NCBI GenBank assembly: GCA_029775855.1
Contig: JARVJZ010000001.1
Span: forward strand, 300,519 to 364,518
Source: Nitrososphaeria archaeon
GTDB lineage: Archaea; Thermoproteota; Nitrososphaeria; Nitrososphaerales; JAAOZN01
Direction: 5' to 3'
Length of the DNA: 64,000 bases
Under the pieces are notes generated by a model. It searched no databases. It was not told where the DNA came from and worked only from the letters and a program-made list of their open reading frames with translations. Shown here in pieces: positions 1 through 64,000 of the stretch. Position 1 is the first letter of the stretch. The number at the start of each line of letters is the position of its first letter. A program made the position numbers and the translations under genes.

Positions 1-921
1 CAAGTGGTTGTATGCGCTTAACGCTGCTCTAGCACCATCTCCAGCCGAGATTACTATCTGTTTATATCTGCTGTCTGTTATATCGCCGGCTGCGAAAACT
101 CCTGCTCTGCTCGTGCAGCAGTCTCGATCTGTCTTTACTTTACCATTTTCGTCGAGTTCAACAAATCCTTTAAGGAAATCTGTCTTGGCTTCAAAGCCTA
201 GCTCAATAAAGAGATAGTCAACCTTGATTTCACGTTGAGCTTCTCCAAATGGTCCTTGGACGATGATGGATTCTAGTCTATCTGAGCCTTTAACCTCTGA
301 TACAGATGAGAGAGTTATTAATTCAACGTTTTTCTTATCTTCTAAGAATCTTGTCAGATCTATTGGCTCACCTATTCCACCCCACCAATAAATCAAATAT
401 ACCTTTTCAGCAACTCTAGAAAGTAATGATGTAGATAGGAGAACCCTTTCTCCGAAGCCTACTACAGCAACAACTTTACCTTTGCATTCCTCGAGATCAC
501 AATAGGCACAGTAAGATATACCTCTACCTTCATATTTCTCCTCATCTTTAACCTCTAAGCGCTTAGGAGTTTCGCCGAATGCCAATATGAGTGTATAGCT
601 CTCTATTTCCCCACGTGTAGTCAGTATGTGGAAAATGCTGTTTCCATCCTCCCATACTTTAAGCACTTCTGCAAACACAAAATTAGCACCATAGCTTCTA
701 GCCTGCTGCTCAAATCTGCTCATTAGCTCTAACCCTGTTATCGATAGAAAACCAGGGTAGTTTTCGATGCTTCTACGTGAATAAGGTGAGTTGATTAGCG
801 CTCTCCCTCCTATCTCTCTTGTTATTATAATTGTGCTTAATCCGAGCCTTGAGGTGAAGATTGCTGCAGAGAGCCCAGCGCTACCTCCGCCTACCACCGC
901 AACATCATATATCTCCACCAT
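1..921 (-). CDS. trxB: Thioredoxin reductase-like flavoprotein (3' end runs off the window)
   Basis: Not in the ORF track; manual translation from ATG at 921: MVEIYDVAVVGGGSAGLSAA...IENYPGF...GRGISYCAYCD...GVFAAGDIT...QIVISAGDGARAA. Confidence 0.9.
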   Translation of the reverse strand, partial: MVEIYDVAVVGGGSAGLSAAIFTSRLGLSTIIITREIGGRALINSPYSRRSIENYPGFLSITGLELMSRFEQQARSYGANFVFAEVLKVWEDGNSIFHILTTRGEIESYTLILAFGETPKRLEVKDEEKYEGRGISYCAYCDLEECKGKVVAVVGFGERVLLSTSLLSRVAEKVYLIYWWGGIGEPIDLTRFLEDKKNVELITLSSVSEVKGSDRLESIIVQGPFGEAQREIKVDYLFIELGFEAKTDFLKGFVELDENGKVKTDRDCCTSRAGVFAAGDITDSRYKQIVISAGDGARAALSAYNHL

Positions 922-1045
922 TTTCTATACCCAACTAATCAGAAATAAAAAAAGTAAAAAGGTTACTATTAAACTTTATATTAAAAATTCAATGAAATAT
1001 AGTTAACATTAAATACTCCTCAAGCAAAGAGAATAATAGATATCT

Positions 1046-3628
1046 ATGCACACACTTGAAAAGATCAAAAAAGATGAGATATGGCAAGACGAATGGATAC
1101 CAACCGTATGCAGCATGTGTCTACATCATTGCGGAGTGCTTGTACACGTTGTAAATGGTGTCGCTATCAAAGTTGACCCAGACCCAGATTGCCCAGATAA
1201 CGAAGGGCATAACTGCGCAAAAGCACAAGGTCTTTTACTTAAGCAGTATGATCCGCATAGGATTACGAAGCCTCTTATGCGCACAAACTCTGAAAAGGGT
1301 GTCGGTGTAGATCCGAAGTGGAAGGAGATAACTTGGGATGAAGCTTGGTCGATAATAGTTGAGAAGTTCAAGAGGATCTTAAAGGAGGATCCACGTAAAC
1401 TACTATATGCGGGTACAGACTTCAGAAGAAGCTGGATTTGGGCTTGGGGCGGCGCGGTCTTCGGCACACCTAACGGCTTCTTTAGCGATGTAGGAACTAC
1501 TTGTGGTGGAGGCTACCATCCAGTGAACGGGATAATGTTCGGCTCCTTCGCAACACAGCCAGACTGGTACCGCTGCAACTATCTTCTTCAGATTGGGGGT
1601 GGTGATGGGTTTGAGTCGCATCTACATTTAGCGGGTAATGCGAAGAGGTGTGCTGACGCTAGAATGAGGGGTATGAAGGTTGTCTCAGTAGATCCGAGGA
1701 TGGCTACCGTATCCGTGAAGGCTGATGAGTGGATACCGATAAGGCCTGGAACAGACGGATGCTTTGTTCTATCACTCATGTACGTGATGGTGCACGAGCT
1801 TGGAAAGTATGATAAGGAGTTTCTTAAGAAGCGTACAAATGCGCCATACCTCATAGGAGCAGATGGCTATTACGTCAGAGATAGGGATAGTAAGAAGCCT
1901 CTAATATGGGATCCAATAGATCAGAAGCCTAAGCCCTTCAACGACAAGTCGATAAAAGACTTCGCACTCCTAGGAACATATTTTGTTGATGGCGTAGAAT
2001 GCAAACCAGCCTTCCAACTTCTATTTGATAAACTCAAAGAATACCCACCTGAAAAGGCTGAGAAGATAACCACAGTACCAGCGTCCACAATAAGGAGAAT
2101 CGCAAAAGAGTTTGTTGAAGCGGCGAGAATAGGTGAAACCATAGTCATAGATGGGGTGGAATACCCGTATAGACCAGCTTGTCTACAGTGGTATCGAGGA
2201 GCACACGCACACGAGCACTCATGGCTCGACAACCTCGCGTTCAAAACCTTGAACCTACTCGTAGGAAACACAGATATGCCAGGTGGGCACCTAAACATAC
2301 CCCTAGGTTGGGACCCACATATAGATGCTTGGAGCTTGAAGTATCTTGGTAGACCGGGTCCGTCTTGGAACTTTGTCGAGCCTGATGAGGATGGTGTAAC
2401 TAAGCCTTGGCTCTACGAGCTTAGACCACCTGTGCCATTCAAGTATCCTCCAGATCATCTGGATCTGCTTGAATATCTGCCTGTTGCTGTTGAGCCAGGG
2501 CACATATACCCTGAGGCTATTCTTAACCCCGATAGGTTTGGCATCACATATAGGCCTGAGGCTGCGCTCTTCATACACGCTAATCCCGTGTGGAACATAC
2601 CCGAGTCGTTCAAGACCATAGAAGCCATCAAAAAGCTCGACTTAGTGGTTGCTATGGATGTTCAAGCTGTGAGCGAAACAACCTCTTTAGCCGATATCGT
2701 GCTACCAGACTACACCTACCTCGAAGCCTGGGGCATAGAGCACTGTGAAACACCCTTCATATGGGGACACATACTCAGACGCCCAGTGCTTAAACCTCCA
2801 GAAACATGCATGGACGCTACGGACTTTCTAACAGAACTCTCAGATAGGCTCGGAATCTTAGATAAGTGGAATGGATTCTTGAACTGGCGCTTCATAGCGC
2901 CGTTCGGTAAGAATGAGTATCTGCTTGAACCTAATAGGAAGTATAGGGTTGAGGAGTTTCTTGATAGGTGGATGAGGGCGCAGCACGGCGTCGGCTTAGA
3001 CTGGTTCATCGAGCATAAGTGGAATATGAGGAAGAAGACCCCTAAGGAGCTCTACTGGCCTTATGGTGATACGAGGATACCTCTATACGTTATGTGTGTG
3101 AAGCAGTATGGTGATGAGCTTAGGAAGCAGTTTGCGGAGCTAGGCTACCCGAAGGATTGGATGAAGAATTGGTGCGACGACTACCTACCGCTACCAGAGT
3201 GGAAGCCCTCCAAGATACACAACCCAGATTCAGAATACGACCTATACATGATATACTACAAGCTCCCGCATATAACATTCAGCGACTTGGCTACAGGCGC
3301 TTGGATCTCGGAGGTGCTGCAGAAGAGAGCAGACATAGTCAGAGTTCAGATAAACACTCAAACCGCTAGGAAGAAGGGGCTCAAAGACGGAGACAAAGTG
3401 ATAATAAGATCCAAAACGGCGCAGATGAAGGCTATAGTGCACGTCACTGAAGGTGTCCATCCAGATGTGGTAGCAGTAAGCAACGCAGGCAAATGGGTCA
3501 AACACCCTTGGGCGATAAACTATGCACCAACCTCAAGCGCCCTACTACAAGGAGGCGTAGACTTTACATGCAAGGTCTCAGGATGCCCAGAAACCGCGAC
3601 TAGAGTTACAATTGAGAAGGAGGCTTAA
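1046..3628 (+). CDS. DMSO-reductase-family molybdopterin oxidoreductase catalytic subunit, resembling phenylacetyl-CoA:acceptor oxidoreductase PadB; no Tat signal
   Basis: N-terminal CSMCLHHC...C Fe-S motif, YDPHRITKPLMRTN, ADEWIPIRPGTD, ADIVLPD..YLE, C-terminal molybdopterin dinucleotide-binding domain. Confidence 0.9.
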   Translation: MHTLEKIKKDEIWQDEWIPTVCSMCLHHCGVLVHVVNGVAIKVDPDPDCPDNEGHNCAKAQGLLLKQYDPHRITKPLMRTNSEKGVGVDPKWKEITWDEAWSIIVEKFKRILKEDPRKLLYAGTDFRRSWIWAWGGAVFGTPNGFFSDVGTTCGGGYHPVNGIMFGSFATQPDWYRCNYLLQIGGGDGFESHLHLAGNAKRCADARMRGMKVVSVDPRMATVSVKADEWIPIRPGTDGCFVLSLMYVMVHELGKYDKEFLKKRTNAPYLIGADGYYVRDRDSKKPLIWDPIDQKPKPFNDKSIKDFALLGTYFVDGVECKPAFQLLFDKLKEYPPEKAEKITTVPASTIRRIAKEFVEAARIGETIVIDGVEYPYRPACLQWYRGAHAHEHSWLDNLAFKTLNLLVGNTDMPGGHLNIPLGWDPHIDAWSLKYLGRPGPSWNFVEPDEDGVTKPWLYELRPPVPFKYPPDHLDLLEYLPVAVEPGHIYPEAILNPDRFGITYRPEAALFIHANPVWNIPESFKTIEAIKKLDLVVAMDVQAVSETTSLADIVLPDYTYLEAWGIEHCETPFIWGHILRRPVLKPPETCMDATDFLTELSDRLGILDKWNGFLNWRFIAPFGKNEYLLEPNRKYRVEEFLDRWMRAQHGVGLDWFIEHKWNMRKKTPKELYWPYGDTRIPLYVMCVKQYGDELRKQFAELGYPKDWMKNWCDDYLPLPEWKPSKIHNPDSEYDLYMIYYKLPHITFSDLATGAWISEVLQKRADIVRVQINTQTARKKGLKDGDKVIIRSKTAQMKAIVHVTEGVHPDVVAVSNAGKWVKHPWAINYAPTSSALLQGGVDFTCKVSGCPETATRVTIEKEA

Positions 3629-3631
3629 ACC

Positions 3632-4243
3632 TTGGTTAGGCTTGGGATGATAATCGACCTAAAGAGGTGCATAGGCTGCGACAGCTGCACACTAGCCTGC
3701 AAAGCAGAGCAAGGCACACCAAAAGGTGTACTCTTTTCACGTGTCTACCGTAAACTTTACGGCGAGTACCCTAGGGTGAAGGGATTCTTTCTACCAGTGC
3801 TATGTAACCATTGTGAGAACCCCTCATGCGAGAAAGCTTGTCCAACAAGAGCGATCTACCGAACAAAGGATGGTGTAGTGCTCATAGATGAGGAAAAGTG
3901 CTCTGGTGTTAGAGCTTGCGTTTCAGCCTGCCCATATGGCGCCATATTCTTCCCTCTTGAAGATGGGTACTTCCCAAATAAGATGACAGTATACGAGGAG
4001 TTTCATAACAAGTATAGGAAGAAGGATATAGCGTTAAAGTGTAACCTATGCTACCATAGGCTTAAGGAGGGGAAGGAGCCTGCTTGTGTCGTAGCCTGCC
4101 CCACAGAATGCAGAATCTTTGGAGACTTGGATGACCCGAACAGCAAACCCAACAGATATATACGTGAAAGGAAGCCGCAAGTTAAACCCTTACCTCTCAG
4201 ACCTGAAACTGGAAATAAACCTAAGGTACTCTACCTACCCTAA
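3632..4243 (+). CDS. 4Fe-4S dicluster electron-transfer subunit (PadC/DmsB/NrfC-like)
   Basis: CIGCDSCTLAC, CNHCENPSCEKACP, CSGVRACVSACP, KCNLC...PACVVACP; directly after the Mo subunit. Confidence 0.92.
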   Translation: MVRLGMIIDLKRCIGCDSCTLACKAEQGTPKGVLFSRVYRKLYGEYPRVKGFFLPVLCNHCENPSCEKACPTRAIYRTKDGVVLIDEEKCSGVRACVSACPYGAIFFPLEDGYFPNKMTVYEEFHNKYRKKDIALKCNLCYHRLKEGKEPACVVACPTECRIFGDLDDPNSKPNRYIRERKPQVKPLPLRPETGNKPKVLYLP

Positions 4244-4252
4244 GACCCTCTT

Positions 4253-5026
4253 TTATTCTAATCCTTCTTTAGGTCGAGTTGAAGCGATCTTCGCTGAGCT
4301 AAGGTAAAACGATTCAAGAGCATAATCTGTAAGCTCTTCGCCTTTAAAGTCAATTAATATGTTTCTCTTTTCGAGCTCAACCCTAAATCTTTCAAAGAAC
4401 TTTGCGTAAGGCGCGACCGCAACATGCATAAACTTTGTAAAGGGCATCGCTAAGAGCGAAGCCGCTACAGCAATAAGATGCAGCACATAAATAGTAAAGT
4501 CCATAGAGAAGGCTGGCTCCACAGCACCGTAATACTTCATTAGAAAACCTGTTCCAACAGCTGCACATAATAAAGCTAGGAATGGGCCGTCAGCGTAAGG
4601 GCTTGTCGTCTCACGCTTACCTTGTAGAAAACGTATTAACGCCAGAAGCCCACCTACAAGCACAGCAACTACACCCATAGTATTTAGAGACCAAAGAAGG
4701 TCTGTAGGTGGTGTTGTGCTGACCTCAGGTCCAAATCCATACATAATTAATGCCGCTATGAAGATTGCTACTGAACCCCAGAATATGAGCATATGCTTAA
4801 GCCATCTAAGTTTATGGGTTGAGAAGAGAGGCGTTAAAAGGAAGACGTCGAGCACCAATGTTTGGAAGAAGACTTTCACTTTTAGGCTGAAGCTTAGTTT
4901 TTCTATTTCATCCATCATACGTTCAGGAATAGCGTTTCTATGCAACCTATCTATTCTGTAAATCAACCATAAACCAATTATGATTGTTAAGAACACGCCT
5001 TCCCTGCAGACCAAGCCATTCATCAC
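4253..5026 (-). CDS. NarI/HdrE-like membrane protein, putative b-type cytochrome
   Basis: About 5 hydrophobic helices; RWLKHMLIFWG, VLHL and MPFTKFMH motifs. Confidence 0.65.
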   Translation of the reverse strand: MMNGLVCREGVFLTIIIGLWLIYRIDRLHRNAIPERMMDEIEKLSFSLKVKVFFQTLVLDVFLLTPLFSTHKLRWLKHMLIFWGSVAIFIAALIMYGFGPEVSTTPPTDLLWSLNTMGVVAVLVGGLLALIRFLQGKRETTSPYADGPFLALLCAAVGTGFLMKYYGAVEPAFSMDFTIYVLHLIAVAASLLAMPFTKFMHVAVAPYAKFFERFRVELEKRNILIDFKGEELTDYALESFYLSSAKIASTRPKEGLE

Positions 5027-5215
5027 AGCTTAAATCTCCTATAAAAGAGTTTTGGCTTAGTAAAAATTGATACATAATATTCTTCGTAGATTGTATTGGT
5101 TATATTGGTGTGTATATTGTAGTATTTTTGAATGTTCTGATATGAATTGACATCCAAGACTAAAAGCAAAAATGTTATATGCAGAATTTGTAAGAGTAAT
5201 AAGTTCGGATAGAAT

Positions 5216-5704
5216 ATGTCAGATAGAAACGATGCTTCTGAAGATTTTAAAACTTCACGCAGAAATGCTATAAAAGGTATGCTAACCATCTCAGGTTTAT
5301 CCCTACTTAGCGTACTTAGCTTCGGAAGCTATATAGCAAAAGAAAGAAAAGTTGTTTATGAAAAGATCAGAATCGCAAACATAAAAGATGTCCCTAAAGG
5401 CACAGCTTACACATTCAACTATCCGTTCAGCGACCTAAATCAAGTAGATATATCAGGGCCTTGCATGTTAATTCACCTACCTAATGGTGAGTTGAAGGCA
5501 TATTCATCAATATGCACACATCTCCGTTGCATAGTAAGATATAGTGAAGAAAATAATATCATACAATGCTTATGCCACGGTGGGAAATTTGATCCCCAGA
5601 CTGGCTCAGTCCTCTCAGGTCCTCCAAAAAGACCTTTGCCAGAGGTTAACTTGATTGTGGATTCTAACGGCGACGTATATGCTACTGGTGTAAAAATATT
5701 GTAG
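5216..5704 (+). CDS. Rieske [2Fe-2S] protein of a Rieske/cytochrome b complex
   Basis: Tat-like SRRNAIKG plus TM helix; CTHLRC and CLCHGG boxes; GPPKRPL. Confidence 0.93.
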   Translation: MSDRNDASEDFKTSRRNAIKGMLTISGLSLLSVLSFGSYIAKERKVVYEKIRIANIKDVPKGTAYTFNYPFSDLNQVDISGPCMLIHLPNGELKAYSSICTHLRCIVRYSEENNIIQCLCHGGKFDPQTGSVLSGPPKRPLPEVNLIVDSNGDVYATGVKIL

Positions 5705-5717
5705 AAGGTGTGTTGGA

Positions 5718-7106
5718 TTGAGTGAAGAGGAGAAGGGTGTTAAAGGGTGGTTTGATCTTCGTCTCCGTCTTAGAAACTTCTTAGACCGTGATACGCCTAA
5801 GTATTCTACTAACCCACTTTACGGCTTAGGCGGCTTAGCCTTAGCTTGTGGAATAATAGTGATAATCACAGGTTGGCTCTTATCAATCTATTATGAGCCG
5901 TCTCTAGAACACGCTTTCGAGAGTGTCAGAAGAATATCAGAAGAGATTCCTTATGGTAGTGTTATACGCTCTATACATAGATATGGAGCTGATCTTATCA
6001 TCATATTTGCTATAATGCACTTCCTACGCGTCTTCTTCACAGCCTCCTATAGAAAGCCTAGGGACTTAACCTACATCATAGGGATCTTAGCCGGTATAGC
6101 TATTGTGTTAACATCTTATGCTGGGTACTCTCTTCCATTGAACGAAGTTTCAGTTGCTGCAACATATATAGGTGTAGGTCTAATACTGTCTATACCATTT
6201 ATCGGTAATTGGCTTACGTCAGTCCTTCTTGGAGGTGGCGGATTAAATGACATATTAAGTAGATACTACACCTACCACCTGGCGGTACTCCCAGCGGTAA
6301 TTGTGCTCTTGCTTCTAATACACTTCTACCTAGTAAGAACACATCGAGTCTCTGAACCGTATAGCAGCAAACAAGACACAACACCAGTACCGTTCTACCC
6401 TAATTTACTCCTAACCGAGATTTCAGCAATATTTCTACTTGTAGGCATATTGATTGTGGTAAGCAGCATCTTCCCAGTACCAGTAGGAGAAAGGTTTGAC
6501 CCAACAAAGCCTACAGGTATAATAGAGCCAGAATGGTATCTACTAGCTACTTATGCGCTGATAAAGACTGGACTACCAGTATTTGAGTCAGGAATTTTAT
6601 TCACAGCAGCTATATTACTCATCCTCATCTGCATCCCGTTTATAGATATCGGAGGAAATAGGCATCCTAAGTACAGACCTTTCTACACAGCATTAGGTAT
6701 AACTCTAGCTCTTGAGTTCCTAATATTTACAATCTGGGGGTATGTTACGCCGGGTCAAACAATACCGTTAAGCGGCGCAATAACAGTAGGCGTCGGGGTG
6801 GCTGCAGCAGTTTTCATAGCGTCTCTTATCTTAAGATATAGGGTACCTATGAGCAGCGTTGAGGCAGAGGTAACTCTACCCATAACCTCTTCAAGCAGCA
6901 ATTCTACACCAAGTTGGATTACACCCACAGCCGCTTTGCTAACCGCTGTAAGCATAATACTAGCTGCGGCGGCAGTCTATTACCACGTGTCTGGACTTTG
7001 GTTGAATACAGCGCTGCTAGTGGGCTTAGATTTCATAGTCTTCTCAGCTTTCCTCTACATCTATAGAGCAGCCTACTACCCCTACGTAAGCAGAAGAATT
7101 GGCTGA
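5718..7106 (+). CDS. Cytochrome b subunit (b plus subunit IV fused) of a Rieske/cytochrome b complex
   Basis: RSIHRYGA...MHFLRVF, YHLAVLP...IHFYL heme ligands; PEWY Qo motif. Confidence 0.93.
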   Translation: MSEEEKGVKGWFDLRLRLRNFLDRDTPKYSTNPLYGLGGLALACGIIVIITGWLLSIYYEPSLEHAFESVRRISEEIPYGSVIRSIHRYGADLIIIFAIMHFLRVFFTASYRKPRDLTYIIGILAGIAIVLTSYAGYSLPLNEVSVAATYIGVGLILSIPFIGNWLTSVLLGGGGLNDILSRYYTYHLAVLPAVIVLLLLIHFYLVRTHRVSEPYSSKQDTTPVPFYPNLLLTEISAIFLLVGILIVVSSIFPVPVGERFDPTKPTGIIEPEWYLLATYALIKTGLPVFESGILFTAAILLILICIPFIDIGGNRHPKYRPFYTALGITLALEFLIFTIWGYVTPGQTIPLSGAITVGVGVAAAVFIASLILRYRVPMSSVEAEVTLPITSSSSNSTPSWITPTAALLTAVSIILAAAAVYYHVSGLWLNTALLVGLDFIVFSAFLYIYRAAYYPYVSRRIG

Positions 7107-8663
7107 CTATATCTCACCCTTCTTTACATCCTCTAATATAACCTTTACAGCGTTGTGCCCAGGTGCTCCGCTTACACCTCCTCCTGGATGGGTTGAAGCG
7201 CTGCACATGTAGAGACCTTTGATGGGTGTGCGGTAGTTTGACCATCCTGGGAAGGGGCGTAGAGCCATAGATTGATCAAGAGTTGCGCTTCCTATGCATG
7301 GGTCGCCGAGGATTATGTTTGGGGCTATGTTCTGAATGTCTTCTGGTGAGTGAACTACTCTCTTTAGTATGATGTTTTTGATGTTTGGTGCGTATTCTGA
7401 GATTACATCTATGGCCCTATCTGCAAACCTTTCTTTTACTTCGCTCCACTCGCCTCGAGCTAGTTTCGCTGGCGCTCTCACGAAAGCCCAAAGAATGTGC
7501 TTCCCTTGAGGTGCCCTTGACGGATCATATACGGTTGTGTTATCTATAGTTATAAATGGGCGCTTAGGCGGAATACCGTTACTACATTGATTATATGCCT
7601 CTGAAATGTAGCGAAGCGATGGCCCTAACTGAACTATTCCAGCCTTCTGTAAATCTTTTGGCTTGTAATCGAGCCAAGCATCTAGCGCTGCGTGCACCAT
7701 AACCTCTGTAACTCTAGCGTATCTAAAGCGCTCAACTTTTTTAATAAAGCTCGGTTCAAGATGCTCTTTACCTACTAAGTTAAAGAATAGGGTCTTAGGT
7801 TCAACGTTAGATAAGATGCCACGTTTAGCCTCGATCTCCTGTCCGTTCCTTAGCTTTACACCTTTAGCCGCGGCGTCTTTAACCACTATCTCAATGACTT
7901 CAGCGTTCTTAGCGATAATACCACCATGAGCTTGGAAGCATAGAGCTAACGCATCTGCTAAAGTTTTGATTCCGCCAACAGGTATGCCGCAACCCTTTTC
8001 TTGTAGAAGCCCATAGAAGACCAAGATTATAGGCACACTACCACTGTCTTCAGGAGCGTAAGGCACGTGATTGCAAGCCCATAGAGCTAGAAAAGCCTTA
8101 ACTTCTTCAGACTCAAAATTCTCATCCAGATAATCTCTTGCAGACATGAACATGAGCCTTATGAATTCTCTTCCCTCTTCACTTTCTTCTAGAAGCGTCA
8201 TAAGCGTGCCTAAAGGCAAAGGAGGGCCATAGAGACCACTAAGGAGCGTGTCCTTGCTATTCAAGTAGAAGTTATAAAGATCCTCAAGCGCTTTTGCATC
8301 CTTCTTAGAATAGCGTTCAACTGTTTTGTAAGTCAGCTTTGGATCCTTATAGATCATTATGGCTGAGCCGCCCTTAAAAGGTGTTCCAGCAACAGGCTCA
8401 GGGTTCAACTCTCTGTAGCCAAATCTTTCGAGCTCGAGTTCCTGCTGTATAGGTCCCGCCTTAAAGATGTTGATAGAGGTTGCTAAAACGTCGTGCTTGA
8501 AACCTGGTAGTGTAATTTCTTCAGTTATTGCGCCTCCTCCAACCGCATCCTTCTTCTCCAAAAGTAGTGTTTTAAAGCCAGCCTTAGCCAAGTAGCAAGC
8601 CGCTGTTAAACCGTTAATGCCTCCTCCTATTACTATGAAGTCAAATAAAGCTGCAGAAGCCAT
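7107..8663 (-). CDS. Phytoene-desaturase-like FAD-dependent oxidoreductase (COG1233)
   Basis: IGGGINGL, GGGAITEEITLPGFKHD, YRTPIKGLYMCSASTHPGGGVSGAPGHNA; ATG at 8663 preferred over TTG at 8681. Confidence 0.88.
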   Translation of the reverse strand: MASAALFDFIVIGGGINGLTAACYLAKAGFKTLLLEKKDAVGGGAITEEITLPGFKHDVLATSINIFKAGPIQQELELERFGYRELNPEPVAGTPFKGGSAIMIYKDPKLTYKTVERYSKKDAKALEDLYNFYLNSKDTLLSGLYGPPLPLGTLMTLLEESEEGREFIRLMFMSARDYLDENFESEEVKAFLALWACNHVPYAPEDSGSVPIILVFYGLLQEKGCGIPVGGIKTLADALALCFQAHGGIIAKNAEVIEIVVKDAAAKGVKLRNGQEIEAKRGILSNVEPKTLFFNLVGKEHLEPSFIKKVERFRYARVTEVMVHAALDAWLDYKPKDLQKAGIVQLGPSLRYISEAYNQCSNGIPPKRPFITIDNTTVYDPSRAPQGKHILWAFVRAPAKLARGEWSEVKERFADRAIDVISEYAPNIKNIILKRVVHSPEDIQNIAPNIILGDPCIGSATLDQSMALRPFPGWSNYRTPIKGLYMCSASTHPGGGVSGAPGHNAVKVILEDVKKGEI

Positions 8664-8775
8664 AAACTTCAACACCTTCAAATTACTATATTAATTTTAC
8701 GAGTCTCAATTAAGCTCTAAACTACATAAGGAACAAAAAGAGAAAAGGTGGAGAGAGACTCCACCGCTGAGTAAT

Positions 8776-10227
8776 CTACTCAAAAGGCGCTGGATAGACG
8801 TGCCTACCCGTCCTTATCTCAGGAGGCCAGAGTATGACCCGTTTACCATTCTGCCACTGCACAGGGAAGGCCCTTATCAACCCAGCACCAACAGCTTTGT
8901 ATTGTGGATCGTCAAGGAACCATGGGCCTGGTTCGTGCCAAGCTCTATGTGGACCTGCGATAGTCAGTATATGCATCTCGTCAAGCGCCTTCCTTATCTT
9001 CTCCTTGTCAAGTGAGCCAGCTATTTCAATAGCCTTAGCAGCCATCTCCAAGCCGAAGAAAGCGATAGTAACCCAGGGCCAGTCAAAGTCTGTGTACCCC
9101 GCCTCTTTTTGAACCTGCTCGTAGAACCGTTTACTCCAGACTCCTTGATACGGTAGCTCTTCGTGCCAATAGAGGTCTGCTGTTATCCAGTTTTCAAGCC
9201 CACCCATAGCTTTAGCTACAGGTCCTAAGGCTCCAAAGCAGGGATGGAAGTCTTTGGGTTTGAATCCTAATGCTCTAGCTTGCTTCCAGAATGTAGCTTG
9301 AAGTATCCCTGTTGGGTCGCACATCGAGACAACATCTGGGTTCCACTCTTTTAGTTTGGTTATTATTGGTGTGAAGTCTGTTGTTTCAAAGGTGTACTTT
9401 AGCTGCCCGAGTACATTGAAGCCCATTCTCGAGGCTATCTCCATTCCACCGCCATTAACTTCGTTTCCGAATGGTTCGTCGCTGTTTATGAAAGCAATGC
9501 TCTTTGCTTTTCCTTCATCCTTTAACATCTCAAGGTAGTTGAGAAGCCATTTAGGCATTATATCAAGAGAACCAAAGACCCATTTCTTATTGAATATAGG
9601 TACCTCGGCAGCCTGTAAGTCTATTTCAGGCACACCGTATCTTTCACAGATCGTTGCAGCTGGGAAGGCGTTTACAGCAGTCATCGGCCCCATGGCTATA
9701 TCTATCTTATCTTCGGTGCATAGCTTAGTGTAATATTTCTCGACCGTGGGTGGATCACTCTTGTCGTCGTACCATATCACTTGCACAGGTAGATGCCTAC
9801 CATACTCCTCTACATATATGCCACCATATTTTTCGTTAACCAACTTGGCCCAAGCATCATACATCTTACCCTGTACACCAGTAGAAGATGAGAAGATTCC
9901 TGTGACACAGACCGTACCACCTATCTTTATCACTCTTGGCGCTGCTTCTATGCGCGCAGCAGTAACTGTTTGTGTGACTGTGGTTGCTGGTGCGGTTACT
10001 GTGGTGGTTACGGTTTGAGGTGCCGCTGTGGCTGCTGTAACTGTTGTTGTTTTTGTTTCTGTAACGGTGGCTGGTGGTGCAGCTGATTGACCAGCCAGAT
10101 ATCCTCCTACTGCGCCAACTACAAGTCCTCCTACTATGCCTCCCGCTGCAGCCGCTGTTGAGACGCCGAGAAACTTTCTGCGTGAGATCTTGTGTTTTTC
10201 CTCAAGCTCATCTTTCTTGCTAGGCAT
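8776..10227 (-). CDS. Liv/HAAT-family ABC transporter substrate-binding protein with Tat signal and Thr-rich linker
   Basis: SRRKFLG, TM helix, Thr/Ala-rich linker, YDDKSDP, AIEIAGSLDKEKIRKAL, VQWQNGK..LWP. Confidence 0.88.
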   Translation of the reverse strand: MPSKKDELEEKHKISRRKFLGVSTAAAAGGIVGGLVVGAVGGYLAGQSAAPPATVTETKTTTVTAATAAPQTVTTTVTAPATTVTQTVTAARIEAAPRVIKIGGTVCVTGIFSSSTGVQGKMYDAWAKLVNEKYGGIYVEEYGRHLPVQVIWYDDKSDPPTVEKYYTKLCTEDKIDIAMGPMTAVNAFPAATICERYGVPEIDLQAAEVPIFNKKWVFGSLDIMPKWLLNYLEMLKDEGKAKSIAFINSDEPFGNEVNGGGMEIASRMGFNVLGQLKYTFETTDFTPIITKLKEWNPDVVSMCDPTGILQATFWKQARALGFKPKDFHPCFGALGPVAKAMGGLENWITADLYWHEELPYQGVWSKRFYEQVQKEAGYTDFDWPWVTIAFFGLEMAAKAIEIAGSLDKEKIRKALDEMHILTIAGPHRAWHEPGPWFLDDPQYKAVGAGLIRAFPVQWQNGKRVILWPPEIRTGRHVYPAPFE

Positions 10228-10409
10228 ACCTTTATTCGTATCTTGATACTATATATAAACTTACCGTCAAATCGAATAAAGTTAATGAAAGTTAAGATAA
10301 CAACCGATTTTCCGTAAATAAATTAAGCGCGAATGCATAAATTTGTTAAATATGTAAAGCGTCGCAGAGCATCAGTTTTTAAAGAGCCTTTTAACCATAC
10401 TGTATAGGT

Positions 10410-12167
10410 TTGGTTAAAGAGTTCTACGGATTACGTAGGTTTGCTGCATATTTGCTCTACATAGGGTTTGGAGCTTTTTCAACACTCTTCGTTCTAAGTA
10501 TAATCGCCGCTCTCGCAAACATTCCAAACTATGGAGCAAAGCTAGCGGGACAGAACTGTGCTTGTAGAGTTCCTAATGAGCTTATTGTGTATATTGATGT
10601 TGGAGGGTTGATGCTTGGAGTAGGGTTACTTGTGCCAACACTCCTTTTCTCAGGCGCTACAATCTACCTTTTTGCTAGCCGAAGGCTCGAGTTGAGTAAG
10701 GAGTTCAAAAGATTTTTATCTGTAGGGGTACTCTTAGCCGCTCTAATTGCAGCCACACTGCTACTTACGACTTCTCCTCTACCTGAGAAGGGTGAAGCAA
10801 CGTTCAACTCTATAAACCCTTATCCGTTAACAGTAAGGCTGCTTAATGGCTCTACCCTTACTACAAACGCTTTAACTGGCAAGGTTGTTGTAGCTCAATT
10901 CTTTTTACCTGACTGTCCTATCTGCGAACTGCAGCTGCAGGAATTAAAGAAGATTGTTAATCAGAAAAGTGTGAATGCTGTGTTTATGCTTGTTGTACCT
11001 TCGTGGAGCCACGTTAGTTTGGATGAGTTGAAGATGTTCGCTCAAAATGTACCTGATAAAATTTTAGTTGGTTTTGATGTAGGTACATCTACAAAAGAAT
11101 ATGAAGTGGATGTTGTGCCTATTATGGTGGTTTTAAGCTCCGATAGGTCGATTGCCTTTATACATATAGGTCTTGCTAAAGATGATGAATTGATGGATAT
11201 GTTGTCAAAATTGGGCGCATTAAGGACCGATGTAAAAGAAGATTTGTTAGAAGAGGTTAAAGAAGGAGTGGTATATGTTTATGTTGAAGATCATCTAGAG
11301 GTGCCGCTAATTCAACGTTTAGCAGAAGGCTTTAGACAAAAGTATCCTAATATAAGTGTAGTCATACTTTGGCCAAACTGCTGCGGCTCAGGTAAAACCT
11401 TGTGGCCGGTCGACATTATAACAGGTTCAAATATGAGCCTCTTGACGGAGTTAAAAACTATGGGTAAGCTGAGAGTGATCAAAGAGGCGCCTCTTGACTA
11501 CTTTCCATCTTGGGCGAAAGATAATGAAGGCTTTTGGGTCGCTCAAGGCATAAAGGTAGATGTTCCAGCATATAATAGGGCTTTACTTGATAAGCCACCA
11601 CATTCTTTCTTACATATGGTTCGGCTAAGTGATCTTACTGTACTAGGCAAGCCAGACTACAGCATCAGAAGTTCATCTTTTGTAGCGTTAACTCAACTCT
11701 ATGGTATGGATTATTGGTTTAGCTATAGGAATTCATCGATGCTGGTGGTTCCTCTGCTTAGAGTAGCAGATATACTTGCTTCCGGGGATAGAGCGTTAAC
11801 ACCTTTTATTCCACTTTCTGAATATGTTAGGGCTAGAAGTTTAAACGAAAATGTGCTCTACTTTCTGCCAGAAGAAGGGATCTTCGTAAGATTAAGCTGG
11901 ATAGCTTTAGCCGCAGATTCACCACATCCAAACACGGGTGAACTTTGGCTGCGCTATGTTTTATCATATGAGGGGCAAGTGATGAGACAGAGTATCTACT
12001 TTGACCTATCAGCTAGGCTCGATGTTGGAAGTGAGCCCTACTTTGATGAGATTTTGAAGGCTGTGAAGAGCTATAATGTTGTTCAGCCTGAATGGTCTTC
12101 TTATTCTAGAGATTTAGAGAGATACTTGACGTTTTTTAACGAATTGTTTCCTACAAGTAATTCGTGA
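10410..12167 (+). CDS. Membrane-anchored fusion: 3 TM helices, TlpA-like thioredoxin domain, AfuA/FbpA-like solute-binding domain
   Basis: GKVVVAQFFLPDCPIC (Trx fold); AYNRALL...P, PEEG, SPHPNTGELWLRYVLSYEGQ (solute-binding fold). Confidence 0.7.
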   Translation: MVKEFYGLRRFAAYLLYIGFGAFSTLFVLSIIAALANIPNYGAKLAGQNCACRVPNELIVYIDVGGLMLGVGLLVPTLLFSGATIYLFASRRLELSKEFKRFLSVGVLLAALIAATLLLTTSPLPEKGEATFNSINPYPLTVRLLNGSTLTTNALTGKVVVAQFFLPDCPICELQLQELKKIVNQKSVNAVFMLVVPSWSHVSLDELKMFAQNVPDKILVGFDVGTSTKEYEVDVVPIMVVLSSDRSIAFIHIGLAKDDELMDMLSKLGALRTDVKEDLLEEVKEGVVYVYVEDHLEVPLIQRLAEGFRQKYPNISVVILWPNCCGSGKTLWPVDIITGSNMSLLTELKTMGKLRVIKEAPLDYFPSWAKDNEGFWVAQGIKVDVPAYNRALLDKPPHSFLHMVRLSDLTVLGKPDYSIRSSSFVALTQLYGMDYWFSYRNSSMLVVPLLRVADILASGDRALTPFIPLSEYVRARSLNENVLYFLPEEGIFVRLSWIALAADSPHPNTGELWLRYVLSYEGQVMRQSIYFDLSARLDVGSEPYFDEILKAVKSYNVVQPEWSSYSRDLERYLTFFNELFPTSNS

Positions 12168-12291
12168 AAATTTAACAATAATTTTTTGGAAATATGAGTC
12201 TTAAATAAAGATACTAGAATAGATGACAAGTTGTGGAATTAAACGAAACTTTTAATATCTGTTTTAGGCGAGGTTTGTTAGTGAGCCTTCA

Positions 12292-13200
12292 GTGCAAGAG
12301 CATATAACCTTGATACTTGGGGGTCTTCTCTTAGGAGGCATTTATTCGATGATAGCTTTTGGTTTAACTCTCACATTCGGCGTATCAAGGATCCTTAACG
12401 TGGCTCACGGCGACTTCCTTATCTTAGGCAGCGTGATAGGATTGATGCTGCTTGATCTATTAGGGTTAAACCCGTTTCTTGGTCTTGCTATAATAGCGCC
12501 AATCTTTTTTGTAGTTGGTATGGCTTTCGATAGAGGTCTTATCAGAACCATTGTAACAAGAACAGCTGAAAAGGCTCTTGCAGCATCTATAGTAGTTACA
12601 GTAGGGCTTTCTATGGCCATAGAAGACTCTACAGCCTACTACCTGGGTCAAGCTGGAGGCTGGGCTGGCGGCTTAGGATACATCTCCATACCCTATAATC
12701 TACCCGCAGTAGCATTATTCGGCTACTATCTACCAACCGTAAGACTACTAACACTCATCACTATTGTAGCTATAGCGCTTTTGTTGTGGATTATAATAAC
12801 GAGAACTTACATCGGTAAAGTGATTAGAGCAACAATACAGGATAGAGAAACAGCTATGGCTCTGGGAGCTGACGTCGGTTTGACATCGGCTATAACGTTA
12901 GGAATGGGTATAGCCTTAGCAGCTATAGCAGGAGTCTTCTACGCTATGATAACAAGTGTGTCACCATTCGCAGGTCTAGGTTTAACGGTCAAAGCGCTTA
13001 CGATAGTAATATTGGGAGGCTTAGGCAGCCTCTTCGGCTCAATCTTAGGAGGACTTATAATAGGATTAATAGAATCCTACGTCTCATACTACGCAGGCAC
13101 TATTTGGGCAGCGCCTATGTCGATCTTCATACTTATAGTGGTTTTGCTCGTGAGACCTAGAGGGCTATTTGGGCGAAGAGTTGAGGAGGTCAGAAAGTAA
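12292..13200 (+). CDS. livH: Branched-chain amino acid-type ABC permease
   Basis: GLTLTFGVSRILNVAHGDF, IRATIQDRETAMALG, VILGGLGS, VRPRGLFG. Confidence 0.92.
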   Translation: MQEHITLILGGLLLGGIYSMIAFGLTLTFGVSRILNVAHGDFLILGSVIGLMLLDLLGLNPFLGLAIIAPIFFVVGMAFDRGLIRTIVTRTAEKALAASIVVTVGLSMAIEDSTAYYLGQAGGWAGGLGYISIPYNLPAVALFGYYLPTVRLLTLITIVAIALLLWIIITRTYIGKVIRATIQDRETAMALGADVGLTSAITLGMGIALAAIAGVFYAMITSVSPFAGLGLTVKALTIVILGGLGSLFGSILGGLIIGLIESYVSYYAGTIWAAPMSIFILIVVLLVRPRGLFGRRVEEVRK

Positions 13201-14178
13201 ATGAAGACAAGTAGAAAAAAACTTTCGCTAAGGGCATTAATTCTTCTAGTTGTTACGCTGGCTATATTCGCTACGTTAGCGCCTATAATATCCCCATATC
13301 TTAGAGTTGTCTTTGTCTTTCTTTTCACATACATAATCTTAGCCGAAAGCTATGACGTGTTCAGCGGATACACAGGCTATTACAATCTTGGACATGGCGC
13401 CTTCTTCGGATTGGGCGCATACATCTTTGGTGTGCTAGTGGGTGGAGTTAGAGGAGGCTATTCGCCCGTTCTAACAAATCCTTTACCTTTGCCTGTAGCA
13501 ATAATAGCGGCAGTCGTAGCTGCAGTAGCCTTCGCAGCAGCCATAAGTGTACCATACTTCAGATTAAGAGGTGCATACTTCTCGGTAGCATCGCTCGGAT
13601 TAGTGCTGCTGGTTTACTACCTAGCAAACAACCTACGCGCCTTCACAGGAGGACCTGAAGGACTCCACTTACCTGGACACGGTGAGATGTCTTCGCTTGA
13701 AGCCTACTACTTACTACTTCCCGCAGCTCTAGCTTCAATAGTTACGAACTATTTAGTATCTAAGAGTAGGCTTGGTTTAGCCCTCATCAGCATAAGAGAG
13801 GATGAAGATGTTGCTTTAGAATACGGAATAAACACATACAGGATAAAAACCTTAGCAATAATTATTAGTGCAGCCTTCTCAGGATATGCAGGAGCAGCCT
13901 TCGCTCACGCGATAGGCGTCGTTAATCCTACTGGTATGCTTGGGCTTGAAATAGCGTTGGCACCTGTAGTTATGACGCTCTTTGGCGGGATGGGTAGCTA
14001 TATAGGTGCGCTTATCGGCGCAGTGACTTTAACAGTTATACAAGAAGCGCTTTATACTCAAATTGCATACTTCCACCTCTTTACGTATGGGGTTCTCCTA
14101 TTGATTGTAGGACTCTTGGCGCCAGGAGGCATAGTTAGGCTGGGAGTGTTAAAGAGAGTATTCAAGCCCCCTGAGTAA
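13201..14178 (+). CDS. livM: Branched-chain amino acid-type ABC permease
   Basis: GYTGYYNLGHGAFFGLGAY, RLRGAYFSVASL, SIREDEDVA..YGIN. Confidence 0.92.
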   Translation: MKTSRKKLSLRALILLVVTLAIFATLAPIISPYLRVVFVFLFTYIILAESYDVFSGYTGYYNLGHGAFFGLGAYIFGVLVGGVRGGYSPVLTNPLPLPVAIIAAVVAAVAFAAAISVPYFRLRGAYFSVASLGLVLLVYYLANNLRAFTGGPEGLHLPGHGEMSSLEAYYLLLPAALASIVTNYLVSKSRLGLALISIREDEDVALEYGINTYRIKTLAIIISAAFSGYAGAAFAHAIGVVNPTGMLGLEIALAPVVMTLFGGMGSYIGALIGAVTLTVIQEALYTQIAYFHLFTYGVLLLIVGLLAPGGIVRLGVLKRVFKPPE

Positions 14179-14225
14179 GAGGTTAGTAAAGCAAATAAGT
14201 TAAGGTCCAGTATTAATATTCTGAT

Positions 14226-14456
14226 ATGAGCATTAGAGTGGATTACCACTGGCTAAGCCGAAATCCCTACGCCTTTAGGGAATATGCTGGAATGTATATT
14301 GCTATTGTTGGCAGAGAAGTTGTTGGCTCAGGGGAGACCGCTGAAGAAGCATATAAGAAAGCATCAGAGAAATGCGAAGGCAAGACACCGGCGATAGGCT
14401 ACGTTAGGAAAGGCGATGGTGGACTACATCTTCTCACTGGTCAAGCTGGGGGCTAA
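14226..14456 (+). CDS. DUF5678-like small protein
   Basis: WL......EYAGMYIAIVGREVVGSGETAEEAYKKA pattern. Confidence 0.65.
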   Translation: MSIRVDYHWLSRNPYAFREYAGMYIAIVGREVVGSGETAEEAYKKASEKCEGKTPAIGYVRKGDGGLHLLTGQAGG

Positions 14457-14458
14457 AA

Positions 14459-15169
14459 CTATACACCTAAGTATGCTTGCATCACATATTTATCTGACAT
14501 AAGGTCGGCTGAGCGGCCTGACTTTACGATTCTGCCGTTCTCTAGAATAAGGGTTCTATCACTCATCTTTAGTGTCTGCCTTACGTTCTGCTCCACTAGA
14601 AGTATCGTCACACCTTTCCTGTTTATGTCTTGTATCAGTTGGAAGACTTGCAGCACTATATTAGGCGCCAACCCTAATGAGGGTTCATCTATCATCATCA
14701 GTTTAGGCTCTGACATAAGTGCTCTTGCTATAGCAAGCATCTGCCTCTCACCACCGCTCAAAGTTCCTGCGAGCTGTGCAGCTCGCTCTTTGAGGATAGG
14801 GAAGAGCTCAAAGACAACCCTTATGTTATCTTTCATATTGGCTCTAGCCCTCTTCGGTAAAGCACCTAGCTGAATATTTTCAAGCACAGTCATATCTGGG
14901 AAGACTCGTCTACCTTCTGGAACATAGCAGATACCGTATTCAACTCTTTTCTTAACAGATTCTTCCCCTATATTAAATGAATCAAACATAATTTTGCCAG
15001 CGCTGTGCGGTACAATTCCAAGTATAGATTTCAGCAAGGTACTCTTTCCCGCGCCATTAGGTCCGATCAGTGAGAGTATTTCTCCTTTTTCAATGTTAAA
15101 ACTCACATTCCAAAGCACTTGAGCAACTCCATATTTGACGTTTAGGTCTTCTACGGTTAAGAGTGGCAT
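14459..15169 (-). CDS. livF: ABC ATPase
   Basis: GPNGAGKS, VPEGRRVF, LSGGERQMLAIARAL, DEPSLGLAP. Confidence 0.95.
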   Translation of the reverse strand: MPLLTVEDLNVKYGVAQVLWNVSFNIEKGEILSLIGPNGAGKSTLLKSILGIVPHSAGKIMFDSFNIGEESVKKRVEYGICYVPEGRRVFPDMTVLENIQLGALPKRARANMKDNIRVVFELFPILKERAAQLAGTLSGGERQMLAIARALMSEPKLMMIDEPSLGLAPNIVLQVFQLIQDINRKGVTILLVEQNVRQTLKMSDRTLILENGRIVKSGRSADLMSDKYVMQAYLGV

Positions 15170-15894
15170 CAGATCGCCTCTCCTAAGTATGCTTTTATTA
15201 CGTTGATGTCGCTTGTTACTTCTGATGGAGTTCCTTCAGATATCTTTTCGCCGTGGTGTATCACTACCACTCGATTGCAGAGTCCTGTTATGACTTTCAT
15301 AACATGCTCGACTATGCAGATCGTTATGTTTCTTCGGCTTATCTCTTTTATTGTATTCATAAATTGTGATAGTTCGGATGGGTTTAACCCGCTGGCCGGC
15401 TCATCTAGTAGGAGAAGTGAAGGTTTAGTTGCAAGCGCTCGGGCAAGTTCGACGTTTTTACGCTCTAGAATGTTAAGGTTCTTTACATATTCGTTTCGCT
15501 TATCGTATAGGTTGAGAAGTTTCAGGATTGATGATGCTTCTTCAACCGCTTCATCGTCGCTTACCTTGTTTACATGCCCAAAAAACCTACCTACGAGTGC
15601 GTTTTGCAACACAGTTTGGTTTAGGAAGGGTTTGCTTAATTGGTGTGTGCGTGCTATGCCTTTTTTGCAGATCTCGTATGGTTTATGTTTTGTTATGTCT
15701 TCTCCTTTGTATATGATTTTGCCAGAATCTGGTTTTAGTATGCCTGTTAATAGGTTGAAGACGGTGGTCTTTCCTGCTCCGTTCGGTCCTATTAGTCCCA
15801 GTATATCGTTTTCTTCGATTTTGAAAGATAGTTCGTTTACTGCAATTAATCCGCCAAAGCGTTTCGTTAGTCTTTCTGTTTGCAGAATTGTCAT
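15169..15894 (-). CDS. livG: ABC ATPase
   Basis: KRFGGLIAV, GPNGAGKT, LLLDEPASGLN, VEHVM, VIKAYLG. Confidence 0.95.
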   Translation of the reverse strand: MTILQTERLTKRFGGLIAVNELSFKIEENDILGLIGPNGAGKTTVFNLLTGILKPDSGKIIYKGEDITKHKPYEICKKGIARTHQLSKPFLNQTVLQNALVGRFFGHVNKVSDDEAVEEASSILKLLNLYDKRNEYVKNLNILERKNVELARALATKPSLLLLDEPASGLNPSELSQFMNTIKEISRRNITICIVEHVMKVITGLCNRVVVIHHGEKISEGTPSEVTSDINVIKAYLGEAI

Positions 15895-15945
15895 ACTGCG
15901 CCCTTATAGGTTTGTTTCATAGGTAATATAAGTTTGTTGTATTTT

Positions 15946-18516
15946 CTAAACTATTGGTTTTTCACTAATTGTTTGCGTGATTTCTATAAGTCTGGTTGCC
16001 ATCTCTTTCATATTTCTTAGGACTTCTATGGCGCCTTTTTTGAGTAGGAATTCGTTGTTGTTGCCACATTTGTATGAGTAGGTGCACCTTGGGCAGCCTG
16101 ATTCTGATGTGCATCTGCAACCCTCAACTATTTCTAACGCTTTTTTATGTGCTTCTTCGAATCTGTCGTAGAGTGCTTTTGTTGCGCCGTTTCCTCCTAC
16201 TGCACCATCGTAGATGAAGATGAGTCCTGTTGTGCCTATGCTTATGCCTCCCATTTCTTCTGCTACGCCTCCTGTTATTGGGTTGGTTGCTTCTATCATT
16301 AGGTGTTCGGTTGCGTGGTAGCTGCTCATTAGCGCATATTCTTTTTGGTCTCGGTATTGTTGGAGGATTTGGTGTGGTGTTGGCGCTTTGAAGACGATAC
16401 CTTTTGTGTTGAATCTGTAGGTTACTGGTTGGTGTAGCAAGGTTGGTCTTCCTTTCGCTGTTGGGTTATTGATTTCTATGTTCACATATCCTATCACCTT
16501 CTTCTCTATCTCTAACTCGACTCTTTTAATTTCTAAGCCGTAGATCTGTTTTGATTCGATTACGTGTTTGATGTGGGGCCACTCTTCTTTTAGAGGCTTT
16601 GTGTAGTAGGGGTAGTTTTGAGGTAGGGTTTCTACTTCGGCGTAGCTTTTTGCGCCATTTACTTTCAGTGTTTTGCTTTTGTATCTTATGCCTGCGTGTA
16701 GATATACGGCTTCTGGGTGGAGCTCTTCTAATGCTTGGGGTAGCGCTCTCTCACCTATCTTTTTGCTGTTGAAGATTATCGCTACGTTTTCTCCGCTTCC
16801 TCTTATGTTGTATGCTGATAGGATTCTTCTGGCAGTTGGTGTGTCAGCTTTAAACACGTCTTTGACTCGGTAAAGTAGTCTTCTTGCCGTTAGGTTTTCT
16901 ATGATCTGCTTGTATTCTTGGAACTCTTTTATGTGGATTGGTTTGTCTAGTGCTGCTGCTAGGATCTGTTTTTCTGCTACGGTTGGGTTAAATGGGTCTG
17001 TGTATGCGTGGGGTATGTCTTTGAAGTATTGCTCGGGGTGGTTTCGGTAATATTGGCTTATTGGATCGTTGTCTCTTAGTAGGAGATAGATTAATGCCTC
17101 TTGACCTCTTCTGCCAGCCCTTCCAGCGCGTTGTATGAGTCTGTTTATGGGCACTAGGTCTGAAACTACGGCGTCGACTGAGCCTATGTCTATGCCTAAT
17201 TCGAGTGTGGGTGTGGTTGAGATGGCTTTGAGGATACCTCTTCTGAAGTCTTCCTCAACTTTTTTACGCCATTCGTCTGGTAAGCCGGCTCTGTGCACAG
17301 CGATGTTTACACCTTCACGCTTTGCGTAGTATGCGTTCAGCTCGGCGCTGAGGTGTGAGCTCGAGAAGATTAGCGGTTTGTATCTTGCTTTGAAGAGTTT
17401 TTTGATGGTGTCGACTACTAATGCGCGGTGGCTTCTTAGGGTTGGGAAGAGTATGGTGAAGTGTAATGCGCCGTGTTTTCCTTTGTCTTCTTTGATGACT
17501 TTGAATCTTCTTCTGAATAGTGTTTCGCAGAATTCTGCTGGGTTGGCTATGGTTGCTGATGCTGCTATTATTTGCAGTCTGTTTGCTATTCTTTCGAGTC
17601 TTTTGATTATGAAGTGGATGTTTGAGCCGAAGGTGCCTGTGTAGACGTGAACTTCGTCTACTACTATTATCTTTGTTGTTTTAAGTAGTCTGCTGAAGGC
17701 TGTTCGGTGTATGAGGTGGTGGTGTATGGTGTCGAAGTTTGTTAAGATTATGTGTGGCGGCTTTTGTAGTATTCGCTCTCTTTCTTTTTTCGGCGTGTCG
17801 CCGTCGAAGACACCTATTTCTATTCCTACTGCTTCGGCGAGTCTTTTGATTTTAAGTTGTTGGTCGCGTGCGAGCGCCTTTGTTGGGTAGATGAAGAGAG
17901 CTTTGATCTTTGGTTGCTCGATTCTTAAGCCGCTTAGCTCGTTAGCTTCGGTTGAGAGCATAGTTAGTATTGGTATGGTGAAGGCTTCTGTTTTGCCGCT
18001 GCCTGTTGGTGCTGCTATGACGACGTCTTCTCCTTTAAGTATGTGTTTTATTGCTTCTGCTTGGAAGCTGTAGAGTGTGTTTATGCCTATTTTGCTTAGT
18101 GTTTCTGTTAGGGGTTTGGGTAGGTTGTGTGTTGAGGTGTCTATTGCTGTTGTTGGTTTTTCTTCTTCTATGAGTTTGTAGTATACTAAGTAGTCTTGGT
18201 TTGATCTTAGTGATTCTTCTAGGATTGGTGGTATAGGTTGACCTCTGTTTTTGGCTTCGTTGATTATCTGCTCTACTTCGGCTCTTCTGCGGATGAAGCC
18301 TTCAGACTCCAAAATCTCTTCCAGCGGCTTCTTCAGGTTGATTTCACCTTTGTCATAAGCGAGGAGCATTTGCATATACTCCTCATCTTCGCTCTTGCCT
18401 CTTGTTCGAAGGAGATACTTCAAGCCACATTTAACGCAGTGAAATAGTGCTCTACCATCATATGCTCTTTTTAAATCTAGCTTCGTTTTACATCTTGGGC
18501 AGCGATACCTTTGCAC
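15946..18516 (-). CDS. DEAD/DEAH-box helicase with C-terminal DUF1998 Zn domain (Hrq1/MrfA-like) and N-terminal Zn ribbon
   Basis: APTGSGKT, DEVH, SAT, LELGIDIG, QRAGRAGR, CRC...GCPRC; N-terminal CPRC..CVKC. Confidence 0.92.
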   Translation of the reverse strand: MQRYRCPRCKTKLDLKRAYDGRALFHCVKCGLKYLLRTRGKSEDEEYMQMLLAYDKGEINLKKPLEEILESEGFIRRRAEVEQIINEAKNRGQPIPPILEESLRSNQDYLVYYKLIEEEKPTTAIDTSTHNLPKPLTETLSKIGINTLYSFQAEAIKHILKGEDVVIAAPTGSGKTEAFTIPILTMLSTEANELSGLRIEQPKIKALFIYPTKALARDQQLKIKRLAEAVGIEIGVFDGDTPKKERERILQKPPHIILTNFDTIHHHLIHRTAFSRLLKTTKIIVVDEVHVYTGTFGSNIHFIIKRLERIANRLQIIAASATIANPAEFCETLFRRRFKVIKEDKGKHGALHFTILFPTLRSHRALVVDTIKKLFKARYKPLIFSSSHLSAELNAYYAKREGVNIAVHRAGLPDEWRKKVEEDFRRGILKAISTTPTLELGIDIGSVDAVVSDLVPINRLIQRAGRAGRRGQEALIYLLLRDNDPISQYYRNHPEQYFKDIPHAYTDPFNPTVAEKQILAAALDKPIHIKEFQEYKQIIENLTARRLLYRVKDVFKADTPTARRILSAYNIRGSGENVAIIFNSKKIGERALPQALEELHPEAVYLHAGIRYKSKTLKVNGAKSYAEVETLPQNYPYYTKPLKEEWPHIKHVIESKQIYGLEIKRVELEIEKKVIGYVNIEINNPTAKGRPTLLHQPVTYRFNTKGIVFKAPTPHQILQQYRDQKEYALMSSYHATEHLMIEATNPITGGVAEEMGGISIGTTGLIFIYDGAVGGNGATKALYDRFEEAHKKALEIVEGCRCTSESGCPRCTYSYKCGNNNEFLLKKGAIEVLRNMKEMATRLIEITQTISEKPIV

Positions 18517-18529
18517 ACAGCTTCTTCTT

Positions 18530-18684
18530 TAGCCGTGGTTAATAAAATTGAAGAGCCTATAGCGTTCACATTTTTCCGCTACCCCTTTATATAGTGTGGT
18601 GCAAGATGGGGGGTAGCGCCACAACCAACAGCAGAAAGGCTTAAATCGAACCCAAAACCATATAATGGAGCGAGAAAAGGGTCG
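18530..18684 (+). promoter_or_regulatory. CRISPR leader / divergent promoter region
   Basis: BRE/TATA-like GAAAGGCTTAAAT about 40 bp before repeat 1; second TATA-like TTTATATA at 18586; degenerate repeat is at the opposite end of the array. Confidence 0.7.
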
Positions 18685-21600
18685 GAATCTCACATAGAGA
18701 ATTGAAAGTATGCCATTTATCATTTGCTTGAATTTCGTTGAAACACGAATCTCACATAGAGAATTGAAAGTTTATTTTGCTTAGAATTGTGGGCAAAAAC
18801 GGTTTAAGCGGGAATCTCACATAGAGAATTGAAAGATGGTGTAGGCGGTTCAGAGCCTAATATGTCGCTGTATAATGAATCTCACATAGAGAATTGAAAG
18901 TACTGTAGCCACCATGTTAGCGGGTATGCTAACTGTAGCGAATCTCACATAGAGAATTGAAAGTTTGTGGTTGTGATTGTGATTGGGGTTGTGGTTGTGA
19001 TGGAATCTCACATAGAGAATTGAAAGCCATCCGTTGAATGGGTCATACCACTCCCAGCGTGAGTGGAATCTCACATAGAGAATTGAAAGCCCTCTACTCG
19101 AGGGCGTTTCGGTTTATAAAATGGTGATGGAATCTCACATAGAGAATTGAAAGTCACTACTTCGACTGACGGACGCGGTGGACCGATTCGAATGAATCTC
19201 ACATAGAGAATTGAAAGAGAGACCTATTACATAGCGGTTACCAGAAGCTGGGTCTGGGGAATCTCACATAGAGAATTGAAAGTTTTTTAGTTGTTCTTTT
19301 AATTGTTTAAATTCTTCTGATGGAATCTCACATAGAGAATTGAAAGCTGCTGCTTGTCCTGCTCTCTCCACCGTAAAGTGGAGAGAATCTCACATAGAGA
19401 ATTGAAAGCTGACAAAGACAGGGAGTCATTGATTCTCTTACAGAAACTTCTGAATCTCACATAGAGAATTGAAAGTTCTATTGCTGATTTTATTTTGGGT
19501 AGTTCCGTTTTTTCAGAATCTCACATAGAGAATTGAAAGATGACATCCTTGGTAGTAAAGACCAATGGCTCTCCTATTGAATCTCACATAGAGAATTGAA
19601 AGGTTGCGTAAGGTTACGGTTAAAATCAGTGAAGATGTTGAATCTCACATAGAGAATTGAAAGTATAATGCGGGTAGCGGTTGGATTGGCTATGAGCCAT
19701 ACGAATCTCACATAGAGAATTGAAAGTAGCGAAGGCTGATGCGCTGCGGGAAAAGAGCTTAACGGGAATCTCACATAGAGAATTGAAAGATAAAATAGTT
19801 TCTCGGCACATCACTCAAGTTTTTGTTAAGGAATCTCACATAGAGAATTGAAAGTAGTAGTAGCTGATTCGCTCTATAATAAAAGAATAGAATCTCACAT
19901 AGAGAATTGAAAGATATGCTTCACGAAGGGGTAGCTTCTATGCTTCACCTTCGGAATCTCACATAGAGAATTGAAAGTTTTCACCGCGTGCTTCTCCACG
20001 ACCCGCCCTTCTGGGTCAGAATCTCACATAGAGAATTGAAAGGGTATATCAACCTTATAGTATTCATAATCATACTCCACTCCGAATCTCACATAGAGAA
20101 TTGAAAGGCTCCACCAGCCAGAGCCCAATTCGCTGGCAAAAGCTTTGGAATCTCACATAGAGAATTGAAAGGTTAGAATAAGGCACTGAATAAATTTGTT
20201 TTTGTTGTATGGAATCTCACATAGAGAATTGAAAGCGATGAAGAGGATTTTCAGCTGCTTAAGCAGCTGAAGGGCAGAATCTCACATAGAGAATTGAAAG
20301 TGCCTACAGGCGGGAGACTCCGAAAGATGCTGTATGTATGAATCTCACATAGAGAATTGAAAGTTTATTTCGCTCAACGCACCACCACCGAAAACTCATC
20401 CAGAATCTCACATAGAGAATTGAAAGTCGTCTTAATCCCCACCCTTCTTTTTTTCTTTTTTTGTTGAATCTCACATAGAGAATTGAAAGTAGCTAACGCT
20501 ACCAATACGCCTACTCCCGCTAAGAGAATCTCACATAGAGAATTGAAAGCCAACCTCTATGAGATCTTTGGCGCTAAGATCAGCAGAGAGAATCTCACAT
20601 AGAGAATTGAAAGTACGTGAGCCTTGTCTTAAAACGCGTTGCGCATTATACGAATCTCACATAGAGAATTGAAAGAAGGCTTTGGGTGCGGGAATACATA
20701 CTCGACCAAATAGCTGAATCTCACATAGAGAATTGAAAGGCTGTCTTACCGTCAAACAAATAAGCCAACCCACCCGCGAATCTCACATAGAGAATTGAAA
20801 GAAAAGTAAGGTGATGGACTAACGACCTCCTTCTCATTCTCTTGAATCTCACATAGAGAATTGAAAGGAGGTTATGGGTCAGGGAGTATATCCTTGACCA
20901 AATAGCAAGAATCTCACATAGAGAATTGAAAGTCTACCTCAGGAATTGTAGCTGTTGTCGCCGATTTGAATCTCACATAGAGAATTGAAAGTTTAGGGAA
21001 GGCCATCGGCTGATCTTCCCATTAGCGCATCGAATCTCACATAGAGAATTGAAAGTAAATATGGTTGAGAAAATTGGACTTGATCTAAAATGGTGGGAAT
21101 CTCACATAGAGAATTGAAAGAAGATGACATCCACATTCCAAATGCTACCCGACGAATTGAATCTCACATAGAGAATTGAAAGATACTGAATAGGACGCAG
21201 AAGAAACTTCTTCGGGCTTAAGGAATCTCACATAGAGAATTGAAAGAACGGAATTAAATCGCTTAACCGTAAGAGATCTGATGGTGAATCTCACATAGAG
21301 AATTGAAAGTACCACTCGAAGCGGCGGTGGTATTCGCACTTTAAGGAATCTCACATAGAGAATTGAAAGTTAGAGTTGATCTCTTCTGCACGAGCAGAGA
21401 GCAGCTTTCGAATCTCACATAGAGAATTGAAAGATTCTAGGCTCGAAAGTTGCCACAGCGGAAAACGGATGTAGAATCTCACATAGAGAATTGAAAGGCA
21501 TGTGAAGCGGGCAATCAGCGTCTCTCTCAACTTCTCCAGAATCTCACATAGAGAATTGAAAGTCGAGAGCGAGTGCAGCCGATTATACTTCAGCTAGAGC

Positions 21601-23784
21601 GAATCTCACATAGAGAATTGAAAGGCTATCTCTCTTTTGTCTATCATTATGACTGAATCTGAGAATCTCACATAGAGAATTGAAAGACCCAGCAGACTAT
21701 CTAGACGATGATTTACTTACCTAGAATCTCACATAGAGAATTGAAAGCACCGAGGGTGAATAGTAGAGGTCTTCGACTTTAGCCGAATCTCACATAGAGA
21801 ATTGAAAGTACTTGGTTATTTTGTGCGTAGGCAACACCTTAAACTCGAATCTCACATAGAGAATTGAAAGGCATGTGAAGCGGGCAATCAGCGTCTCTCT
21901 CAACTTCTCCAGAATCTCACATAGAGAATTGAAAGTCATAATATTTGCTACGAACCCGCCTGAGTTCAGCGGATTGGAATCTCACATAGAGAATTGAAAG
22001 TTGAGAAAGTAAAGTTTGTATCCAGACTGAGCGTGGTTTTGAGAATCTCACATAGAGAATTGAAAGTTGGTTCAAAGAACATTATCGTAATCTACCACCG
22101 GTAATTTTGAATCTCACATAGAGAATTGAAAGTTAGCAGATTCCCTATTAGCCGATGATATCTGAGTTTCGGAATCTCACATAGAGAATTGAAAGTTCTC
22201 AGCTCTCTTAGCTTCAGCTCTAAGCTTTGCATCATGAATCTCACATAGAGAATTGAAAGCCAGCTGTAGGTGCGCAGGTAGCTGGGCCGAATAGCCAGCG
22301 AATCTCACATAGAGAATTGAAAGACAATATTTTTACTGTTTTGAAGGAAAAGGTGAGTACGAATCTCACATAGAGAATTGAAAGCAATCTTCTTTCAACT
22401 GACCACCAAATTGATACCCATCATACTGCAGAATCTCACATAGAGAATTGAAAGCTGAGCTAGAAAACATAGACAAAGAAATAGCAGCCAAGAATCTCAC
22501 ATAGAGAATTGAAAGTAAAAACTAAATCTAAACCATTTTCTGTTATAAAGTTTCCTGAATCTCACATAGAGAATTGAAAGACAAACTGCCCATCCAGTGA
22601 TGTGGGCGGATCAATTATTCGAATCTCACATAGAGAATTGAAAGTTTTTACTATAGCCTGATACGATAATAGCCTGATACGATAATAGAATCTCACATAG
22701 AGAATTGAAAGAGCTGTCTTTTGAACGCAGTACGCCACAACCTTAGCTGGAATCTCACATAGAGAATTGAAAGCTCCTATCGCAACTGCTGATGCTGAAC
22801 CGCTCGGCGCCGTGAATCTCACATAGAGAATTGAAAGTATTTTTCGTCGATGAGTTTAACCCATTTAACGTGCCTCGAATCTCACATAGAGAATTGAAAG
22901 CCACTATTTGAAGCACCACTAACATTATCGCTTGGAGCAGAATCTCACATAGAGAATTGAAAGTAGATGACATTAATGACATTAGCAGACCTACTGATGA
23001 CAGAATCTCACATAGAGAATTGAAAGCACTCGACCCGTCAGCTCCTTTTTGTCAATTTGCTTTAGAATCTCACATAGAGAATTGAAAGTACAGACGCAGC
23101 AACAGGTCAAAAAGTCTCTAAGCAAGAATCTCACATAGAGAATTGAAAGTCACTCATCAAACATCATCCTTTTCTTTGCAGTATTGAATCTCACATAGAG
23201 AATTGAAAGAATACAGGCGCATACAAGCAGTTTGGCTCACCCTGGAATCTCACATAGAGAATTGAAAGAATTCGGAAAGATATTTCGTAAGTCAAAAATT
23301 TTGAATTTGTGAATCTCACATAGAGAATTGAAAGACCGTGGTCTTCAACGCCCCCACAGCAACCTCCGGAACCGGAATCTCACATAGAGAATTGAAAGCA
23401 AAGCTGAAGGTAAGTTGCGATGTTGACTAGGCTCTGAATCTCACATAGAGAATTGAAAGTATCTACTCACCAACTTTTAGAATAAGCCCCTGAACCATCC
23501 AGAATCTCACATAGAGAATTGAAAGGTGAGAACCTCTTTGATTTGCTCAGCGTCGAGCTTTGATAAAGAATCTCACATAGAGAATTGAAAGCCTTTTTAG
23601 AATTTCTTCGACTATTTTCATCTAAGATTCTCGAATCTCACATAGAGAATTGAAAGGACTTCTAATGCTAGTGGTGTTTATTCAAGTTTAGTAAATTTAG
23701 AATCTCACATAGAGAATTGAAAGTTGTGTGTTAGCGTCGTGTCTTGTTGGCTTTCAGAATGAGTTTCACATAGAGGGTTGCAAG
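18685..23784 (+). CRISPR. CRISPR array: 24-bp repeat GAATCTCACATAGAGAATTGAAAG, about 80 identical repeats plus one degenerate terminal repeat, about 80 spacers of 35-46 bp
   Basis: Manual count; terminal GAGTTTCACATAGAGGGTTGCAAG at 23761-23784; repeat ends in ATTGAAAG, typical of archaeal class 1 (I-A/I-B/III) arrays. Confidence 0.99.
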
Positions 23785-23862
23785 AAATTATCGCTACACA
23801 AGAAAACAGTATTATTAAAGCACCTTTTTAAGCTGAAATATAACCTTCTACCATCTAGTGAC

Positions 23863-26133
23863 ATGTTGACCCGCCTTCGCATCCTAATCAAAGGTGTCGT
23901 CCAAGGTGTAGGCTTCAGACCCTTCATCTACCGAGCAGCCACAGAGAAAGGGTTGAAAGGGTATGTAAAAAACCTAGGAGACGGCACAGTCGAAATACTC
24001 GTGGAGGGTAAAGACGGCATACTAAAATCCTTTATAGACGACATCCATCTTAGAAGACCACCTCTATCAAAGATATACGACCTTAAGATCGAGGAAGTAG
24101 ATGCTGAACCTCCTCTACCAACATTCACCATCCTCGAAAGCTCAAAAACGGGCTTCGAAAGCGGCTCCATAATACCAGCAGACGTCTCAATCTGCAACAA
24201 CTGTCTACAAGAACTCTACAACCCAAACGACAGACGCTACAGATACTTCTTCATAACCTGCACAGACTGCGGACCAAGGTTCACAGCCATAGAAGAAATG
24301 CCATATGACAGACCAAACACAACGATGGCAGAATTCCCTATGTGCAAAGAATGCAGAAGAGAATACACAGACCCCTTAAACAGAAGATTCCACGCCCAAA
24401 CGATAGCTTGCAGCATCTGTGGACCAAAAGTCTTCCTAGCAGATAAAAGAGGCGAAATTATAGACTGCAGAGATCCGATAGAAGAAGCAGCCAAGCTAAT
24501 AGACGAAGAAATGATCGTTGCAGTCAAAGGAAACGGCGGCTTCCACCTTGCAGTAGCAACCACCAACCCAACACCTATCTTAAGGTTGAGAAGAAGCAAA
24601 CACAGAGCCCAAAAACCCTTCGCTATAATGGCTAAGAGCATAGAAGTAATAAAGACATTCGCAGAGGTCTCAAAGAAGGAAGAAGAGCTTCTACTCTCAC
24701 ACATAAAACCCATCGTGCTACTGAAAAAGAGCAGCAACTACTACCTCGCTGAAGAAATCGCCCCAGGCTTACACAACATCGGCACCATGCTACCATATAC
24801 AGCCCTACACTCCCTCCTACTCAACGCAACAAAAGAGCCAGCCCTCATAATGACGAGCGCCAACCCCTCTGGAGAACCCATAATCATCGACAACAAGGAA
24901 GCCATCACGAGACTCAACAGCGAAGTAGACTACTTCCTACTCCACAACAGAAAGATCGCACATAGATGCGACGACTCAGTAGTCAAGTTCATCGACGATA
25001 AACCATCCCTAATCCGAAGATCCAGAGGCTATGCACCAGAACCCGTTGAGCTGAAATTCCAACCAAAAGAATCAGTCCTTGGACTAGGCGGAGAGCTTAA
25101 CGTCACTTCGTGCATAAACGTAGCACACAGAGCATACCTAACCCAACACATAGGCGACATAGAGCACCACAACACCTACCTATTCCTAAAAGATGCAATC
25201 AAACACCTAACAAGGCTCATAAGGGCGAAAATAAGCAAAGTCGCATGTGACCTACACCCAGCATACCTAACCACAAAGCTGGCTGAAGAAATGGTGCAAG
25301 AGCAAAACCTCCAACTCATAAAAGTGCAGCACCACCATGCACACATAACCTCAGTTATGGCTGAATATGGATTAGACGAAGCAATCGGAATCTCAGTAGA
25401 CGGAGCGGGCTACGGAGCAGACGGAACCATCTGGGGCGGTGAAGTGCTCTACTGCACATACAACCAATACAGACGCCTAGCCCACCTCCAACTACATCAA
25501 CTTCCAGGAGGAGATCTTGCCACAAAGTACCCTATCAGAGTAGCAGCCGCTATACTCTCACACTCAAACCGCCACAAAGAATGGCTAAGCTCCGTAGCAC
25601 ACAAACTACCATACGGAGAAAAAGAAGCCGAAGTCATACTAAAGATGATTGAACAAAAACGCAACCCTAAAACCTCAAGCTGTGGTAGGGTACTAGACGC
25701 CATCTCAGCAATACTTGGAATATGCTATGAGCGTACATACGAAGGGGAACCAGCCATGAAGCTTGAAGCAGCAGCCCAAAATGGGGAAGACGTGTTAAAA
25801 GTAGCACCAGTCATAAAAGGCAACATATTAGAGACCTCAATAATAGTAGAGCAGATACTTGACAACCTAAAAAGATACCACATAAAAGACCTAGCATACT
25901 CTGCAGAAGAATATCTAGCCAAAGGCCTAGCAGAATTAGCCATAAACCAAGCAGAAGAGCTCAAAGTGAAGAGCATAGCCCTCTCAGGCGGCGTAGCATA
26001 CAACCAACACATAACAACCACCATCAGAAACCTAGTTAAAGGAGCTCAACGTATATTTTATACGAACATGCTCGTTCCACCAGGGGATGGAGGCATATCA
26101 CTTGGGCAAGTAGCCGCTGCCTGCTACATTTAA
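23863..26133 (+). CDS. hypF: Hydrogenase maturation carbamoyltransferase
   Basis: GVVQGVGFRPF, two Zn fingers, RRSRGYAP, QHHHAH, GDGGISLGQ; start moved to ATG 23863 because the longer ORF overlaps the array. Confidence 0.96.
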   Translation: MLTRLRILIKGVVQGVGFRPFIYRAATEKGLKGYVKNLGDGTVEILVEGKDGILKSFIDDIHLRRPPLSKIYDLKIEEVDAEPPLPTFTILESSKTGFESGSIIPADVSICNNCLQELYNPNDRRYRYFFITCTDCGPRFTAIEEMPYDRPNTTMAEFPMCKECRREYTDPLNRRFHAQTIACSICGPKVFLADKRGEIIDCRDPIEEAAKLIDEEMIVAVKGNGGFHLAVATTNPTPILRLRRSKHRAQKPFAIMAKSIEVIKTFAEVSKKEEELLLSHIKPIVLLKKSSNYYLAEEIAPGLHNIGTMLPYTALHSLLLNATKEPALIMTSANPSGEPIIIDNKEAITRLNSEVDYFLLHNRKIAHRCDDSVVKFIDDKPSLIRRSRGYAPEPVELKFQPKESVLGLGGELNVTSCINVAHRAYLTQHIGDIEHHNTYLFLKDAIKHLTRLIRAKISKVACDLHPAYLTTKLAEEMVQEQNLQLIKVQHHHAHITSVMAEYGLDEAIGISVDGAGYGADGTIWGGEVLYCTYNQYRRLAHLQLHQLPGGDLATKYPIRVAAAILSHSNRHKEWLSSVAHKLPYGEKEAEVILKMIEQKRNPKTSSCGRVLDAISAILGICYERTYEGEPAMKLEAAAQNGEDVLKVAPVIKGNILETSIIVEQILDNLKRYHIKDLAYSAEEYLAKGLAELAINQAEELKVKSIALSGGVAYNQHITTTIRNLVKGAQRIFYTNMLVPPGDGGISLGQVAAACYI

Positions 26134-26150
26134 CATATAGGTGAATCGAA

Positions 26151-26387
26151 ATGTGTTTAGCTGTTCCAGGCTTGGTGTTAAGCAAGGAAGGTACACATGC
26201 TAAAGTAGATTTTGGAGGGGGTATAATTAGAGAGGTTAACATCTCTCTTGTTGATGTTAAGGTTGGGCAGTATGTGATCGTGCACGCCGGCTTTGCGATT
26301 CAAGTCATGGATGAGGATGAAGCGAAAGAAACGCTCGAATTATGGCGGCAAGTGTTTAACCTAGATGAAGAGGAGCAGAGCGTATGA
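26151..26387 (+). CDS. hypC: Hydrogenase maturation chaperone
   Basis: MCLAVPG, YVIVHAGFAI. Confidence 0.97.
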   Translation: MCLAVPGLVLSKEGTHAKVDFGGGIIREVNISLVDVKVGQYVIVHAGFAIQVMDEDEAKETLELWRQVFNLDEEEQSV

Positions 26388-27490
26388 CCTTCAAATTATC
26401 AGATCAACATACAGCCAAACATATCTTAAAAAAGATTAGAGAACTTAACCTAAACCTAAGGATCATGCATGTCTGCGGCACACACCAAGACACCTTAGTC
26501 AAACATGGGTTAGACACCCTTCTTCAAGAATGTAATGTCGAAATGAGACAAGGACCTGGCTGCCCAGTCTGTGTAACACCTCCAAGAGAGTTCGAGGAAG
26601 CCAAAATCTTAGCTAAAGAAGGATGTGTAATAGCGGTATATGGCGATGTTATAAGGGTTCCAGTGGAAGGGGGTTCATTAGCAGACCTTAAAGCAGAAGG
26701 ATACGACATACGCATCGTCTATGGCGCAGAAGACGCTGTTAAAATCGCTAAAAAAACACATAAACCTGTTGTCTTCATGGCAATAGGATTCGAAACTACC
26801 GCGCCAAGCACAGCTTCAGTATTGCTTAATGAGCCGCCTGAAAACTTTTATGTGCTATCATGCCACCGCTATGTTCCACCAGCCTTAGATGCTCTGCTTG
26901 GAATGGGTGAATTGAAGATCGATGGGTTAATAGATCCTGGGCATGTAAGCGCGATTATAGGTCTTAAACCTTATGAATACCTCTCGGAGAGGTATCATCT
27001 CCCTCAAGTAGTTTCAGGGTTTGAGCCCCTTGATATGTTGGTTGCCGTGTTGATGATAGCGCTTCAGATAAAAAAAGGTGAAGCTAGGGTTGAAAACGAG
27101 TACAAGCGTGTAGTAAAGTATGAAGGAAACATTAAGGCTCTGAAGATCTTAAATGAAGTCTTCCAGCCTTCAGATGCTGTCTGGAGGGGCTTAGGTCTCA
27201 TAAAGGATTCTGGTATGAAGATTAGAGGAGTATTCGAAGACCACGATGCGAGGCAAGTCTTTGAAGACAGGCTTAAGGTGCTTGACTCTATTGAATTCAA
27301 AGAGCCTTTTGGATGTAGGTGCAGCGAGGTTATACGGGGTCTACTTTACCCACAGGAATGTGTTTTATTCGGTAAGGTGTGCACACCAACCAGACCCATT
27401 GGACCTTGTATGGTTTCGGTTGAGGGTTCGTGTAATATTGAATACAAATATGGTAGGTTGAATGTTAAGTTGTCTTCTAACAGATCCTAG
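26384..27490 (+). CDS. hypD: Hydrogenase maturation protein
   Basis: HVCGTH, GPGCPVCVTP, GFETTAP, PIGPCMVSVEGSC. Confidence 0.97.
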   Translation: MTFKLSDQHTAKHILKKIRELNLNLRIMHVCGTHQDTLVKHGLDTLLQECNVEMRQGPGCPVCVTPPREFEEAKILAKEGCVIAVYGDVIRVPVEGGSLADLKAEGYDIRIVYGAEDAVKIAKKTHKPVVFMAIGFETTAPSTASVLLNEPPENFYVLSCHRYVPPALDALLGMGELKIDGLIDPGHVSAIIGLKPYEYLSERYHLPQVVSGFEPLDMLVAVLMIALQIKKGEARVENEYKRVVKYEGNIKALKILNEVFQPSDAVWRGLGLIKDSGMKIRGVFEDHDARQVFEDRLKVLDSIEFKEPFGCRCSEVIRGLLYPQECVLFGKVCTPTRPIGPCMVSVEGSCNIEYKYGRLNVKLSSNRS

Positions 27491-28529
27491 GGACTGGGTC
27501 TCCTATAGGTGGTGGGATTATTCTCTTACCTCCTACTTTTGTCTTTAAGACTACTTCTTTGAAGTTGCTTGTTGCTTCACCTATTATCTCAGCTTCCCTT
27601 CCTTCTGGTGTTTCACGGAGTGCTGCTAAGACTTCTTCAGCCTTCTCTTTAACCACGCCTACTATCATCTTACCCTCATTCCCAACATCATAGGGGTCTA
27701 TTCCGAGCATCTCACAAGCAGCCCTAACATTCTCATGCACAGGAATCTTCTCCTCCTCTACAAGAATGCCTACTGCTGATTTTTCACTCCACTCGTTTAA
27801 AGCATTTGATAATCCACCCCTCGTTGGATCTTTTAACGCGACAACACCCCCAGTCTCAAGGATCTTCTCTACTGCTTTGTTCAACGGCTTGACATCAGAG
27901 CATACATTTCCTTCGAAGCCGTAGCCTTCTCTGCTGGAAAGAACAGCTATACCATGGTCTCCAACCGCACCAGATAATATGATCTTATCTCCAGCTCTAA
28001 TATTCGAATCTAAGAGCCACCTTGCTTCAAAGGCTCTGTATCTTTTTACAACCTCGATATTTCTATCTAAAAATCTGCTGCGCCGACCTATCCCTGATGT
28101 GTTTATGACGAACTTATCTAACGCGCCTTTTTCAACCACTTTTGTGTCTCCCGCAACAATAAAGACACCAGCCTCTCTGCAAGTCTCTGCCATACTCTCA
28201 ACGATCTTGGTCAAGTCATCTAACGGGAAGCCTTCTTCCAAGATGAAGCCAGCTGTCAAAGCTAGGGGTTCACCTCCAACCATACATATATCGTTGACTG
28301 TTCCTGATACAGCAAGCCTACCTATGTCACCTCCTGGAAAGAAGAGCGGCTTGACGGTGTGGGAATCTGTCTTCAAGACTATGTTATCAACAACAGCAGC
28401 ATCATCAAGGGCTTCAAGAGGCACTTCAACTCCGCTTCCACCTAGCCTACTCACTATGAGCCTCTTGATGAGGCTCTGCATAACCGAGCCTCCAGCCCCA
28501 TGCGCCATAGTCACAAGCTTACTTGCCAT
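27477..28529 (-). CDS. hypE: Hydrogenase maturation carbamoyl dehydratase
   Basis: MAHGAGG, FFPGGDIG, DPTRGGL, C-terminal PRIC. Confidence 0.97.
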   Translation of the reverse strand: MASKLVTMAHGAGGSVMQSLIKRLIVSRLGGSGVEVPLEALDDAAVVDNIVLKTDSHTVKPLFFPGGDIGRLAVSGTVNDICMVGGEPLALTAGFILEEGFPLDDLTKIVESMAETCREAGVFIVAGDTKVVEKGALDKFVINTSGIGRRSRFLDRNIEVVKRYRAFEARWLLDSNIRAGDKIILSGAVGDHGIAVLSSREGYGFEGNVCSDVKPLNKAVEKILETGGVVALKDPTRGGLSNALNEWSEKSAVGILVEEEKIPVHENVRAACEMLGIDPYDVGNEGKMIVGVVKEKAEEVLAALRETPEGREAEIIGEATSNFKEVVLKTKVGGKRIIPPPIGDPVPRIC

Positions 28530-28648
28530 CCTCTCACTGCCCTATCATGATATGGGTCGCAGATATAGAACTTAACTGTTTAGTAATCTATGAAGCTGGT
28601 TTACCGAGCTTCCCACATTATAATATTCTGAGGAATAGCAATTGTAGA

Positions 28649-29023
28649 CTATGGGATTACCATCTTTATGGCTTTGATTCTGCACTCAAGGCCTTCTTTG
28701 ATCTTAACCGGCTCACCGCATTTAGGGCAAGATAGGGATACCGCCCACAATCCCAGTTCATCATCGCTTACTTTGCCTATTGAGCCTATGTAGCCGCAGC
28801 TGCTGCACTCTACTTTGGGTTCTTGCTCTGTTATCACAAGTCTCGACCCTTTTAGGATGTTATCTCTTTTTAGGATGTTGTAGCAGAAGGTTAGTTGTTC
28901 TTTGCTGAGGTGTGTGAGTCTACCTACTATAAGATGCACGCTTTTAACTTGCTTAGCACCTCTTTTTTCAGCCTCTCTTATAGCGACTTTCACTATTTCA
29001 CTAGCTACAGATAGTTCGTGCAC
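28649..29023 (-). CDS. hypA: Ni metallochaperone
   Basis: MHE N-terminus, CSSC..CPKC. Confidence 0.95.
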   Translation of the reverse strand: MHELSVASEIVKVAIREAEKRGAKQVKSVHLIVGRLTHLSKEQLTFCYNILKRDNILKGSRLVITEQEPKVECSSCGYIGSIGKVSDDELGLWAVSLSCPKCGEPVKIKEGLECRIKAIKMVIP

Positions 29024-29035
29024 GGTCTTCTCCCT

Positions 29036-29743
29036 TTAAAGCCCTATTGCTTTAACTACATCTTCCACTCCTTCGCCAGTTTTACAGCTTGTCTTTACAA
29101 CTTTAAGGCTAGGCTTTATGGTGTGGATGTCTTTTTCTATCTTAATAGGGTCTACATTCATTATTGGTGCTAAGTCGATTTTGTTTATGATCGCAAGGTC
29201 GGCTTCAGCGAATATGTATGGGTGTTTGACGACCATATGCTCACCTTCACTCACGCTTATCACTACTATCCGCTTTTCACACCCTAAGGGGAAGTCTGCG
29301 GGGCATATGAGGTTCCCAACATTCTCAATAAAGAGCACATCTATGTTGCTTAAATCAAGTCTTGTTAGAGCTTTTTTAACTAAGTTTGCATCTAGATGGC
29401 ATTCTTTTCCAGTGTTTATCTGAAGAACCTTAGCGCCGTGTTTACCTATACGCTCAGCATCTATCGTTGTCGCAGCATCCCCTCCAATCGCAGCTACCCT
29501 ATACTTACCCTTAAGCATCTGCACAAGCCTCTCGATAAGCGATGTCTTACCAGAACCAACAGAGCCCATTATGTCGAATGACCTAATGCCATACTTAAGT
29601 AAGGTTTTAGCGTTTTCATCGGCTAACTTCCGATTCGCTTCAAGAATGTCTTCCTCTAACTCGACATCGAAGATCTCATCTGGCTCAGGCTTAATCACAG
29701 CATCTACATCCAAGCAGCATTCCTCCAACTGGAAGCGACACAT
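29036..29743 (-). CDS. hypB: Ni-incorporation GTPase
   Basis: GSGKT, ECHLDA, ENVGNLICPADF, NKID; start uncertain. Confidence 0.95.
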   Translation of the reverse strand: MCRFQLEECCLDVDAVIKPEPDEIFDVELEEDILEANRKLADENAKTLLKYGIRSFDIMGSVGSGKTSLIERLVQMLKGKYRVAAIGGDAATTIDAERIGKHGAKVLQINTGKECHLDANLVKKALTRLDLSNIDVLFIENVGNLICPADFPLGCEKRIVVISVSEGEHMVVKHPYIFAEADLAIINKIDLAPIMNVDPIKIEKDIHTIKPSLKVVKTSCKTGEGVEDVVKAIGL

Positions 29744-29800
29744 AAAATATTGTTAAACTAAGATATATCTGCTTCCCATTTTCTTTACAACTCTGCATAT

Positions 29801-30277
29801 CTAAGGATCTAAAGCCAGTCTAGCAGCTAAAGCTGCAGCCTTTGGAATAGATTCCACAACCTCATTAGACATCTCGGTACAAACCTCGTTAGGTAAATAG
29901 CCAACGATGCATGCTACTATGTAGATCTTTACACCCATAGCCTCTAACTGAGCAAGCATATCTCTGTTAGGAAAAGTATGTGATGGTGATACGCTCCTAT
30001 GGTCAGGCACATCTTGTACACCAAGAACTTTTACCTCTCCGATTGTTCCCTTCTGCTGTAAGGCATCGACTAATATGAGTTTAGTTGGTTTCTCTTCTTC
30101 CGAGAGTATGTTAAGCAGAACTTGTGAGATGCCTAAACCAACATCTAAAACCTCAACTTCTTCCTCGCTTACAAGATGTTCTTTAATTATATACTCGACA
30201 ACCTTAGGTCCAAAGCCATCATCTCCTCTGAATATATTCCCACAACCTAAGATTAATGGCTTATTTCTAATACGCAT
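29801..30277 (-). CDS. Hydrogenase maturation endopeptidase (HycI/FrhD-like)
   Basis: GCGNIFRGDDGFG, LVDA, SH. Confidence 0.92.
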   Translation of the reverse strand: MRIRNKPLILGCGNIFRGDDGFGPKVVEYIIKEHLVSEEEVEVLDVGLGISQVLLNILSEEEKPTKLILVDALQQKGTIGEVKVLGVQDVPDHRSVSPSHTFPNRDMLAQLEAMGVKIYIVACIVGYLPNEVCTEMSNEVVESIPKAAALAARLALDP

Positions 30278-30501
30278 AGCCTGATCTCTGTTTAACTAGT
30301 GTTTATGCTTTCTTCTAATGTCTGTTATTCATGTTTTTTTAGATTATATAATGAATATATAGTGCTGCATAGTTAATATTTTATTTACACCACAGATATA
30401 TAGAATAACTACCCATAGATTGTTGGATGAAGGGGATGAATAAATATCTACCCCTTAACCCTGAGGCTGAAAAACCCTCAGGACGGAGGTGTGATATATA
30501 G

Positions 30502-31005
30502 ATGCAGACTTATGCCCAAACCGATATTCTCGACGCTGTAAGAGGTGTCATCGGTGATCATAGACCAGAGGCTTGCTACCAATGTATGAAGTGCACAAGC
30601 GGCTGCCCAGCTGCTAAAGTGAGTGAATACAAGCCTCATATGATGGTGATACTGACTAAAGCGGGGTTAGCTGAAGAGGTTATGAAAAGCGGCATAATAT
30701 GGGCTTGCTCTATGTGTCTAAAGTGTAAAGAATATTGTCCACAAGATGTTGCACCCTTCGATGTTGTCACAGCCTTAAAGAATGTAGCTATCTCTAAAGG
30801 CTATCGCCCACCTGAGATGCTTGTAGGGATGTCAAATAATGTTCTAGACTATGGTTGCATAATGGATAAGCCTATGACAATAACCACAACAGACTTCGAA
30901 GAAGTATCAAGAAAGAGCTTAGGGCTTCCCGATATTGTGCATCCTAAAGATATGGAGCAGTTTAAGAAAACAGTTGCCAGATTCGGATTCAGGAGGTTGA
31001 GCTAG
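30502..31005 (+). CDS. hdrC: Heterodisulfide reductase subunit C
   Basis: CYQCMKCTSGCP, WACSMCLKCKEYCPQ. Confidence 0.92.
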   Translation: MQTYAQTDILDAVRGVIGDHRPEACYQCMKCTSGCPAAKVSEYKPHMMVILTKAGLAEEVMKSGIIWACSMCLKCKEYCPQDVAPFDVVTALKNVAISKGYRPPEMLVGMSNNVLDYGCIMDKPMTITTTDFEEVSRKSLGLPDIVHPKDMEQFKKTVARFGFRRLS

Positions 31006-31881
31006 TTGAAGCTATACATCTTCTTAGGATGCGCTACGCCAACCAAACAATACGGCTATGAGCTTTCAACCAGAGCGGTCTTCCCCAAGCTTGGAATAGA
31101 GTTAGAAGAGATGCCTGATTCAAACTGCTGCGGCACTCCAATTATGGGTGTAAATAGATTTTACAGCATATATGGTCCGGCGAGATTGATGGCTATAGCC
31201 GAAGCAGGCGGGTTAGACTTACTTGCGCCTTGCAATGGATGTCACCTAGCCTTAAGCGAAGCATCATTTCTTCTAAGAGAAAGGAAGCATCTCTTAGAGC
31301 AGGTAAATAATCTGCTTAAGGAGGAAGGTCTAAAATACACGGGGAAGGCTCGGGTCTATCACCCAGTCGAAGCGCTACACGACTTAGTTGGTGTGGAAAA
31401 GATCTCCTCTGCAATATCCTATAAGCTTCCGCCTTTGAAGTTCGCCTGCCATCCGGGGTGCCATCTCGTTCGCCCTTCTCATATAGGTAGACCGGAAAAG
31501 AGAGACGGTAAGTTAAAGCTTGAGGCACTTGCTGAGGCTATTGGACTACAGACTAGAGATCATCCGGAAAAATATGAGTGCTGCGGAGCAGCTATGCTTC
31601 CATACTCTACTGATGCAGCTATCAAAACCGTTGGAATGAGACTGAAACGCTTCGTAGAAGGAGGATTTGATGGAGTAACTACACTATGCCCCTACTGCTT
31701 CGACATGATCGATGGGAAGCAAGACGCTGCCAAGACCATAACCGGAGACAGAACTCTCTCTATACCAACATTCTACTACACCCAACTTCTAGGATTATCT
31801 ATGGGTTTGAGTGAAAGAGAATTGGGGCTCAATCTGAATATGAGCCCAGTTGGAAACGTGCTTGAAAAGTTAAAGAGGTGA
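31006..31881 (+). CDS. hdrB: Heterodisulfide reductase subunit B
   Basis: Two CCG domains: GC, CCG, CNGC, HPGCH, CCG, CPYC. Confidence 0.92.
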   Translation: MKLYIFLGCATPTKQYGYELSTRAVFPKLGIELEEMPDSNCCGTPIMGVNRFYSIYGPARLMAIAEAGGLDLLAPCNGCHLALSEASFLLRERKHLLEQVNNLLKEEGLKYTGKARVYHPVEALHDLVGVEKISSAISYKLPPLKFACHPGCHLVRPSHIGRPEKRDGKLKLEALAEAIGLQTRDHPEKYECCGAAMLPYSTDAAIKTVGMRLKRFVEGGFDGVTTLCPYCFDMIDGKQDAAKTITGDRTLSIPTFYYTQLLGLSMGLSERELGLNLNMSPVGNVLEKLKR

Positions 31882-31882
31882 A

Positions 31883-33865
31883 ATGAAGGTGGCTGAAGAA
31901 CCTAAAGTTGGAGTATATGTATGCCACTGCGGCGTAAACATAGCAAGCGTCGTTAATGTAAAAGCGGTAGTAGAGTACGCTTCAACCCTACCTAATGTAG
32001 AAGTAGCAAAAGACTACCCATTCATGTGCTCAGACCCTGGTCAGAACATAGTAATCGAAGATATAAAATCAAAAGGACTTAATAGAATCGTTGTAGCTTC
32101 TTGCTCACCCAGAATGCACGAGCCCACCTTCAGAAAAGCTCTGGAGCGAGCTGGTCTCAACCCCTATCTGCTTGAAATGGCAAATATACGCGAGCACTGC
32201 TCTTGGGTCCACGAAAAGCAGCCTCAAGAGGCAACCGAGAAGGCTAAGGATCTTGTTGCGGCTGCTGTTGCAAAGGCGCGCATGCTGAAGCCTCTTGAAA
32301 CCATCAAGATGCCTGCTGTAAAACGTGCTTTGGTGATAGGTGGAGGTGTTGCTGGTATAAGGGCTGCGCTTGACATAGCTAACAGTGGTTTTGAAGTCTA
32401 TCTTGTGGAGACGAGGCCAAGTATAGGGGGTAATATGGCTAGGCTTGATAAGACCTTTCCAACACTCGACTGCTCCCAATGCATATTAACGCCTATGATG
32501 GTTGAAGTTGCACAGCATCCAAACATAAAGCTCCTAACATATAGCGAAGTCAAAAGTATAGATGGTTCGGTAGGGAACTTTACCGTCAAGATACTTAAGA
32601 AACCTAGATATGTCAAAGAAGATGTATGCACCGGCTGCGGTGTATGTGAGCAAAAGTGCCCATATACAGTTCCAAGCGAGTTCAACCTAGGTCTTGGTAA
32701 GAGAAAAGTGATCTACTTTGAGTTCCCACAAGCTGTGCCTCTAAAACCTGTGTTGGATAGAGAGAACTGCGTCTACTTTAAGAAGGGCACTTGCAGAGCT
32801 TGTGAAAAGTTCTGCCCAACTAAAGCGATAGACTACACCCAGCAGCCACAAGAGATAACGGTTGATGTTGGCGCAATCATCTTGGCAACAGGATATGGTC
32901 TATACGATGTTAAGAGTAAGATGCCTGAATATAGATACGGTCTAAGCAAGAACGTAATAACAGGCTTAGAACTTGAGCGCCTCACATCAGCTACAGGACC
33001 GACAAAAGGGCATATCTTAAGACCCGGCGACAAGAAGGAGCCTAAGGATGTAGCCATAATTCTCTGTGTAGGCTCTAGAGATGAAAAGCATCTGGACTAC
33101 TGCTGCAGATTCGGATGCGTCGCTGGCATAAAGCACGCCTACTACATAGTGAGCCACATACCTGACGCAAGGGTAACCATATGCTACACAGACATAAGGG
33201 CATTCGGAAAAGGTTACGAAGACTTCTACGCAAGGATAAGATCGTTGGATAACGTTCAGTTCATCCGAGGCAGACCTATGGAGGTGTTTGAAGATTCAAA
33301 CGGTTCACTCTACTTCGATGTCTTCGACCAGAACACAAATAGACTCATAAGACTTAACCCAGACCTCGTCGTCCTAGAGACAGGAGTCGTGCCAGACCCA
33401 TCATTTGAGCAGATAGCAACAGTTCTTAAATGCTCAAGAGGACCTGATGGCTTTGCACTCGAGCTACACCCGAAGCTCAGACCAACTGAGACTTCTGTTG
33501 ACGGCGTCTTCTTGGCTGGTGTAGTACAAGGGCCAAAGGATATTCCAGACACAGTGGCGCAGGCAGGCGCAGCCGCAGCATCAGCTATAGCGCTCCTATC
33601 AAGAGGGGAAGTTGAGAGTGTGCCTAACGTTGCTTCAGTCAACCAAGAGTTATGTAGCGGATGTGGGGTCTGTGAGCCAATATGTCCATACACCGCTATA
33701 GTGCTTGAAGCTAGAAACGGTGGTAGAGTAGCTAAAGTTGAGGCTACTAAGTGTAAAGGCTGTGGTGCTTGTGCAGCAGCGTGCCCATCGGGTGCAATGA
33801 CACAGCTAGGCTTCGAAGATAAGCAGATTATACCTCAGTTAGAGGTGCTTGCTAAAGGGAGGTAG
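31883..33865 (+). CDS. hdrA: Heterodisulfide reductase subunit A (bifurcating flavoprotein)
   Basis: VCHCG.NI, CSPRMHE.TF, NIREHCSW, LDKTFPTLDCSQC, inserted and C-terminal ferredoxin domains, GPKDIP. Confidence 0.97.
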   Translation: MKVAEEPKVGVYVCHCGVNIASVVNVKAVVEYASTLPNVEVAKDYPFMCSDPGQNIVIEDIKSKGLNRIVVASCSPRMHEPTFRKALERAGLNPYLLEMANIREHCSWVHEKQPQEATEKAKDLVAAAVAKARMLKPLETIKMPAVKRALVIGGGVAGIRAALDIANSGFEVYLVETRPSIGGNMARLDKTFPTLDCSQCILTPMMVEVAQHPNIKLLTYSEVKSIDGSVGNFTVKILKKPRYVKEDVCTGCGVCEQKCPYTVPSEFNLGLGKRKVIYFEFPQAVPLKPVLDRENCVYFKKGTCRACEKFCPTKAIDYTQQPQEITVDVGAIILATGYGLYDVKSKMPEYRYGLSKNVITGLELERLTSATGPTKGHILRPGDKKEPKDVAIILCVGSRDEKHLDYCCRFGCVAGIKHAYYIVSHIPDARVTICYTDIRAFGKGYEDFYARIRSLDNVQFIRGRPMEVFEDSNGSLYFDVFDQNTNRLIRLNPDLVVLETGVVPDPSFEQIATVLKCSRGPDGFALELHPKLRPTETSVDGVFLAGVVQGPKDIPDTVAQAGAAAASAIALLSRGEVESVPNVASVNQELCSGCGVCEPICPYTAIVLEARNGGRVAKVEATKCKGCGACAAACPSGAMTQLGFEDKQIIPQLEVLAKGR

Positions 33866-33870
33866 AGATT

Positions 33871-34338
33871 ATGGCGAGCAGCTTCGAACCAAGAATAGTT
33901 GTATTTGCATGCAACTGGTGCTCGTATGCAGGCATGGACCTAGCTGGTACAAGCAGAATGCTTTACCCCGCAAACCTTAGAGTGGTAAGATTAATGTGCT
34001 CGGGTAGGCTGGAGCCAGAGCACATACTATATGCATTCAAGGCAGGTGCTGACGGTGTGCTTGTTACTGGGTGTCATCCAGGAGACTGCCACTACATCTC
34101 TGGCAACTATAAGACGAGAAAGAGGATTAGACTGCTGGAGCAGTTGTTGGCTCAATTCGGACTTGAAAAGGAGCGTCTGAGGTTAGAGTGGATCTCAGCT
34201 TCAGAGGGAGAACTATTTACTAGAATAGCAAAGGAGTTCATCGAGAAGATAAGATCTCTAGGTCCAAGTCCACTGAAGCAGGAAGGGCTCTTCGCACCGC
34301 TGATTACTGTAGCAGCGGCTGGAGGAGGTGGTGAGTAG
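33871..34338 (+). CDS. mvhD: F420-non-reducing hydrogenase [2Fe-2S] subunit
   Basis: CNWCSY, RLMCSGR, GCHPGDCHY, WISASEG. Confidence 0.96.
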   Translation: MASSFEPRIVVFACNWCSYAGMDLAGTSRMLYPANLRVVRLMCSGRLEPEHILYAFKAGADGVLVTGCHPGDCHYISGNYKTRKRIRLLEQLLAQFGLEKERLRLEWISASEGELFTRIAKEFIEKIRSLGPSPLKQEGLFAPLITVAAAGGGGE

Positions 34339-35312
34339 TGAGCAAACCTAAGGTTGCTATAGTGTTAGGTTCGACTTGCGCAGGCTGCGACTACTCCTTA
34401 CTAGACCTTGGTCCGACCGTTGCTGATGTGCTGGCTAGTGTCGAGATTGTATACTGGCCTACTGGCGCAGACTTCAAGTTAAGTGATTTGGAATCTGTGC
34501 CTGATGGTAGTGTCGCTCTAACTCTATATGAAGGCGCTATAACCAACAGTGATAATGAGGAGCTCGCTAAGCTCGTTAGAAGAAAATCTAAAGCGGTTGT
34601 AGCATACGGCTCCTGCGCGTGCTTCGGCGGCATACCGGGATTGGCAAACGTATCTACAGCTAAAGATATTATGAAGACAGCGTATGTAGAAACTTGGAGT
34701 AGTGATAACAAAGAGGGTCAGCTACCACAACCCCTCTCTAAGGTAAATGGTAAGCACCTCGAGCTACCAGTAACATATGACACCATAAGAGCCCTTGACC
34801 AAGTTATACCTGTTGAATACTACATGCCGGGTTGCCCGCCGCCTCTATCATACATCGAGCAAGCCCTTGTAGCAGCGCTTTCTGGTAAACTTCCACCACC
34901 AGGATACGTTTTCGCCTCTGAACGCTCACTTTGCGATGAATGCAAGAGGACAAAGGAAAAGAAGAACCTAACAGCCATCAAAAGATTCCACGAAATCATA
35001 CCAGACAGCCAAAGATGCCTACTTGAACAAGGAATACTCTGCATGGGTCCAGCGACAAGAGGTGGATGCAAAGCTCCATGCGTAGATAACAATATACCTT
35101 GCCGTGGATGTATGGGTCCAACACCAGAAGCGCTTGACCAAGGAGCGAAGATGCTCTCAGCCCTAGCGTCTATACTTGCATTAGATATGGAGAGTGGTGT
35201 GTCAGAAGATAGGCTCATTCCTCTCATTCAGCAAGTAAAAGACCCATTAGGCACATTCTACAGATTTGGGTTACCTAAGTCGATGTTTAGAAGAGTGATA
35301 CCGAGGAGGTGA
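34338..35312 (+). CDS. mvhG: F420-non-reducing hydrogenase small subunit
   Basis: CAGC, GSCACFGGIPGL, PGCPP, CDEC, CMGPATRGGC, PCRGC. Confidence 0.95.
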   Translation: MSKPKVAIVLGSTCAGCDYSLLDLGPTVADVLASVEIVYWPTGADFKLSDLESVPDGSVALTLYEGAITNSDNEELAKLVRRKSKAVVAYGSCACFGGIPGLANVSTAKDIMKTAYVETWSSDNKEGQLPQPLSKVNGKHLELPVTYDTIRALDQVIPVEYYMPGCPPPLSYIEQALVAALSGKLPPPGYVFASERSLCDECKRTKEKKNLTAIKRFHEIIPDSQRCLLEQGILCMGPATRGGCKAPCVDNNIPCRGCMGPTPEALDQGAKMLSALASILALDMESGVSEDRLIPLIQQVKDPLGTFYRFGLPKSMFRRVIPRR

Positions 35313-35319
35313 GAATAGG

Positions 35320-36789
35320 TTGGAGAAGAAAGATAAAGTTGTAACTATACAGCCGATAACAAGGCTCGAAGGACACGGAAAGATCAGCATCTTCCTAGAC
35401 GACGAAGGCAACGTAGATGACGCATACTACCAAGTCGTGGAATTCAGAGGATTCGAAAAGTTCTGCAGAGGCAGACCTGTAGAAGAGCTACCACTCATAA
35501 CACCTAGAATCTGCGGAGTATGCCCATGGGCTCACCACATGGCCTCAGCAAAGGCTGTTGACGCAGTCTATCACGTAACACCCCCTCCAGCAGGCAGAAA
35601 GCTGCGTGAGTTAGCCTACAATACATTCTATGTTCACGACCACGGTGCGGTCTTCTATGCTCTCCAAGCCCCAGACTTTGTTGTAGGCCCTACTGCACCC
35701 CGTGCTGAGCGTAATGTGCTCGGCGTAATAGCGAAGGTAGGTATGGAGCTTGTAAAGAATATACTTGCGGCTAGGCTCGAGGCTACCCGAATGCTTGAAG
35801 TGCTCGGTGGGAGAGCTGTGCACCCAGTTATGACTGTGCCTGGTGGTGTAGGTAAGCCGATAACTGAAGATCAGAGGAAGGAGTTGGAGCAACGAGCCGC
35901 TAAGATGGTTGAATTGGCTAAGTTAACTCTAAAGATCTTCAACGATGTTGTTCTTAAGAACAAGGAGTATGTCGACCTCATTACCGGCGACATCTACGCA
36001 CATAAAACCTACTACATGGGGTTAGTTGATGAAAAGGGGAAGGTCAACTTCTATGAAGGTAAGTTAAGGGTGATGGCACCAGACGGCAAAATCGTCGCAG
36101 AATTCAACCCAAGCGAATACCTCAACTACATAGCTGAACACGTAGAGCCTTGGTCATACCTCAAATTCCCATACCTAAAGGCTGTGGGTTGGAAGGGCTT
36201 TAGAGATGGAGCGGATAGTGGCATATATCGCGTAGGCCCATTAGCGAGGCTCAACGTAAGCGATGGCTTCACAACACCCCTAGCGCAAGAAGCGTACGAA
36301 AAATTCGTATCCATATTAGGGAAACCCGCACACGCAACACTCGGCTTCCACTGGGCTAGAGTTATAGAGATCATGGCAGCGGCAGAATCAGCGCTGGAGT
36401 TAGCAAGAGACCCAGAGATTGCAAGCAAAGAAGTAAGAACAATACCAACAGCCACACCAGATGAAGGTGTAGGTGTTGTGGAAGCACCAAGAGGAGTACT
36501 AATACACCACTACAAGACAGACAGCGAAGGATTAGTAGAAGCTCTTAACCTAATAGTAGCTACAGTACACAACAACGCTGGAATAAACCTCTCAGTCAAA
36601 AAAGCAGCCCAAAGTCTCATAAAGAACTGGCAGGTTAACGACGGGCTGCTTAACATGGTTGAGATGGCTTTCAGACCATACGACCCCTGCTTAGCCTGCG
36701 GAACACACGCTCTACTAGGTCAGATGCCGCTGGAAGTCAACATATACGATAAAGAAAAGCGCCTCTATAAGCGGCTCACGCGAGGCTAA
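35320..36789 (+). CDS. mvhA: Group 3c [NiFe] hydrogenase large subunit
   Basis: TRLEGHG, RICGVC (L1), DPCLACGTH (L2) plus cleavable C-terminal extension. Confidence 0.96.
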   Translation: MEKKDKVVTIQPITRLEGHGKISIFLDDEGNVDDAYYQVVEFRGFEKFCRGRPVEELPLITPRICGVCPWAHHMASAKAVDAVYHVTPPPAGRKLRELAYNTFYVHDHGAVFYALQAPDFVVGPTAPRAERNVLGVIAKVGMELVKNILAARLEATRMLEVLGGRAVHPVMTVPGGVGKPITEDQRKELEQRAAKMVELAKLTLKIFNDVVLKNKEYVDLITGDIYAHKTYYMGLVDEKGKVNFYEGKLRVMAPDGKIVAEFNPSEYLNYIAEHVEPWSYLKFPYLKAVGWKGFRDGADSGIYRVGPLARLNVSDGFTTPLAQEAYEKFVSILGKPAHATLGFHWARVIEIMAAAESALELARDPEIASKEVRTIPTATPDEGVGVVEAPRGVLIHHYKTDSEGLVEALNLIVATVHNNAGINLSVKKAAQSLIKNWQVNDGLLNMVEMAFRPYDPCLACGTHALLGQMPLEVNIYDKEKRLYKRLTRG

Positions 36790-36798
36790 GCAAGGAGG

Positions 36799-36811
36799 TT
36801 CTTCTTTTTTT
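36799..36811 (+). terminator. Oligo-T archaeal terminator candidate after mvhA
   Basis: TTCTTCTTTTTTT 10 nt after the stop codon. Confidence 0.5.
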
Positions 36812-36889
36812 GAGCAATTCTTATTCTTACCTCTTAGCTCCTTGGTTATGTCAGTATATACCAGATATGTTAGTAAAAGATGATGAACT

Positions 36890-37720
36890 ATGGTTGGGGC
36901 TGTAGATATAGCTGCAGCCTTTTTTGCTATAGGCGTTGTCGCATTTGTGGTAGGAGCGCTACTCAACCTTAGACTATGGCTGCTTGGCTCAGAAAGCATA
37001 TCATCTACAATAACTTCAGTCATCAGAACGATCTTCAGTAAAAGAATTCTAGTAATAATCCGAACCTTCATATTCAACATATTTGGGCAGGCACGTCTCT
37101 TCTCGGTTGATAGATTTAGAGGGTTGGAGAAGTCTTCTTTTGTTATCTTCTATGTGCTTCTGATACTCATAAACCACGTGTTAGCAGATTTAGCTGCTGG
37201 GGTCTCGACGTTAGAAGCATTTATCTACGAATTCTTTAGATCACCTTTCTTCCCAGCATACATATTTGTAGAGGTGGCAAATGTCCAAGCACCACTTTGG
37301 CTCCTATTCTTCTTTATTGACAATCTAAGTATGGCTATTGTGCTCTTTTTCGCAGAGATGCTTGCGGTGCATCGAAGGTTCTTTAAGAAACACTTTGAAG
37401 CAGCGACAAGAGAGGATTCTATATTACTCTTCTTACCTGTGATCTGGTTTATATTTAGATATATGGCTCAAGCAGTAACTATAGTAAAGTATGGTAGCCC
37501 AGATGGAAGCCAATTCATGTTTGTGGCGTATGGAATATCGAGGCTTTTAACAACATTAAACAGCGCTCAGCTTGATATGCTATATAACATCTTGTGGCCT
37601 ATTTCAGGTTTCTTTTTAGGTCTCTTCTTCGGTATAATACCTTACACAGGTAGGCTCTGGCACGCCTTTGCAGCACCACTTACAATGCTCGTCAACTCAG
37701 CTGGAGGTAAGCAGCGATGA
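36890..37720 (+). CDS. HdrE/NarI-like integral membrane protein
   Basis: About 5 TM helices, IPYTGRLWHAFAAP; overlaps the start of an HdrD-like gene (ATGA). Confidence 0.6.
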   Translation: MVGAVDIAAAFFAIGVVAFVVGALLNLRLWLLGSESISSTITSVIRTIFSKRILVIIRTFIFNIFGQARLFSVDRFRGLEKSSFVIFYVLLILINHVLADLAAGVSTLEAFIYEFFRSPFFPAYIFVEVANVQAPLWLLFFFIDNLSMAIVLFFAEMLAVHRRFFKKHFEAATREDSILLFLPVIWFIFRYMAQAVTIVKYGSPDGSQFMFVAYGISRLLTTLNSAQLDMLYNILWPISGFFLGLFFGIIPYTGRLWHAFAAPLTMLVNSAGGKQR

Positions 37721-38940
37721 AACACTCTAAAAGACCGCTACCCCTCACAGTGCGACAGCTCATAGAATTAGATGGCTGCACAAGATGTGAAATCTGTAAA
37801 GACGAGTGCACAGTCTATAGATTGGCTAAACAAGACTCATCGATAAACTTTCCACAGAGCTACGCAGCCCTAATCCGAGGCTTCAGACAGATACTTAGAA
37901 AACAGCACGGGTTGAAGGCTAAACTCTTCGGCTCGAATCTACCAACAGAGCAGCTCAAAACATATACAGAAGGTCTATTTAGATGCACAACCTGTGGTAG
38001 ATGCCGAACCTTCTGCCCAGTCGGTATAGACACAAGGTCACTAGGTATAGCGATTAGGGAATACTTTGTGCAGCAGAAGATATACCCAAAGAACTTTGAT
38101 CTAATGAAAGAGGGTCTGAGAAGCAATTACAACGTATTTAATCTACCATACACCGAACGCACCTTCTGGGGGGATTATGCACCAATACCCGTAAGCTTCC
38201 TAGGTCAGAGTGAGCAAGGTGAATTTGATGTGGTTTATTTTGTTGGCTGCATGACATCCTACTCACCTACAATACAAGATATAGCTGTAGCCACAGCCTC
38301 CTTATTCGACAAGACGGGGTTGAAGTATATCTGCTTAGGGAGTGAAGAGTGGTGCTGCGGATATCCTCTCATATTAGCTGGTATGCGCGATGAGGTTGAT
38401 TGGCTTAAACAACATAACGTTGAGCGCGTAAAGGCTCTGAACCCTAAGATCATAACTTTCTCTTGCCCTTCTTGTTACCATACTTGGGTCCACGAATACG
38501 CGCCACATTTACCTGGGGTAAGGATGATGCATAGCACACAGCTCCTTTATGAGTTGATTAAAGATGGTAGACTAAAACCTAAGCAGCTCGAGCTGAAAGT
38601 GACATACCACGATCCATGCGACCTAGGGCGAAACTCAGGCATCTACAACGAGCCTCGTGAAGTTATAAACAGCATACCAAAGATATCGTTCAGAGATATG
38701 CCTAACACCAGAGATAAATCTTGGTGCTGCGGGGGTGGCGGCGACGTGGAGATGGTTGACGAAAACCTACCCTATAAACTTGCGAAGACCGTGCTTGATG
38801 AAGCCGAAGAAACAAATGCTGAAGCACTAATAACAGCGTGCGGCCAATGTAAACGAATCTTTCTGAAGGCTGTACCAAAGCACGGGAAGCGTCTTAAGGT
38901 TATGGACATAAACGAATTAATGCTAAAGTCGATTGAGTGA
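37717..38940 (+). CDS. HdrD-like Fe-S oxidoreductase (2x[4Fe-4S] plus two CCG domains)
   Basis: CTRCEICKDEC, CTTCGRCRTFCP, FVGC, WCCG, CPSC, HDPCDLGR, CCGGGG, CGQC. Confidence 0.9.
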   Translation: MKHSKRPLPLTVRQLIELDGCTRCEICKDECTVYRLAKQDSSINFPQSYAALIRGFRQILRKQHGLKAKLFGSNLPTEQLKTYTEGLFRCTTCGRCRTFCPVGIDTRSLGIAIREYFVQQKIYPKNFDLMKEGLRSNYNVFNLPYTERTFWGDYAPIPVSFLGQSEQGEFDVVYFVGCMTSYSPTIQDIAVATASLFDKTGLKYICLGSEEWCCGYPLILAGMRDEVDWLKQHNVERVKALNPKIITFSCPSCYHTWVHEYAPHLPGVRMMHSTQLLYELIKDGRLKPKQLELKVTYHDPCDLGRNSGIYNEPREVINSIPKISFRDMPNTRDKSWCCGGGGDVEMVDENLPYKLAKTVLDEAEETNAEALITACGQCKRIFLKAVPKHGKRLKVMDINELMLKSIE

Positions 38941-38970
38941 AAAGAGGGATGCTTTGAAGCGCCCATAAAT

Positions 38971-39402
38971 CTACTTCTTTATAATCTTAGGTATCTCCTC
39001 CTTTAACCACTCGTTTACCACATTCAAATCACTCATAAGGTTCTTTAACTCTTCCTGTAGCTTTGAGGGTTTAAGAACTGCAACCCACCCATCGCCGTAA
39101 GGATCTGAGTTAAGAAGCTTAGGCTCTGTTTTGAGTCTCTCATTCACCTCTACAATTGTTCCTGAAACAGGGGATTTTAAGGGGCCTACCCATTTGCCTG
39201 TCTCTATCGTTCCAAGCGGCTTACCCGCCTCAACTACCCTACCTTTAGGCATAAGTCTAACAAACACAATCGGCCCAGCTGCTTGCTGCGCGATATCTGT
39301 AATTCCCACTCTAACGTTATCACCTTCTTGCTTTAACCACAAATGATCTTTTGAATAATACAGCCCTTCTAGGAATTCATATTTCTCGTGAAGCTTAACC
39401 AT
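38971..39402 (-). CDS. GcvH-like lipoyl carrier with LbpA-type motif
   Basis: HLW, VGITD.AQ, IETGKWVGPLKSPVSG (lipoyl Lys), NSDPYGDGW. Confidence 0.92.
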   Translation of the reverse strand: MVKLHEKYEFLEGLYYSKDHLWLKQEGDNVRVGITDIAQQAAGPIVFVRLMPKGRVVEAGKPLGTIETGKWVGPLKSPVSGTIVEVNERLKTEPKLLNSDPYGDGWVAVLKPSKLQEELKNLMSDLNVVNEWLKEEIPKIIKK

Positions 39403-39500
39403 AAGCCATCTTTATAGGTAAATGCCAAAGTATGATAAAAGTCTTACTACCCATCCAACTTAGGAACATTTTTATTCCAAACTCTTTATAATGTTATAAG

Positions 39501-39944
39501 ATGGAGATTAAAAATCCAGATGTCGTCTCATACAGTGTTAAGGCAGATTGGGATGAGCAGAGCGGAGCAGAAATAACTAGTAGGGGTATAACAATAAGAG
39601 TTGATCTTCCGCCTGAGTTTGGAGGCTTAGGACAGCGCTTAACACCAGATGAACTCTTTTTAGGCGCAATAAGTGGATGCCTGATGATAACCTTTCTCCA
39701 CTTTAGGAGAATCAATAAACTTAAGCTCCGTTTGCTACAGTGTACTATAACAAGCAAAAGAATGCAAACAGAAAAAGGATACCGTTTGCAGAACGTGCAA
39801 GCTACTGTGCGCATAAGAGTGGACAAGAATCAAGTTGAATTAGGAAAGAAGTGCATTGAATTAGCTCGAGACTATTGTCCGCTTTTAGCGGATCTACGCT
39901 CACCAATCCATATTGATGTTCAGGGGCAAGTTGAAGAAGCCTAA
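39501..39944 (+). CDS. OsmC/Ohr-family protein
   Basis: DLPPEFGG, TPDELFLGAISGC, YCPL (both Cys present). Confidence 0.88.
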   Translation: MEIKNPDVVSYSVKADWDEQSGAEITSRGITIRVDLPPEFGGLGQRLTPDELFLGAISGCLMITFLHFRRINKLKLRLLQCTITSKRMQTEKGYRLQNVQATVRIRVDKNQVELGKKCIELARDYCPLLADLRSPIHIDVQGQVEEA

Positions 39945-41135
39945 CTACGTTAACTCAGCTTGTATAGCAAACATTTCTAGGATATCCAATACCTCTATAC
40001 CGCTCTTAACCCTTCTGGCGGCTTCAGAAAGCGCTATCTTACAATCAGGACAGGCTGAAACTACTATATCCGCCCTTATAGCACCAGCTTGAAAGAGTCT
40101 CCTTCCAGCTTCTTCTAATCTTCTTAAGGGGTCGACAACTTCAACTATATCACAGACTCCTGCGCCACAGCATCTTGTCTCGACACCGTTCTCAGGAAAC
40201 TCAACAACCTTATTAGCAATCTTAGCTAGTATACGCCTAGGTTCATCATACACATTTAAGCACCTTACAAGCTGGCATGGGTCGTGGTAAGCAACCTTTA
40301 GCTCAGTCTTCTTAAGTTTCTTTAACACGCCTCCCTCTAAGCGCCTATCAACGAGCTGTGTAATATGCTGAACCTTAAAGTATGGTTTTCTGCCAATAAG
40401 TTTTGGGTATTGATTCTTCAACATATACACACAGGAGGGGCAGCTAGAGACAACCATCTTAACTCCAAGCGACTCTATGAACTCAACATTATGAGTAGCG
40501 AGCTCCTTAGTACCAATCCGGTCTCCTATTGCTAAAAGAGGCATGCCGCAGCACCATTCATCTGCACCCAGAATCGTCCAATCTTCGTTTAAAGTGTTTA
40601 GGGTTAAGGATGCCGCATAAGCTATATCTTGACCTTGTGCCCTATAAGATGGCGTACAGCCTACAAAATAAAGTGTTTCCGCAGATTTATTCAACTGTAT
40701 TTTTGCAAGCCCTACAAAATCCACCCACATACTTCTAGCAGAAGTATCAGCGCCGTACGCATTTTTCTTTCCTCTTACAGTATGTTGAAGGTCCACTAAT
40801 GTCTTAGGTATTAGACCTTTAGATGCAAGGAGTCTTCTAAGTCTATATGACAATTCCACTACATCTAATTTATGTATACACTCTAAACATCTACCACATA
40901 AACTGCACTTATAGGTCTCTTTTAACATCTCTATATCAGTTTCACTTAAATTGGATGAGCAGTTAATCGTAAGCAGTCCTTCAGCTATCAAGCTCGGCAG
41001 AGGACGCAACTCGCCACCTTTATCTACCGCGCAGAAGCTTAAACAATTCTTACAAGCAGCGCAAATTTTAAGGGCATTAGTTTCCTCTAAACTCATACTC
41101 TCCATGGTTTGTTTACCTCCTCTAAACACTTTCAC
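39945..41135 (-). CDS. HdrD-like Fe-S oxidoreductase with two CCG domains
   Basis: CAACKNC, CSLCGRC, FVGC, WCCG, CPSC, HDPC, CCGAG, CPDC. Confidence 0.88.
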   Translation of the reverse strand: MKVFRGGKQTMESMSLEETNALKICAACKNCLSFCAVDKGGELRPLPSLIAEGLLTINCSSNLSETDIEMLKETYKCSLCGRCLECIHKLDVVELSYRLRRLLASKGLIPKTLVDLQHTVRGKKNAYGADTSARSMWVDFVGLAKIQLNKSAETLYFVGCTPSYRAQGQDIAYAASLTLNTLNEDWTILGADEWCCGMPLLAIGDRIGTKELATHNVEFIESLGVKMVVSSCPSCVYMLKNQYPKLIGRKPYFKVQHITQLVDRRLEGGVLKKLKKTELKVAYHDPCQLVRCLNVYDEPRRILAKIANKVVEFPENGVETRCCGAGVCDIVEVVDPLRRLEEAGRRLFQAGAIRADIVVSACPDCKIALSEAARRVKSGIEVLDILEMFAIQAELT

Positions 41136-42255
41136 GTAAAGTAGTTTCTCCTTTCTTGAGTCCAGTTTCTATTGTGATGTAGCTTCCTGACTCCTCAGTG
41201 CCTCTGTTTATCGCTATCTCAGCGATAGCTTTTAGGTCGAGGATGCTACACTTTAACTCGCATATAACATTGAGTAAAGCTGTTTTCAGCAGATTGTCGT
41301 CAAACAAGGTTGATATGTTGATAACGCTATTTTCAACTTCTTGAGTTTTCTGTGTAGCTTGTTCTATAGCATAGTTAGCTTTCTCTATATCACGCATAAG
41401 TAAAGCCTCTATCGCTTCTGACTGGATATGCAAAGTAAATCTACCAAGCTCCACAATATAACTGATGATGTCTTTGGACGGTCTTACACCATTCTCCATA
41501 ATCTTGAGAACCCATTTGCATATGCTTTCGTTATGCCTAATCAATGTTTTAAGAATTCTAATTACCGCCCTATTGCCAACCAGCCATAGGTATGACTTCA
41601 CTCCTAGGCTATCAGACATCACTTTATCGCTAGCCGCAGTAAGAAGCTGCCTAATTATCAGCCAATAGATTTTATCACATTCTCCACCTGTAAAGAGCAC
41701 ATTGTCTAAAAGGCTTCTATCCCACTCTAAGAGGGCTCGTAAGATGTTTTCTAACATCGAGTAAGTTAAAAGGTGAAGCCTTCTTATTGAGTTGTCTAGA
41801 GATGGTTTAGTTGGGTCTGCTAGGCTCTGTAGTAGAACGATGTTTTCCGTCTGCTCAACGATATGCAACCCTACTAGCTTCTGTAGGGTTTTATTAACTT
41901 CCATCATCTGTTCTGGTTTAATGCCTTGCCTTGAATGAAGCCAGATCAATTCATGCCCAACCGCATATGCGCCGATAATGAGCCTAGTAAGAAGGGTTTT
42001 AGATCTGATAGAGTCTACATTTATAACACAGACCTTTGGTGCGATGTAGAACTTGTCTCTCATCTTTGACAATCTAAGTGTGTTTTCTCCACCGTCCTCT
42101 GCTAACACATAGTCTCCTTTCTTCAGTTTAATAGATTCAACCCACTCCTTTGGTAAGGTCACAGCTAATGTTGATCTACCAAGTTTCACTACCCTACGCA
42201 TCTGTGGTTTCATACAGTTCTTCGATTGCATATCTGCCTTATATTGTTTATGCAT
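41122..42255 (-). CDS. AbrB-PhoU archaeal regulator (COG0704-like)
   Basis: RRVVKLGRSTLAVTLPKEW AbrB domain followed by PhoU-like helical repeats; real start probably near 42213. Confidence 0.85.
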   Translation of the reverse strand: MHKQYKADMQSKNCMKPQMRRVVKLGRSTLAVTLPKEWVESIKLKKGDYVLAEDGGENTLRLSKMRDKFYIAPKVCVINVDSIRSKTLLTRLIIGAYAVGHELIWLHSRQGIKPEQMMEVNKTLQKLVGLHIVEQTENIVLLQSLADPTKPSLDNSIRRLHLLTYSMLENILRALLEWDRSLLDNVLFTGGECDKIYWLIIRQLLTAASDKVMSDSLGVKSYLWLVGNRAVIRILKTLIRHNESICKWVLKIMENGVRPSKDIISYIVELGRFTLHIQSEAIEALLMRDIEKANYAIEQATQKTQEVENSVINISTLFDDNLLKTALLNVICELKCSILDLKAIAEIAINRGTEESGSYITIETGLKKGETTLRESV

Positions 42256-42318
42256 GTTAAGCAGGTATTAATACCATTACGACTTACTCTATATAGACAG
42301 CTGGGTAAATAGAACGCG

Positions 42319-42714
42319 GTGATGCGTATGGCTAAAAAAAGCAGAATCGAGGAGGTTGTGGGTCAAGTAGTAGTTTCCCCAGATGAGATATGGGCTAAGG
42401 TAGAGGGGAATCCTTCTGCACTGACCGTCAAGGTAGGTATAACTGATAAGCTCCAGAGGGAGCTAGGGAACATAGAGTTCGTGAGAGTGCTGCCTAAAGG
42501 AAGATATGTTGGCAGAGGATACCCATTTGGCTCCATCGAAGCTGGAAGGCGCGTCTTCCTACTAAGAGCACCTATATCAGGCTCAATACAAGAAGTAAAT
42601 GAAGAACTTAGGGCTGACCCAACACTTCTAAACAAAGATCCAACTGGAAGAGGATGGGTAGCTGTCTTAAGACCTATAAACCTCGAGGAAGAGTTAGAGC
42701 ATCTAAGTAAGTAG
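42319..42714 (+). CDS. GcvH-like protein lacking the lipoyl lysine
   Basis: VGITD.LQ..LG.I.FV, IEAGRRVFLLRAPISG, LNKDPTGRGW. Confidence 0.85.
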   Translation: MMRMAKKSRIEEVVGQVVVSPDEIWAKVEGNPSALTVKVGITDKLQRELGNIEFVRVLPKGRYVGRGYPFGSIEAGRRVFLLRAPISGSIQEVNEELRADPTLLNKDPTGRGWVAVLRPINLEEELEHLSK

Positions 42715-42819
42715 CAGCACAGCATATACGCCCATATCCATCTATTTACTTTCTTTATTACAATATAGTCTAATTGGTATTAACATATAAGTAGACCACT
42801 GCATACATATAATCGAGAA

Positions 42820-44262
42820 ATGGGTGTAAAAGAAGAACTTATTGCCTTTTTAGGTGAGCAAGGCATTTCTGATACACAGTCTGAGAAAAAAGTCTACAGC
42901 CACGACTTAGCCCCACTACCTAGCGAAGTTTCTTGGCTCTTTAAAAGCACACCAGACCTAGTAGTTAAACCGAAATCAAAAGAGCAAGTTTCTGAAATTC
43001 TGAAGATTGCAAATAAGTATAAAATACCAGTTACACCTAGAGGCGCAGCAACCTGGGGATACGGAGGAGCGGTGCCCACAAAAGGCGGTATTCTACTCGA
43101 TTTAACCGGCTTAGATCGGATACTTGAGTTTGATAAGAAGAATGGTTTAATCAAAGTTGAATGCGGAGTTGTCTGGCAGAATCTAATAGACCTTCTTGCA
43201 GACACAGAGTGGCGTCTTCCTGTTTGTCCGTCGAGCTCTCCTAGCTCTACCGTTGGCGGTTGGGCTGCTACTGGTGGGTTGGGCTACGGCTCTCTTAAGT
43301 ATGGTAGGTTTGTGGATAATGTAGTTGCAGCTACTGTAGCGCTTCCTTCTGGTGAAATAATTTCTATAGATAAGAGGTCGGCGCCACTAACTCTTGAACA
43401 AGCCTTTTCATCGGAAGGCATACTTTGCATATTTTTAGATCTAACCATTAGACTTGCACCTAAGCTAGAATCAGAGGAACCGTTTCTAGCCTACTTCTAT
43501 CAGCTTCAAGGCGCGTTAAATGCGGCTTTGCGTGTTTTGGAGTCGACAAAGCCTGATACCTTAGTCCTAAGAGCCTTCGGCTTCCTAAAGGCGAGGCGAG
43601 ATAAGCCCATTAAATCAATAGAAGATGCAGAATCTGGCGCAATTTTATTCGGGCTCTACACAGGCGCTAAGCCTGAGGTTGAATCTTGGATGAAAGTTTT
43701 CCGCGATATAGCATTAGAATATGGGGGCAATGTAAGACCTTCCGCAGAAGCTTGGGAAGAATGGAATGAACGCTTCTATCCGCTGAGAATAAAGAAGTGG
43801 GGACCTACAGTCCTAACATCAGACGTTCTAATTCCTGTTAGAGCTTTACATAATATGATACTCTACTCTTGGAGGCTTGGTAAAGATTCTGGCATGGATG
43901 TTGAGCTTGAAGCAATATTTACTTCACCAGAACACGTGCTCTACTTCCCCCTCTTTCTAAGCGACGAAAGAAAGCCGATGAAATACCTTACACACACAGC
44001 CATCACAAAGAAGCTAATAGATGAAGCGGTAAAACACGGAGGGCGCTCCTATGGATATGGAATCTGGAACTCCTTCCACCTAAAGAAGTCAGAACCAGAA
44101 CGGAAGAAAGAGTTTATCACACTTAAGAAGCAGTTAGACCCTAATTCCATTCTCAACCCAGGTAAGACTATTGAAGCAAGATCAAAGTTTGGCTTAGCCT
44201 TACCAGCACCACTTTACTCACTCTTTCTGGACGCGTTATGGATGTTTGGGAAGGTGTTGTAG
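42820..44262 (+). CDS. FAD-binding oxidoreductase (GlcD/VAO family), substrate unknown
   Basis: PVTPRGAATWGYGGAVP, STVGGWAATGG.G, LDPNSILNPGK. Confidence 0.88.
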   Translation: MGVKEELIAFLGEQGISDTQSEKKVYSHDLAPLPSEVSWLFKSTPDLVVKPKSKEQVSEILKIANKYKIPVTPRGAATWGYGGAVPTKGGILLDLTGLDRILEFDKKNGLIKVECGVVWQNLIDLLADTEWRLPVCPSSSPSSTVGGWAATGGLGYGSLKYGRFVDNVVAATVALPSGEIISIDKRSAPLTLEQAFSSEGILCIFLDLTIRLAPKLESEEPFLAYFYQLQGALNAALRVLESTKPDTLVLRAFGFLKARRDKPIKSIEDAESGAILFGLYTGAKPEVESWMKVFRDIALEYGGNVRPSAEAWEEWNERFYPLRIKKWGPTVLTSDVLIPVRALHNMILYSWRLGKDSGMDVELEAIFTSPEHVLYFPLFLSDERKPMKYLTHTAITKKLIDEAVKHGGRSYGYGIWNSFHLKKSEPERKKEFITLKKQLDPNSILNPGKTIEARSKFGLALPAPLYSLFLDALWMFGKVL

Positions 44263-45447
44263 ATGAGTCTATTTAAACTCCCAACACTTCAAAAAACGGA
44301 CATCTTTGCTTGTGCTCAATGCGGCTACTGCGTCAAAAAATGCCCTGTTTATAACGCTCTAAATTGGGAATCCTACTCCCCTAGAGGCAGACTCTACCTG
44401 CTTAAACAGCTACAAGATGAAAACAAATCCTTTTTGGGCAAGTTAATCATAAGAGACAAAATCGACGTAAAAGAAGTCGCTCAAAGGATCTACGATTGTG
44501 CTATATGTGGTAGATGCGAAGAAGCTTGCCACCTAGAGCTTAATCTACCATCCTTATGGGCTAAGGCAAGAGAAGCTTTATTCTCAATAGGTGCAGCACC
44601 CCAACTCCTAACACAAGTCGAAACCACTATACTCAGTAGAAAGAACGTCTTTGGAATGGATGCTGAATCCAGAGGAGACTGGGTCATATATACTGGTGTA
44701 GATGCACCTACCAAGAAGGAAGCTGAAATAGCATACTTCGTCGGATGTGTAACATCATACTCTGGCAGAGTGCAGAGCGTAGCACAAGCAATCGCCAGCT
44801 TATTAAATCACGTAGGCGCAAATTGGACTCTACTAGACGGTGAATGGTGCTGTGGACACCCGCTCTACGTAAGCGGCGCAGTCTCAAAGTATAAGGAGTT
44901 GGCTGAACATAACGTTAAAGCAATCGAATCTACTGGCGCTAAGATTGTAGTAACGGGATGCCCAGGCTGTAGACTCGCACTTGCTGAGGAGTATCCAGCT
45001 ATCCTAGGGTATGAGCCCGACTTTGAGGTGCTACACTTTACACAGCTATTGGATCGGTGGTTATCTGAAGGACGGCTTAAGATTGAGATGGGTGAAGAGC
45101 TCATTACCTATCATGATCCATGTGAACTTGCTAGACTTGGTGGTGTAATCGAGCAGCCTAGAAGAGTAATATCATCGTTAACCAGTAGGTTTGTGGAGCC
45201 TCTTGAAAGAGGTAGAGATGGTGTATGCTGCGGCTCAGGAGGCATGCTAAAAGCCACTAACCCTACGCTCTCTGCTACACTCGCTGAATCAAGACTAAAC
45301 TCTCTTGTGAACACAGGCTCCAGTTTGATACTCTCAGCATGCCCGACTTGTGATCAATCTCTCGCTGAAGCTGCGGTTAAGGCTCAAAGGAGTGTAAGAG
45401 TTGTGGATTTGACTCAGCTAATAGCTGAGCGTCTAGGGTTGATGTAA
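44263..45447 (+). CDS. HdrD/GlcF-like Fe-S oxidoreductase with two CCG domains
   Basis: CAQCGYCVKKCP, SPRGR, CAICGRCEEAC, WCCG, CPGC, HDPCELAR, CCGSGG, CPTC. Confidence 0.9.
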   Translation: MSLFKLPTLQKTDIFACAQCGYCVKKCPVYNALNWESYSPRGRLYLLKQLQDENKSFLGKLIIRDKIDVKEVAQRIYDCAICGRCEEACHLELNLPSLWAKAREALFSIGAAPQLLTQVETTILSRKNVFGMDAESRGDWVIYTGVDAPTKKEAEIAYFVGCVTSYSGRVQSVAQAIASLLNHVGANWTLLDGEWCCGHPLYVSGAVSKYKELAEHNVKAIESTGAKIVVTGCPGCRLALAEEYPAILGYEPDFEVLHFTQLLDRWLSEGRLKIEMGEELITYHDPCELARLGGVIEQPRRVISSLTSRFVEPLERGRDGVCCGSGGMLKATNPTLSATLAESRLNSLVNTGSSLILSACPTCDQSLAEAAVKAQRSVRVVDLTQLIAERLGLM

Positions 45448-45501
45448 ACCTTAACAGTAACTTCTTTAAGAAACCTTTAGAGTAGAGAGTGTGAATAGCG
45501 A

Positions 45502-46611
45502 ATGGTAGGTTTGGAGTCTCCAGAATATGTTAGGACGAGCTTGGCTGGCGCTATGACGCTAGGATTTGTTCCCGGTAGATTTTATAGAGACGCAAAGTCT
45601 TACTGCCTTAACCTCCTTTTGACTTATAGGGATGGCTGTATGGGGAGATGCGCTTATTGCGGTCTCTCGCGTGCACGCCTACCAGATACTCCGTGGTCGG
45701 AGCGGAGCTTTATTAGAGTTGACTGGCCTATAGTTAGACTCGACGATGTTATTGAAAGATTATCTAAAGGTTCCTGTGCAGATGTTGAGCGTATTTGCGT
45801 TTCTATGGTTACTAATGGTAGAGCTAGAATTGACACAATAACCGTAGTTGAGAGAATTAGAAGAGTCTTCGAGCAGATCTCTGTGTTGATAACACCAACA
45901 ATAGTCGATGAAGATTGGTTGAAGGAAACCCATGAGGCTGGTGCTGATATGGTTGGTGTTGCTATAGATGCTGCTACACCCATGCTCTTCGATTTGTTAA
46001 GGGGAAAGAGTGTAGGTGGGCCACATAGGTGGGAGCGTTACTGGAGTATTTTGAAGAGCGCTGTAAAGGTCTTCGGTAGATACAACGCTGGAGTGCACTT
46101 AATTGTTGGTTTAGGGGAAAGCGAATACGATATGGTTAATGCGATTCAACAAGCATATGATCTAGGTGCTTTGACACATCTTTTCTCATTCTTCCCAGAG
46201 GAGAAGTCGCCAATGGAGTTCTACTCACAGCCTCCAATAGGGCAGTATAGGCGGATACAGCTTGCAAGGTATCTGATAAACAAGGGTCTTAGCAGAGCAG
46301 AACATATGAAGTTTGATAGTAGAGGTAGGATAATTGAGTTTGGCGTGGATGAATCAACCCTAGAAGAGAGTATAACCTGTGGCGCTCCCTTCATGACATC
46401 TGGGTGCAGAAGTAAAAACAGAGAAGGTGCTTGCAATCGACCTTACTCTAACTCCACACCATATCAAGCGTTAATAGGTGAAATAAGAAACTACCCCTTC
46501 CAACCAACGGCTGAAGATGTTAAGATCATAAGGCTTCAGCTAAAAGACTATTCTGATATCCCGGTTAAACGGTGGGTAGAGGCTCCTGAGCTGGTGGATG
46601 AAGTGGAGTAA
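45502..46611 (+). CDS. lipS2: Radical SAM lipoyl synthase subunit, LipS2 (TK2248)-type
   Basis: CMGRCAYC radical SAM motif; TSGC...CNRP motif; adjacent to the ligase. S1/S2 numbering is from recalled motifs. Confidence 0.8.
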   Translation: MVGLESPEYVRTSLAGAMTLGFVPGRFYRDAKSYCLNLLLTYRDGCMGRCAYCGLSRARLPDTPWSERSFIRVDWPIVRLDDVIERLSKGSCADVERICVSMVTNGRARIDTITVVERIRRVFEQISVLITPTIVDEDWLKETHEAGADMVGVAIDAATPMLFDLLRGKSVGGPHRWERYWSILKSAVKVFGRYNAGVHLIVGLGESEYDMVNAIQQAYDLGALTHLFSFFPEEKSPMEFYSQPPIGQYRRIQLARYLINKGLSRAEHMKFDSRGRIIEFGVDESTLEESITCGAPFMTSGCRSKNREGACNRPYSNSTPYQALIGEIRNYPFQPTAEDVKIIRLQLKDYSDIPVKRWVEAPELVDEVE

Positions 46612-47630
46612 TGGGGATAATAGACACCTGCCTACAGCAGCCTTTTAATACATTAGCAGAGTTATTCGACCGAGCGGAAGAAATATTAAAGCAGAACTTT
46701 GCAAACAACATTTACCTGTATGCGCCGGGTATGGTGAATTATGAGACAAGCTACTATAAGAGCAGCCCCTTCTCTTTCCCAGCCATCTCAGTTACTGGTA
46801 GGCGATGCTTCCTAAACTGCGACCACTGTGGGGGTAAGTTGCTTGAGAGCATGTTTTCAGCCGAATCGCCAGATAAGCTCTACACTTTGATGAAGCGGCT
46901 CGTTCAGAAGGGTGCTAAAGGTTTTCTGCTAAGCGGCGGCTGCAACTCACAGGGTTATGTTCCACTTGAGCAGTTTTTGCCTGTTGTAGCGAAGATTAAG
47001 CGTGAAGTATCTATTGAAGTGGTTGTTCACTGCGGCTTAGCTCCTTCACATGTAGCCGATGCGCTTGCAGAATCTGGTGTAGACGCAGTTCTACTTGATA
47101 TAGTAGGTTCAGACGCAACAATAAAAGAAGTCTGCCACCTCGATAAATGTGTTGACTCGTTTAACCACCTTCTGAAGACACTCTCTGAGCGCTCTTTGCC
47201 TGTCGTGCCACATATAGTCGTTGGTATGCATTATGGTATGATGCTTGGAGAAAGATATGCTCTAGCGCTTATCTCAAAATATAGACCAGCTGCTGTTGTT
47301 ATAGTAGCCCTTATGCCACTAGAGGGAACGAAGATGATGCACATAGCACCACCCTCACCACAAGACATCGCTCGAGTTATGCTTGCAGCTAGGCTCACTA
47401 TGCCTAACATACCAATAGTGCTGGGCTGCGCTAGGCCTAGAGGAAATCATAGAGTGGCGACAGATGCTTTAGCTGTAAGGTGTGGTGTCAACGGCATAAC
47501 CTATCCAAGCGAATCCCTATTCCATATTTGTACGCGTCGTGGAATCCACCTAGCCTTCTCAGAAAAGTGCTGCGGCTTAATATGGAGAGATATCTCTAGT
47601 TCCATAAATAGGGCTGAGTTCAGCATATGA
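46611..47630 (+). CDS. lipS1: Radical SAM lipoyl synthase subunit, LipS1 (TK2109)-type
   Basis: ISVTGRRCFLNCDHC, LSGGC, GCARP and C-terminal CC motifs. Confidence 0.8.
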   Translation: MGIIDTCLQQPFNTLAELFDRAEEILKQNFANNIYLYAPGMVNYETSYYKSSPFSFPAISVTGRRCFLNCDHCGGKLLESMFSAESPDKLYTLMKRLVQKGAKGFLLSGGCNSQGYVPLEQFLPVVAKIKREVSIEVVVHCGLAPSHVADALAESGVDAVLLDIVGSDATIKEVCHLDKCVDSFNHLLKTLSERSLPVVPHIVVGMHYGMMLGERYALALISKYRPAAVVIVALMPLEGTKMMHIAPPSPQDIARVMLAARLTMPNIPIVLGCARPRGNHRVATDALAVRCGVNGITYPSESLFHICTRRGIHLAFSEKCCGLIWRDISSSINRAEFSI

Positions 47631-49195
47631 AACCTACTTGGAGGCTTTTAGACACTGGCTTAAGATCAGCGGCTGAAAATATGGCCCTAGACGACATTAT
47701 ACTTGAATGTAGATCTAGGAATCTGGTTCCAGACACCTTAAGGTTCCTCCGGTTTAAGCCCCCAGCTGTCCTTGTGGGCTACCACCAAGATGTGCTCCAT
47801 GAAGTCAGATTAGAGTATGTAAAGAGCCGTGGAATCGATGTTAATAGGAGAATCACCGGCGGCGGAGCCATCTACTTTGATGAAAACACAATAGGCTGGG
47901 AGATTATAGCTTCAAAAGCTTCCTTAGACGAATCAATTAAGATAGAAGGTCTCTTCGAAGTAATGTGTAGAGCACCCATAATCGCTTTAAGCAAACTTGG
48001 TCTAGAAGCCAGATTCAGACCTAGAAACGACATCGAAGTCAAAGGTAAAAAGATCTCAGGAACAGGAGGGACTGAGCGTGAGGGTGCTTTCCTCTTTCAA
48101 GGCACACTTCTAACCGACTTCGACATAGAATCCATGATCAAATCTCTTAAAATACCCATAGTCAAGCTGAAAGATAAAGAGATAGCATCAGCAAAGCAGA
48201 GAGTAACTTGTATAAAATGGGAACTAGGCGATACACCATCGTTTGAGGAATTGAAGAGCCTATTAGTTGAAAGCTTCTCAGAGGCTCTCGATGTAAACTT
48301 TAAGGAAGGTGATTTAAGCGAATGTGAACAAAATCTTCTACAGGAGAAGCTCCCCTACTTTCAGTCTGAGGAGTGGATTTACCTAGACCGCCGAGCGCCA
48401 GAAGAGGCTGGTGTGGTAAGAGCTATAAATAAGGCTAAAGGAGGGCTAGTTGAAGTCTCGTTAACCATAGATCGAAGAGCGAAGATCATTAAATCCATAA
48501 TTATAACAGGGGACTTCTTCGCTACACCCTCAAAAGGAGTGCTAGATCTAGAAGCTGCCTTAAAATTTACAAGCTATGAAAGAGAAAGCCTTGAGAAGAC
48601 AATCACCTCAGCATTCAAAGAGAAGAATATAGATATAGTGGGTGTAGAGCCCCAATTCATCGCCAACCTAATCACACAAGCAGTGAACAAGACTAGTCTA
48701 GAAGCCTTCGGAATAACTCTAGACGAAGCAAACTACATACACACCATCAACCTAGACTCAACACCTCTGCTAGACTACAAATGGAGATATCTTCTACTCC
48801 CCTACTGCTCAAAGCTAGTAAGCTGCGCATACCGTAAAGAAGAAGGCTGTGTGCAGTGCGGATTATGCAGCATAGGAGAAGCATACAAGCTAGGTCAAGA
48901 AGCGGGTTTAATCGTAAAAACGATACAAAATTTTGAACATCTTATGGAGGTTCTAGAAGAGGTTAAGCGCTCAAATTCAGCCTACATAGGATGCTGCTGC
49001 GAAGCCTTTTACACAAAACATTTAGATGAACTGCGTGATATAGGAGTTCCAGCTCTTCTACTGGATATTGATGATAAAACGTGCTACGACTTAGGTAAGG
49101 ATGATAAAGCGTATATAGGAACATTCGAGGGTCAGACGACACTAAAACTACCCATACTCACAAAGATCCTAAACACGCTAGCAAGTGTAGCCTAA
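47627..49195 (+). CDS. Lipoate/octanoate:protein ligase with C-terminal accessory domain and Cys-rich DUF116-like domain
   Basis: NMALD, RRITGGGAIY, NDIEVKGKKISGTG, ITGDFF, LLPYCSK...CVQCGLC...GCCCEAF. Confidence 0.9.
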   Translation: MKPTWRLLDTGLRSAAENMALDDIILECRSRNLVPDTLRFLRFKPPAVLVGYHQDVLHEVRLEYVKSRGIDVNRRITGGGAIYFDENTIGWEIIASKASLDESIKIEGLFEVMCRAPIIALSKLGLEARFRPRNDIEVKGKKISGTGGTEREGAFLFQGTLLTDFDIESMIKSLKIPIVKLKDKEIASAKQRVTCIKWELGDTPSFEELKSLLVESFSEALDVNFKEGDLSECEQNLLQEKLPYFQSEEWIYLDRRAPEEAGVVRAINKAKGGLVEVSLTIDRRAKIIKSIIITGDFFATPSKGVLDLEAALKFTSYERESLEKTITSAFKEKNIDIVGVEPQFIANLITQAVNKTSLEAFGITLDEANYIHTINLDSTPLLDYKWRYLLLPYCSKLVSCAYRKEEGCVQCGLCSIGEAYKLGQEAGLIVKTIQNFEHLMEVLEEVKRSNSAYIGCCCEAFYTKHLDELRDIGVPALLLDIDDKTCYDLGKDDKAYIGTFEGQTTLKLPILTKILNTLASVA

Positions 49196-49196
49196 G

Positions 49197-50255
49197 TTGA
49201 AAGATAAATACGATGTTCTGATAGTCGGCGCTGGACCAGCAGGCTCAGCAGCATCTATAAAATGTGTTGAAGAAGGTCTTAACACGTTGCTGGTAGAGAA
49301 GGGCGGGTTAGGTAGGCATAAACCTTGTGCAGGCGTGCTTCCACCAGTAGCTTCCTATGTGTTAGATGAATTAGGTTTACATCTCTCTGATAACGTTCTA
49401 AGCGACCCTCCTAAGCTTAAGGTGTTCTATGTCCCACCAAGCGGTAGAGCAAACGGTGGGGAATTAAGAAACTACTTTGTTTTCAATTTGGATAGAGACC
49501 TCTTTGACAGATGGCTTGCTGAGAAAGCGGTTGAAAGGGGTGTTAATCTGCAGACCAACACCAACTTCATAACCCTTGAACAAGGCGCACAAGTAGAAGC
49601 GATCTTGGAAACGAAGGGCAATATACAAAAAGTAGAAGTAGAGTATATAGTGGGAGCAGATGGAGCCAACTCAAAGGTGAGAAGATGCTTAAAAGACGCG
49701 CCAACACAAAAACTACTTACAGTCATTCAGGAGTCTTGGGAAGGCTATGGAGAATTTGAAGACTCTTTCTACACCATCCTAAACCGCAAAATAACACCAA
49801 CATACGGCTACTTGTTGAAGAAGAGAGGCACATTATTAATAGGCACAGGCGCCAAAGACTCTAAACTATGTGTTCAGAGTCTAGAAGCGTTAAAAAGTTG
49901 GCTCAAGAGCATGTTTAACTTCAAGCCAAATAAGATGATTAAAAGAGAAGTAGGATTCCTGCCCTATGGTGAATGCTTCATTGGATGTGGTAATGTTATG
50001 CTTATCGGGGATGCAGCTGGTCTATGCAACAGATTTTCAGGTGAAGGGATTAGATTCGCTTTAGAAAGTGGCTTAACCGTGGCTGAATCAATCAAGGATG
50101 CAAAGAGTGGTTGTCAAGCCTTAGAAATATATAAGATGCGTGCTCAACCTATTCTAGATTTTGTAGAGAAGACTGCAAACATACTTGAGGAAAAGGATGA
50201 TAAATGGCGAGAAGAATTCGTCTTAACGGAGCTGAGACGCTCTAACCTCTGGTAA
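49197..50255 (+). CDS. Geranylgeranyl-reductase-like flavoprotein, LipT-like by context
   Basis: VGAGPAGS, KPCAG, GADG.NS, GDAAG...GEGI. Confidence 0.82.
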   Translation: MKDKYDVLIVGAGPAGSAASIKCVEEGLNTLLVEKGGLGRHKPCAGVLPPVASYVLDELGLHLSDNVLSDPPKLKVFYVPPSGRANGGELRNYFVFNLDRDLFDRWLAEKAVERGVNLQTNTNFITLEQGAQVEAILETKGNIQKVEVEYIVGADGANSKVRRCLKDAPTQKLLTVIQESWEGYGEFEDSFYTILNRKITPTYGYLLKKRGTLLIGTGAKDSKLCVQSLEALKSWLKSMFNFKPNKMIKREVGFLPYGECFIGCGNVMLIGDAAGLCNRFSGEGIRFALESGLTVAESIKDAKSGCQALEIYKMRAQPILDFVEKTANILEEKDDKWREEFVLTELRRSNLW

Positions 50256-50288
50256 AAATTAAATAAGGAAGGGGGTTGGACCCCATAT

Positions 50289-51665
50289 TCAGTCTGGCAC
50301 ATAGCTTGGGTATTGGATTTCAGTAGGTTCCCAGTCAGGAAGCTTGCCAGCCATATATGCTTCGTAGCCTGAGAGATCAAGTAAGCCGTGTCCAGAGTGG
50401 TTAAAGACTATTACTTTCTTCTCGCCTGTCTGTTTGCACCTTCTAGCTTCATCTATAACAAACTTTATTTCGTGCGCTGATTCTGGTGCTGAAATTATCC
50501 CCTCTGTTCTAGCAAAGATTTTAGCTGCCTCGAATATTTCGTTTTGATGATATGCGACAGACCTAATGTAGCCTTTTGCAAGAAGATAGGAGACAATAGG
50601 CGCCATACCGTGATATCTTAACCCGCCTGCGTGTATCGGTGGGTTCTTGTAATCCTTGCCTAGCGTATACATCTTAAGTAAGGGTGTTGTGCCAGCAGTA
50701 TCACCAAAATCGTAAGTATATTTGCCTCTGGTTGTATGTGGGACAGCTCTAGACTCACAGGCGACGAAGTCTATATCCCTCTTCTTGTTGATCTTATCGG
50801 CAACGAAAGGCAGACAGAAACCTGCGAAGTTAGAGCCGCCTCCGACATTACCAGCCATAACATCCGGCTCCTCGTCTAACAATTCGAGCTGCTTTTTCAC
50901 TTCTAAGCCTATGACGGTCTGATGCATCAACACGTGATTCAACACAGACCCTAGACAATATCTCGCCTTCTCATCGCCCAACACATCTTCAAGCGCCTCG
51001 CTAATAGCTATACCTAATGAGCCTGGGTCATTAGGATCCTTTTCTAATAGGCTTCTACCGAACTTTGTTCTGTTGCTTGGGGAGGAGTAGACTTCTGCGC
51101 CCCAAGTCTCCATCATAATTCTTCTGCCGGGCTTCTGTCTGTAGCTAGCTGCAACCATGTAGACTGTGCATTTAAGACCAAAGATGGCTGAGGACATCGA
51201 TAGCGCTGAGCCCCACTGCCCTGCTCCAGTTTCTGTGACTACGCGTTCCATCCCTTCTTTCTTATTGTAGTATGCTTGTGCTAACGCTGTATTCGGTTTA
51301 TGGCTACCTGCTGGTGTGACGCCTTCCCATTTAAAGTAGATTCTCGCTGGTGTATTAAGATATTCTTCAAGCCTCTTAGCTCTTATGAGCGGGGTTGGTC
51401 TAGATATGAGTTTGTAAGCCTCTAAGACTTCATCTGGTATGGGTATATAGCGTTGAGTCGAAACTTCTTGCGCTACAAGTTCTTTAGCAAAGATTCTGAA
51501 GAGTGGTTCTGGAGGCATAGGTTTTAAGGTCGCTGGGTCTAGCGGTGGTGGGAGAGGCTCAGGAAGGTCTGCTTGTATGTTATACCATTGTGTAGGGATT
51601 TCGTCCTGTGGCAGAAAGACTATCTTATTTTTATCAGAATTTATTTTAGCCAATTGTATCGGCAA
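50289..51665 (-). CDS. trpB2: Tryptophan synthase beta chain, TrpB2 type
   Basis: [34 protein letters not shown]. Confidence 0.95.
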
Positions 51666-51861
51666 GTCTCTAATTGAATTGTCTTATTAGTTTTACCCTA
51701 AGCTAATATTTTTCACCAAATATTCTCTATTTAATGCCTTCCTTCCTATGTAGAACTATATAGATAACATAGTTTTACTAAAAACTATTACACGATCTTC
51801 GAAACATAAGCGGTCTATCTCCAGTTAGAACTTAAATAACCATACTTAAGAATGAGGTGGT

Positions 51862-52821
51862 ATGGATTTTCAACTCGATAGAAAGGTTAAGCCGGTTGAA
51901 GTGTGGCCCCGAATGACCGTAAATGAGCTCATCCTTCAGATGAAAGGAGCAGGTGTCTTTACCGGTGGAAATCTAGCTAAAGCGGTCGATATTTACGAGC
52001 AGATGGTCAACGAGGGTGTCTACATATTTCTGACACTAGCCGGCGCACTAACTCCAGCGGGGATGAGAAAGATCATACTTACCCTTATAAGAAGGAAGTT
52101 AGTTAACGCAATAGTCTCCACAGGCGCAAACCTAGTCCACGACACTATGGAAGCATTAGGCGGGAGCTTTTACCAGGGCTCACCATACCTAGACGACTCT
52201 AAACTTGCAGACGCTGAAATAGATCGCATCTACGACATCTTGGTTACTGAAAAGGATTTCAGAGAGAAGTTCGATAACCCTCTCTTAGCAATATATGAAG
52301 ATATAGATCGAAGCCTTAACGGTAGGCTCATATCAATAAATGAGCTTTTAACAGAGATTGCCAAAAGGCTTCCTACAAGCGACTGCATAATCAAGGCTTG
52401 CTACGAAAATGATGTAAAGCTCTTTTCTCCAACGATTGCAGACTCGGTCTTTGGTCTACAGATGGCTATTTACAACCGGCTGCATAAGGGAAACCTTCGT
52501 GTAGACGCTTTCCAAGATCTTCAGGAAATGTGGGACATTCGTGAAGCACATGATAAGGTGGGTGCGATTGTGCTTGGAGGCGGTGTTCCAAAGAACTATG
52601 TTTTTCAATCCTTCTTCTTCAGTAAGAAGAAGCTAAATTACGTTATTCAGATTACTCTTGATCGTCCTGAAACAGGCGGTTTGTCCGGTGCGCCGCCGGA
52701 GGAGGCGGTGTCTTGGGGGAAGGTTAGGCCTGATGCGAACAAGGTTGTTGTTGTTAGCGAAGTTACTGTAGCATTTCCTATAATTGTGGCTGCGCTTCTT
52801 GAGAGGCTTGATAAAAAGTGA
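51862..52821 (+). CDS. dys: Deoxyhypusine synthase
   Basis: STGANLVHD, GGGVPKN, GGLSGAPPEEAVSWGK. Confidence 0.93.
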   Translation: MDFQLDRKVKPVEVWPRMTVNELILQMKGAGVFTGGNLAKAVDIYEQMVNEGVYIFLTLAGALTPAGMRKIILTLIRRKLVNAIVSTGANLVHDTMEALGGSFYQGSPYLDDSKLADAEIDRIYDILVTEKDFREKFDNPLLAIYEDIDRSLNGRLISINELLTEIAKRLPTSDCIIKACYENDVKLFSPTIADSVFGLQMAIYNRLHKGNLRVDAFQDLQEMWDIREAHDKVGAIVLGGGVPKNYVFQSFFFSKKKLNYVIQITLDRPETGGLSGAPPEEAVSWGKVRPDANKVVVVSEVTVAFPIIVAALLERLDKK

Positions 52822-53678
52822 GCTACCGAGACCTTTGGCTCTCTCCAGCACCCAATGTAAGCAACATAATTGAAGGTCAGAGTCCAAAGGTAAGCATATT
52901 TGGCGTGCCTTTTGACGCAACTTCAACCTACCGTTCAGGTTCGAGGTTCGCACCAAATGCTATAAGGGATGCTTTCCTTAATGTCGAAGTTTACTTTAGA
53001 GACCTTGATGTCGATTTGGAAAAGGTGTGTATAGAGGATCTAGGCAACCTTAAGCAGACTAGCAGCGTGCAGAATATGGTGGTTGCTGTGCAGAGGGTTA
53101 CCGAGGAGTTGAGGCAGATGAGTAAGGTGCCAGCTATAATTGGAGGAGAGCATACGCTTACCTACGCCTCATACAGCGCTATAAGAGGAGCTTCCTTAGT
53201 CGTCTTTGATGCTCACCTTGATTTAAGAGATGAGTTTGCAGACTTAAGGCTTAGTCACGCAACCTACCTCAGAAGGCTGCTAGAGGAAGACGACTCTATA
53301 GATGCTGTAGTTATAGGGGCAAGGGCTGCTTCAAAAGAAGAGTGGGAGTTCGCTGAGCAGAGAAAAGTGAAGATTATACCACCTCAAGACTTGTCTCTTG
53401 AGGAGTATGTGAGGAAGGTTAAATCCAGTATAAGTCAAAGAAGTGTATATGTCAGCGTAGATTTGGATGTAGTAGATCCAGCGTTTGCACCCGGTGTGGG
53501 TAATCCTGAGCCTGGGGGTTTAACTTCGCGCGAGTTGTTAGCGGTTTTAACCGCTTTAAGGGGTTGTAGTATATTGGGTTTTGATGTAGTCGAGCTTGAT
53601 CCTCTCACAGATACAGGCTCATCGGCAGCCTTGGCTGCTAAGGTTCTTGCACTTCTTATTGCGCTTGCTTCTAGGTGA
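52818..53678 (+). CDS. speB: Agmatinase
   Basis: GGEH, DAHLD, DLDVVDPAFAPGVGNPEPGG. Confidence 0.93.
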   Translation: MSYRDLWLSPAPNVSNIIEGQSPKVSIFGVPFDATSTYRSGSRFAPNAIRDAFLNVEVYFRDLDVDLEKVCIEDLGNLKQTSSVQNMVVAVQRVTEELRQMSKVPAIIGGEHTLTYASYSAIRGASLVVFDAHLDLRDEFADLRLSHATYLRRLLEEDDSIDAVVIGARAASKEEWEFAEQRKVKIIPPQDLSLEEYVRKVKSSISQRSVYVSVDLDVVDPAFAPGVGNPEPGGLTSRELLAVLTALRGCSILGFDVVELDPLTDTGSSAALAAKVLALLIALASR

Positions 53679-55524
53679 AGTGAGGTCTTTGGCTTAGTAG
53701 GGTTGGTAATGGTAGAGGTAGGAAGGGTTTACCGGCTGTCTGCTTTTGTATGTGGGTTATCAGCTCTTCTAAGGTCATCTGCTTTATTGTTCTGTTAACT
53801 CTATCTCTAACTTGGAGTGTGTTAGATGCGGCTTCTTTCTCCCCGTAAACAACGATGTAGGGTATCCACTCCTTCTCAGCATCCCTTACCCTCTTCTGCA
53901 CCGTCTCTTCTCTATCGTCCACATCAGCCCGCACACAACTTTCACTCATTTTACCAGCTAAAGATAGAGCATCTTTAATGTATTGGGCAGCCGTAGGTAT
54001 GAATCTAACTTGAGTAGGAGAGAGCCAGATGGGTAAAGTTGGTGTTTTACCACTTTGAGCTATCCTATACGCTTTTTCAAGGAGAGCGTAAATACACCGC
54101 TCTATCGCGCCTGAAGGTGAGTTATGTAGTATCAGAGGGTACCTCATAGAGCCATCTTCAGCCATATACTGTATACCGTAGCGTTTTGCGTTTTCGACAT
54201 CTATCTGGTCAGTTGATAGGGCTGAAGCTTTGCTTAAGTTATCTATAAAGTTGAACTCCCATTTGAAGACAAAGTAGAAAAAGCGTTCACTCCACATCTC
54301 GAGTAAAGCTGGTTTGCCTAAGAGTCTAACCAACTCTGCAATAAACTGCTTGTTCTCATTAAAGAAGTCCTCGGTAGCTCTAAGCGCGAGTTCATAATCG
54401 TCTTTTGTCAAACCTATTCCTGAGAGCACATTCATTGAGAGTTTGAACCTTTTTATAGCTTCACTTTTAGCTTGATTTAGATCTATGCAGAGTGCGTGGC
54501 AGTCGGGCATGGTGAATGCTCTTAATCTTCTTAACCCAACTAGCTCACCGCTCTTCTCTCTTCTAAAACTGTATCTTGTAAGCTCATAGAGTCTGAAAGG
54601 TAGGTGCTTATAGGATATCTGAGCGTCCTTAGCCATAAGAAACTGACCGAAACAGGCGCTGAACCTTAAAAAGAGGTCTTTATCTTCAGACCTAACAATA
54701 TACTGTCGTGCCGGAAATCTGTTAAGGTAGTCAGATAATGCTGGATGCTTCATATCATACATTATGGGTGTTTCGACCTCAACACCTCCATAATCATGAA
54801 CCATTTGGGAAACATATCTCTCAAGTAGCGCCTTAACTAACCTCCCTTTCGGATAAAACCTAAGATTTCCAGCGTCAGAGCCCGGTTCGTATCCAACTAA
54901 TCCAAGTCTGCTCATTAGTTCAACATGTGGTGGCTCTTGGTGTACTACTCTGCTCTTTGCTACTTCGTAGTCTGTCAGCTGTTTGAGTTGGGTGTGGTTT
55001 GTGAAGTCGAATTTATCGATTGGTGTTAAGTTGCCTTCTGTGTCGACTATGTACCATTGTGAGATTAGTTTCTCTTCTGCTTTTATGGCTTGTGAGACTG
55101 GCTCTGTGGTTGATACGGCTTGTATAGTTCTGGATTGCTCTGCTAGTGGATGTCCTTTTACTTTGATAGTGAAGGCTTTGTTCCATCCGAAGGGTGCTTG
55201 GCTTACTTTTAACCCAAGGGCTTTAAACTCTTCCGCCATCTTTTTGATAAGCTTGAGGGCTGTGGTTGGTGGGGCTAGGTTGCTGCTGAGGTGTGCGTAG
55301 GGGTAGATGAGTATTTTATCTGCACCTAAGTTGTGTAGCGCTTCGTTTGTCAAAGTGGCGGCTTGAGATACTACACTCTCATTATCTCCTTCTTCGACTG
55401 CTGTGAAGAGCACCACTATATCCTCGAAGCGATAGGCTTTCCGCTCAGCCTCTTCAGCAGCTTCGATCTCTTTTCTTATCGGCTCATACTCTATGTAATC
55501 TGCGTGTAGCTGTAGTATCTTCAT
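53671..55524 (-). CDS. thrS: Threonyl-tRNA synthetase, archaeal type
   Basis: MKILQLHADYIEY, YPYAHLS, RLRAFTMPDCH, HNSPSGAIER; ATG at 55524. Confidence 0.97.
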   Translation of the reverse strand: MKILQLHADYIEYEPIRKEIEAAEEAERKAYRFEDIVVLFTAVEEGDNESVVSQAATLTNEALHNLGADKILIYPYAHLSSNLAPPTTALKLIKKMAEEFKALGLKVSQAPFGWNKAFTIKVKGHPLAEQSRTIQAVSTTEPVSQAIKAEEKLISQWYIVDTEGNLTPIDKFDFTNHTQLKQLTDYEVAKSRVVHQEPPHVELMSRLGLVGYEPGSDAGNLRFYPKGRLVKALLERYVSQMVHDYGGVEVETPIMYDMKHPALSDYLNRFPARQYIVRSEDKDLFLRFSACFGQFLMAKDAQISYKHLPFRLYELTRYSFRREKSGELVGLRRLRAFTMPDCHALCIDLNQAKSEAIKRFKLSMNVLSGIGLTKDDYELALRATEDFFNENKQFIAELVRLLGKPALLEMWSERFFYFVFKWEFNFIDNLSKASALSTDQIDVENAKRYGIQYMAEDGSMRYPLILHNSPSGAIERCIYALLEKAYRIAQSGKTPTLPIWLSPTQVRFIPTAAQYIKDALSLAGKMSESCVRADVDDREETVQKRVRDAEKEWIPYIVVYGEKEAASNTLQVRDRVNRTIKQMTLEELITHIQKQTAGKPFLPLPLPTLLSQRPHFT

Positions 55525-55571
55525 CCCAGCCCGCCTACAATGAACCAAGATTATAGGTTTTCCTTAACACA

Positions 55572-55796
55572 TCAAACGAACCTAGCCCTATCTATCTCTC
55601 TATCCTTCTTAGTAGCCTTCTTCCAAACCTTATAGTGTTGGCTGCAAAGGTAGACTCTCCTACCCTCCCCAGCAACCTTAAGATCTGTGCCTGAAATCTT
55701 ATCTCTACTGATAGAGCGTTCAGCGTCTACGCCGCATCCTTCAACACCACATTTAACACCCCGCTCAACCTTACCCAAAGATTCACCAACAGCCAA
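55572..55796 (-). CDS. Small putative Zn-binding hypothetical protein
   Basis: CGVEGC...LCSQHYK; upstream of thrS in the same orientation. Confidence 0.7.
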   Translation of the reverse strand: MAVGESLGKVERGVKCGVEGCGVDAERSISRDKISGTDLKVAGEGRRVYLCSQHYKVWKKATKKDREIDRARFV

Positions 55797-55840
55797 TAGA
55801 GTAGAGGAATATATAACTTAGAAGTAGTAAGGAGGGTGGT

Positions 55841-56419
55841 ATGCTAAATAAGCTACGCCAAATCATAGAGCCCCTAACATTAAAGATAGGTGCAGCGGCT
55901 GCTAAGACACAAATCCCCCCCTCAGGATGGACTGCCTTAAGCCTTTTAGCGTCGATAGTCTCAGCTTACTTTTATGCGTCTCCAAGCATTTATTCAGCAG
56001 CATACGCTGGCTTCACTCTATTAGTTTCTGGCTTCTTTGATGTGGTTGATGGCGCGGTCGCCCGAGCAACCAACAGAGTCTCCAATCAAGGAGCTTTTCT
56101 AGATTCTTCCTTAGATCGGCTAGCGGAAGTATCTGTATTTGCGGGTGTGATGCTTGGTGGATACGCTTCGCCGCTGCTAGTCCTTTTAACACTCTCATTT
56201 TCGCTGCTTGTAAGCTATTCAAGGGCTAGAGGTGAATCTCTTGGTGTTAAGGTGTTTGGTGTTGGTGTGGGTGAAAGGGCTGAGAGGATCATTGTCTTAG
56301 CAGCTCTAAGCATATTCGGACTCGTCACTTTAGGTGTGTTCCTTGTCTTAGTATTAGCTTTAACAACCTATATCCACAGACTCATTCACATCGTAAATTC
56401 TTTGAAAAAGGCTCTGTAA
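55841..56419 (+). CDS. CDP-alcohol phosphatidyltransferase (archaetidylinositol phosphate synthase-like)
   Basis: DVVDGAVARAT...GAFLDSSLDR, GERAER. Confidence 0.92.
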   Translation: MLNKLRQIIEPLTLKIGAAAAKTQIPPSGWTALSLLASIVSAYFYASPSIYSAAYAGFTLLVSGFFDVVDGAVARATNRVSNQGAFLDSSLDRLAEVSVFAGVMLGGYASPLLVLLTLSFSLLVSYSRARGESLGVKVFGVGVGERAERIIVLAALSIFGLVTLGVFLVLVLALTTYIHRLIHIVNSLKKAL

Positions 56420-56420
56420 A

Positions 56421-56696
56421 CTATCTAAAGCGCCTCTCTTCTCTTGCCCTTACTTTAACCAACCCGTAGTGAACAGCACATGACACGCAGTAGTATTTTA
56501 TTGTCTTAGGTGCTGCTATATATGCGCCTGCAGATTTCAGCTCCTTAGCCAATGTAGGTTCAACAAGACTTATTCTAGAGGTTACCTTCTTAGCTTTATC
56601 TCGTGGTATAAGCTGTCCACAGTTGCTGCAGTGAACGAAATCAGATCTACCCTTGCCACCCTTAGACCTCCCTCTACTCTTCCTCTTCTTTGGCAT
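56421..56696 (-). CDS. rps26e: 30S ribosomal protein S26e
   Basis: MPKKRKSRGRSKG, CSNC, PRDKA, YCVSCAVH. Confidence 0.97.
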   Translation of the reverse strand: MPKKRKSRGRSKGGKGRSDFVHCSNCGQLIPRDKAKKVTSRISLVEPTLAKELKSAGAYIAAPKTIKYYCVSCAVHYGLVKVRAREERRFR

Positions 56697-56731
56697 CTTC
56701 TCTACTCCACGACTATCACATTAATGTTAGA

Positions 56732-57904
56732 TTAAAATCTTGCTCTAACCTTCTTCCAAAAAATTTCTGCATCCAGCTGCTTACCATAACCAAGTGCGTT
56801 ATCAAGCCAAATCATAACACGATCTAAAGAAGGGGCATGCTTTACCAGCCATCGAGCAGCCTTATGTATGGCTGTATTAGGTTTGTTAAATGGGCATACC
56901 GACACGCAAACAGCGCAATCCAAACCGTTTGCACACCAAAACTTATAGCATTTGATAGGATCTATAGGCCACTTTAAAACGCCTCTACCACTTGAAAGTT
57001 TATCAACCCATTCAGAGCGAGCACCTTTGCTTATCGCGTTGGATGGACATTTATCAGCACATTTCCTACAAACCTCACAAAAAGCTTGGACGCCAAAATC
57101 TATCGGCTCATCAGGCTCAAAAGGCAGATCTGTCAAAACTTTACACAGCCTAACTCTAGGGCCGTATTCAGGGGTTATGAGCAGCCCATTTCTACCTAGT
57201 TCACCTAAGCCAGCATCCACCGCTATAGGTATGCTTAACGCTACATCATTACCAAGAGGAATCGCCTTATAGCCTAGGCATCTTATGAACTCTGCAACCA
57301 TGCTTGAGACGAAAGCCATACGCGAATATCCAAGACCAGTCGCGGCGCCAGCAATAGAGTGTGCAGTTCTTAGGGCTTCATAATCCATCTCAACAGCAAG
57401 CGCAACCGCATACTGATAGTCCTCAGAGATAAGCGTGTCAACATCTAAATGCTCATCTTTTTCCCAATCATAGATCTTTGAGTAAAGCCAGCTTCGATTC
57501 AGCTTGCATATCCCAACCAAGTCTGCGCCAAATAGCCTAGCAGCACGCTTAACCCTAAACGACGCTTCCTCTGGTGAAACTTCTACCCTTCTACTTCGGT
57601 ATCTATTGTTGGCTGGATCTTGGGAGCACCAGCTGTAAAGTCCACGATTAGCTAAACCGCTCGCAGATCTGCCGAAGCAGTGTTCAACATACCAAGAAGC
57701 ATCCCTAAGCGCTTGCTCCCACTGAGTAAACCCTTTAACCCCTCGCTCCATCTTAACTGTAGAGATCTTTGTCTGCATCTCCTTCAATTTCATCAAACCT
57801 TCTTCCCAACGCGCTCTTGAGAAGACTGTATAGCGTTGATCAAACCTTTGAGGCTCTCTCATGACATAAGGAGAATAGGTGGGCTTCATCCTAACTAACA
57901 ACAA
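56732..57904 (-). CDS. Reductive dehalogenase-like cobalamin/Fe-S protein without Tat signal
   Basis: GADLVGI, GYSRMA, AGLGELGRNGLLITPEYGPRVRL, CX2CX2CX3CP and CX10CX2CX3CP. Confidence 0.85.
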   Translation of the reverse strand: MLLVRMKPTYSPYVMREPQRFDQRYTVFSRARWEEGLMKLKEMQTKISTVKMERGVKGFTQWEQALRDASWYVEHCFGRSASGLANRGLYSWCSQDPANNRYRSRRVEVSPEEASFRVKRAARLFGADLVGICKLNRSWLYSKIYDWEKDEHLDVDTLISEDYQYAVALAVEMDYEALRTAHSIAGAATGLGYSRMAFVSSMVAEFIRCLGYKAIPLGNDVALSIPIAVDAGLGELGRNGLLITPEYGPRVRLCKVLTDLPFEPDEPIDFGVQAFCEVCRKCADKCPSNAISKGARSEWVDKLSSGRGVLKWPIDPIKCYKFWCANGLDCAVCVSVCPFNKPNTAIHKAARWLVKHAPSLDRVMIWLDNALGYGKQLDAEIFWKKVRARF

Positions 57905-57979
57905 GTATCATCGGTTTAACCCTTACGGGTCGCAAAATAGAAATACCCATAACCAGCTTGGAAGGAAGGGGAAGCGTAG

Positions 57980-58147
57980 ATGCCTATAACTGATGCGATA
58001 AAGAAACAGCTCGCTCAAAAGCGTAAGCTCTTCTTCAAAATATGCTTAAGATGCGGAAAAAAGAACCCTATAACCGCAACTAGATGCAGAAAATGCCGTA
58101 GCGAAGACCTAAGACTCAAAAACCGAACACTAGGCGCCAAGAAGTAG
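57980..58147 (+). CDS. rpl40e: 50S ribosomal protein L40e
   Basis: Below ORF-track cutoff; MPITDAIKKQLAQKRKLFFKICLRCGKKNPITATRCRKCRSEDLRLKNRTLGAKK. Confidence 0.96.
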   Translation: MPITDAIKKQLAQKRKLFFKICLRCGKKNPITATRCRKCRSEDLRLKNRTLGAKK

Positions 58148-58234
58148 AGAGAAGCGTCCAAAAGCGTGTTTAACTAAAAAACATTAACCCATCTACAAAA
58201 CGCTTTTTAACCACCAGCACCTCCTAAAAAGGAA

Positions 58235-58819
58235 ATGGAGACCTCCAACAGCCAGACAACAGCTTCTTGGCAGATAGAAGTCCCTTTAGCAAACCGCCTC
58301 ATGATCACACACTTAAGCAAAGGTTTAGCAGCCCTAATGATTGCTTGCTTTCTAATCTTTGGGACAGTGCTTGCAGTCGCTAATGGGTTAGAAGGGTTAA
58401 TCCAAGGGCTGATGGTAACATTAGGCATGGGTCTATTCTTCATTCTAGTCTCCATCTTAACCCTATTTGTCATCTTAAGAAACAGATACACCTTAATGTT
58501 CAAAATCGGAGATGATGGAGTGGTCATGGAGAGTAGAGTAGATCGCGCACATAAGATACACCGCTTAGCCCTAATACTAGGTTTACTAGCCAGAAACCCA
58601 GCAGCCACAGGAGCAGGTTTATCAGGAATCGTCTCAGAAAGGGTTGAAGTCCCTTGGAAAACGGTTCGCTCTTTTAAATCATACCCAGATAAAAGAGCAG
58701 TGAAGGTTAATAGAAGATTTTTACCAGCCCTCTACATATACTGCAAAGAAGATAACTTCGACAAAGTAGTAGAAATCTTCAAGAACAAACAAATCGCTGA
58801 GCAAAGCAAAAGCAAATAG
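58235..58819 (+). CDS. Hypothetical membrane protein
   Basis: Two N-terminal TM helices; LLARNPAATGAGL segment. Confidence 0.7.
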   Translation: METSNSQTTASWQIEVPLANRLMITHLSKGLAALMIACFLIFGTVLAVANGLEGLIQGLMVTLGMGLFFILVSILTLFVILRNRYTLMFKIGDDGVVMESRVDRAHKIHRLALILGLLARNPAATGAGLSGIVSERVEVPWKTVRSFKSYPDKRAVKVNRRFLPALYIYCKEDNFDKVVEIFKNKQIAEQSKSK

Positions 58820-58943
58820 TTAAAGAAAAACCACCACAAGACAAACACCAATCCTAAGGAACCTAACCTAAAACAAGAGCTGAAATTTAAATAGGAAAGC
58901 CTTCATCAGCTAAAGGAGACGCAAGATAACCAACTAAAACATT

Positions 58944-59020
58944 GGGCCGGTAGTCTAGCTCGGCAGGACGTCGCTCTCACACGGCGAAGGTCGCCGGTTC
59001 AAATCCGGCCCGGCCCACCA
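58944..59020 (+). tRNA. tRNA-Val(CAC), intronless, CCA encoded
   Basis: GGGCCGG/CCGGCCC acceptor stem, TCGCT-CTCACAC-GGCGA anticodon arm, GGTTCAAATCC T arm, ACCA end. Confidence 0.96.
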
Positions 59021-59167
59021 AGATTTTGATTAAAAATATTAAGAAACGACGCTTACACCGCTTGCCTCTCATTATCTGCAATTAACGGAAAGTTTGTTCC
59101 AGAGTTAAGGGATAAGCATTATCGTAAACCATAATTATGATCCACGCAGAATTAATGGAAGTATAGT

Positions 59168-60127
59168 GTGATTTACTTGGTTAGGTCATCTGTAGGAAAT
59201 GAAGCTTCAGCCTTTGAGAAAGCTCGGATAATTAAAATTCTGGAAAGTGTTGGAATGGTTCTTCAGCCTTTAGAGCTTGCTCAGATAATTAATAATTTGC
59301 CGAAGGATGTTGTTTTAGATAGGGAAAAGTTAGCAAGATTTTTGTTGTTGACTGCTTTTCTTGATCAGCAGGCTGAGTCACCTTCTGCAAGGAGAACTGC
59401 TATACGCATTTATGATTTGTTTGGGGATGATTTGTTCTTTAAGCCGCAACAATGCCTCATACAAATAAACCGATTAGCGGCATTGAAGGATGAGTATAAG
59501 ATCTCTCCAGCAATTGGCAGGGTTTTGCCTCGTTTTGGCTGGTTTGTTTTAAGAGTTGGAGGCTTCCTAACTTACGAGATGATGCTAAACAGGTCTAATC
59601 TTTCTGAAAAGCTGGGTCGATGTAAAACTCCTAAGGAAGCTGCAGCACTTTTGCAGAGTAATCCCCTTGTTGAATCGATTCTTAGAGAAAAGGCTGTTAG
59701 GATGTATATTTCTTGGGTAGGTCATCCGAACTTAGGAATAGATGTTTCAAATGGTAAGTGGGATAAGTCGTTTTTTGAAATGCCTGTTGATGGGCATGTT
59801 GGCAAAATCTTTTCCAGAGGGGGTCTTGTTTCTGCAGTGATTCATGAGGGCAAGAGAGGGAGTGGCAGTCGTTGGAATGTCATTATAGCCTCAAACATGC
59901 GGCTGTCAATTCAAGAGGTAACAAACCAGTATAGCGATGACTGTATAATGGTTGATCATGGAGCGTTCCAAATAGGTATTAATTGCTGTCCAGACAATCT
60001 GAAAGACATAGCTTGTGACTCTTGTCCTAGAGCCTCTATATGCCAAATTAAGTCCAAAATTGGTTGTAAAGGTTATTGTATGCTTCGAGATTTTTGTAAA
60101 AGGAATTTGACTTGGCGAGCATACTGA
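59168..60127 (+). CDS. Hypothetical protein, distant HhH-GPD DNA glycosylase-like, Cys-rich C-terminus
   Basis: MPVDGHVGKIFSRGGLV resembles the PVD.HV.R...R.G motif; tail CCPD...CDSCP...C...C...C...C. Confidence 0.55.
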   Translation: MIYLVRSSVGNEASAFEKARIIKILESVGMVLQPLELAQIINNLPKDVVLDREKLARFLLLTAFLDQQAESPSARRTAIRIYDLFGDDLFFKPQQCLIQINRLAALKDEYKISPAIGRVLPRFGWFVLRVGGFLTYEMMLNRSNLSEKLGRCKTPKEAAALLQSNPLVESILREKAVRMYISWVGHPNLGIDVSNGKWDKSFFEMPVDGHVGKIFSRGGLVSAVIHEGKRGSGSRWNVIIASNMRLSIQEVTNQYSDDCIMVDHGAFQIGINCCPDNLKDIACDSCPRASICQIKSKIGCKGYCMLRDFCKRNLTWRAY

Positions 60128-60180
60128 TATCAGATAATATTAAATACTATTACAACATATCATATATGAGGCATGACTGT

Positions 60181-60339
60181 ATGCCAATGATTTACATTTC
60201 AGAAAAAACTAAAGATCTACTTGACAAGATAGTTGAAGCTTTACGGAAAAATACAAACACGCCTGCAAGGATACTAAAGACCGACGCAATTCACGCCGCT
60301 GTTGAAGAATACGCTAAAAAGCTAGGTGTGAAAGAATGA
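60181..60339 (+). CDS. Small ribbon-helix-helix-like DNA-binding protein
   Basis: MPMIYISEKTKDLLDKI...KTDAIHAAVEEY; overlaps the methylase start (ATGA). Confidence 0.55.
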   Translation: MPMIYISEKTKDLLDKIVEALRKNTNTPARILKTDAIHAAVEEYAKKLGVKE

Positions 60340-61295
60340 TCCCCACTTGGCATAAAATTATCTTCGGAAATTGCATAGATATGCATGAAATCCCAGACAA
60401 CTCTATTCATCTAATGGTTTCCTCACCACCCTACTATAACGCTCCCTTTGACTACCCTGACCTTTTTAAAAACTACGATGAATTTCTCAAATTAATTAGA
60501 GACCTTGCCAAAGAACTCTACAGAGTTCTGGCTCCTGGAAGAATTGCAGCTTTTGTTACGGATGATATGCTTGTTAAAGGTGAAAAATATCCCGTTGTTT
60601 CAGACATTACAAAAATCATGGTTGAAAGCGGCTTTAGCTACAGAGATAGAATCGTATGGGAAAAGCCTGAAGGGTACATTAGAATTAGCAGACGTAGCGG
60701 TGTCGTGCTGCAGCATCCATATCCAATGTATTTCTATCCCGACAACATACAAGAGAGCATCATAATATTCCAAAAAGGCAAATTTGATTATAGCTATATT
60801 AAAACACTCGACCCAAAAATCTTAGAAGCCTCAAAAATCGACTTAAAGAAGTATAGCTCAGAAAAATGGTATCTTACAATCTGGAGAATCACGAACGTTC
60901 TTCCATTTGAAGATAGGCTTGAAAAGGGTATAGCCGCCTTCCCAGAAGAAATTCCCAGACGTTTGATAAAACTATTCACATTTGTAGGAGAAACAGTCCT
61001 TGACCCATTTCTTGGCTCAGGAACCACAACAAAAGCGGCAAAAGATCTAGAAAGAAACAGCGTGGGCTATGAAATAGACCTCGACCTCAAGGATGTCATT
61101 CTGAAGAAAATAAACTATAACCAAACAACTTTAACAAGCGGCTCAGCGAATAAAATTGAAATAGTAGAGCGGCCAGATGCTAGAAGGCTTAGAACTTTTC
61201 TCCAAGAAAAAGTGAAGAATCAACGGTCAGTAGTAAAAAAGAATACGACAAAGCTTGTTTCAGCAACAACTGCTACGGCTGGTACCAGTGCTTAA
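60336..61295 (+). CDS. Site-specific amino-DNA methyltransferase, beta class (probably m4C)
   Basis: SSPPY catalytic motif before AFP and VLDPFLGSGTT; GYEID. Confidence 0.93.
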   Translation: MIPTWHKIIFGNCIDMHEIPDNSIHLMVSSPPYYNAPFDYPDLFKNYDEFLKLIRDLAKELYRVLAPGRIAAFVTDDMLVKGEKYPVVSDITKIMVESGFSYRDRIVWEKPEGYIRISRRSGVVLQHPYPMYFYPDNIQESIIIFQKGKFDYSYIKTLDPKILEASKIDLKKYSSEKWYLTIWRITNVLPFEDRLEKGIAAFPEEIPRRLIKLFTFVGETVLDPFLGSGTTTKAAKDLERNSVGYEIDLDLKDVILKKINYNQTTLTSGSANKIEIVERPDARRLRTFLQEKVKNQRSVVKKNTTKLVSATTATAGTSA

Positions 61296-61471
61296 ATTTT
61301 AAAGAAAAAATTTGAGTTGATAAAAGCTTAGTGCGCTGCCAACAGCGAAGACAGTTAAGCAGTACCAGTAATCATAGAAGTAGTATCAACATTTTTTAAA
61401 GGGGTAAAGAATTAAGCTAGTATACTATTGATCTAAACGGCGATGTTTTCTTCATTTTTCTCCTGTAAGCC

Positions 61472-62476
61472 TTAGGTTGGTAGGAAGATTAGTTTTTCTG
61501 GCGGAAGCAGTTTGTTTATTTGGTTTGCTATAAGCATCTGTAACCCGTCTTTGAGCATGTTCATTGATGTTAAGCTTTTTTCAAGTTCTTGGTTTGATGA
61601 GAATCTCTTCGCCTGTTTTTCGGAGTTTTCTCTTATCTTCTTAACTACTTGCTTCATTAGTTCTTCGTATATCTTCGATGGCTTTGAACCTGATTCTTCA
61701 GCTCTAATAATCGCTTTTACTGCTAAGCGCCCACTTAGGGCTGCGTTATCCATTCCCACGCCTCGGTAAAAATCGATTAAGTTTGCGGCATCACCAGCCA
61801 AAAGCACATTACCTTCTCCAAGATATATTGTGCTCTTTAGTGTTGAGGAGAAGCCTTCTCTCTTGACGATCTGCCCACGAAGTTTATACCTCTCCTCTAC
61901 ATACTTAAAGAATCTGTTAGCGTAAGCAATGGGATTCTCCTTAGCGCCTGTACCTACTACCCATTTATCATCTTTCATGTACACCCAAGCGAACATCAAG
62001 GGGCAGAACTCTTTTCTGTAAAACATGTAGAGAGTATTGGGATCTAGCTCCGCATCCCCCTTAAAATAGTAGTTTATTGTCGCACCAGTAGTCTTATTGC
62101 TAAAATCATCTGGGTGCAGTTTCTTTCGAATCCTTGAGAGCATGCCATCAGCCCCGATAAGATAACGCGCCCTAACCTCCTTCTGTACACCTTCCGAAGA
62201 CGCTTTAACAACGATCTTATCTTCACTTTCAAAAAATTCTGTTAACATCGTGTTGTCGTGGAACTCTGCACCACTGTCCGCTGCAACTGAGTTAAGCCAG
62301 CTGTCGAAAGTTGCCCTCCAAAAGTTCAGCATTCTCATCTTACCCTTCAAAACCTTACCATTCGGTGTTATAATCTCAACCTTGAACAATTCGTTCAAGC
62401 AAAGTTTGTCACGCGGTATTCTCTCACCTATAAGCTTCTCAAAATACTCAAATTGTATACCAGAGCAAGCTTTGTC
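61472..62476 (-). pseudogene. 5'-truncated geranylgeranyl-reductase-like flavoprotein
   Basis: Homology runs upstream of the called ORF to DKACSGIQFEYF at about 62476; the N-terminal GxGxxG segment and a start codon are missing. Confidence 0.75.
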
Positions 62477-62512
62477 AGTCTCAATCCATGTTTCTAATGC
62501 ACAGATAGATAG
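62471..62512 (+). pseudogene. C-terminal remnant of a group 4 [NiFe] hydrogenase large subunit
   Basis: TTT GTC AGT CTC AAT CCA TGT TTC TAA TGC ACA GAT AGA TAG = FVSLNPCF*CTDR*, a degenerate DPCxSCxxR motif. Confidence 0.7.
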
Positions 62513-62523
62513 CAGGATGCAGA

Positions 62524-63506
62524 ATGAGTTTTGATTTTTTGTTTCGTGTGTTGATTTTTCCAGGCTTCACTTTCATTTTATTTTTCACGATGATTTGCGA
62601 TTGGGTTGAAAGAAAGATTGAGGCGCGGATGTAGAACAGGATGGGACCCACATATACTGGTCTATTTGGCGTTTTTCAACCATTTGCTGACTTTGTCAAG
62701 CTTTTGAGTAAGGAGGACATTGTTCCATTTAACGTAAAAAAATTTCGCTTTCAAATTCACTCCGATTTTCTCTTTCTCGATTTTTGTCTTCTCATTTGTC
62801 TTCTTGCCAATTGATGGGGCAAACATTATTTTTAATTCAAACTTTGAAGGCGACTTAATTATTGTTCTAAGGTTAGTTTCAATTGCCAATTTCTTTATTT
62901 TCCTTTCAGGGTGGTCTTCGATGAACCCTTACAGTGCGACGGGTGCTGCGCGGGTTTTAACTCAGTTTTTGGGTTATGATATTCCTCTTTCCATTCTCGC
63001 ATTGGCTCCAGCTTTTTTTGGCTAAAAGTCTTAGCTTTTCAGTTATTGCTGCTAATCAGAATGTGCCATTTGCCTTCATGATTCCATGCGCTTTCGTGCT
63101 GTTTATTATTACGCTTCAAGCGGAGTTGGAGAAAGACCCATTTGATGTTCCGCATGCTGAGACGGAGATAGTTGGTGGATATGAAACTGAATATACAGGT
63201 AGAAGATTGGCTTTTCTTAAACTTGCTAAAGATGTGCAAATAGTGCTTGGAGCGGCCATAGTTGTTGAACTTTTCTTAGGCGGCCCTTGACCAACTTTTT
63301 ATGGTCCATCCGCCTTTTGGTATACGTTGTGGTTTACGCTTAAACTGCTCGCGGTTGTGGCTCTTACAGAGTATTTGAAATGCGTTTTTGCGAGATTGCG
63401 TATCGATCAAGTGCTTGTTGTCAACTGGAAAGTGCTTCTGCCTTTGGCGTTTCTTTCTCTTGCTGCGACTGTTGGCGTGGGCTTGTGGTTTAACTTGTTG
63501 AGGTGA
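62524..63506 (+). pseudogene. NuoH/HycD-like membrane subunit, disrupted
   Basis: ERKIEARM*NRMGP (TAG 62632), QPFADFVKLL.KE, frameshifts at A7 (about 62736) and T7 (about 63013), PFDVPHAETEIVGG, TGA at 63288, ARLRIDQ. Confidence 0.88.
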
Positions 63507-63512
63507 AGGTGA

Positions 63513-63887
63513 ATGGCAAAGTTATCGCCAATTTTGAAGGAAGTGCTTGCTCACCTTTTCAAGAAGCCTGCAACTCGAAGATATCCAGAAGAGAAGCCTT
63601 ATGTTCCCGTTGGTTTCCGGGGCAGGCAAATATTTGACATTAATTTGTGTATCAGTTGTGGTTTATGTGCTAGGGATTGTCCTGCGAAGGCTATTGAAAT
63701 GGTTGAGGTTGATGGAAAGTTAAGGCCTCTTTTTCATCTGGACCGCTGCATACTCTGTTATCAGTGTGCTGAAAGTTGTCCCAGAAACGTTATTAAAAGT
63801 TCGGAAATTTTTGAGTTGGCCTCAACAAATAAATCCGATTTGGTTGTAAAGCCTAAAGCAAACAATGCGAGCATAGGCTCTTTGTGA
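63513..63887 (+). CDS. NuoI/HycF-like 2x[4Fe-4S] subunit
   Basis: PATRRYP, GFRG, CISCGLCARDCP, CILCYQCAESCP. Confidence 0.9.
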   Translation: MAKLSPILKEVLAHLFKKPATRRYPEEKPYVPVGFRGRQIFDINLCISCGLCARDCPAKAIEMVEVDGKLRPLFHLDRCILCYQCAESCPRNVIKSSEIFELASTNKSDLVVKPKANNASIGSL

Positions 63888-63888
63888 A

Positions 63889-64000
63889 ATGATTATTGAG
63901 CTGCTTGCTGTTGGATTGGTTGTTTCAGCTTGTTTGACCATTTATCTTGATGAAGCAGTGTATTCTGTTGCTTCTTTGGCTTGCGTGTTTGTTTTAATGG
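63889..64000 (+). CDS. NuoJ-like small membrane subunit (partial, runs off the window)
   Basis: MIIELLAVGLVVSACLTIYLDEAVYSVASLACVFVLM; follows the nuoI-like gene. Confidence 0.55.
   Translation, partial: MIIELLAVGLVVSACLTIYLDEAVYSVASLACVFVLM

What the first reader, a model, noticed from the sequence alone, without database searches (positions are those of the whole stretch)
23863..50255. Candidate new redox system: a lipoylated carrier protein as the disulfide substrate of Mvh-Hdr and HdrD-like enzymes
Seen: one 26-kb block with all hyp genes, hdrCBA-mvhDGA, an HdrE-like/HdrD-like pair, two further HdrD-like proteins (four intact CCG-domain proteins counting HdrB), a lipoyl carrier, OsmC and a LipS1/LipS2/ligase/LipT set. 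No GcvP/T/L, E2/E3, sHdr, DsrC or Mcr gene is visible in the window. Known: CCG domains do thiol/disulfide chemistry; HdrABC-Mvh uses CoM-S-S-CoB in methanogens and is proposed to use DsrC in sulfate reducers; lipoylated LbpA partners sHdr in sulfur oxidisers. Inference: lipoyl/dihydrolipoyl protein is the high-potential couple here. H2-driven bifurcation would reduce ferredoxin and the lipoyl carrier, the FAD enzyme/HdrD pair would feed in organic electrons, and the membrane HdrD/E-like pair or OsmC would re-oxidise it.
Basis: partly seen in the sequence, partly recalled or inferred. Interest (0 to 1): 0.9.

Follow-up and report, generated by a model that had tools for sequence, protein, structure and literature searches.

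The report
Lipoyl carrier protein linked to Hdr enzymes
An anaerobic archaeon keeps a lipoic-acid carrier protein, the genes that make its lipoate, a peroxidase, three Hdr-like iron-sulfur enzymes and an H2-splitting Hdr-hydrogenase in one gene block, which suggests the carrier may be the unidentified disulfide that such enzymes use outside methanogens.

Summary
The gene block is real.

This genome has a complete glycine cleavage system elsewhere (GcvPA/PB, GcvT, a canonical GcvH and Lpd), so the lipoate genes have an ordinary client here.

The other condition fails, because the linkage is conserved:
- The window's lysine-bearing carrier (GcvH1) groups with the sulfur-oxidiser LbpA proteins, not with canonical GcvH.
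- Of 41 GcvH1-like loci, 27 have a CCG-domain gene within 5 kb. Of 34 canonical-type loci, none do.
- A relative from another order carries the same hyp–lip–osmC–gcvH–HdrD–mvh–hdr supercluster, yet no GcvP, GcvT or E2 was found in its genome.
- On another contig of this genome, hdrA(MvhD)-hdrC-hdrB-gcvH form one same-strand array.

All five Hdr-type CCG proteins examined keep the full catalytic cysteine pattern of Hdr. A co-fold of GcvH1 with the adjacent HdrD-like protein gave only weak support.

The tightest neighbour pair is OsmC–GcvH1, which matches the known lipoyl-dependent peroxidases.

A similar idea has been suggested in print for Culexarchaeia. I rate this a new variant of a known kind, partly supported and untested at the bench.

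The parts
23728..26133 (+). hypF (carbamoyltransferase for [NiFe] maturation); the likely true start is the ATG at 23863
   Evidence: Pfam HypF_C_2, zf-HYPF, Sua5, Acylphosphatase; ATG in frame at 23863
26151..27490 (+). hypC (26151-26387) and hypD (26384-27490)
   Evidence: Pfam HupF_HypC 92.8 bits, HypD 441 bits
27477..30277 (-). hypE (27477-28529), hypA (28649-29023), hypB (29036-29743), hycI-type maturation protease (29801-30277)
   Evidence: Pfam AIRS/AIRS_C, HypA, cobW, HycI
30502..33865 (+). hdrC (30502-31005), hdrB (31006-31881; two full C-x-CCG-x-CxxC sets), hdrA (31883-33865; 660 aa, long methanogen-type form with ferredoxin domains)
   Evidence: Pfam; NCBIfam CoB_CoM_SS_C/B and HdrA2 863 bits, all below equivalog cut-offs; Cys motifs
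33871..36789 (+). mvhD (33871-34338), mvhG (34338-35312), mvhA (35320-36789): group-3c-type [NiFe] hydrogenase
   Evidence: Pfam FlpD, Oxidored_q6, NiFeSe_Hases; NCBIfam VhuD/VhuG/VhuA best hits, below cut-offs
36890..37720 (+). 276-aa integral membrane protein, the putative anchor of HdrD1. It has a NarI/EtfD-like fold with two invariant His (H96, H258).
   Evidence: No Pfam hit. Atlas nearest clusters are PF02665, score 0.91 with 202 shared features. AF2 pLDDT 72. Foldseek top hit is EtfD 9ojn (E 1.5e-3, TMq 0.58), then NarI. Invariant residues. Fused to HdrD in L025 and in many homologues.
37717..38940 (+). HdrD1: HdrD-like protein with 2 CxxCxxCxxxC motifs and 2 complete CCG sets
   Evidence: Pfam. 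Best solved relative is EtfD 9ojn at 1.7e-64; HdrB scores 1e-13. It has CCG and CPSC where EtfD has CTG and CPHC. Motifs.
38971..39402 (-). GcvH1: lipoyl carrier of the LbpA-like branch. Lys70 sits in GKWVGP; pI 7.9; no Cys.
   Evidence: Pfam GCV_H 135.6 bits; NF002270 136.5 bits against a cut-off of 117, TIGR00527 106.9 against 115.85; alignments; pI; tree
39501..39944 (+). OsmC-like Cys peroxidase, divergent from gcvH1 across 98 bp
   Evidence: Pfam OsmC 50.5 bits; both Cys conserved in 6 of 6 orthologues; gap
39945..41135 (-). 396-aa protein with two CCG domains (two full CCG sets, one full ferredoxin-type motif)
   Evidence: Pfam CCG; NCBIfam TfrB/LdhH-like, below cut-off; motifs
41122..42255 (-). 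AbrB/MazE + PhoU-domain regulator; overlaps the 396-aa CCG gene by 14 bases
   Evidence: Pfam MazE_antitoxin, PhoU; gap; homologues inside the cluster in L021, L022, L023, L065
42319..42714 (+). GcvH2: GcvH-like protein without the lipoyl lysine (Arg at that column), pI 9.0
   Evidence: Pfam GCV_H 85.9 bits; alignment; the 8-row clade (SH-aLRT 99) has R or M at the Lys column
42820..45447 (+). GlcD-like FAD dehydrogenase (42820-44262) and HdrD2 (44263-45447; 2 ferredoxin-type motifs plus 2 full CCG sets)
   Evidence: Pfam FAD_binding_4, FAD-oxidase_C, CCG; NCBIfam GlcD/GlcF/LdhH-like, below cut-offs; motifs
45502..50255 (+). Lipoate assembly genes: lipS2 (45502-46611), lipS1 (46611-47630), lplA-lplB-DUF116 fusion (47627-49195), LipT-like flavoprotein (49197-50255)
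   Evidence: NCBIfam LipS2 209 bits (cut-off 270), LipS1 233 bits (cut-off 230), lipoyltrans 181.7 bits (cut-off 280), GG-red-SF 147.8 bits; Pfam LplA-B_cat, Lip_prot_lig_C, DUF116. 'LipT' is assigned by position and family only.

Best explanation
GcvH1 is a dedicated lipoyl carrier of the LbpA-like branch. I propose that its lipoyl/dihydrolipoyl group is the thiol/disulfide substrate of one or more of the Hdr-type CCG enzymes encoded around it.

Proposed circuit (all steps inferred):
1. OsmC oxidises dihydrolipoyl-GcvH1 while reducing hydroperoxides, as known Ohr/OsmC enzymes do.
2. The membrane-anchored HdrD1 connects the carrier to the quinone pool. On potentials alone, the favoured direction is dihydrolipoyl to quinone.
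3. The soluble GlcD-HdrD2 pair connects the carrier to a 2-hydroxy/2-oxo acid couple.
4. HdrABC-MvhADG connects it to H2 and ferredoxin by flavin-based bifurcation, or by the reverse reaction.

Because lipoamide has a low potential (-0.29 V), the Hdr-Mvh reaction would run close to equilibrium. It could therefore also work backwards, making H2 from reduced ferredoxin plus dihydrolipoyl protein.

Shown here: gene content, conserved linkage, carrier phylogeny, intact catalytic cysteine sets.
Inferred: every protein contact and every electron flow.

My odds: about 0.5 that GcvH1 is a substrate of at least one of these CCG enzymes; about 0.3 that HdrB of the Mvh-Hdr complex is among them.
For: Carrier identity:
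- GcvH1 shares GKWVGP with the two-cysteine proteins of sHdr-like loci and is basic (pI 7.9). The genome's canonical-type copies have pI 4.9-5.0.
- In a 104-row tree, GcvH1 and GcvH2 fall in the half that holds the bacterial LbpA-type clade (SH-aLRT 89). GcvH3 and GcvH4 fall with GcvH genes that sit beside GCS genes.

Linkage (80 genome-contig loci, grouped by best-matching paralogue):
- 41 loci are GcvH1-like. 27 have a CCG gene within 5 kb and 1 has a GCS gene.
- 34 loci are GcvH4-like. None has a CCG gene and 15 have a GCS gene.
- Counting only loci with at least 3 kb of flank on both sides, the CCG figures are 20 of 24 against 0 of 23.
- Across the whole fetched locus, the GcvH1-like loci hold GlcD in 11, the membrane protein in 6, HdrA/Mvh in 6 and OsmC in 5. 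The GcvH4-like loci hold none of these.

Supercluster: G141, from another order, has hypBACD-lipS2-lipS1-lplA-lipT-hypE-reg-osmC-gcvH1-hdrD-glcD-gcvH2-reg-hdrD-memb-gcvH2-ccg-hycI-mvhAGD-hdrABC-hypF. A Desulfurococcales MAG has lplA-gcvH1-[membrane-HdrD fusion]-osmC-hdrCBA.

Client-less genomes: 6 of 21 genomes with GcvH1-type loci lack GcvP, and all 6 lack GcvT. Three of them (G123, G141, G130) also lack E2, yet have 2-4 GCV_H hits.

Second linkage in this genome: hdrA(MvhD fusion)-hdrC-hdrB-gcvH3 on contig C3. hdrC-hdrB-gcvH3 is also seen in 2 of 3 same-genus genomes.

Catalytic sites: HdrB, HdrB2, HdrD1, HdrD2 and the 396-aa protein each carry two full C-x-CCG-x-CxxC sets. HdrD1 lacks the two changes that make EtfD's clusters non-catalytic (EMBO J 2026, PMC13083937, passages read).

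No known Hdr substrate system: no McrA, DsrC or ComA.

Co-fold of HdrD1 with GcvH1: weak support. Score 0.60, best of 3 controls 0.00. The pass mark was reached by 58 of 80 solved complexes and 2 of 110 mismatched pairs, but at 0.60 or under by only 7 of those 80 and by both mismatches that passed. The runs agree in at least 97% of contacts, and the partner's pLDDT is at least 89.

Gene arrangement: gcvH2-glcD-hdrD2-lipS2-lipS1-lplA-lipT is one same-strand array, and gcvH1 and osmC are divergent across 98 bp.

RNA: metatranscriptome contigs from one study (2 runs) match hdr-mvh, gcvH1, osmC and glcD at mostly 95-100% identity. This shows presence in RNA libraries only.
Against: - This genome has a full glycine cleavage system plus Lpd. 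GcvH1 passes the NCBIfam GcvH subfamily cut-off. An ordinary role therefore cannot be excluded here.
- Five of the six GcvP/T-less genomes still encode a bona fide Lpd. NADH-Lpd could thus recycle the carrier without any CCG enzyme, as in Trichomonas.
- HdrD1's closest solved relative is EtfD, which moves electrons from ETF to menaquinone and handles no disulfide. Relatives such as GlcF, GlpC and YdiJ are not known to use thiol substrates either (that last point is recalled).
- GcvH1 lacks the two cysteines that mark LbpA.
- Only 6 of 41 GcvH1-like loci hold HdrA/Mvh genes. In G123 no mvh or hdrA gene was found in the 7.7 kb that follow the cluster on its contig.
- In the sampled order, Mvh and GcvH1 co-occur in one genus only, which counts as one evolutionary event.
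- The co-fold gave only weak support.
- With lipoamide at -0.29 V, bifurcation from H2 has little driving force. This is my own arithmetic and uses recalled potentials for H2 and CoM-S-S-CoB.
- There are no biochemical data.
Confidence: 0.5

Rival explanations
1. Ordinary lipoate biology plus coincidental neighbours. Under this reading the lipoate genes serve the glycine cleavage system. They also serve an NADH -> Lpd -> lipoyl-H-protein -> OsmC peroxide-detoxifying chain of the kind shown for Ohr/OsmC and for Trichomonas hydrogenosomes. The CCG proteins would be quinone- or flavoprotein-linked dehydrogenase subunits (EtfD, GlcF/GlpC, YdiJ types). Hdr-Mvh would use some other, unknown thiol.
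For: - A complete GCS and Lpd are present in this genome.
- OsmC-GcvH1 is the tightest pair: divergent across 98 bp here and tandem in L022 and L065.
- OsmC keeps both catalytic-type Cys in 6 of 6 orthologues.
- Lipoylated proteins are described as the biological reductants of Ohr/OsmC (PMC5384416, passages read).
- The H+L+OsmC system without P/T is known from Trichomonas. I saw only the title of Nyvltova 2016 in a reference list, and one sentence about it in PMC11316075.
- Lpd is present in 5 of 6 GcvP/T-less genomes.
- HdrD1's nearest solved relative is EtfD.
Against: - It does not explain why CCG genes lie within 5 kb of 27 of 41 GcvH1-like loci and of 0 of 34 canonical-type loci.
- It does not explain why lip genes sit between hyp genes, in one supercluster with mvh-hdr, in two orders.
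- It does not explain why gcvH3 follows hdrACB.
- It does not explain why the CCG proteins keep the catalytic Hdr cysteine pattern rather than EtfD's.
- Lpd is not in the cluster in any locus examined.
Confidence: 0.28
2. Sulfur carrier, as proposed for sHdr-LbpA. The dihydrolipoyl arm of GcvH1 would carry sulfane sulfur or a mixed disulfide. The Hdr-like enzymes would then process sulfur, for example H2-dependent reduction of polysulfide or S0, or sulfur oxidation, rather than cycling a plain lipoyl disulfide.
For: - GcvH1 groups with the LbpA-type clade of sHdr-like loci.
- The assembly genes are of the sLpl(AB)-LipS1/S2-LipT type that accompanies sHdr (Tanabe 2023, PMC10332631, passages read).
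- TusA (3 copies) and DsrE (2 copies) occur in the genome.
Against: - The TusA/DsrE genes lie on other contigs, not by the cluster.
- The sHdr layout hdrC1B1A-hyp-hdrC2B2 is absent.
- HdrA is the long bifurcating form with MvhD and Mvh.
- The two LbpA cysteines are absent.
- Nothing in the window was matched to a rhodanese or a sulfur transferase in the ORFs I scanned.
Confidence: 0.1
3. GcvH1 and GcvH2 are non-catalytic subunits or regulators of the GlcD-HdrD and membrane HdrD complexes. The fold would have been recruited for binding and the lipoyl group would play no redox role.
For: GcvH2 forms a conserved clade (8 rows) with no lysine at the lipoyl column, always beside glcD-hdrD or the membrane-HdrD pair.
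Against: - GcvH1 keeps the lysine in all 27 rows of alignment A3.
- The lipoate ligase and LipS1/S2 genes are in the same array.
- In G123 and G141 no other lipoyl client was found.
Confidence: 0.07

Closest known systems
sHdr-LbpA sulfur-oxidising system with sLpl(AB)-LipS1/LipS2-LipT lipoate assembly (Cao et al. 2018, PMC6067878; Tanabe et al. 2023, PMC10332631; Kumpel et al. 2026 preprint; passages read)
   Same: - A GcvH-like lipoate-binding protein is encoded beside Hdr-like CCG enzymes and beside lipS1, lipS2, a lipoate ligase and lipT.
- The carrier is basic and shares the K-W-V-G context.
- It branches with the two-cysteine proteins of sHdr-like loci.
   Different: - There is no hdrC1B1A-hyp-hdrC2B2 layout.
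- HdrA is the long methanogen-type form, coupled to MvhADG.
- The carrier lacks both LbpA cysteines.
- No TusA, DsrE or rhodanese lies in the block.
- The partners are HdrD-type proteins, one membrane-anchored and one paired with GlcD.
- The host looks like an anaerobe with hydrogenases, not a sulfur oxidiser.
HdrABC-MvhADG of methanogens (Wagner et al. 2017; known to me from citations and from the description in PMC13083937)
   Same: Same six subunits in one operon. HdrB has two complete CCG sets. HdrA is long and carries ferredoxin domains.
   Different: No McrA and no ComA were found in the genome, so CoM-S-S-CoB is unlikely to be the substrate. All NCBIfam equivalog scores are below their cut-offs.
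GcvH next to HdrA2B2C2 / the Ehe hydrogenase in Culexarchaeia (Kohtz et al. 2022, PMC9723716, passages read)
   Same: A non-methanogenic TACK archaeon with HdrABC-MvhADG and HdrA2B2C2, lacking CoM/CoB synthesis, with a gcvH gene beside hdr genes. The authors suggest that GcvH could hold the disulfide for HdrB. This genome's hdrA(MvhD)-hdrC-hdrB-gcvH3 array is the like case.
   Different: That paper makes the suggestion in one paragraph, from one cluster. I did not find in the passages read any mention of an LbpA-like carrier, the lipoate assembly genes, OsmC, HdrD/GlcD modules, a lysine-less paralogue or GCS-less genomes. Its supplements were not available to me.
Lipoyl-dependent Ohr/OsmC peroxidases, and the Trichomonas hydrogenosomal H-protein + L-protein + OsmC system (PMC5384416, passages read; Nyvltova 2016, title only)
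   Same: OsmC-like protein with both Cys, adjacent to a lipoyl H-type protein. Some relatives have H and L proteins but no P or T proteins.
   Different: Here the pair is embedded among Hdr-type enzymes, a hydrogenase and the lipoate assembly genes, and Lpd is not in the cluster.
Mycobacterial EtfD (PDB 9ojn; PMC13083937) and HdrDE / DsrMK-type membrane complexes
   Same: The membrane protein plus HdrD1 together match EtfD's membrane domain (Foldseek top hit) and its soluble Fe-S/CCG part (1.7e-64). Fused forms are common among homologues, some carrying PF02665.
   Different: The protein is split into two genes. It has CCG where EtfD has CTG, and CPSC where EtfD has CPHC, which is the catalytic Hdr pattern. 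No etfAB genes lie in the block. The membrane protein has only two invariant His and no PF02665 match.

Membership tests
LbpA (lipoate-binding protein of sHdr systems) | Conserved lipoyl lysine | tested here: met
   GcvH1 has K70, invariant in 27 of 27 rows of A3. GcvH2 fails this test: it has Arg.
LbpA (lipoate-binding protein of sHdr systems) | [quoted passage not shown] | tested here: not met
   GcvH1 and GcvH2 have no Cys at all. The bacterial rows of A3 do have them.
LbpA (lipoate-binding protein of sHdr systems) | Basic surface / pI above 4.5, versus acidic GcvH | tested here: met
   pI is 7.86 for GcvH1 and 9.04 for GcvH2, against 4.99 and 4.89 for GcvH3 and GcvH4. This is whole-protein pI only; surface charge was not modelled.
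LbpA (lipoate-binding protein of sHdr systems) | Encoded with the hdrC1B1A-hyp-hdrC2B2 genes and sulfur transferases | tested here: not met
   The window has hdrCBA-mvhDGA and HdrD-type genes instead. TusA and DsrE lie on other contigs.
[quoted passage not shown] | Scores above the curated GcvH models | tested here: inconclusive
   GcvH1 scores 136.5 on NF002270 (cut-off 117, passes) but 106.9 on TIGR00527 (cut-off 115.85, fails). GcvH4 passes both, with 159 and 147.6.
[quoted passage not shown] | Groups with, and lies beside, gcvT/gcvP genes | tested here: not met
   GcvH1 falls outside the canonical half of the tree. Only 1 of 41 GcvH1-like loci has a GCS gene within 5 kb, against 15 of 34 for the GcvH4 type.
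HdrABC-MvhADG (CoM-S-S-CoB reductase) | Six subunits, with two complete CCG sets in HdrB | tested here: met
HdrABC-MvhADG (CoM-S-S-CoB reductase) | The organism makes CoM-S-S-CoB (Mcr, CoM synthesis) | tested here: not met
   No McrA and no ComA in a genome that is 98.4% complete. CoB synthesis and alternative CoM routes were not tested.
HdrDE / DsrMK / EtfD-type membrane complex | HdrD-type subunit: two [4Fe-4S] motifs plus two CCG domains | tested here: met
   HdrD1
HdrDE / DsrMK / EtfD-type membrane complex | NarI-family haem-b membrane subunit (PF02665) | tested here: inconclusive
   No Pfam match. Fold match to the EtfD membrane domain and to NarI (model pLDDT 72). hhalign finds only a 30-residue C-terminal match at probability 24%. 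Two invariant His.
Ohr/OsmC lipoyl-dependent peroxidase | OsmC fold with the two catalytic cysteines | tested here: met
   Pfam OsmC 50.5 bits; both Cys present in 6 of 6 orthologues. The conserved Arg and Glu were not checked.
Ohr/OsmC lipoyl-dependent peroxidase | Peroxidase activity supported by a lipoylated protein | not testable with these tools
   Needs an enzyme assay.
sLpl(AB)-LipS1/LipS2 lipoate assembly | LipS1 and LipS2 radical-SAM pair with an LplA/LplB ligase (and LipT) | tested here: met
   LipS1 233.2 bits (cut-off 230) passes. LipS2 209.1 bits is the best hit but falls below its cut-off of 270. LplA-B_cat and Lip_prot_lig_C are present. LipT is assigned by family and position only.

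The most novel reading that the evidence does not exclude
In non-methanogenic archaea that carry methanogen-type HdrABC-MvhADG but make no CoM-S-S-CoB, a protein-bound lipoyl disulfide on a dedicated LbpA-like carrier (GcvH1) takes the place of the heterodisulfide. H2, ferredoxin, the quinone pool (through a split EtfD/HdrDE-like complex), a 2-hydroxyacid dehydrogenase and an OsmC peroxidase would all exchange electrons through this one swinging-arm carrier. Because the couple lies near -0.29 V, the Hdr-Mvh step would be freely reversible. It could then act as a ferredoxin- and dihydrolipoyl-dependent, H2-evolving confurcating enzyme during fermentation.
Probability: 0.3. Interest if true: 0.85.

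Novelty: new variant of a known kind. Interest (0 to 1): 0.68.

Why it matters
Many uncultured archaea and bacteria encode HdrABC-MvhADG or HdrD-like enzymes but have no CoM-S-S-CoB and no DsrC. Papers routinely write 'unknown disulfide'; examples are the Asgard study PMC11291895 (passage read) and the Culexarchaeia study.

A genetically linked protein-bound candidate makes that open question directly testable with recombinant proteins: holo-, apo- and K70A carrier against each CCG enzyme.

If the idea holds, lipoate would gain a further role beyond 2-oxoacid dehydrogenases, glycine cleavage and sHdr sulfur oxidation. It would also explain why some anaerobes keep lipoate assembly genes with no classical lipoyl enzyme. 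If only the OsmC branch holds, the finding is a modest extension of known lipoyl-dependent peroxidases.

Tried and rejected
**Membrane protein (36890-37720).** Pfam gave nothing even at E 10. PF02665 did not hit it in the genome search. hhalign against a fused PF02665-bearing homologue gave only a 30-residue match at probability 24%. I therefore do not file it as HdrE.

**RNA data.** Only Logan contigs of 2 metatranscriptome runs from one study matched; a third run from another study had none. Contigs cannot show transcription, transcript ends or strand. The lack of cover over 47664-50300 (lplA, lipT) and over parts of hdrD1 and the 396-aa CCG gene says nothing.

**Co-fold.** Only one job was allowed, and I spent it on HdrD1 + GcvH1. 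HdrB, HdrD2, the 396-aa protein and GcvH3 + HdrB2 were not co-folded.

**Order-level co-occurrence of MvhA and GcvH1.** The table is 4 genomes with both, 1 with GcvH1 only, 0 with Mvh only, and 116 with neither, out of 121. All four 'both' genomes are one genus, so I give this no statistical weight.

**gcvH3.** Outside the own genus its relatives lie beside GCS genes (4 of 5 GcvH3-like loci). In 26 loci from other genera of the order, gcvT is adjacent in 23, the exceptions being L114, L122 and L123. The hdrACB-gcvH3 link is therefore seen in this genus only in my sample. One of those 26 rows, L120, comes from the unpublished genome G107; the count does not depend on it.

**The 5.2-kb stretch 18517-23727.** I checked it with Rfam, TRF and an ORF listing and found nothing.

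**Considered and rejected.**
- sHdr membership, because the layout and the cysteines are not met.
- A role for the block in methanogenesis, because there is no Mcr.
- DsrC as the substrate, because there is no DsrC.

**Literature.** I made ten searches. Apart from the Culexarchaeia passage, none returned a paper that links a lipoyl carrier to HdrABC-Mvh or to HdrD/GlcD enzymes. Subscription journals and all supplementary tables were out of reach. That includes Tanabe 2023 tables S2-S5 and the Kohtz 2022 supplements, which may list such clusters.

Full report
**1. What is in the window**

The window is G000:C1:300519-364518. The genome is 1.51 Mb in 6 contigs, 43% G+C, and 98.4% complete. A CdvB gene beside lpd and a deoxyhypusine synthase gene point to a TACK archaeon. 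The closest public relatives of the cluster's genes are MAGs labelled Nitrososphaerales/Nitrosopumilales (92-95% identity for GcvH1) and Candidatus Terraquivivens, of the Caldarchaeales (77%).

Pfam and NCBIfam scans give this map:
- hypF 23728/23863-26133, hypC and hypD, on the + strand.
- hypE, hypA, hypB and hycI, on the - strand.
- hdrC-hdrB-hdrA-mvhD-mvhG-mvhA, 30502-36789, + strand.
- A 276-aa membrane protein, 36890-37720, + strand.
- HdrD1, 37717-38940, + strand.
- GcvH1, 38971-39402, - strand.
- OsmC-like, 39501-39944, + strand.
- A 396-aa protein with two CCG domains, 39945-41135, - strand.
- An AbrB/MazE+PhoU regulator, 41122-42255, - strand.
- GcvH2, 42319-42714, + strand.
- GlcD-like, 42820-44262, and HdrD2, 44263-45447, + strand.
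- lipS2, lipS1, lplA-lplB-DUF116 and a LipT-like flavoprotein, 45502-50255, + strand.

Gene spacing:
- hdrCBA-mvhDGA, the membrane protein and hdrD1 form one + strand array, with a 100-base gap before the membrane gene.
- gcvH1 and osmC are divergent across 98 bases.
- gcvH2-glcD-hdrD2-lipS2-lipS1-lplA-lipT form one + strand array with gaps of at most 105 bases.

**2.

*Test one: is there a complete glycine cleavage system elsewhere? Yes, in this genome.*
- GcvPA and GcvPB lie on C3, scoring 559 and 653 bits, above their cut-offs.
- GcvT lies on C2 (422 bits).
- A canonical GcvH4 lies on C2 (159 bits).
- Lpd lies on C4 (TIGR01350, 529 bits against a cut-off of 408.8).
- Not found: E2, DsrC, McrA, ComA.
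- TusA (3 copies) and DsrE (2 copies) lie on other contigs.

*Test two: is the linkage absent from relatives? No, it is conserved.*

The genome has four GCV_H genes, and three of them adjoin CCG genes. The third case is on C3: a 794-aa HdrA-MvhD fusion, then HdrC, HdrB and GcvH3, all on one strand. hdrC-hdrB-gcvH3 is also seen in 2 of 3 same-genus genomes.

**3. What kind of carrier is GcvH1**

- GcvH1, GcvH3 and GcvH4 keep the lipoyl lysine. GcvH2 has Arg there.
- GcvH1 (pI 7.9) and GcvH2 (pI 9.0) are basic. GcvH3 and GcvH4 have pI 5.0 and 4.9.
- The Dahl group's 2026 preprint (passages read) names two marks of LbpA against GcvH: basic surfaces and two terminal cysteines. GcvH1 meets the first and fails the second.
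- GcvH1 shares the GKWVGP context with the two-cysteine proteins of bacterial sHdr-like loci.
- In a quick maximum-likelihood tree of 104 GcvH-family rows, GcvH1 and GcvH2 lie in a 48-row half (SH-aLRT 89) with that bacterial clade (21 rows, support 99). GcvH3 and GcvH4 lie among GcvH genes that sit beside GCS genes. The alignment is short (145 columns), so deep forks are weak.
- GcvH2 belongs to an 8-row clade (support 99) whose members all have R or M at the lysine column.

**4. Linkage in other genomes**

One scan of genome contigs with GcvH1 kept 80 loci. I grouped them by which of the four paralogues matched best, then counted neighbours by tblastn.

| Best-matching paralogue | Loci | CCG gene within 5 kb | GCS gene within 5 kb | lip gene within 5 kb |
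|---|---|---|---|---|
| GcvH1-like | 41 | 27 | 1 | 19 |
| GcvH4-like | 34 | 0 | 15 | 4 |
| GcvH3-like | 5 | 0 | 4 | 1 |

- Counting only loci with at least 3 kb of flank on both sides, a CCG gene is present in 20 of 24 GcvH1-like loci and in 0 of 23 GcvH4-like loci.
- The Fisher p-value of 2e-10 (computed on the full counts, 27 of 41 against 0 of 34) overstates the case, because the loci are related to one another.
- Anywhere in the fetched locus, the GcvH1-like loci hold GlcD in 11, the membrane protein in 6, HdrA/Mvh in 6, OsmC in 5 and Hyp in 3. The GcvH4-like loci hold none of these.

The lineages with linkage are diverse:
- The own genus (L020, L021).
- Terraquivivens-like Caldarchaeales (L022, L023, L065).
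- A Bathyarchaeia MAG, with glcD-hdrD-gcvH1-lplA-gcvH2-glcD-hdrD on one strand (L024).
- A Desulfurococcales MAG (L025).
- A MAG labelled Clostridium thermobutyricum, with glcD-hdrD-gcvH-hdrD-hdrA-mvhD (L028).
- Zixibacteria and unnamed bacteria, with GlcD-HdrD fusions of 831-913 aa.

In G141, joining L065 with L132 gives one supercluster: hypBACD-lipS2-lipS1-lplA-lipT-hypE-regulator-osmC-gcvH1-hdrD-glcD-gcvH2-regulator-hdrD-membrane-gcvH2-ccg-hycI-mvhAGD-hdrABC-hypF. This is the window's gene set in a different order, at 40-78% identity, with the lipoate genes lying between hyp genes. In G123 the cluster stops at the ccg gene, and no mvh or hdrA gene follows in the remaining 7.7 kb of that contig.

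**5. Genomes with the carrier but no classical client**

- Of 21 genomes holding GcvH1-type loci, 6 gave no GcvP match.
- All 6 gave no GcvT match.
- Three of them (G123, which is Ca. Terraquivivens tikiterensis; G141; G130) also gave no E2 match.
- All 6 have 1-5 GCV_H matches.
- Completeness is not reported for these genomes, so each single absence is soft. Even so, three Terraquivivens-like genomes agree on GcvP and GcvT.
'H plus L without P and T', beside an OsmC, is the make-up of the Trichomonas hydrogenosomal peroxide-detoxifying system. I know that paper only from its title in a reference list and from one sentence about it.

**6. The CCG enzymes**

HdrB, HdrB2, HdrD1, HdrD2 and the 396-aa protein each have two complete C-x-CCG-x-CxxC sets. 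The HdrB-like protein on C2 has only one.

HdrD1's best solved relative is mycobacterial EtfD (9ojn), at 1.7e-64 with a profile. HdrB scores about 1e-13.

The EtfD paper (PMC13083937, passages read) explains why EtfD's clusters are not catalytic. Its first CCG domain binds a linear [3Fe-4S] cluster through four Cys. A histidine (His583) completes the second cluster in place of a bridging cysteine.

In the pairwise alignment, HdrD1 has CCG where EtfD has CTG, and CPSC where EtfD has CPHC. HdrD1 therefore keeps the Hdr-type pattern. This is a reading from sequence only.

The 276-aa membrane protein:
- It has no family match.
- Only 19 close homologues were found, none annotated.
- Its AlphaFold model (pLDDT 72) best matches EtfD (E 1.5e-3, TMq 0.58) and then NarI (TMq 0.41-0.44).
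- The Atlas lead also points to PF02665 clusters (score 0.91).
- In the Desulfurococcales MAG, and in many homologues of about 676 aa, the membrane part and HdrD are one protein. Some of those fusions carry PF02665.

I read the pair as a split EtfD/HdrDE/DsrMK-type membrane complex. The haem question stays open, because only two His are invariant.

**7. Direct test of binding**

I co-folded HdrD1 (alignment of 31 rows) with GcvH1 (27 rows). The result was weak support:
- Score 0.60; best of 3 controls 0.00.
- The pass mark was reached by 58 of 80 solved complexes and by 2 of 110 mismatched pairs.
- At 0.60 or under, it was reached by only 7 of those 80 solved complexes, and by both of the mismatches that passed.
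- The runs agree in at least 97% of contacts, and the partner's pLDDT is at least 89.
- No interface was reported.

**8. OsmC**

The OsmC-like protein keeps both catalytic-type cysteines in 6 of 6 orthologues. It is the closest partner of gcvH1: divergent across 98 bases here, and tandem (regulator-osmC-gcvH1) in L022 and L065.

Ohr/OsmC enzymes are lipoyl-dependent peroxidases whose biological reductants are lipoylated proteins (PMC5384416, passages read). This step of the model has the best precedent.

**9. Energetics (inference)**

Cao et al. give lipoamide an E0' of -0.29 V (passage read). The abstract of PMC10734219 (search listing) gives ferredoxin about -450 mV and menaquinone -74 mV. 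H2 at -414 mV and CoM-S-S-CoB at about -140 mV are recalled.

Splitting electrons from H2 between ferredoxin and lipoyl then leaves only about 20-45 mV per electron. With CoM-S-S-CoB the figure is about 95-120 mV. So the carrier is not a 'high-potential' acceptor, and the reaction would be close to reversible. Dihydrolipoyl to menaquinone is downhill by about 0.2 V, which fits the membrane complex acting as an oxidiser of the carrier. The direction of GlcD-HdrD2 cannot be told from sequence.

**10. Expression**

Two metatranscriptome runs from one study hold contigs that are mostly 95-100% identical to the window over hdrCBA-mvhDGA, the hdrD1 3' end with gcvH1, osmC, the regulator and glcD. 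Depth was above zero in 20 of 30 bins in one run and in 19 of 30 in the other. Contigs show that the sequences are present in RNA libraries, and no more.

**11. Prior art and novelty**

- sHdr-LbpA is an established lipoate-binding-protein/Hdr-like system, with the same assembly genes.
- Kohtz et al. 2022 note a gcvH beside HdrA2B2C2 and the Ehe hydrogenase in Culexarchaeia. They suggest that it could hold the disulfide for HdrB.
- The two Caldarchaeales papers I searched do not mention Hdr-lipoate links. In PMC9246946 there were no occurrences of Hdr, Mvh, lipo- or glycine cleavage. PMC10547907 has one mention of heterodisulfide reductase.
- None of my ten literature searches returned a description of the module seen here. 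That module is: a cysteine-less LbpA-like carrier, a lysine-less paralogue, GlcD-HdrD, a split EtfD-like membrane HdrD, OsmC, the lipoate assembly genes and hdr-mvh-hyp, together with its presence in genomes without GCS or E2.

**12. Verdict**

The functional association of a dedicated lipoyl carrier with Hdr-type CCG enzymes is well supported by comparative genomics. The specific role as the bifurcation partner of Mvh-HdrABC is plausible (about 0.3) but rests on linkage alone. An ordinary Lpd-OsmC-H-protein reading explains part of the block. I rate it a new variant of a known kind, with interest 0.68.

Noticed in passing
window 18517-23727: A 5.2-kb stretch with no ORF of 100 aa or more. It holds many short ORFs on the - strand, no Rfam family at gathering score, and only two tiny tandem repeats. 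It may be decayed gene(s) or a non-coding region; unexplained.
   Followed up: partly
G000 contig C3, locus L009 7987-12289 (+): A same-strand array: HdrA fused to MvhD (794 aa), HdrC (192 aa), HdrB (294 aa) and a canonical-type GcvH3 (137 aa), with a second hycI-like protease convergent after it. hdrC-hdrB-gcvH3 is also seen in 2 of 3 same-genus genomes.
   Followed up: partly
window 42319-42714 and L021, L022, L023, L024, L065: A conserved GcvH-like clade (8 rows) with Arg or Met in place of the lipoyl lysine, always next to glcD-hdrD or the membrane-HdrD pair. Function unknown.
   Followed up: partly
window 47627-49195: The lipoate ligase is a three-part fusion: LplA catalytic domain, LplB-like C-terminal domain and DUF116 (PF01976, residues 381-488). 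A hit of similar length (about 512 aa) occurs in L065.
   Followed up: no
L025 10443-12470 (-); L043, L044, L049, L057: Gene fusions that support complexes. In a Desulfurococcales MAG the membrane protein and HdrD are one 676-aa protein. In Zixibacteria and unnamed bacteria GlcD and HdrD are one protein of 831-913 aa, beside a GcvH1-type gene and lplA.
   Followed up: partly
window 1046-7106: A molybdopterin oxidoreductase (860 aa), a 203-aa ORF (not scanned), a 162-aa ORF (not scanned) and a cytochrome b/b6-type protein (462 aa). This hints at a quinone-linked anaerobic respiratory complex near the block.
   Followed up: no
window 56732-57904 (-): A 390-aa protein with weak matches to the reductive dehalogenase family and a 4Fe-4S dicluster domain.
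   Followed up: no
G000 contig C2, locus L010 9771-11403 (-): An HdrB-like protein with only one full CCG set (CCA variant), paired with a 253-aa ferredoxin-like protein and lying beside 2-oxoacid:ferredoxin oxidoreductase genes. Probably an SdhE/TfrB-type pair, not part of the carrier system.
   Followed up: no
G039 (= G122) versus G000: Within the same genus the glycine cleavage genes vary. G000 has GcvP and GcvT. G039/G122 (98% complete, 8% contamination) gave no GcvP or GcvT match but does have an E2, which G000 lacks.
   Followed up: partly
L114 (G005:C3): In another family of the same order, an osmC-like gene lies beside a canonical-type gcvH. The OsmC-GcvH pairing is therefore not limited to the GcvH1 type.
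   Followed up: no
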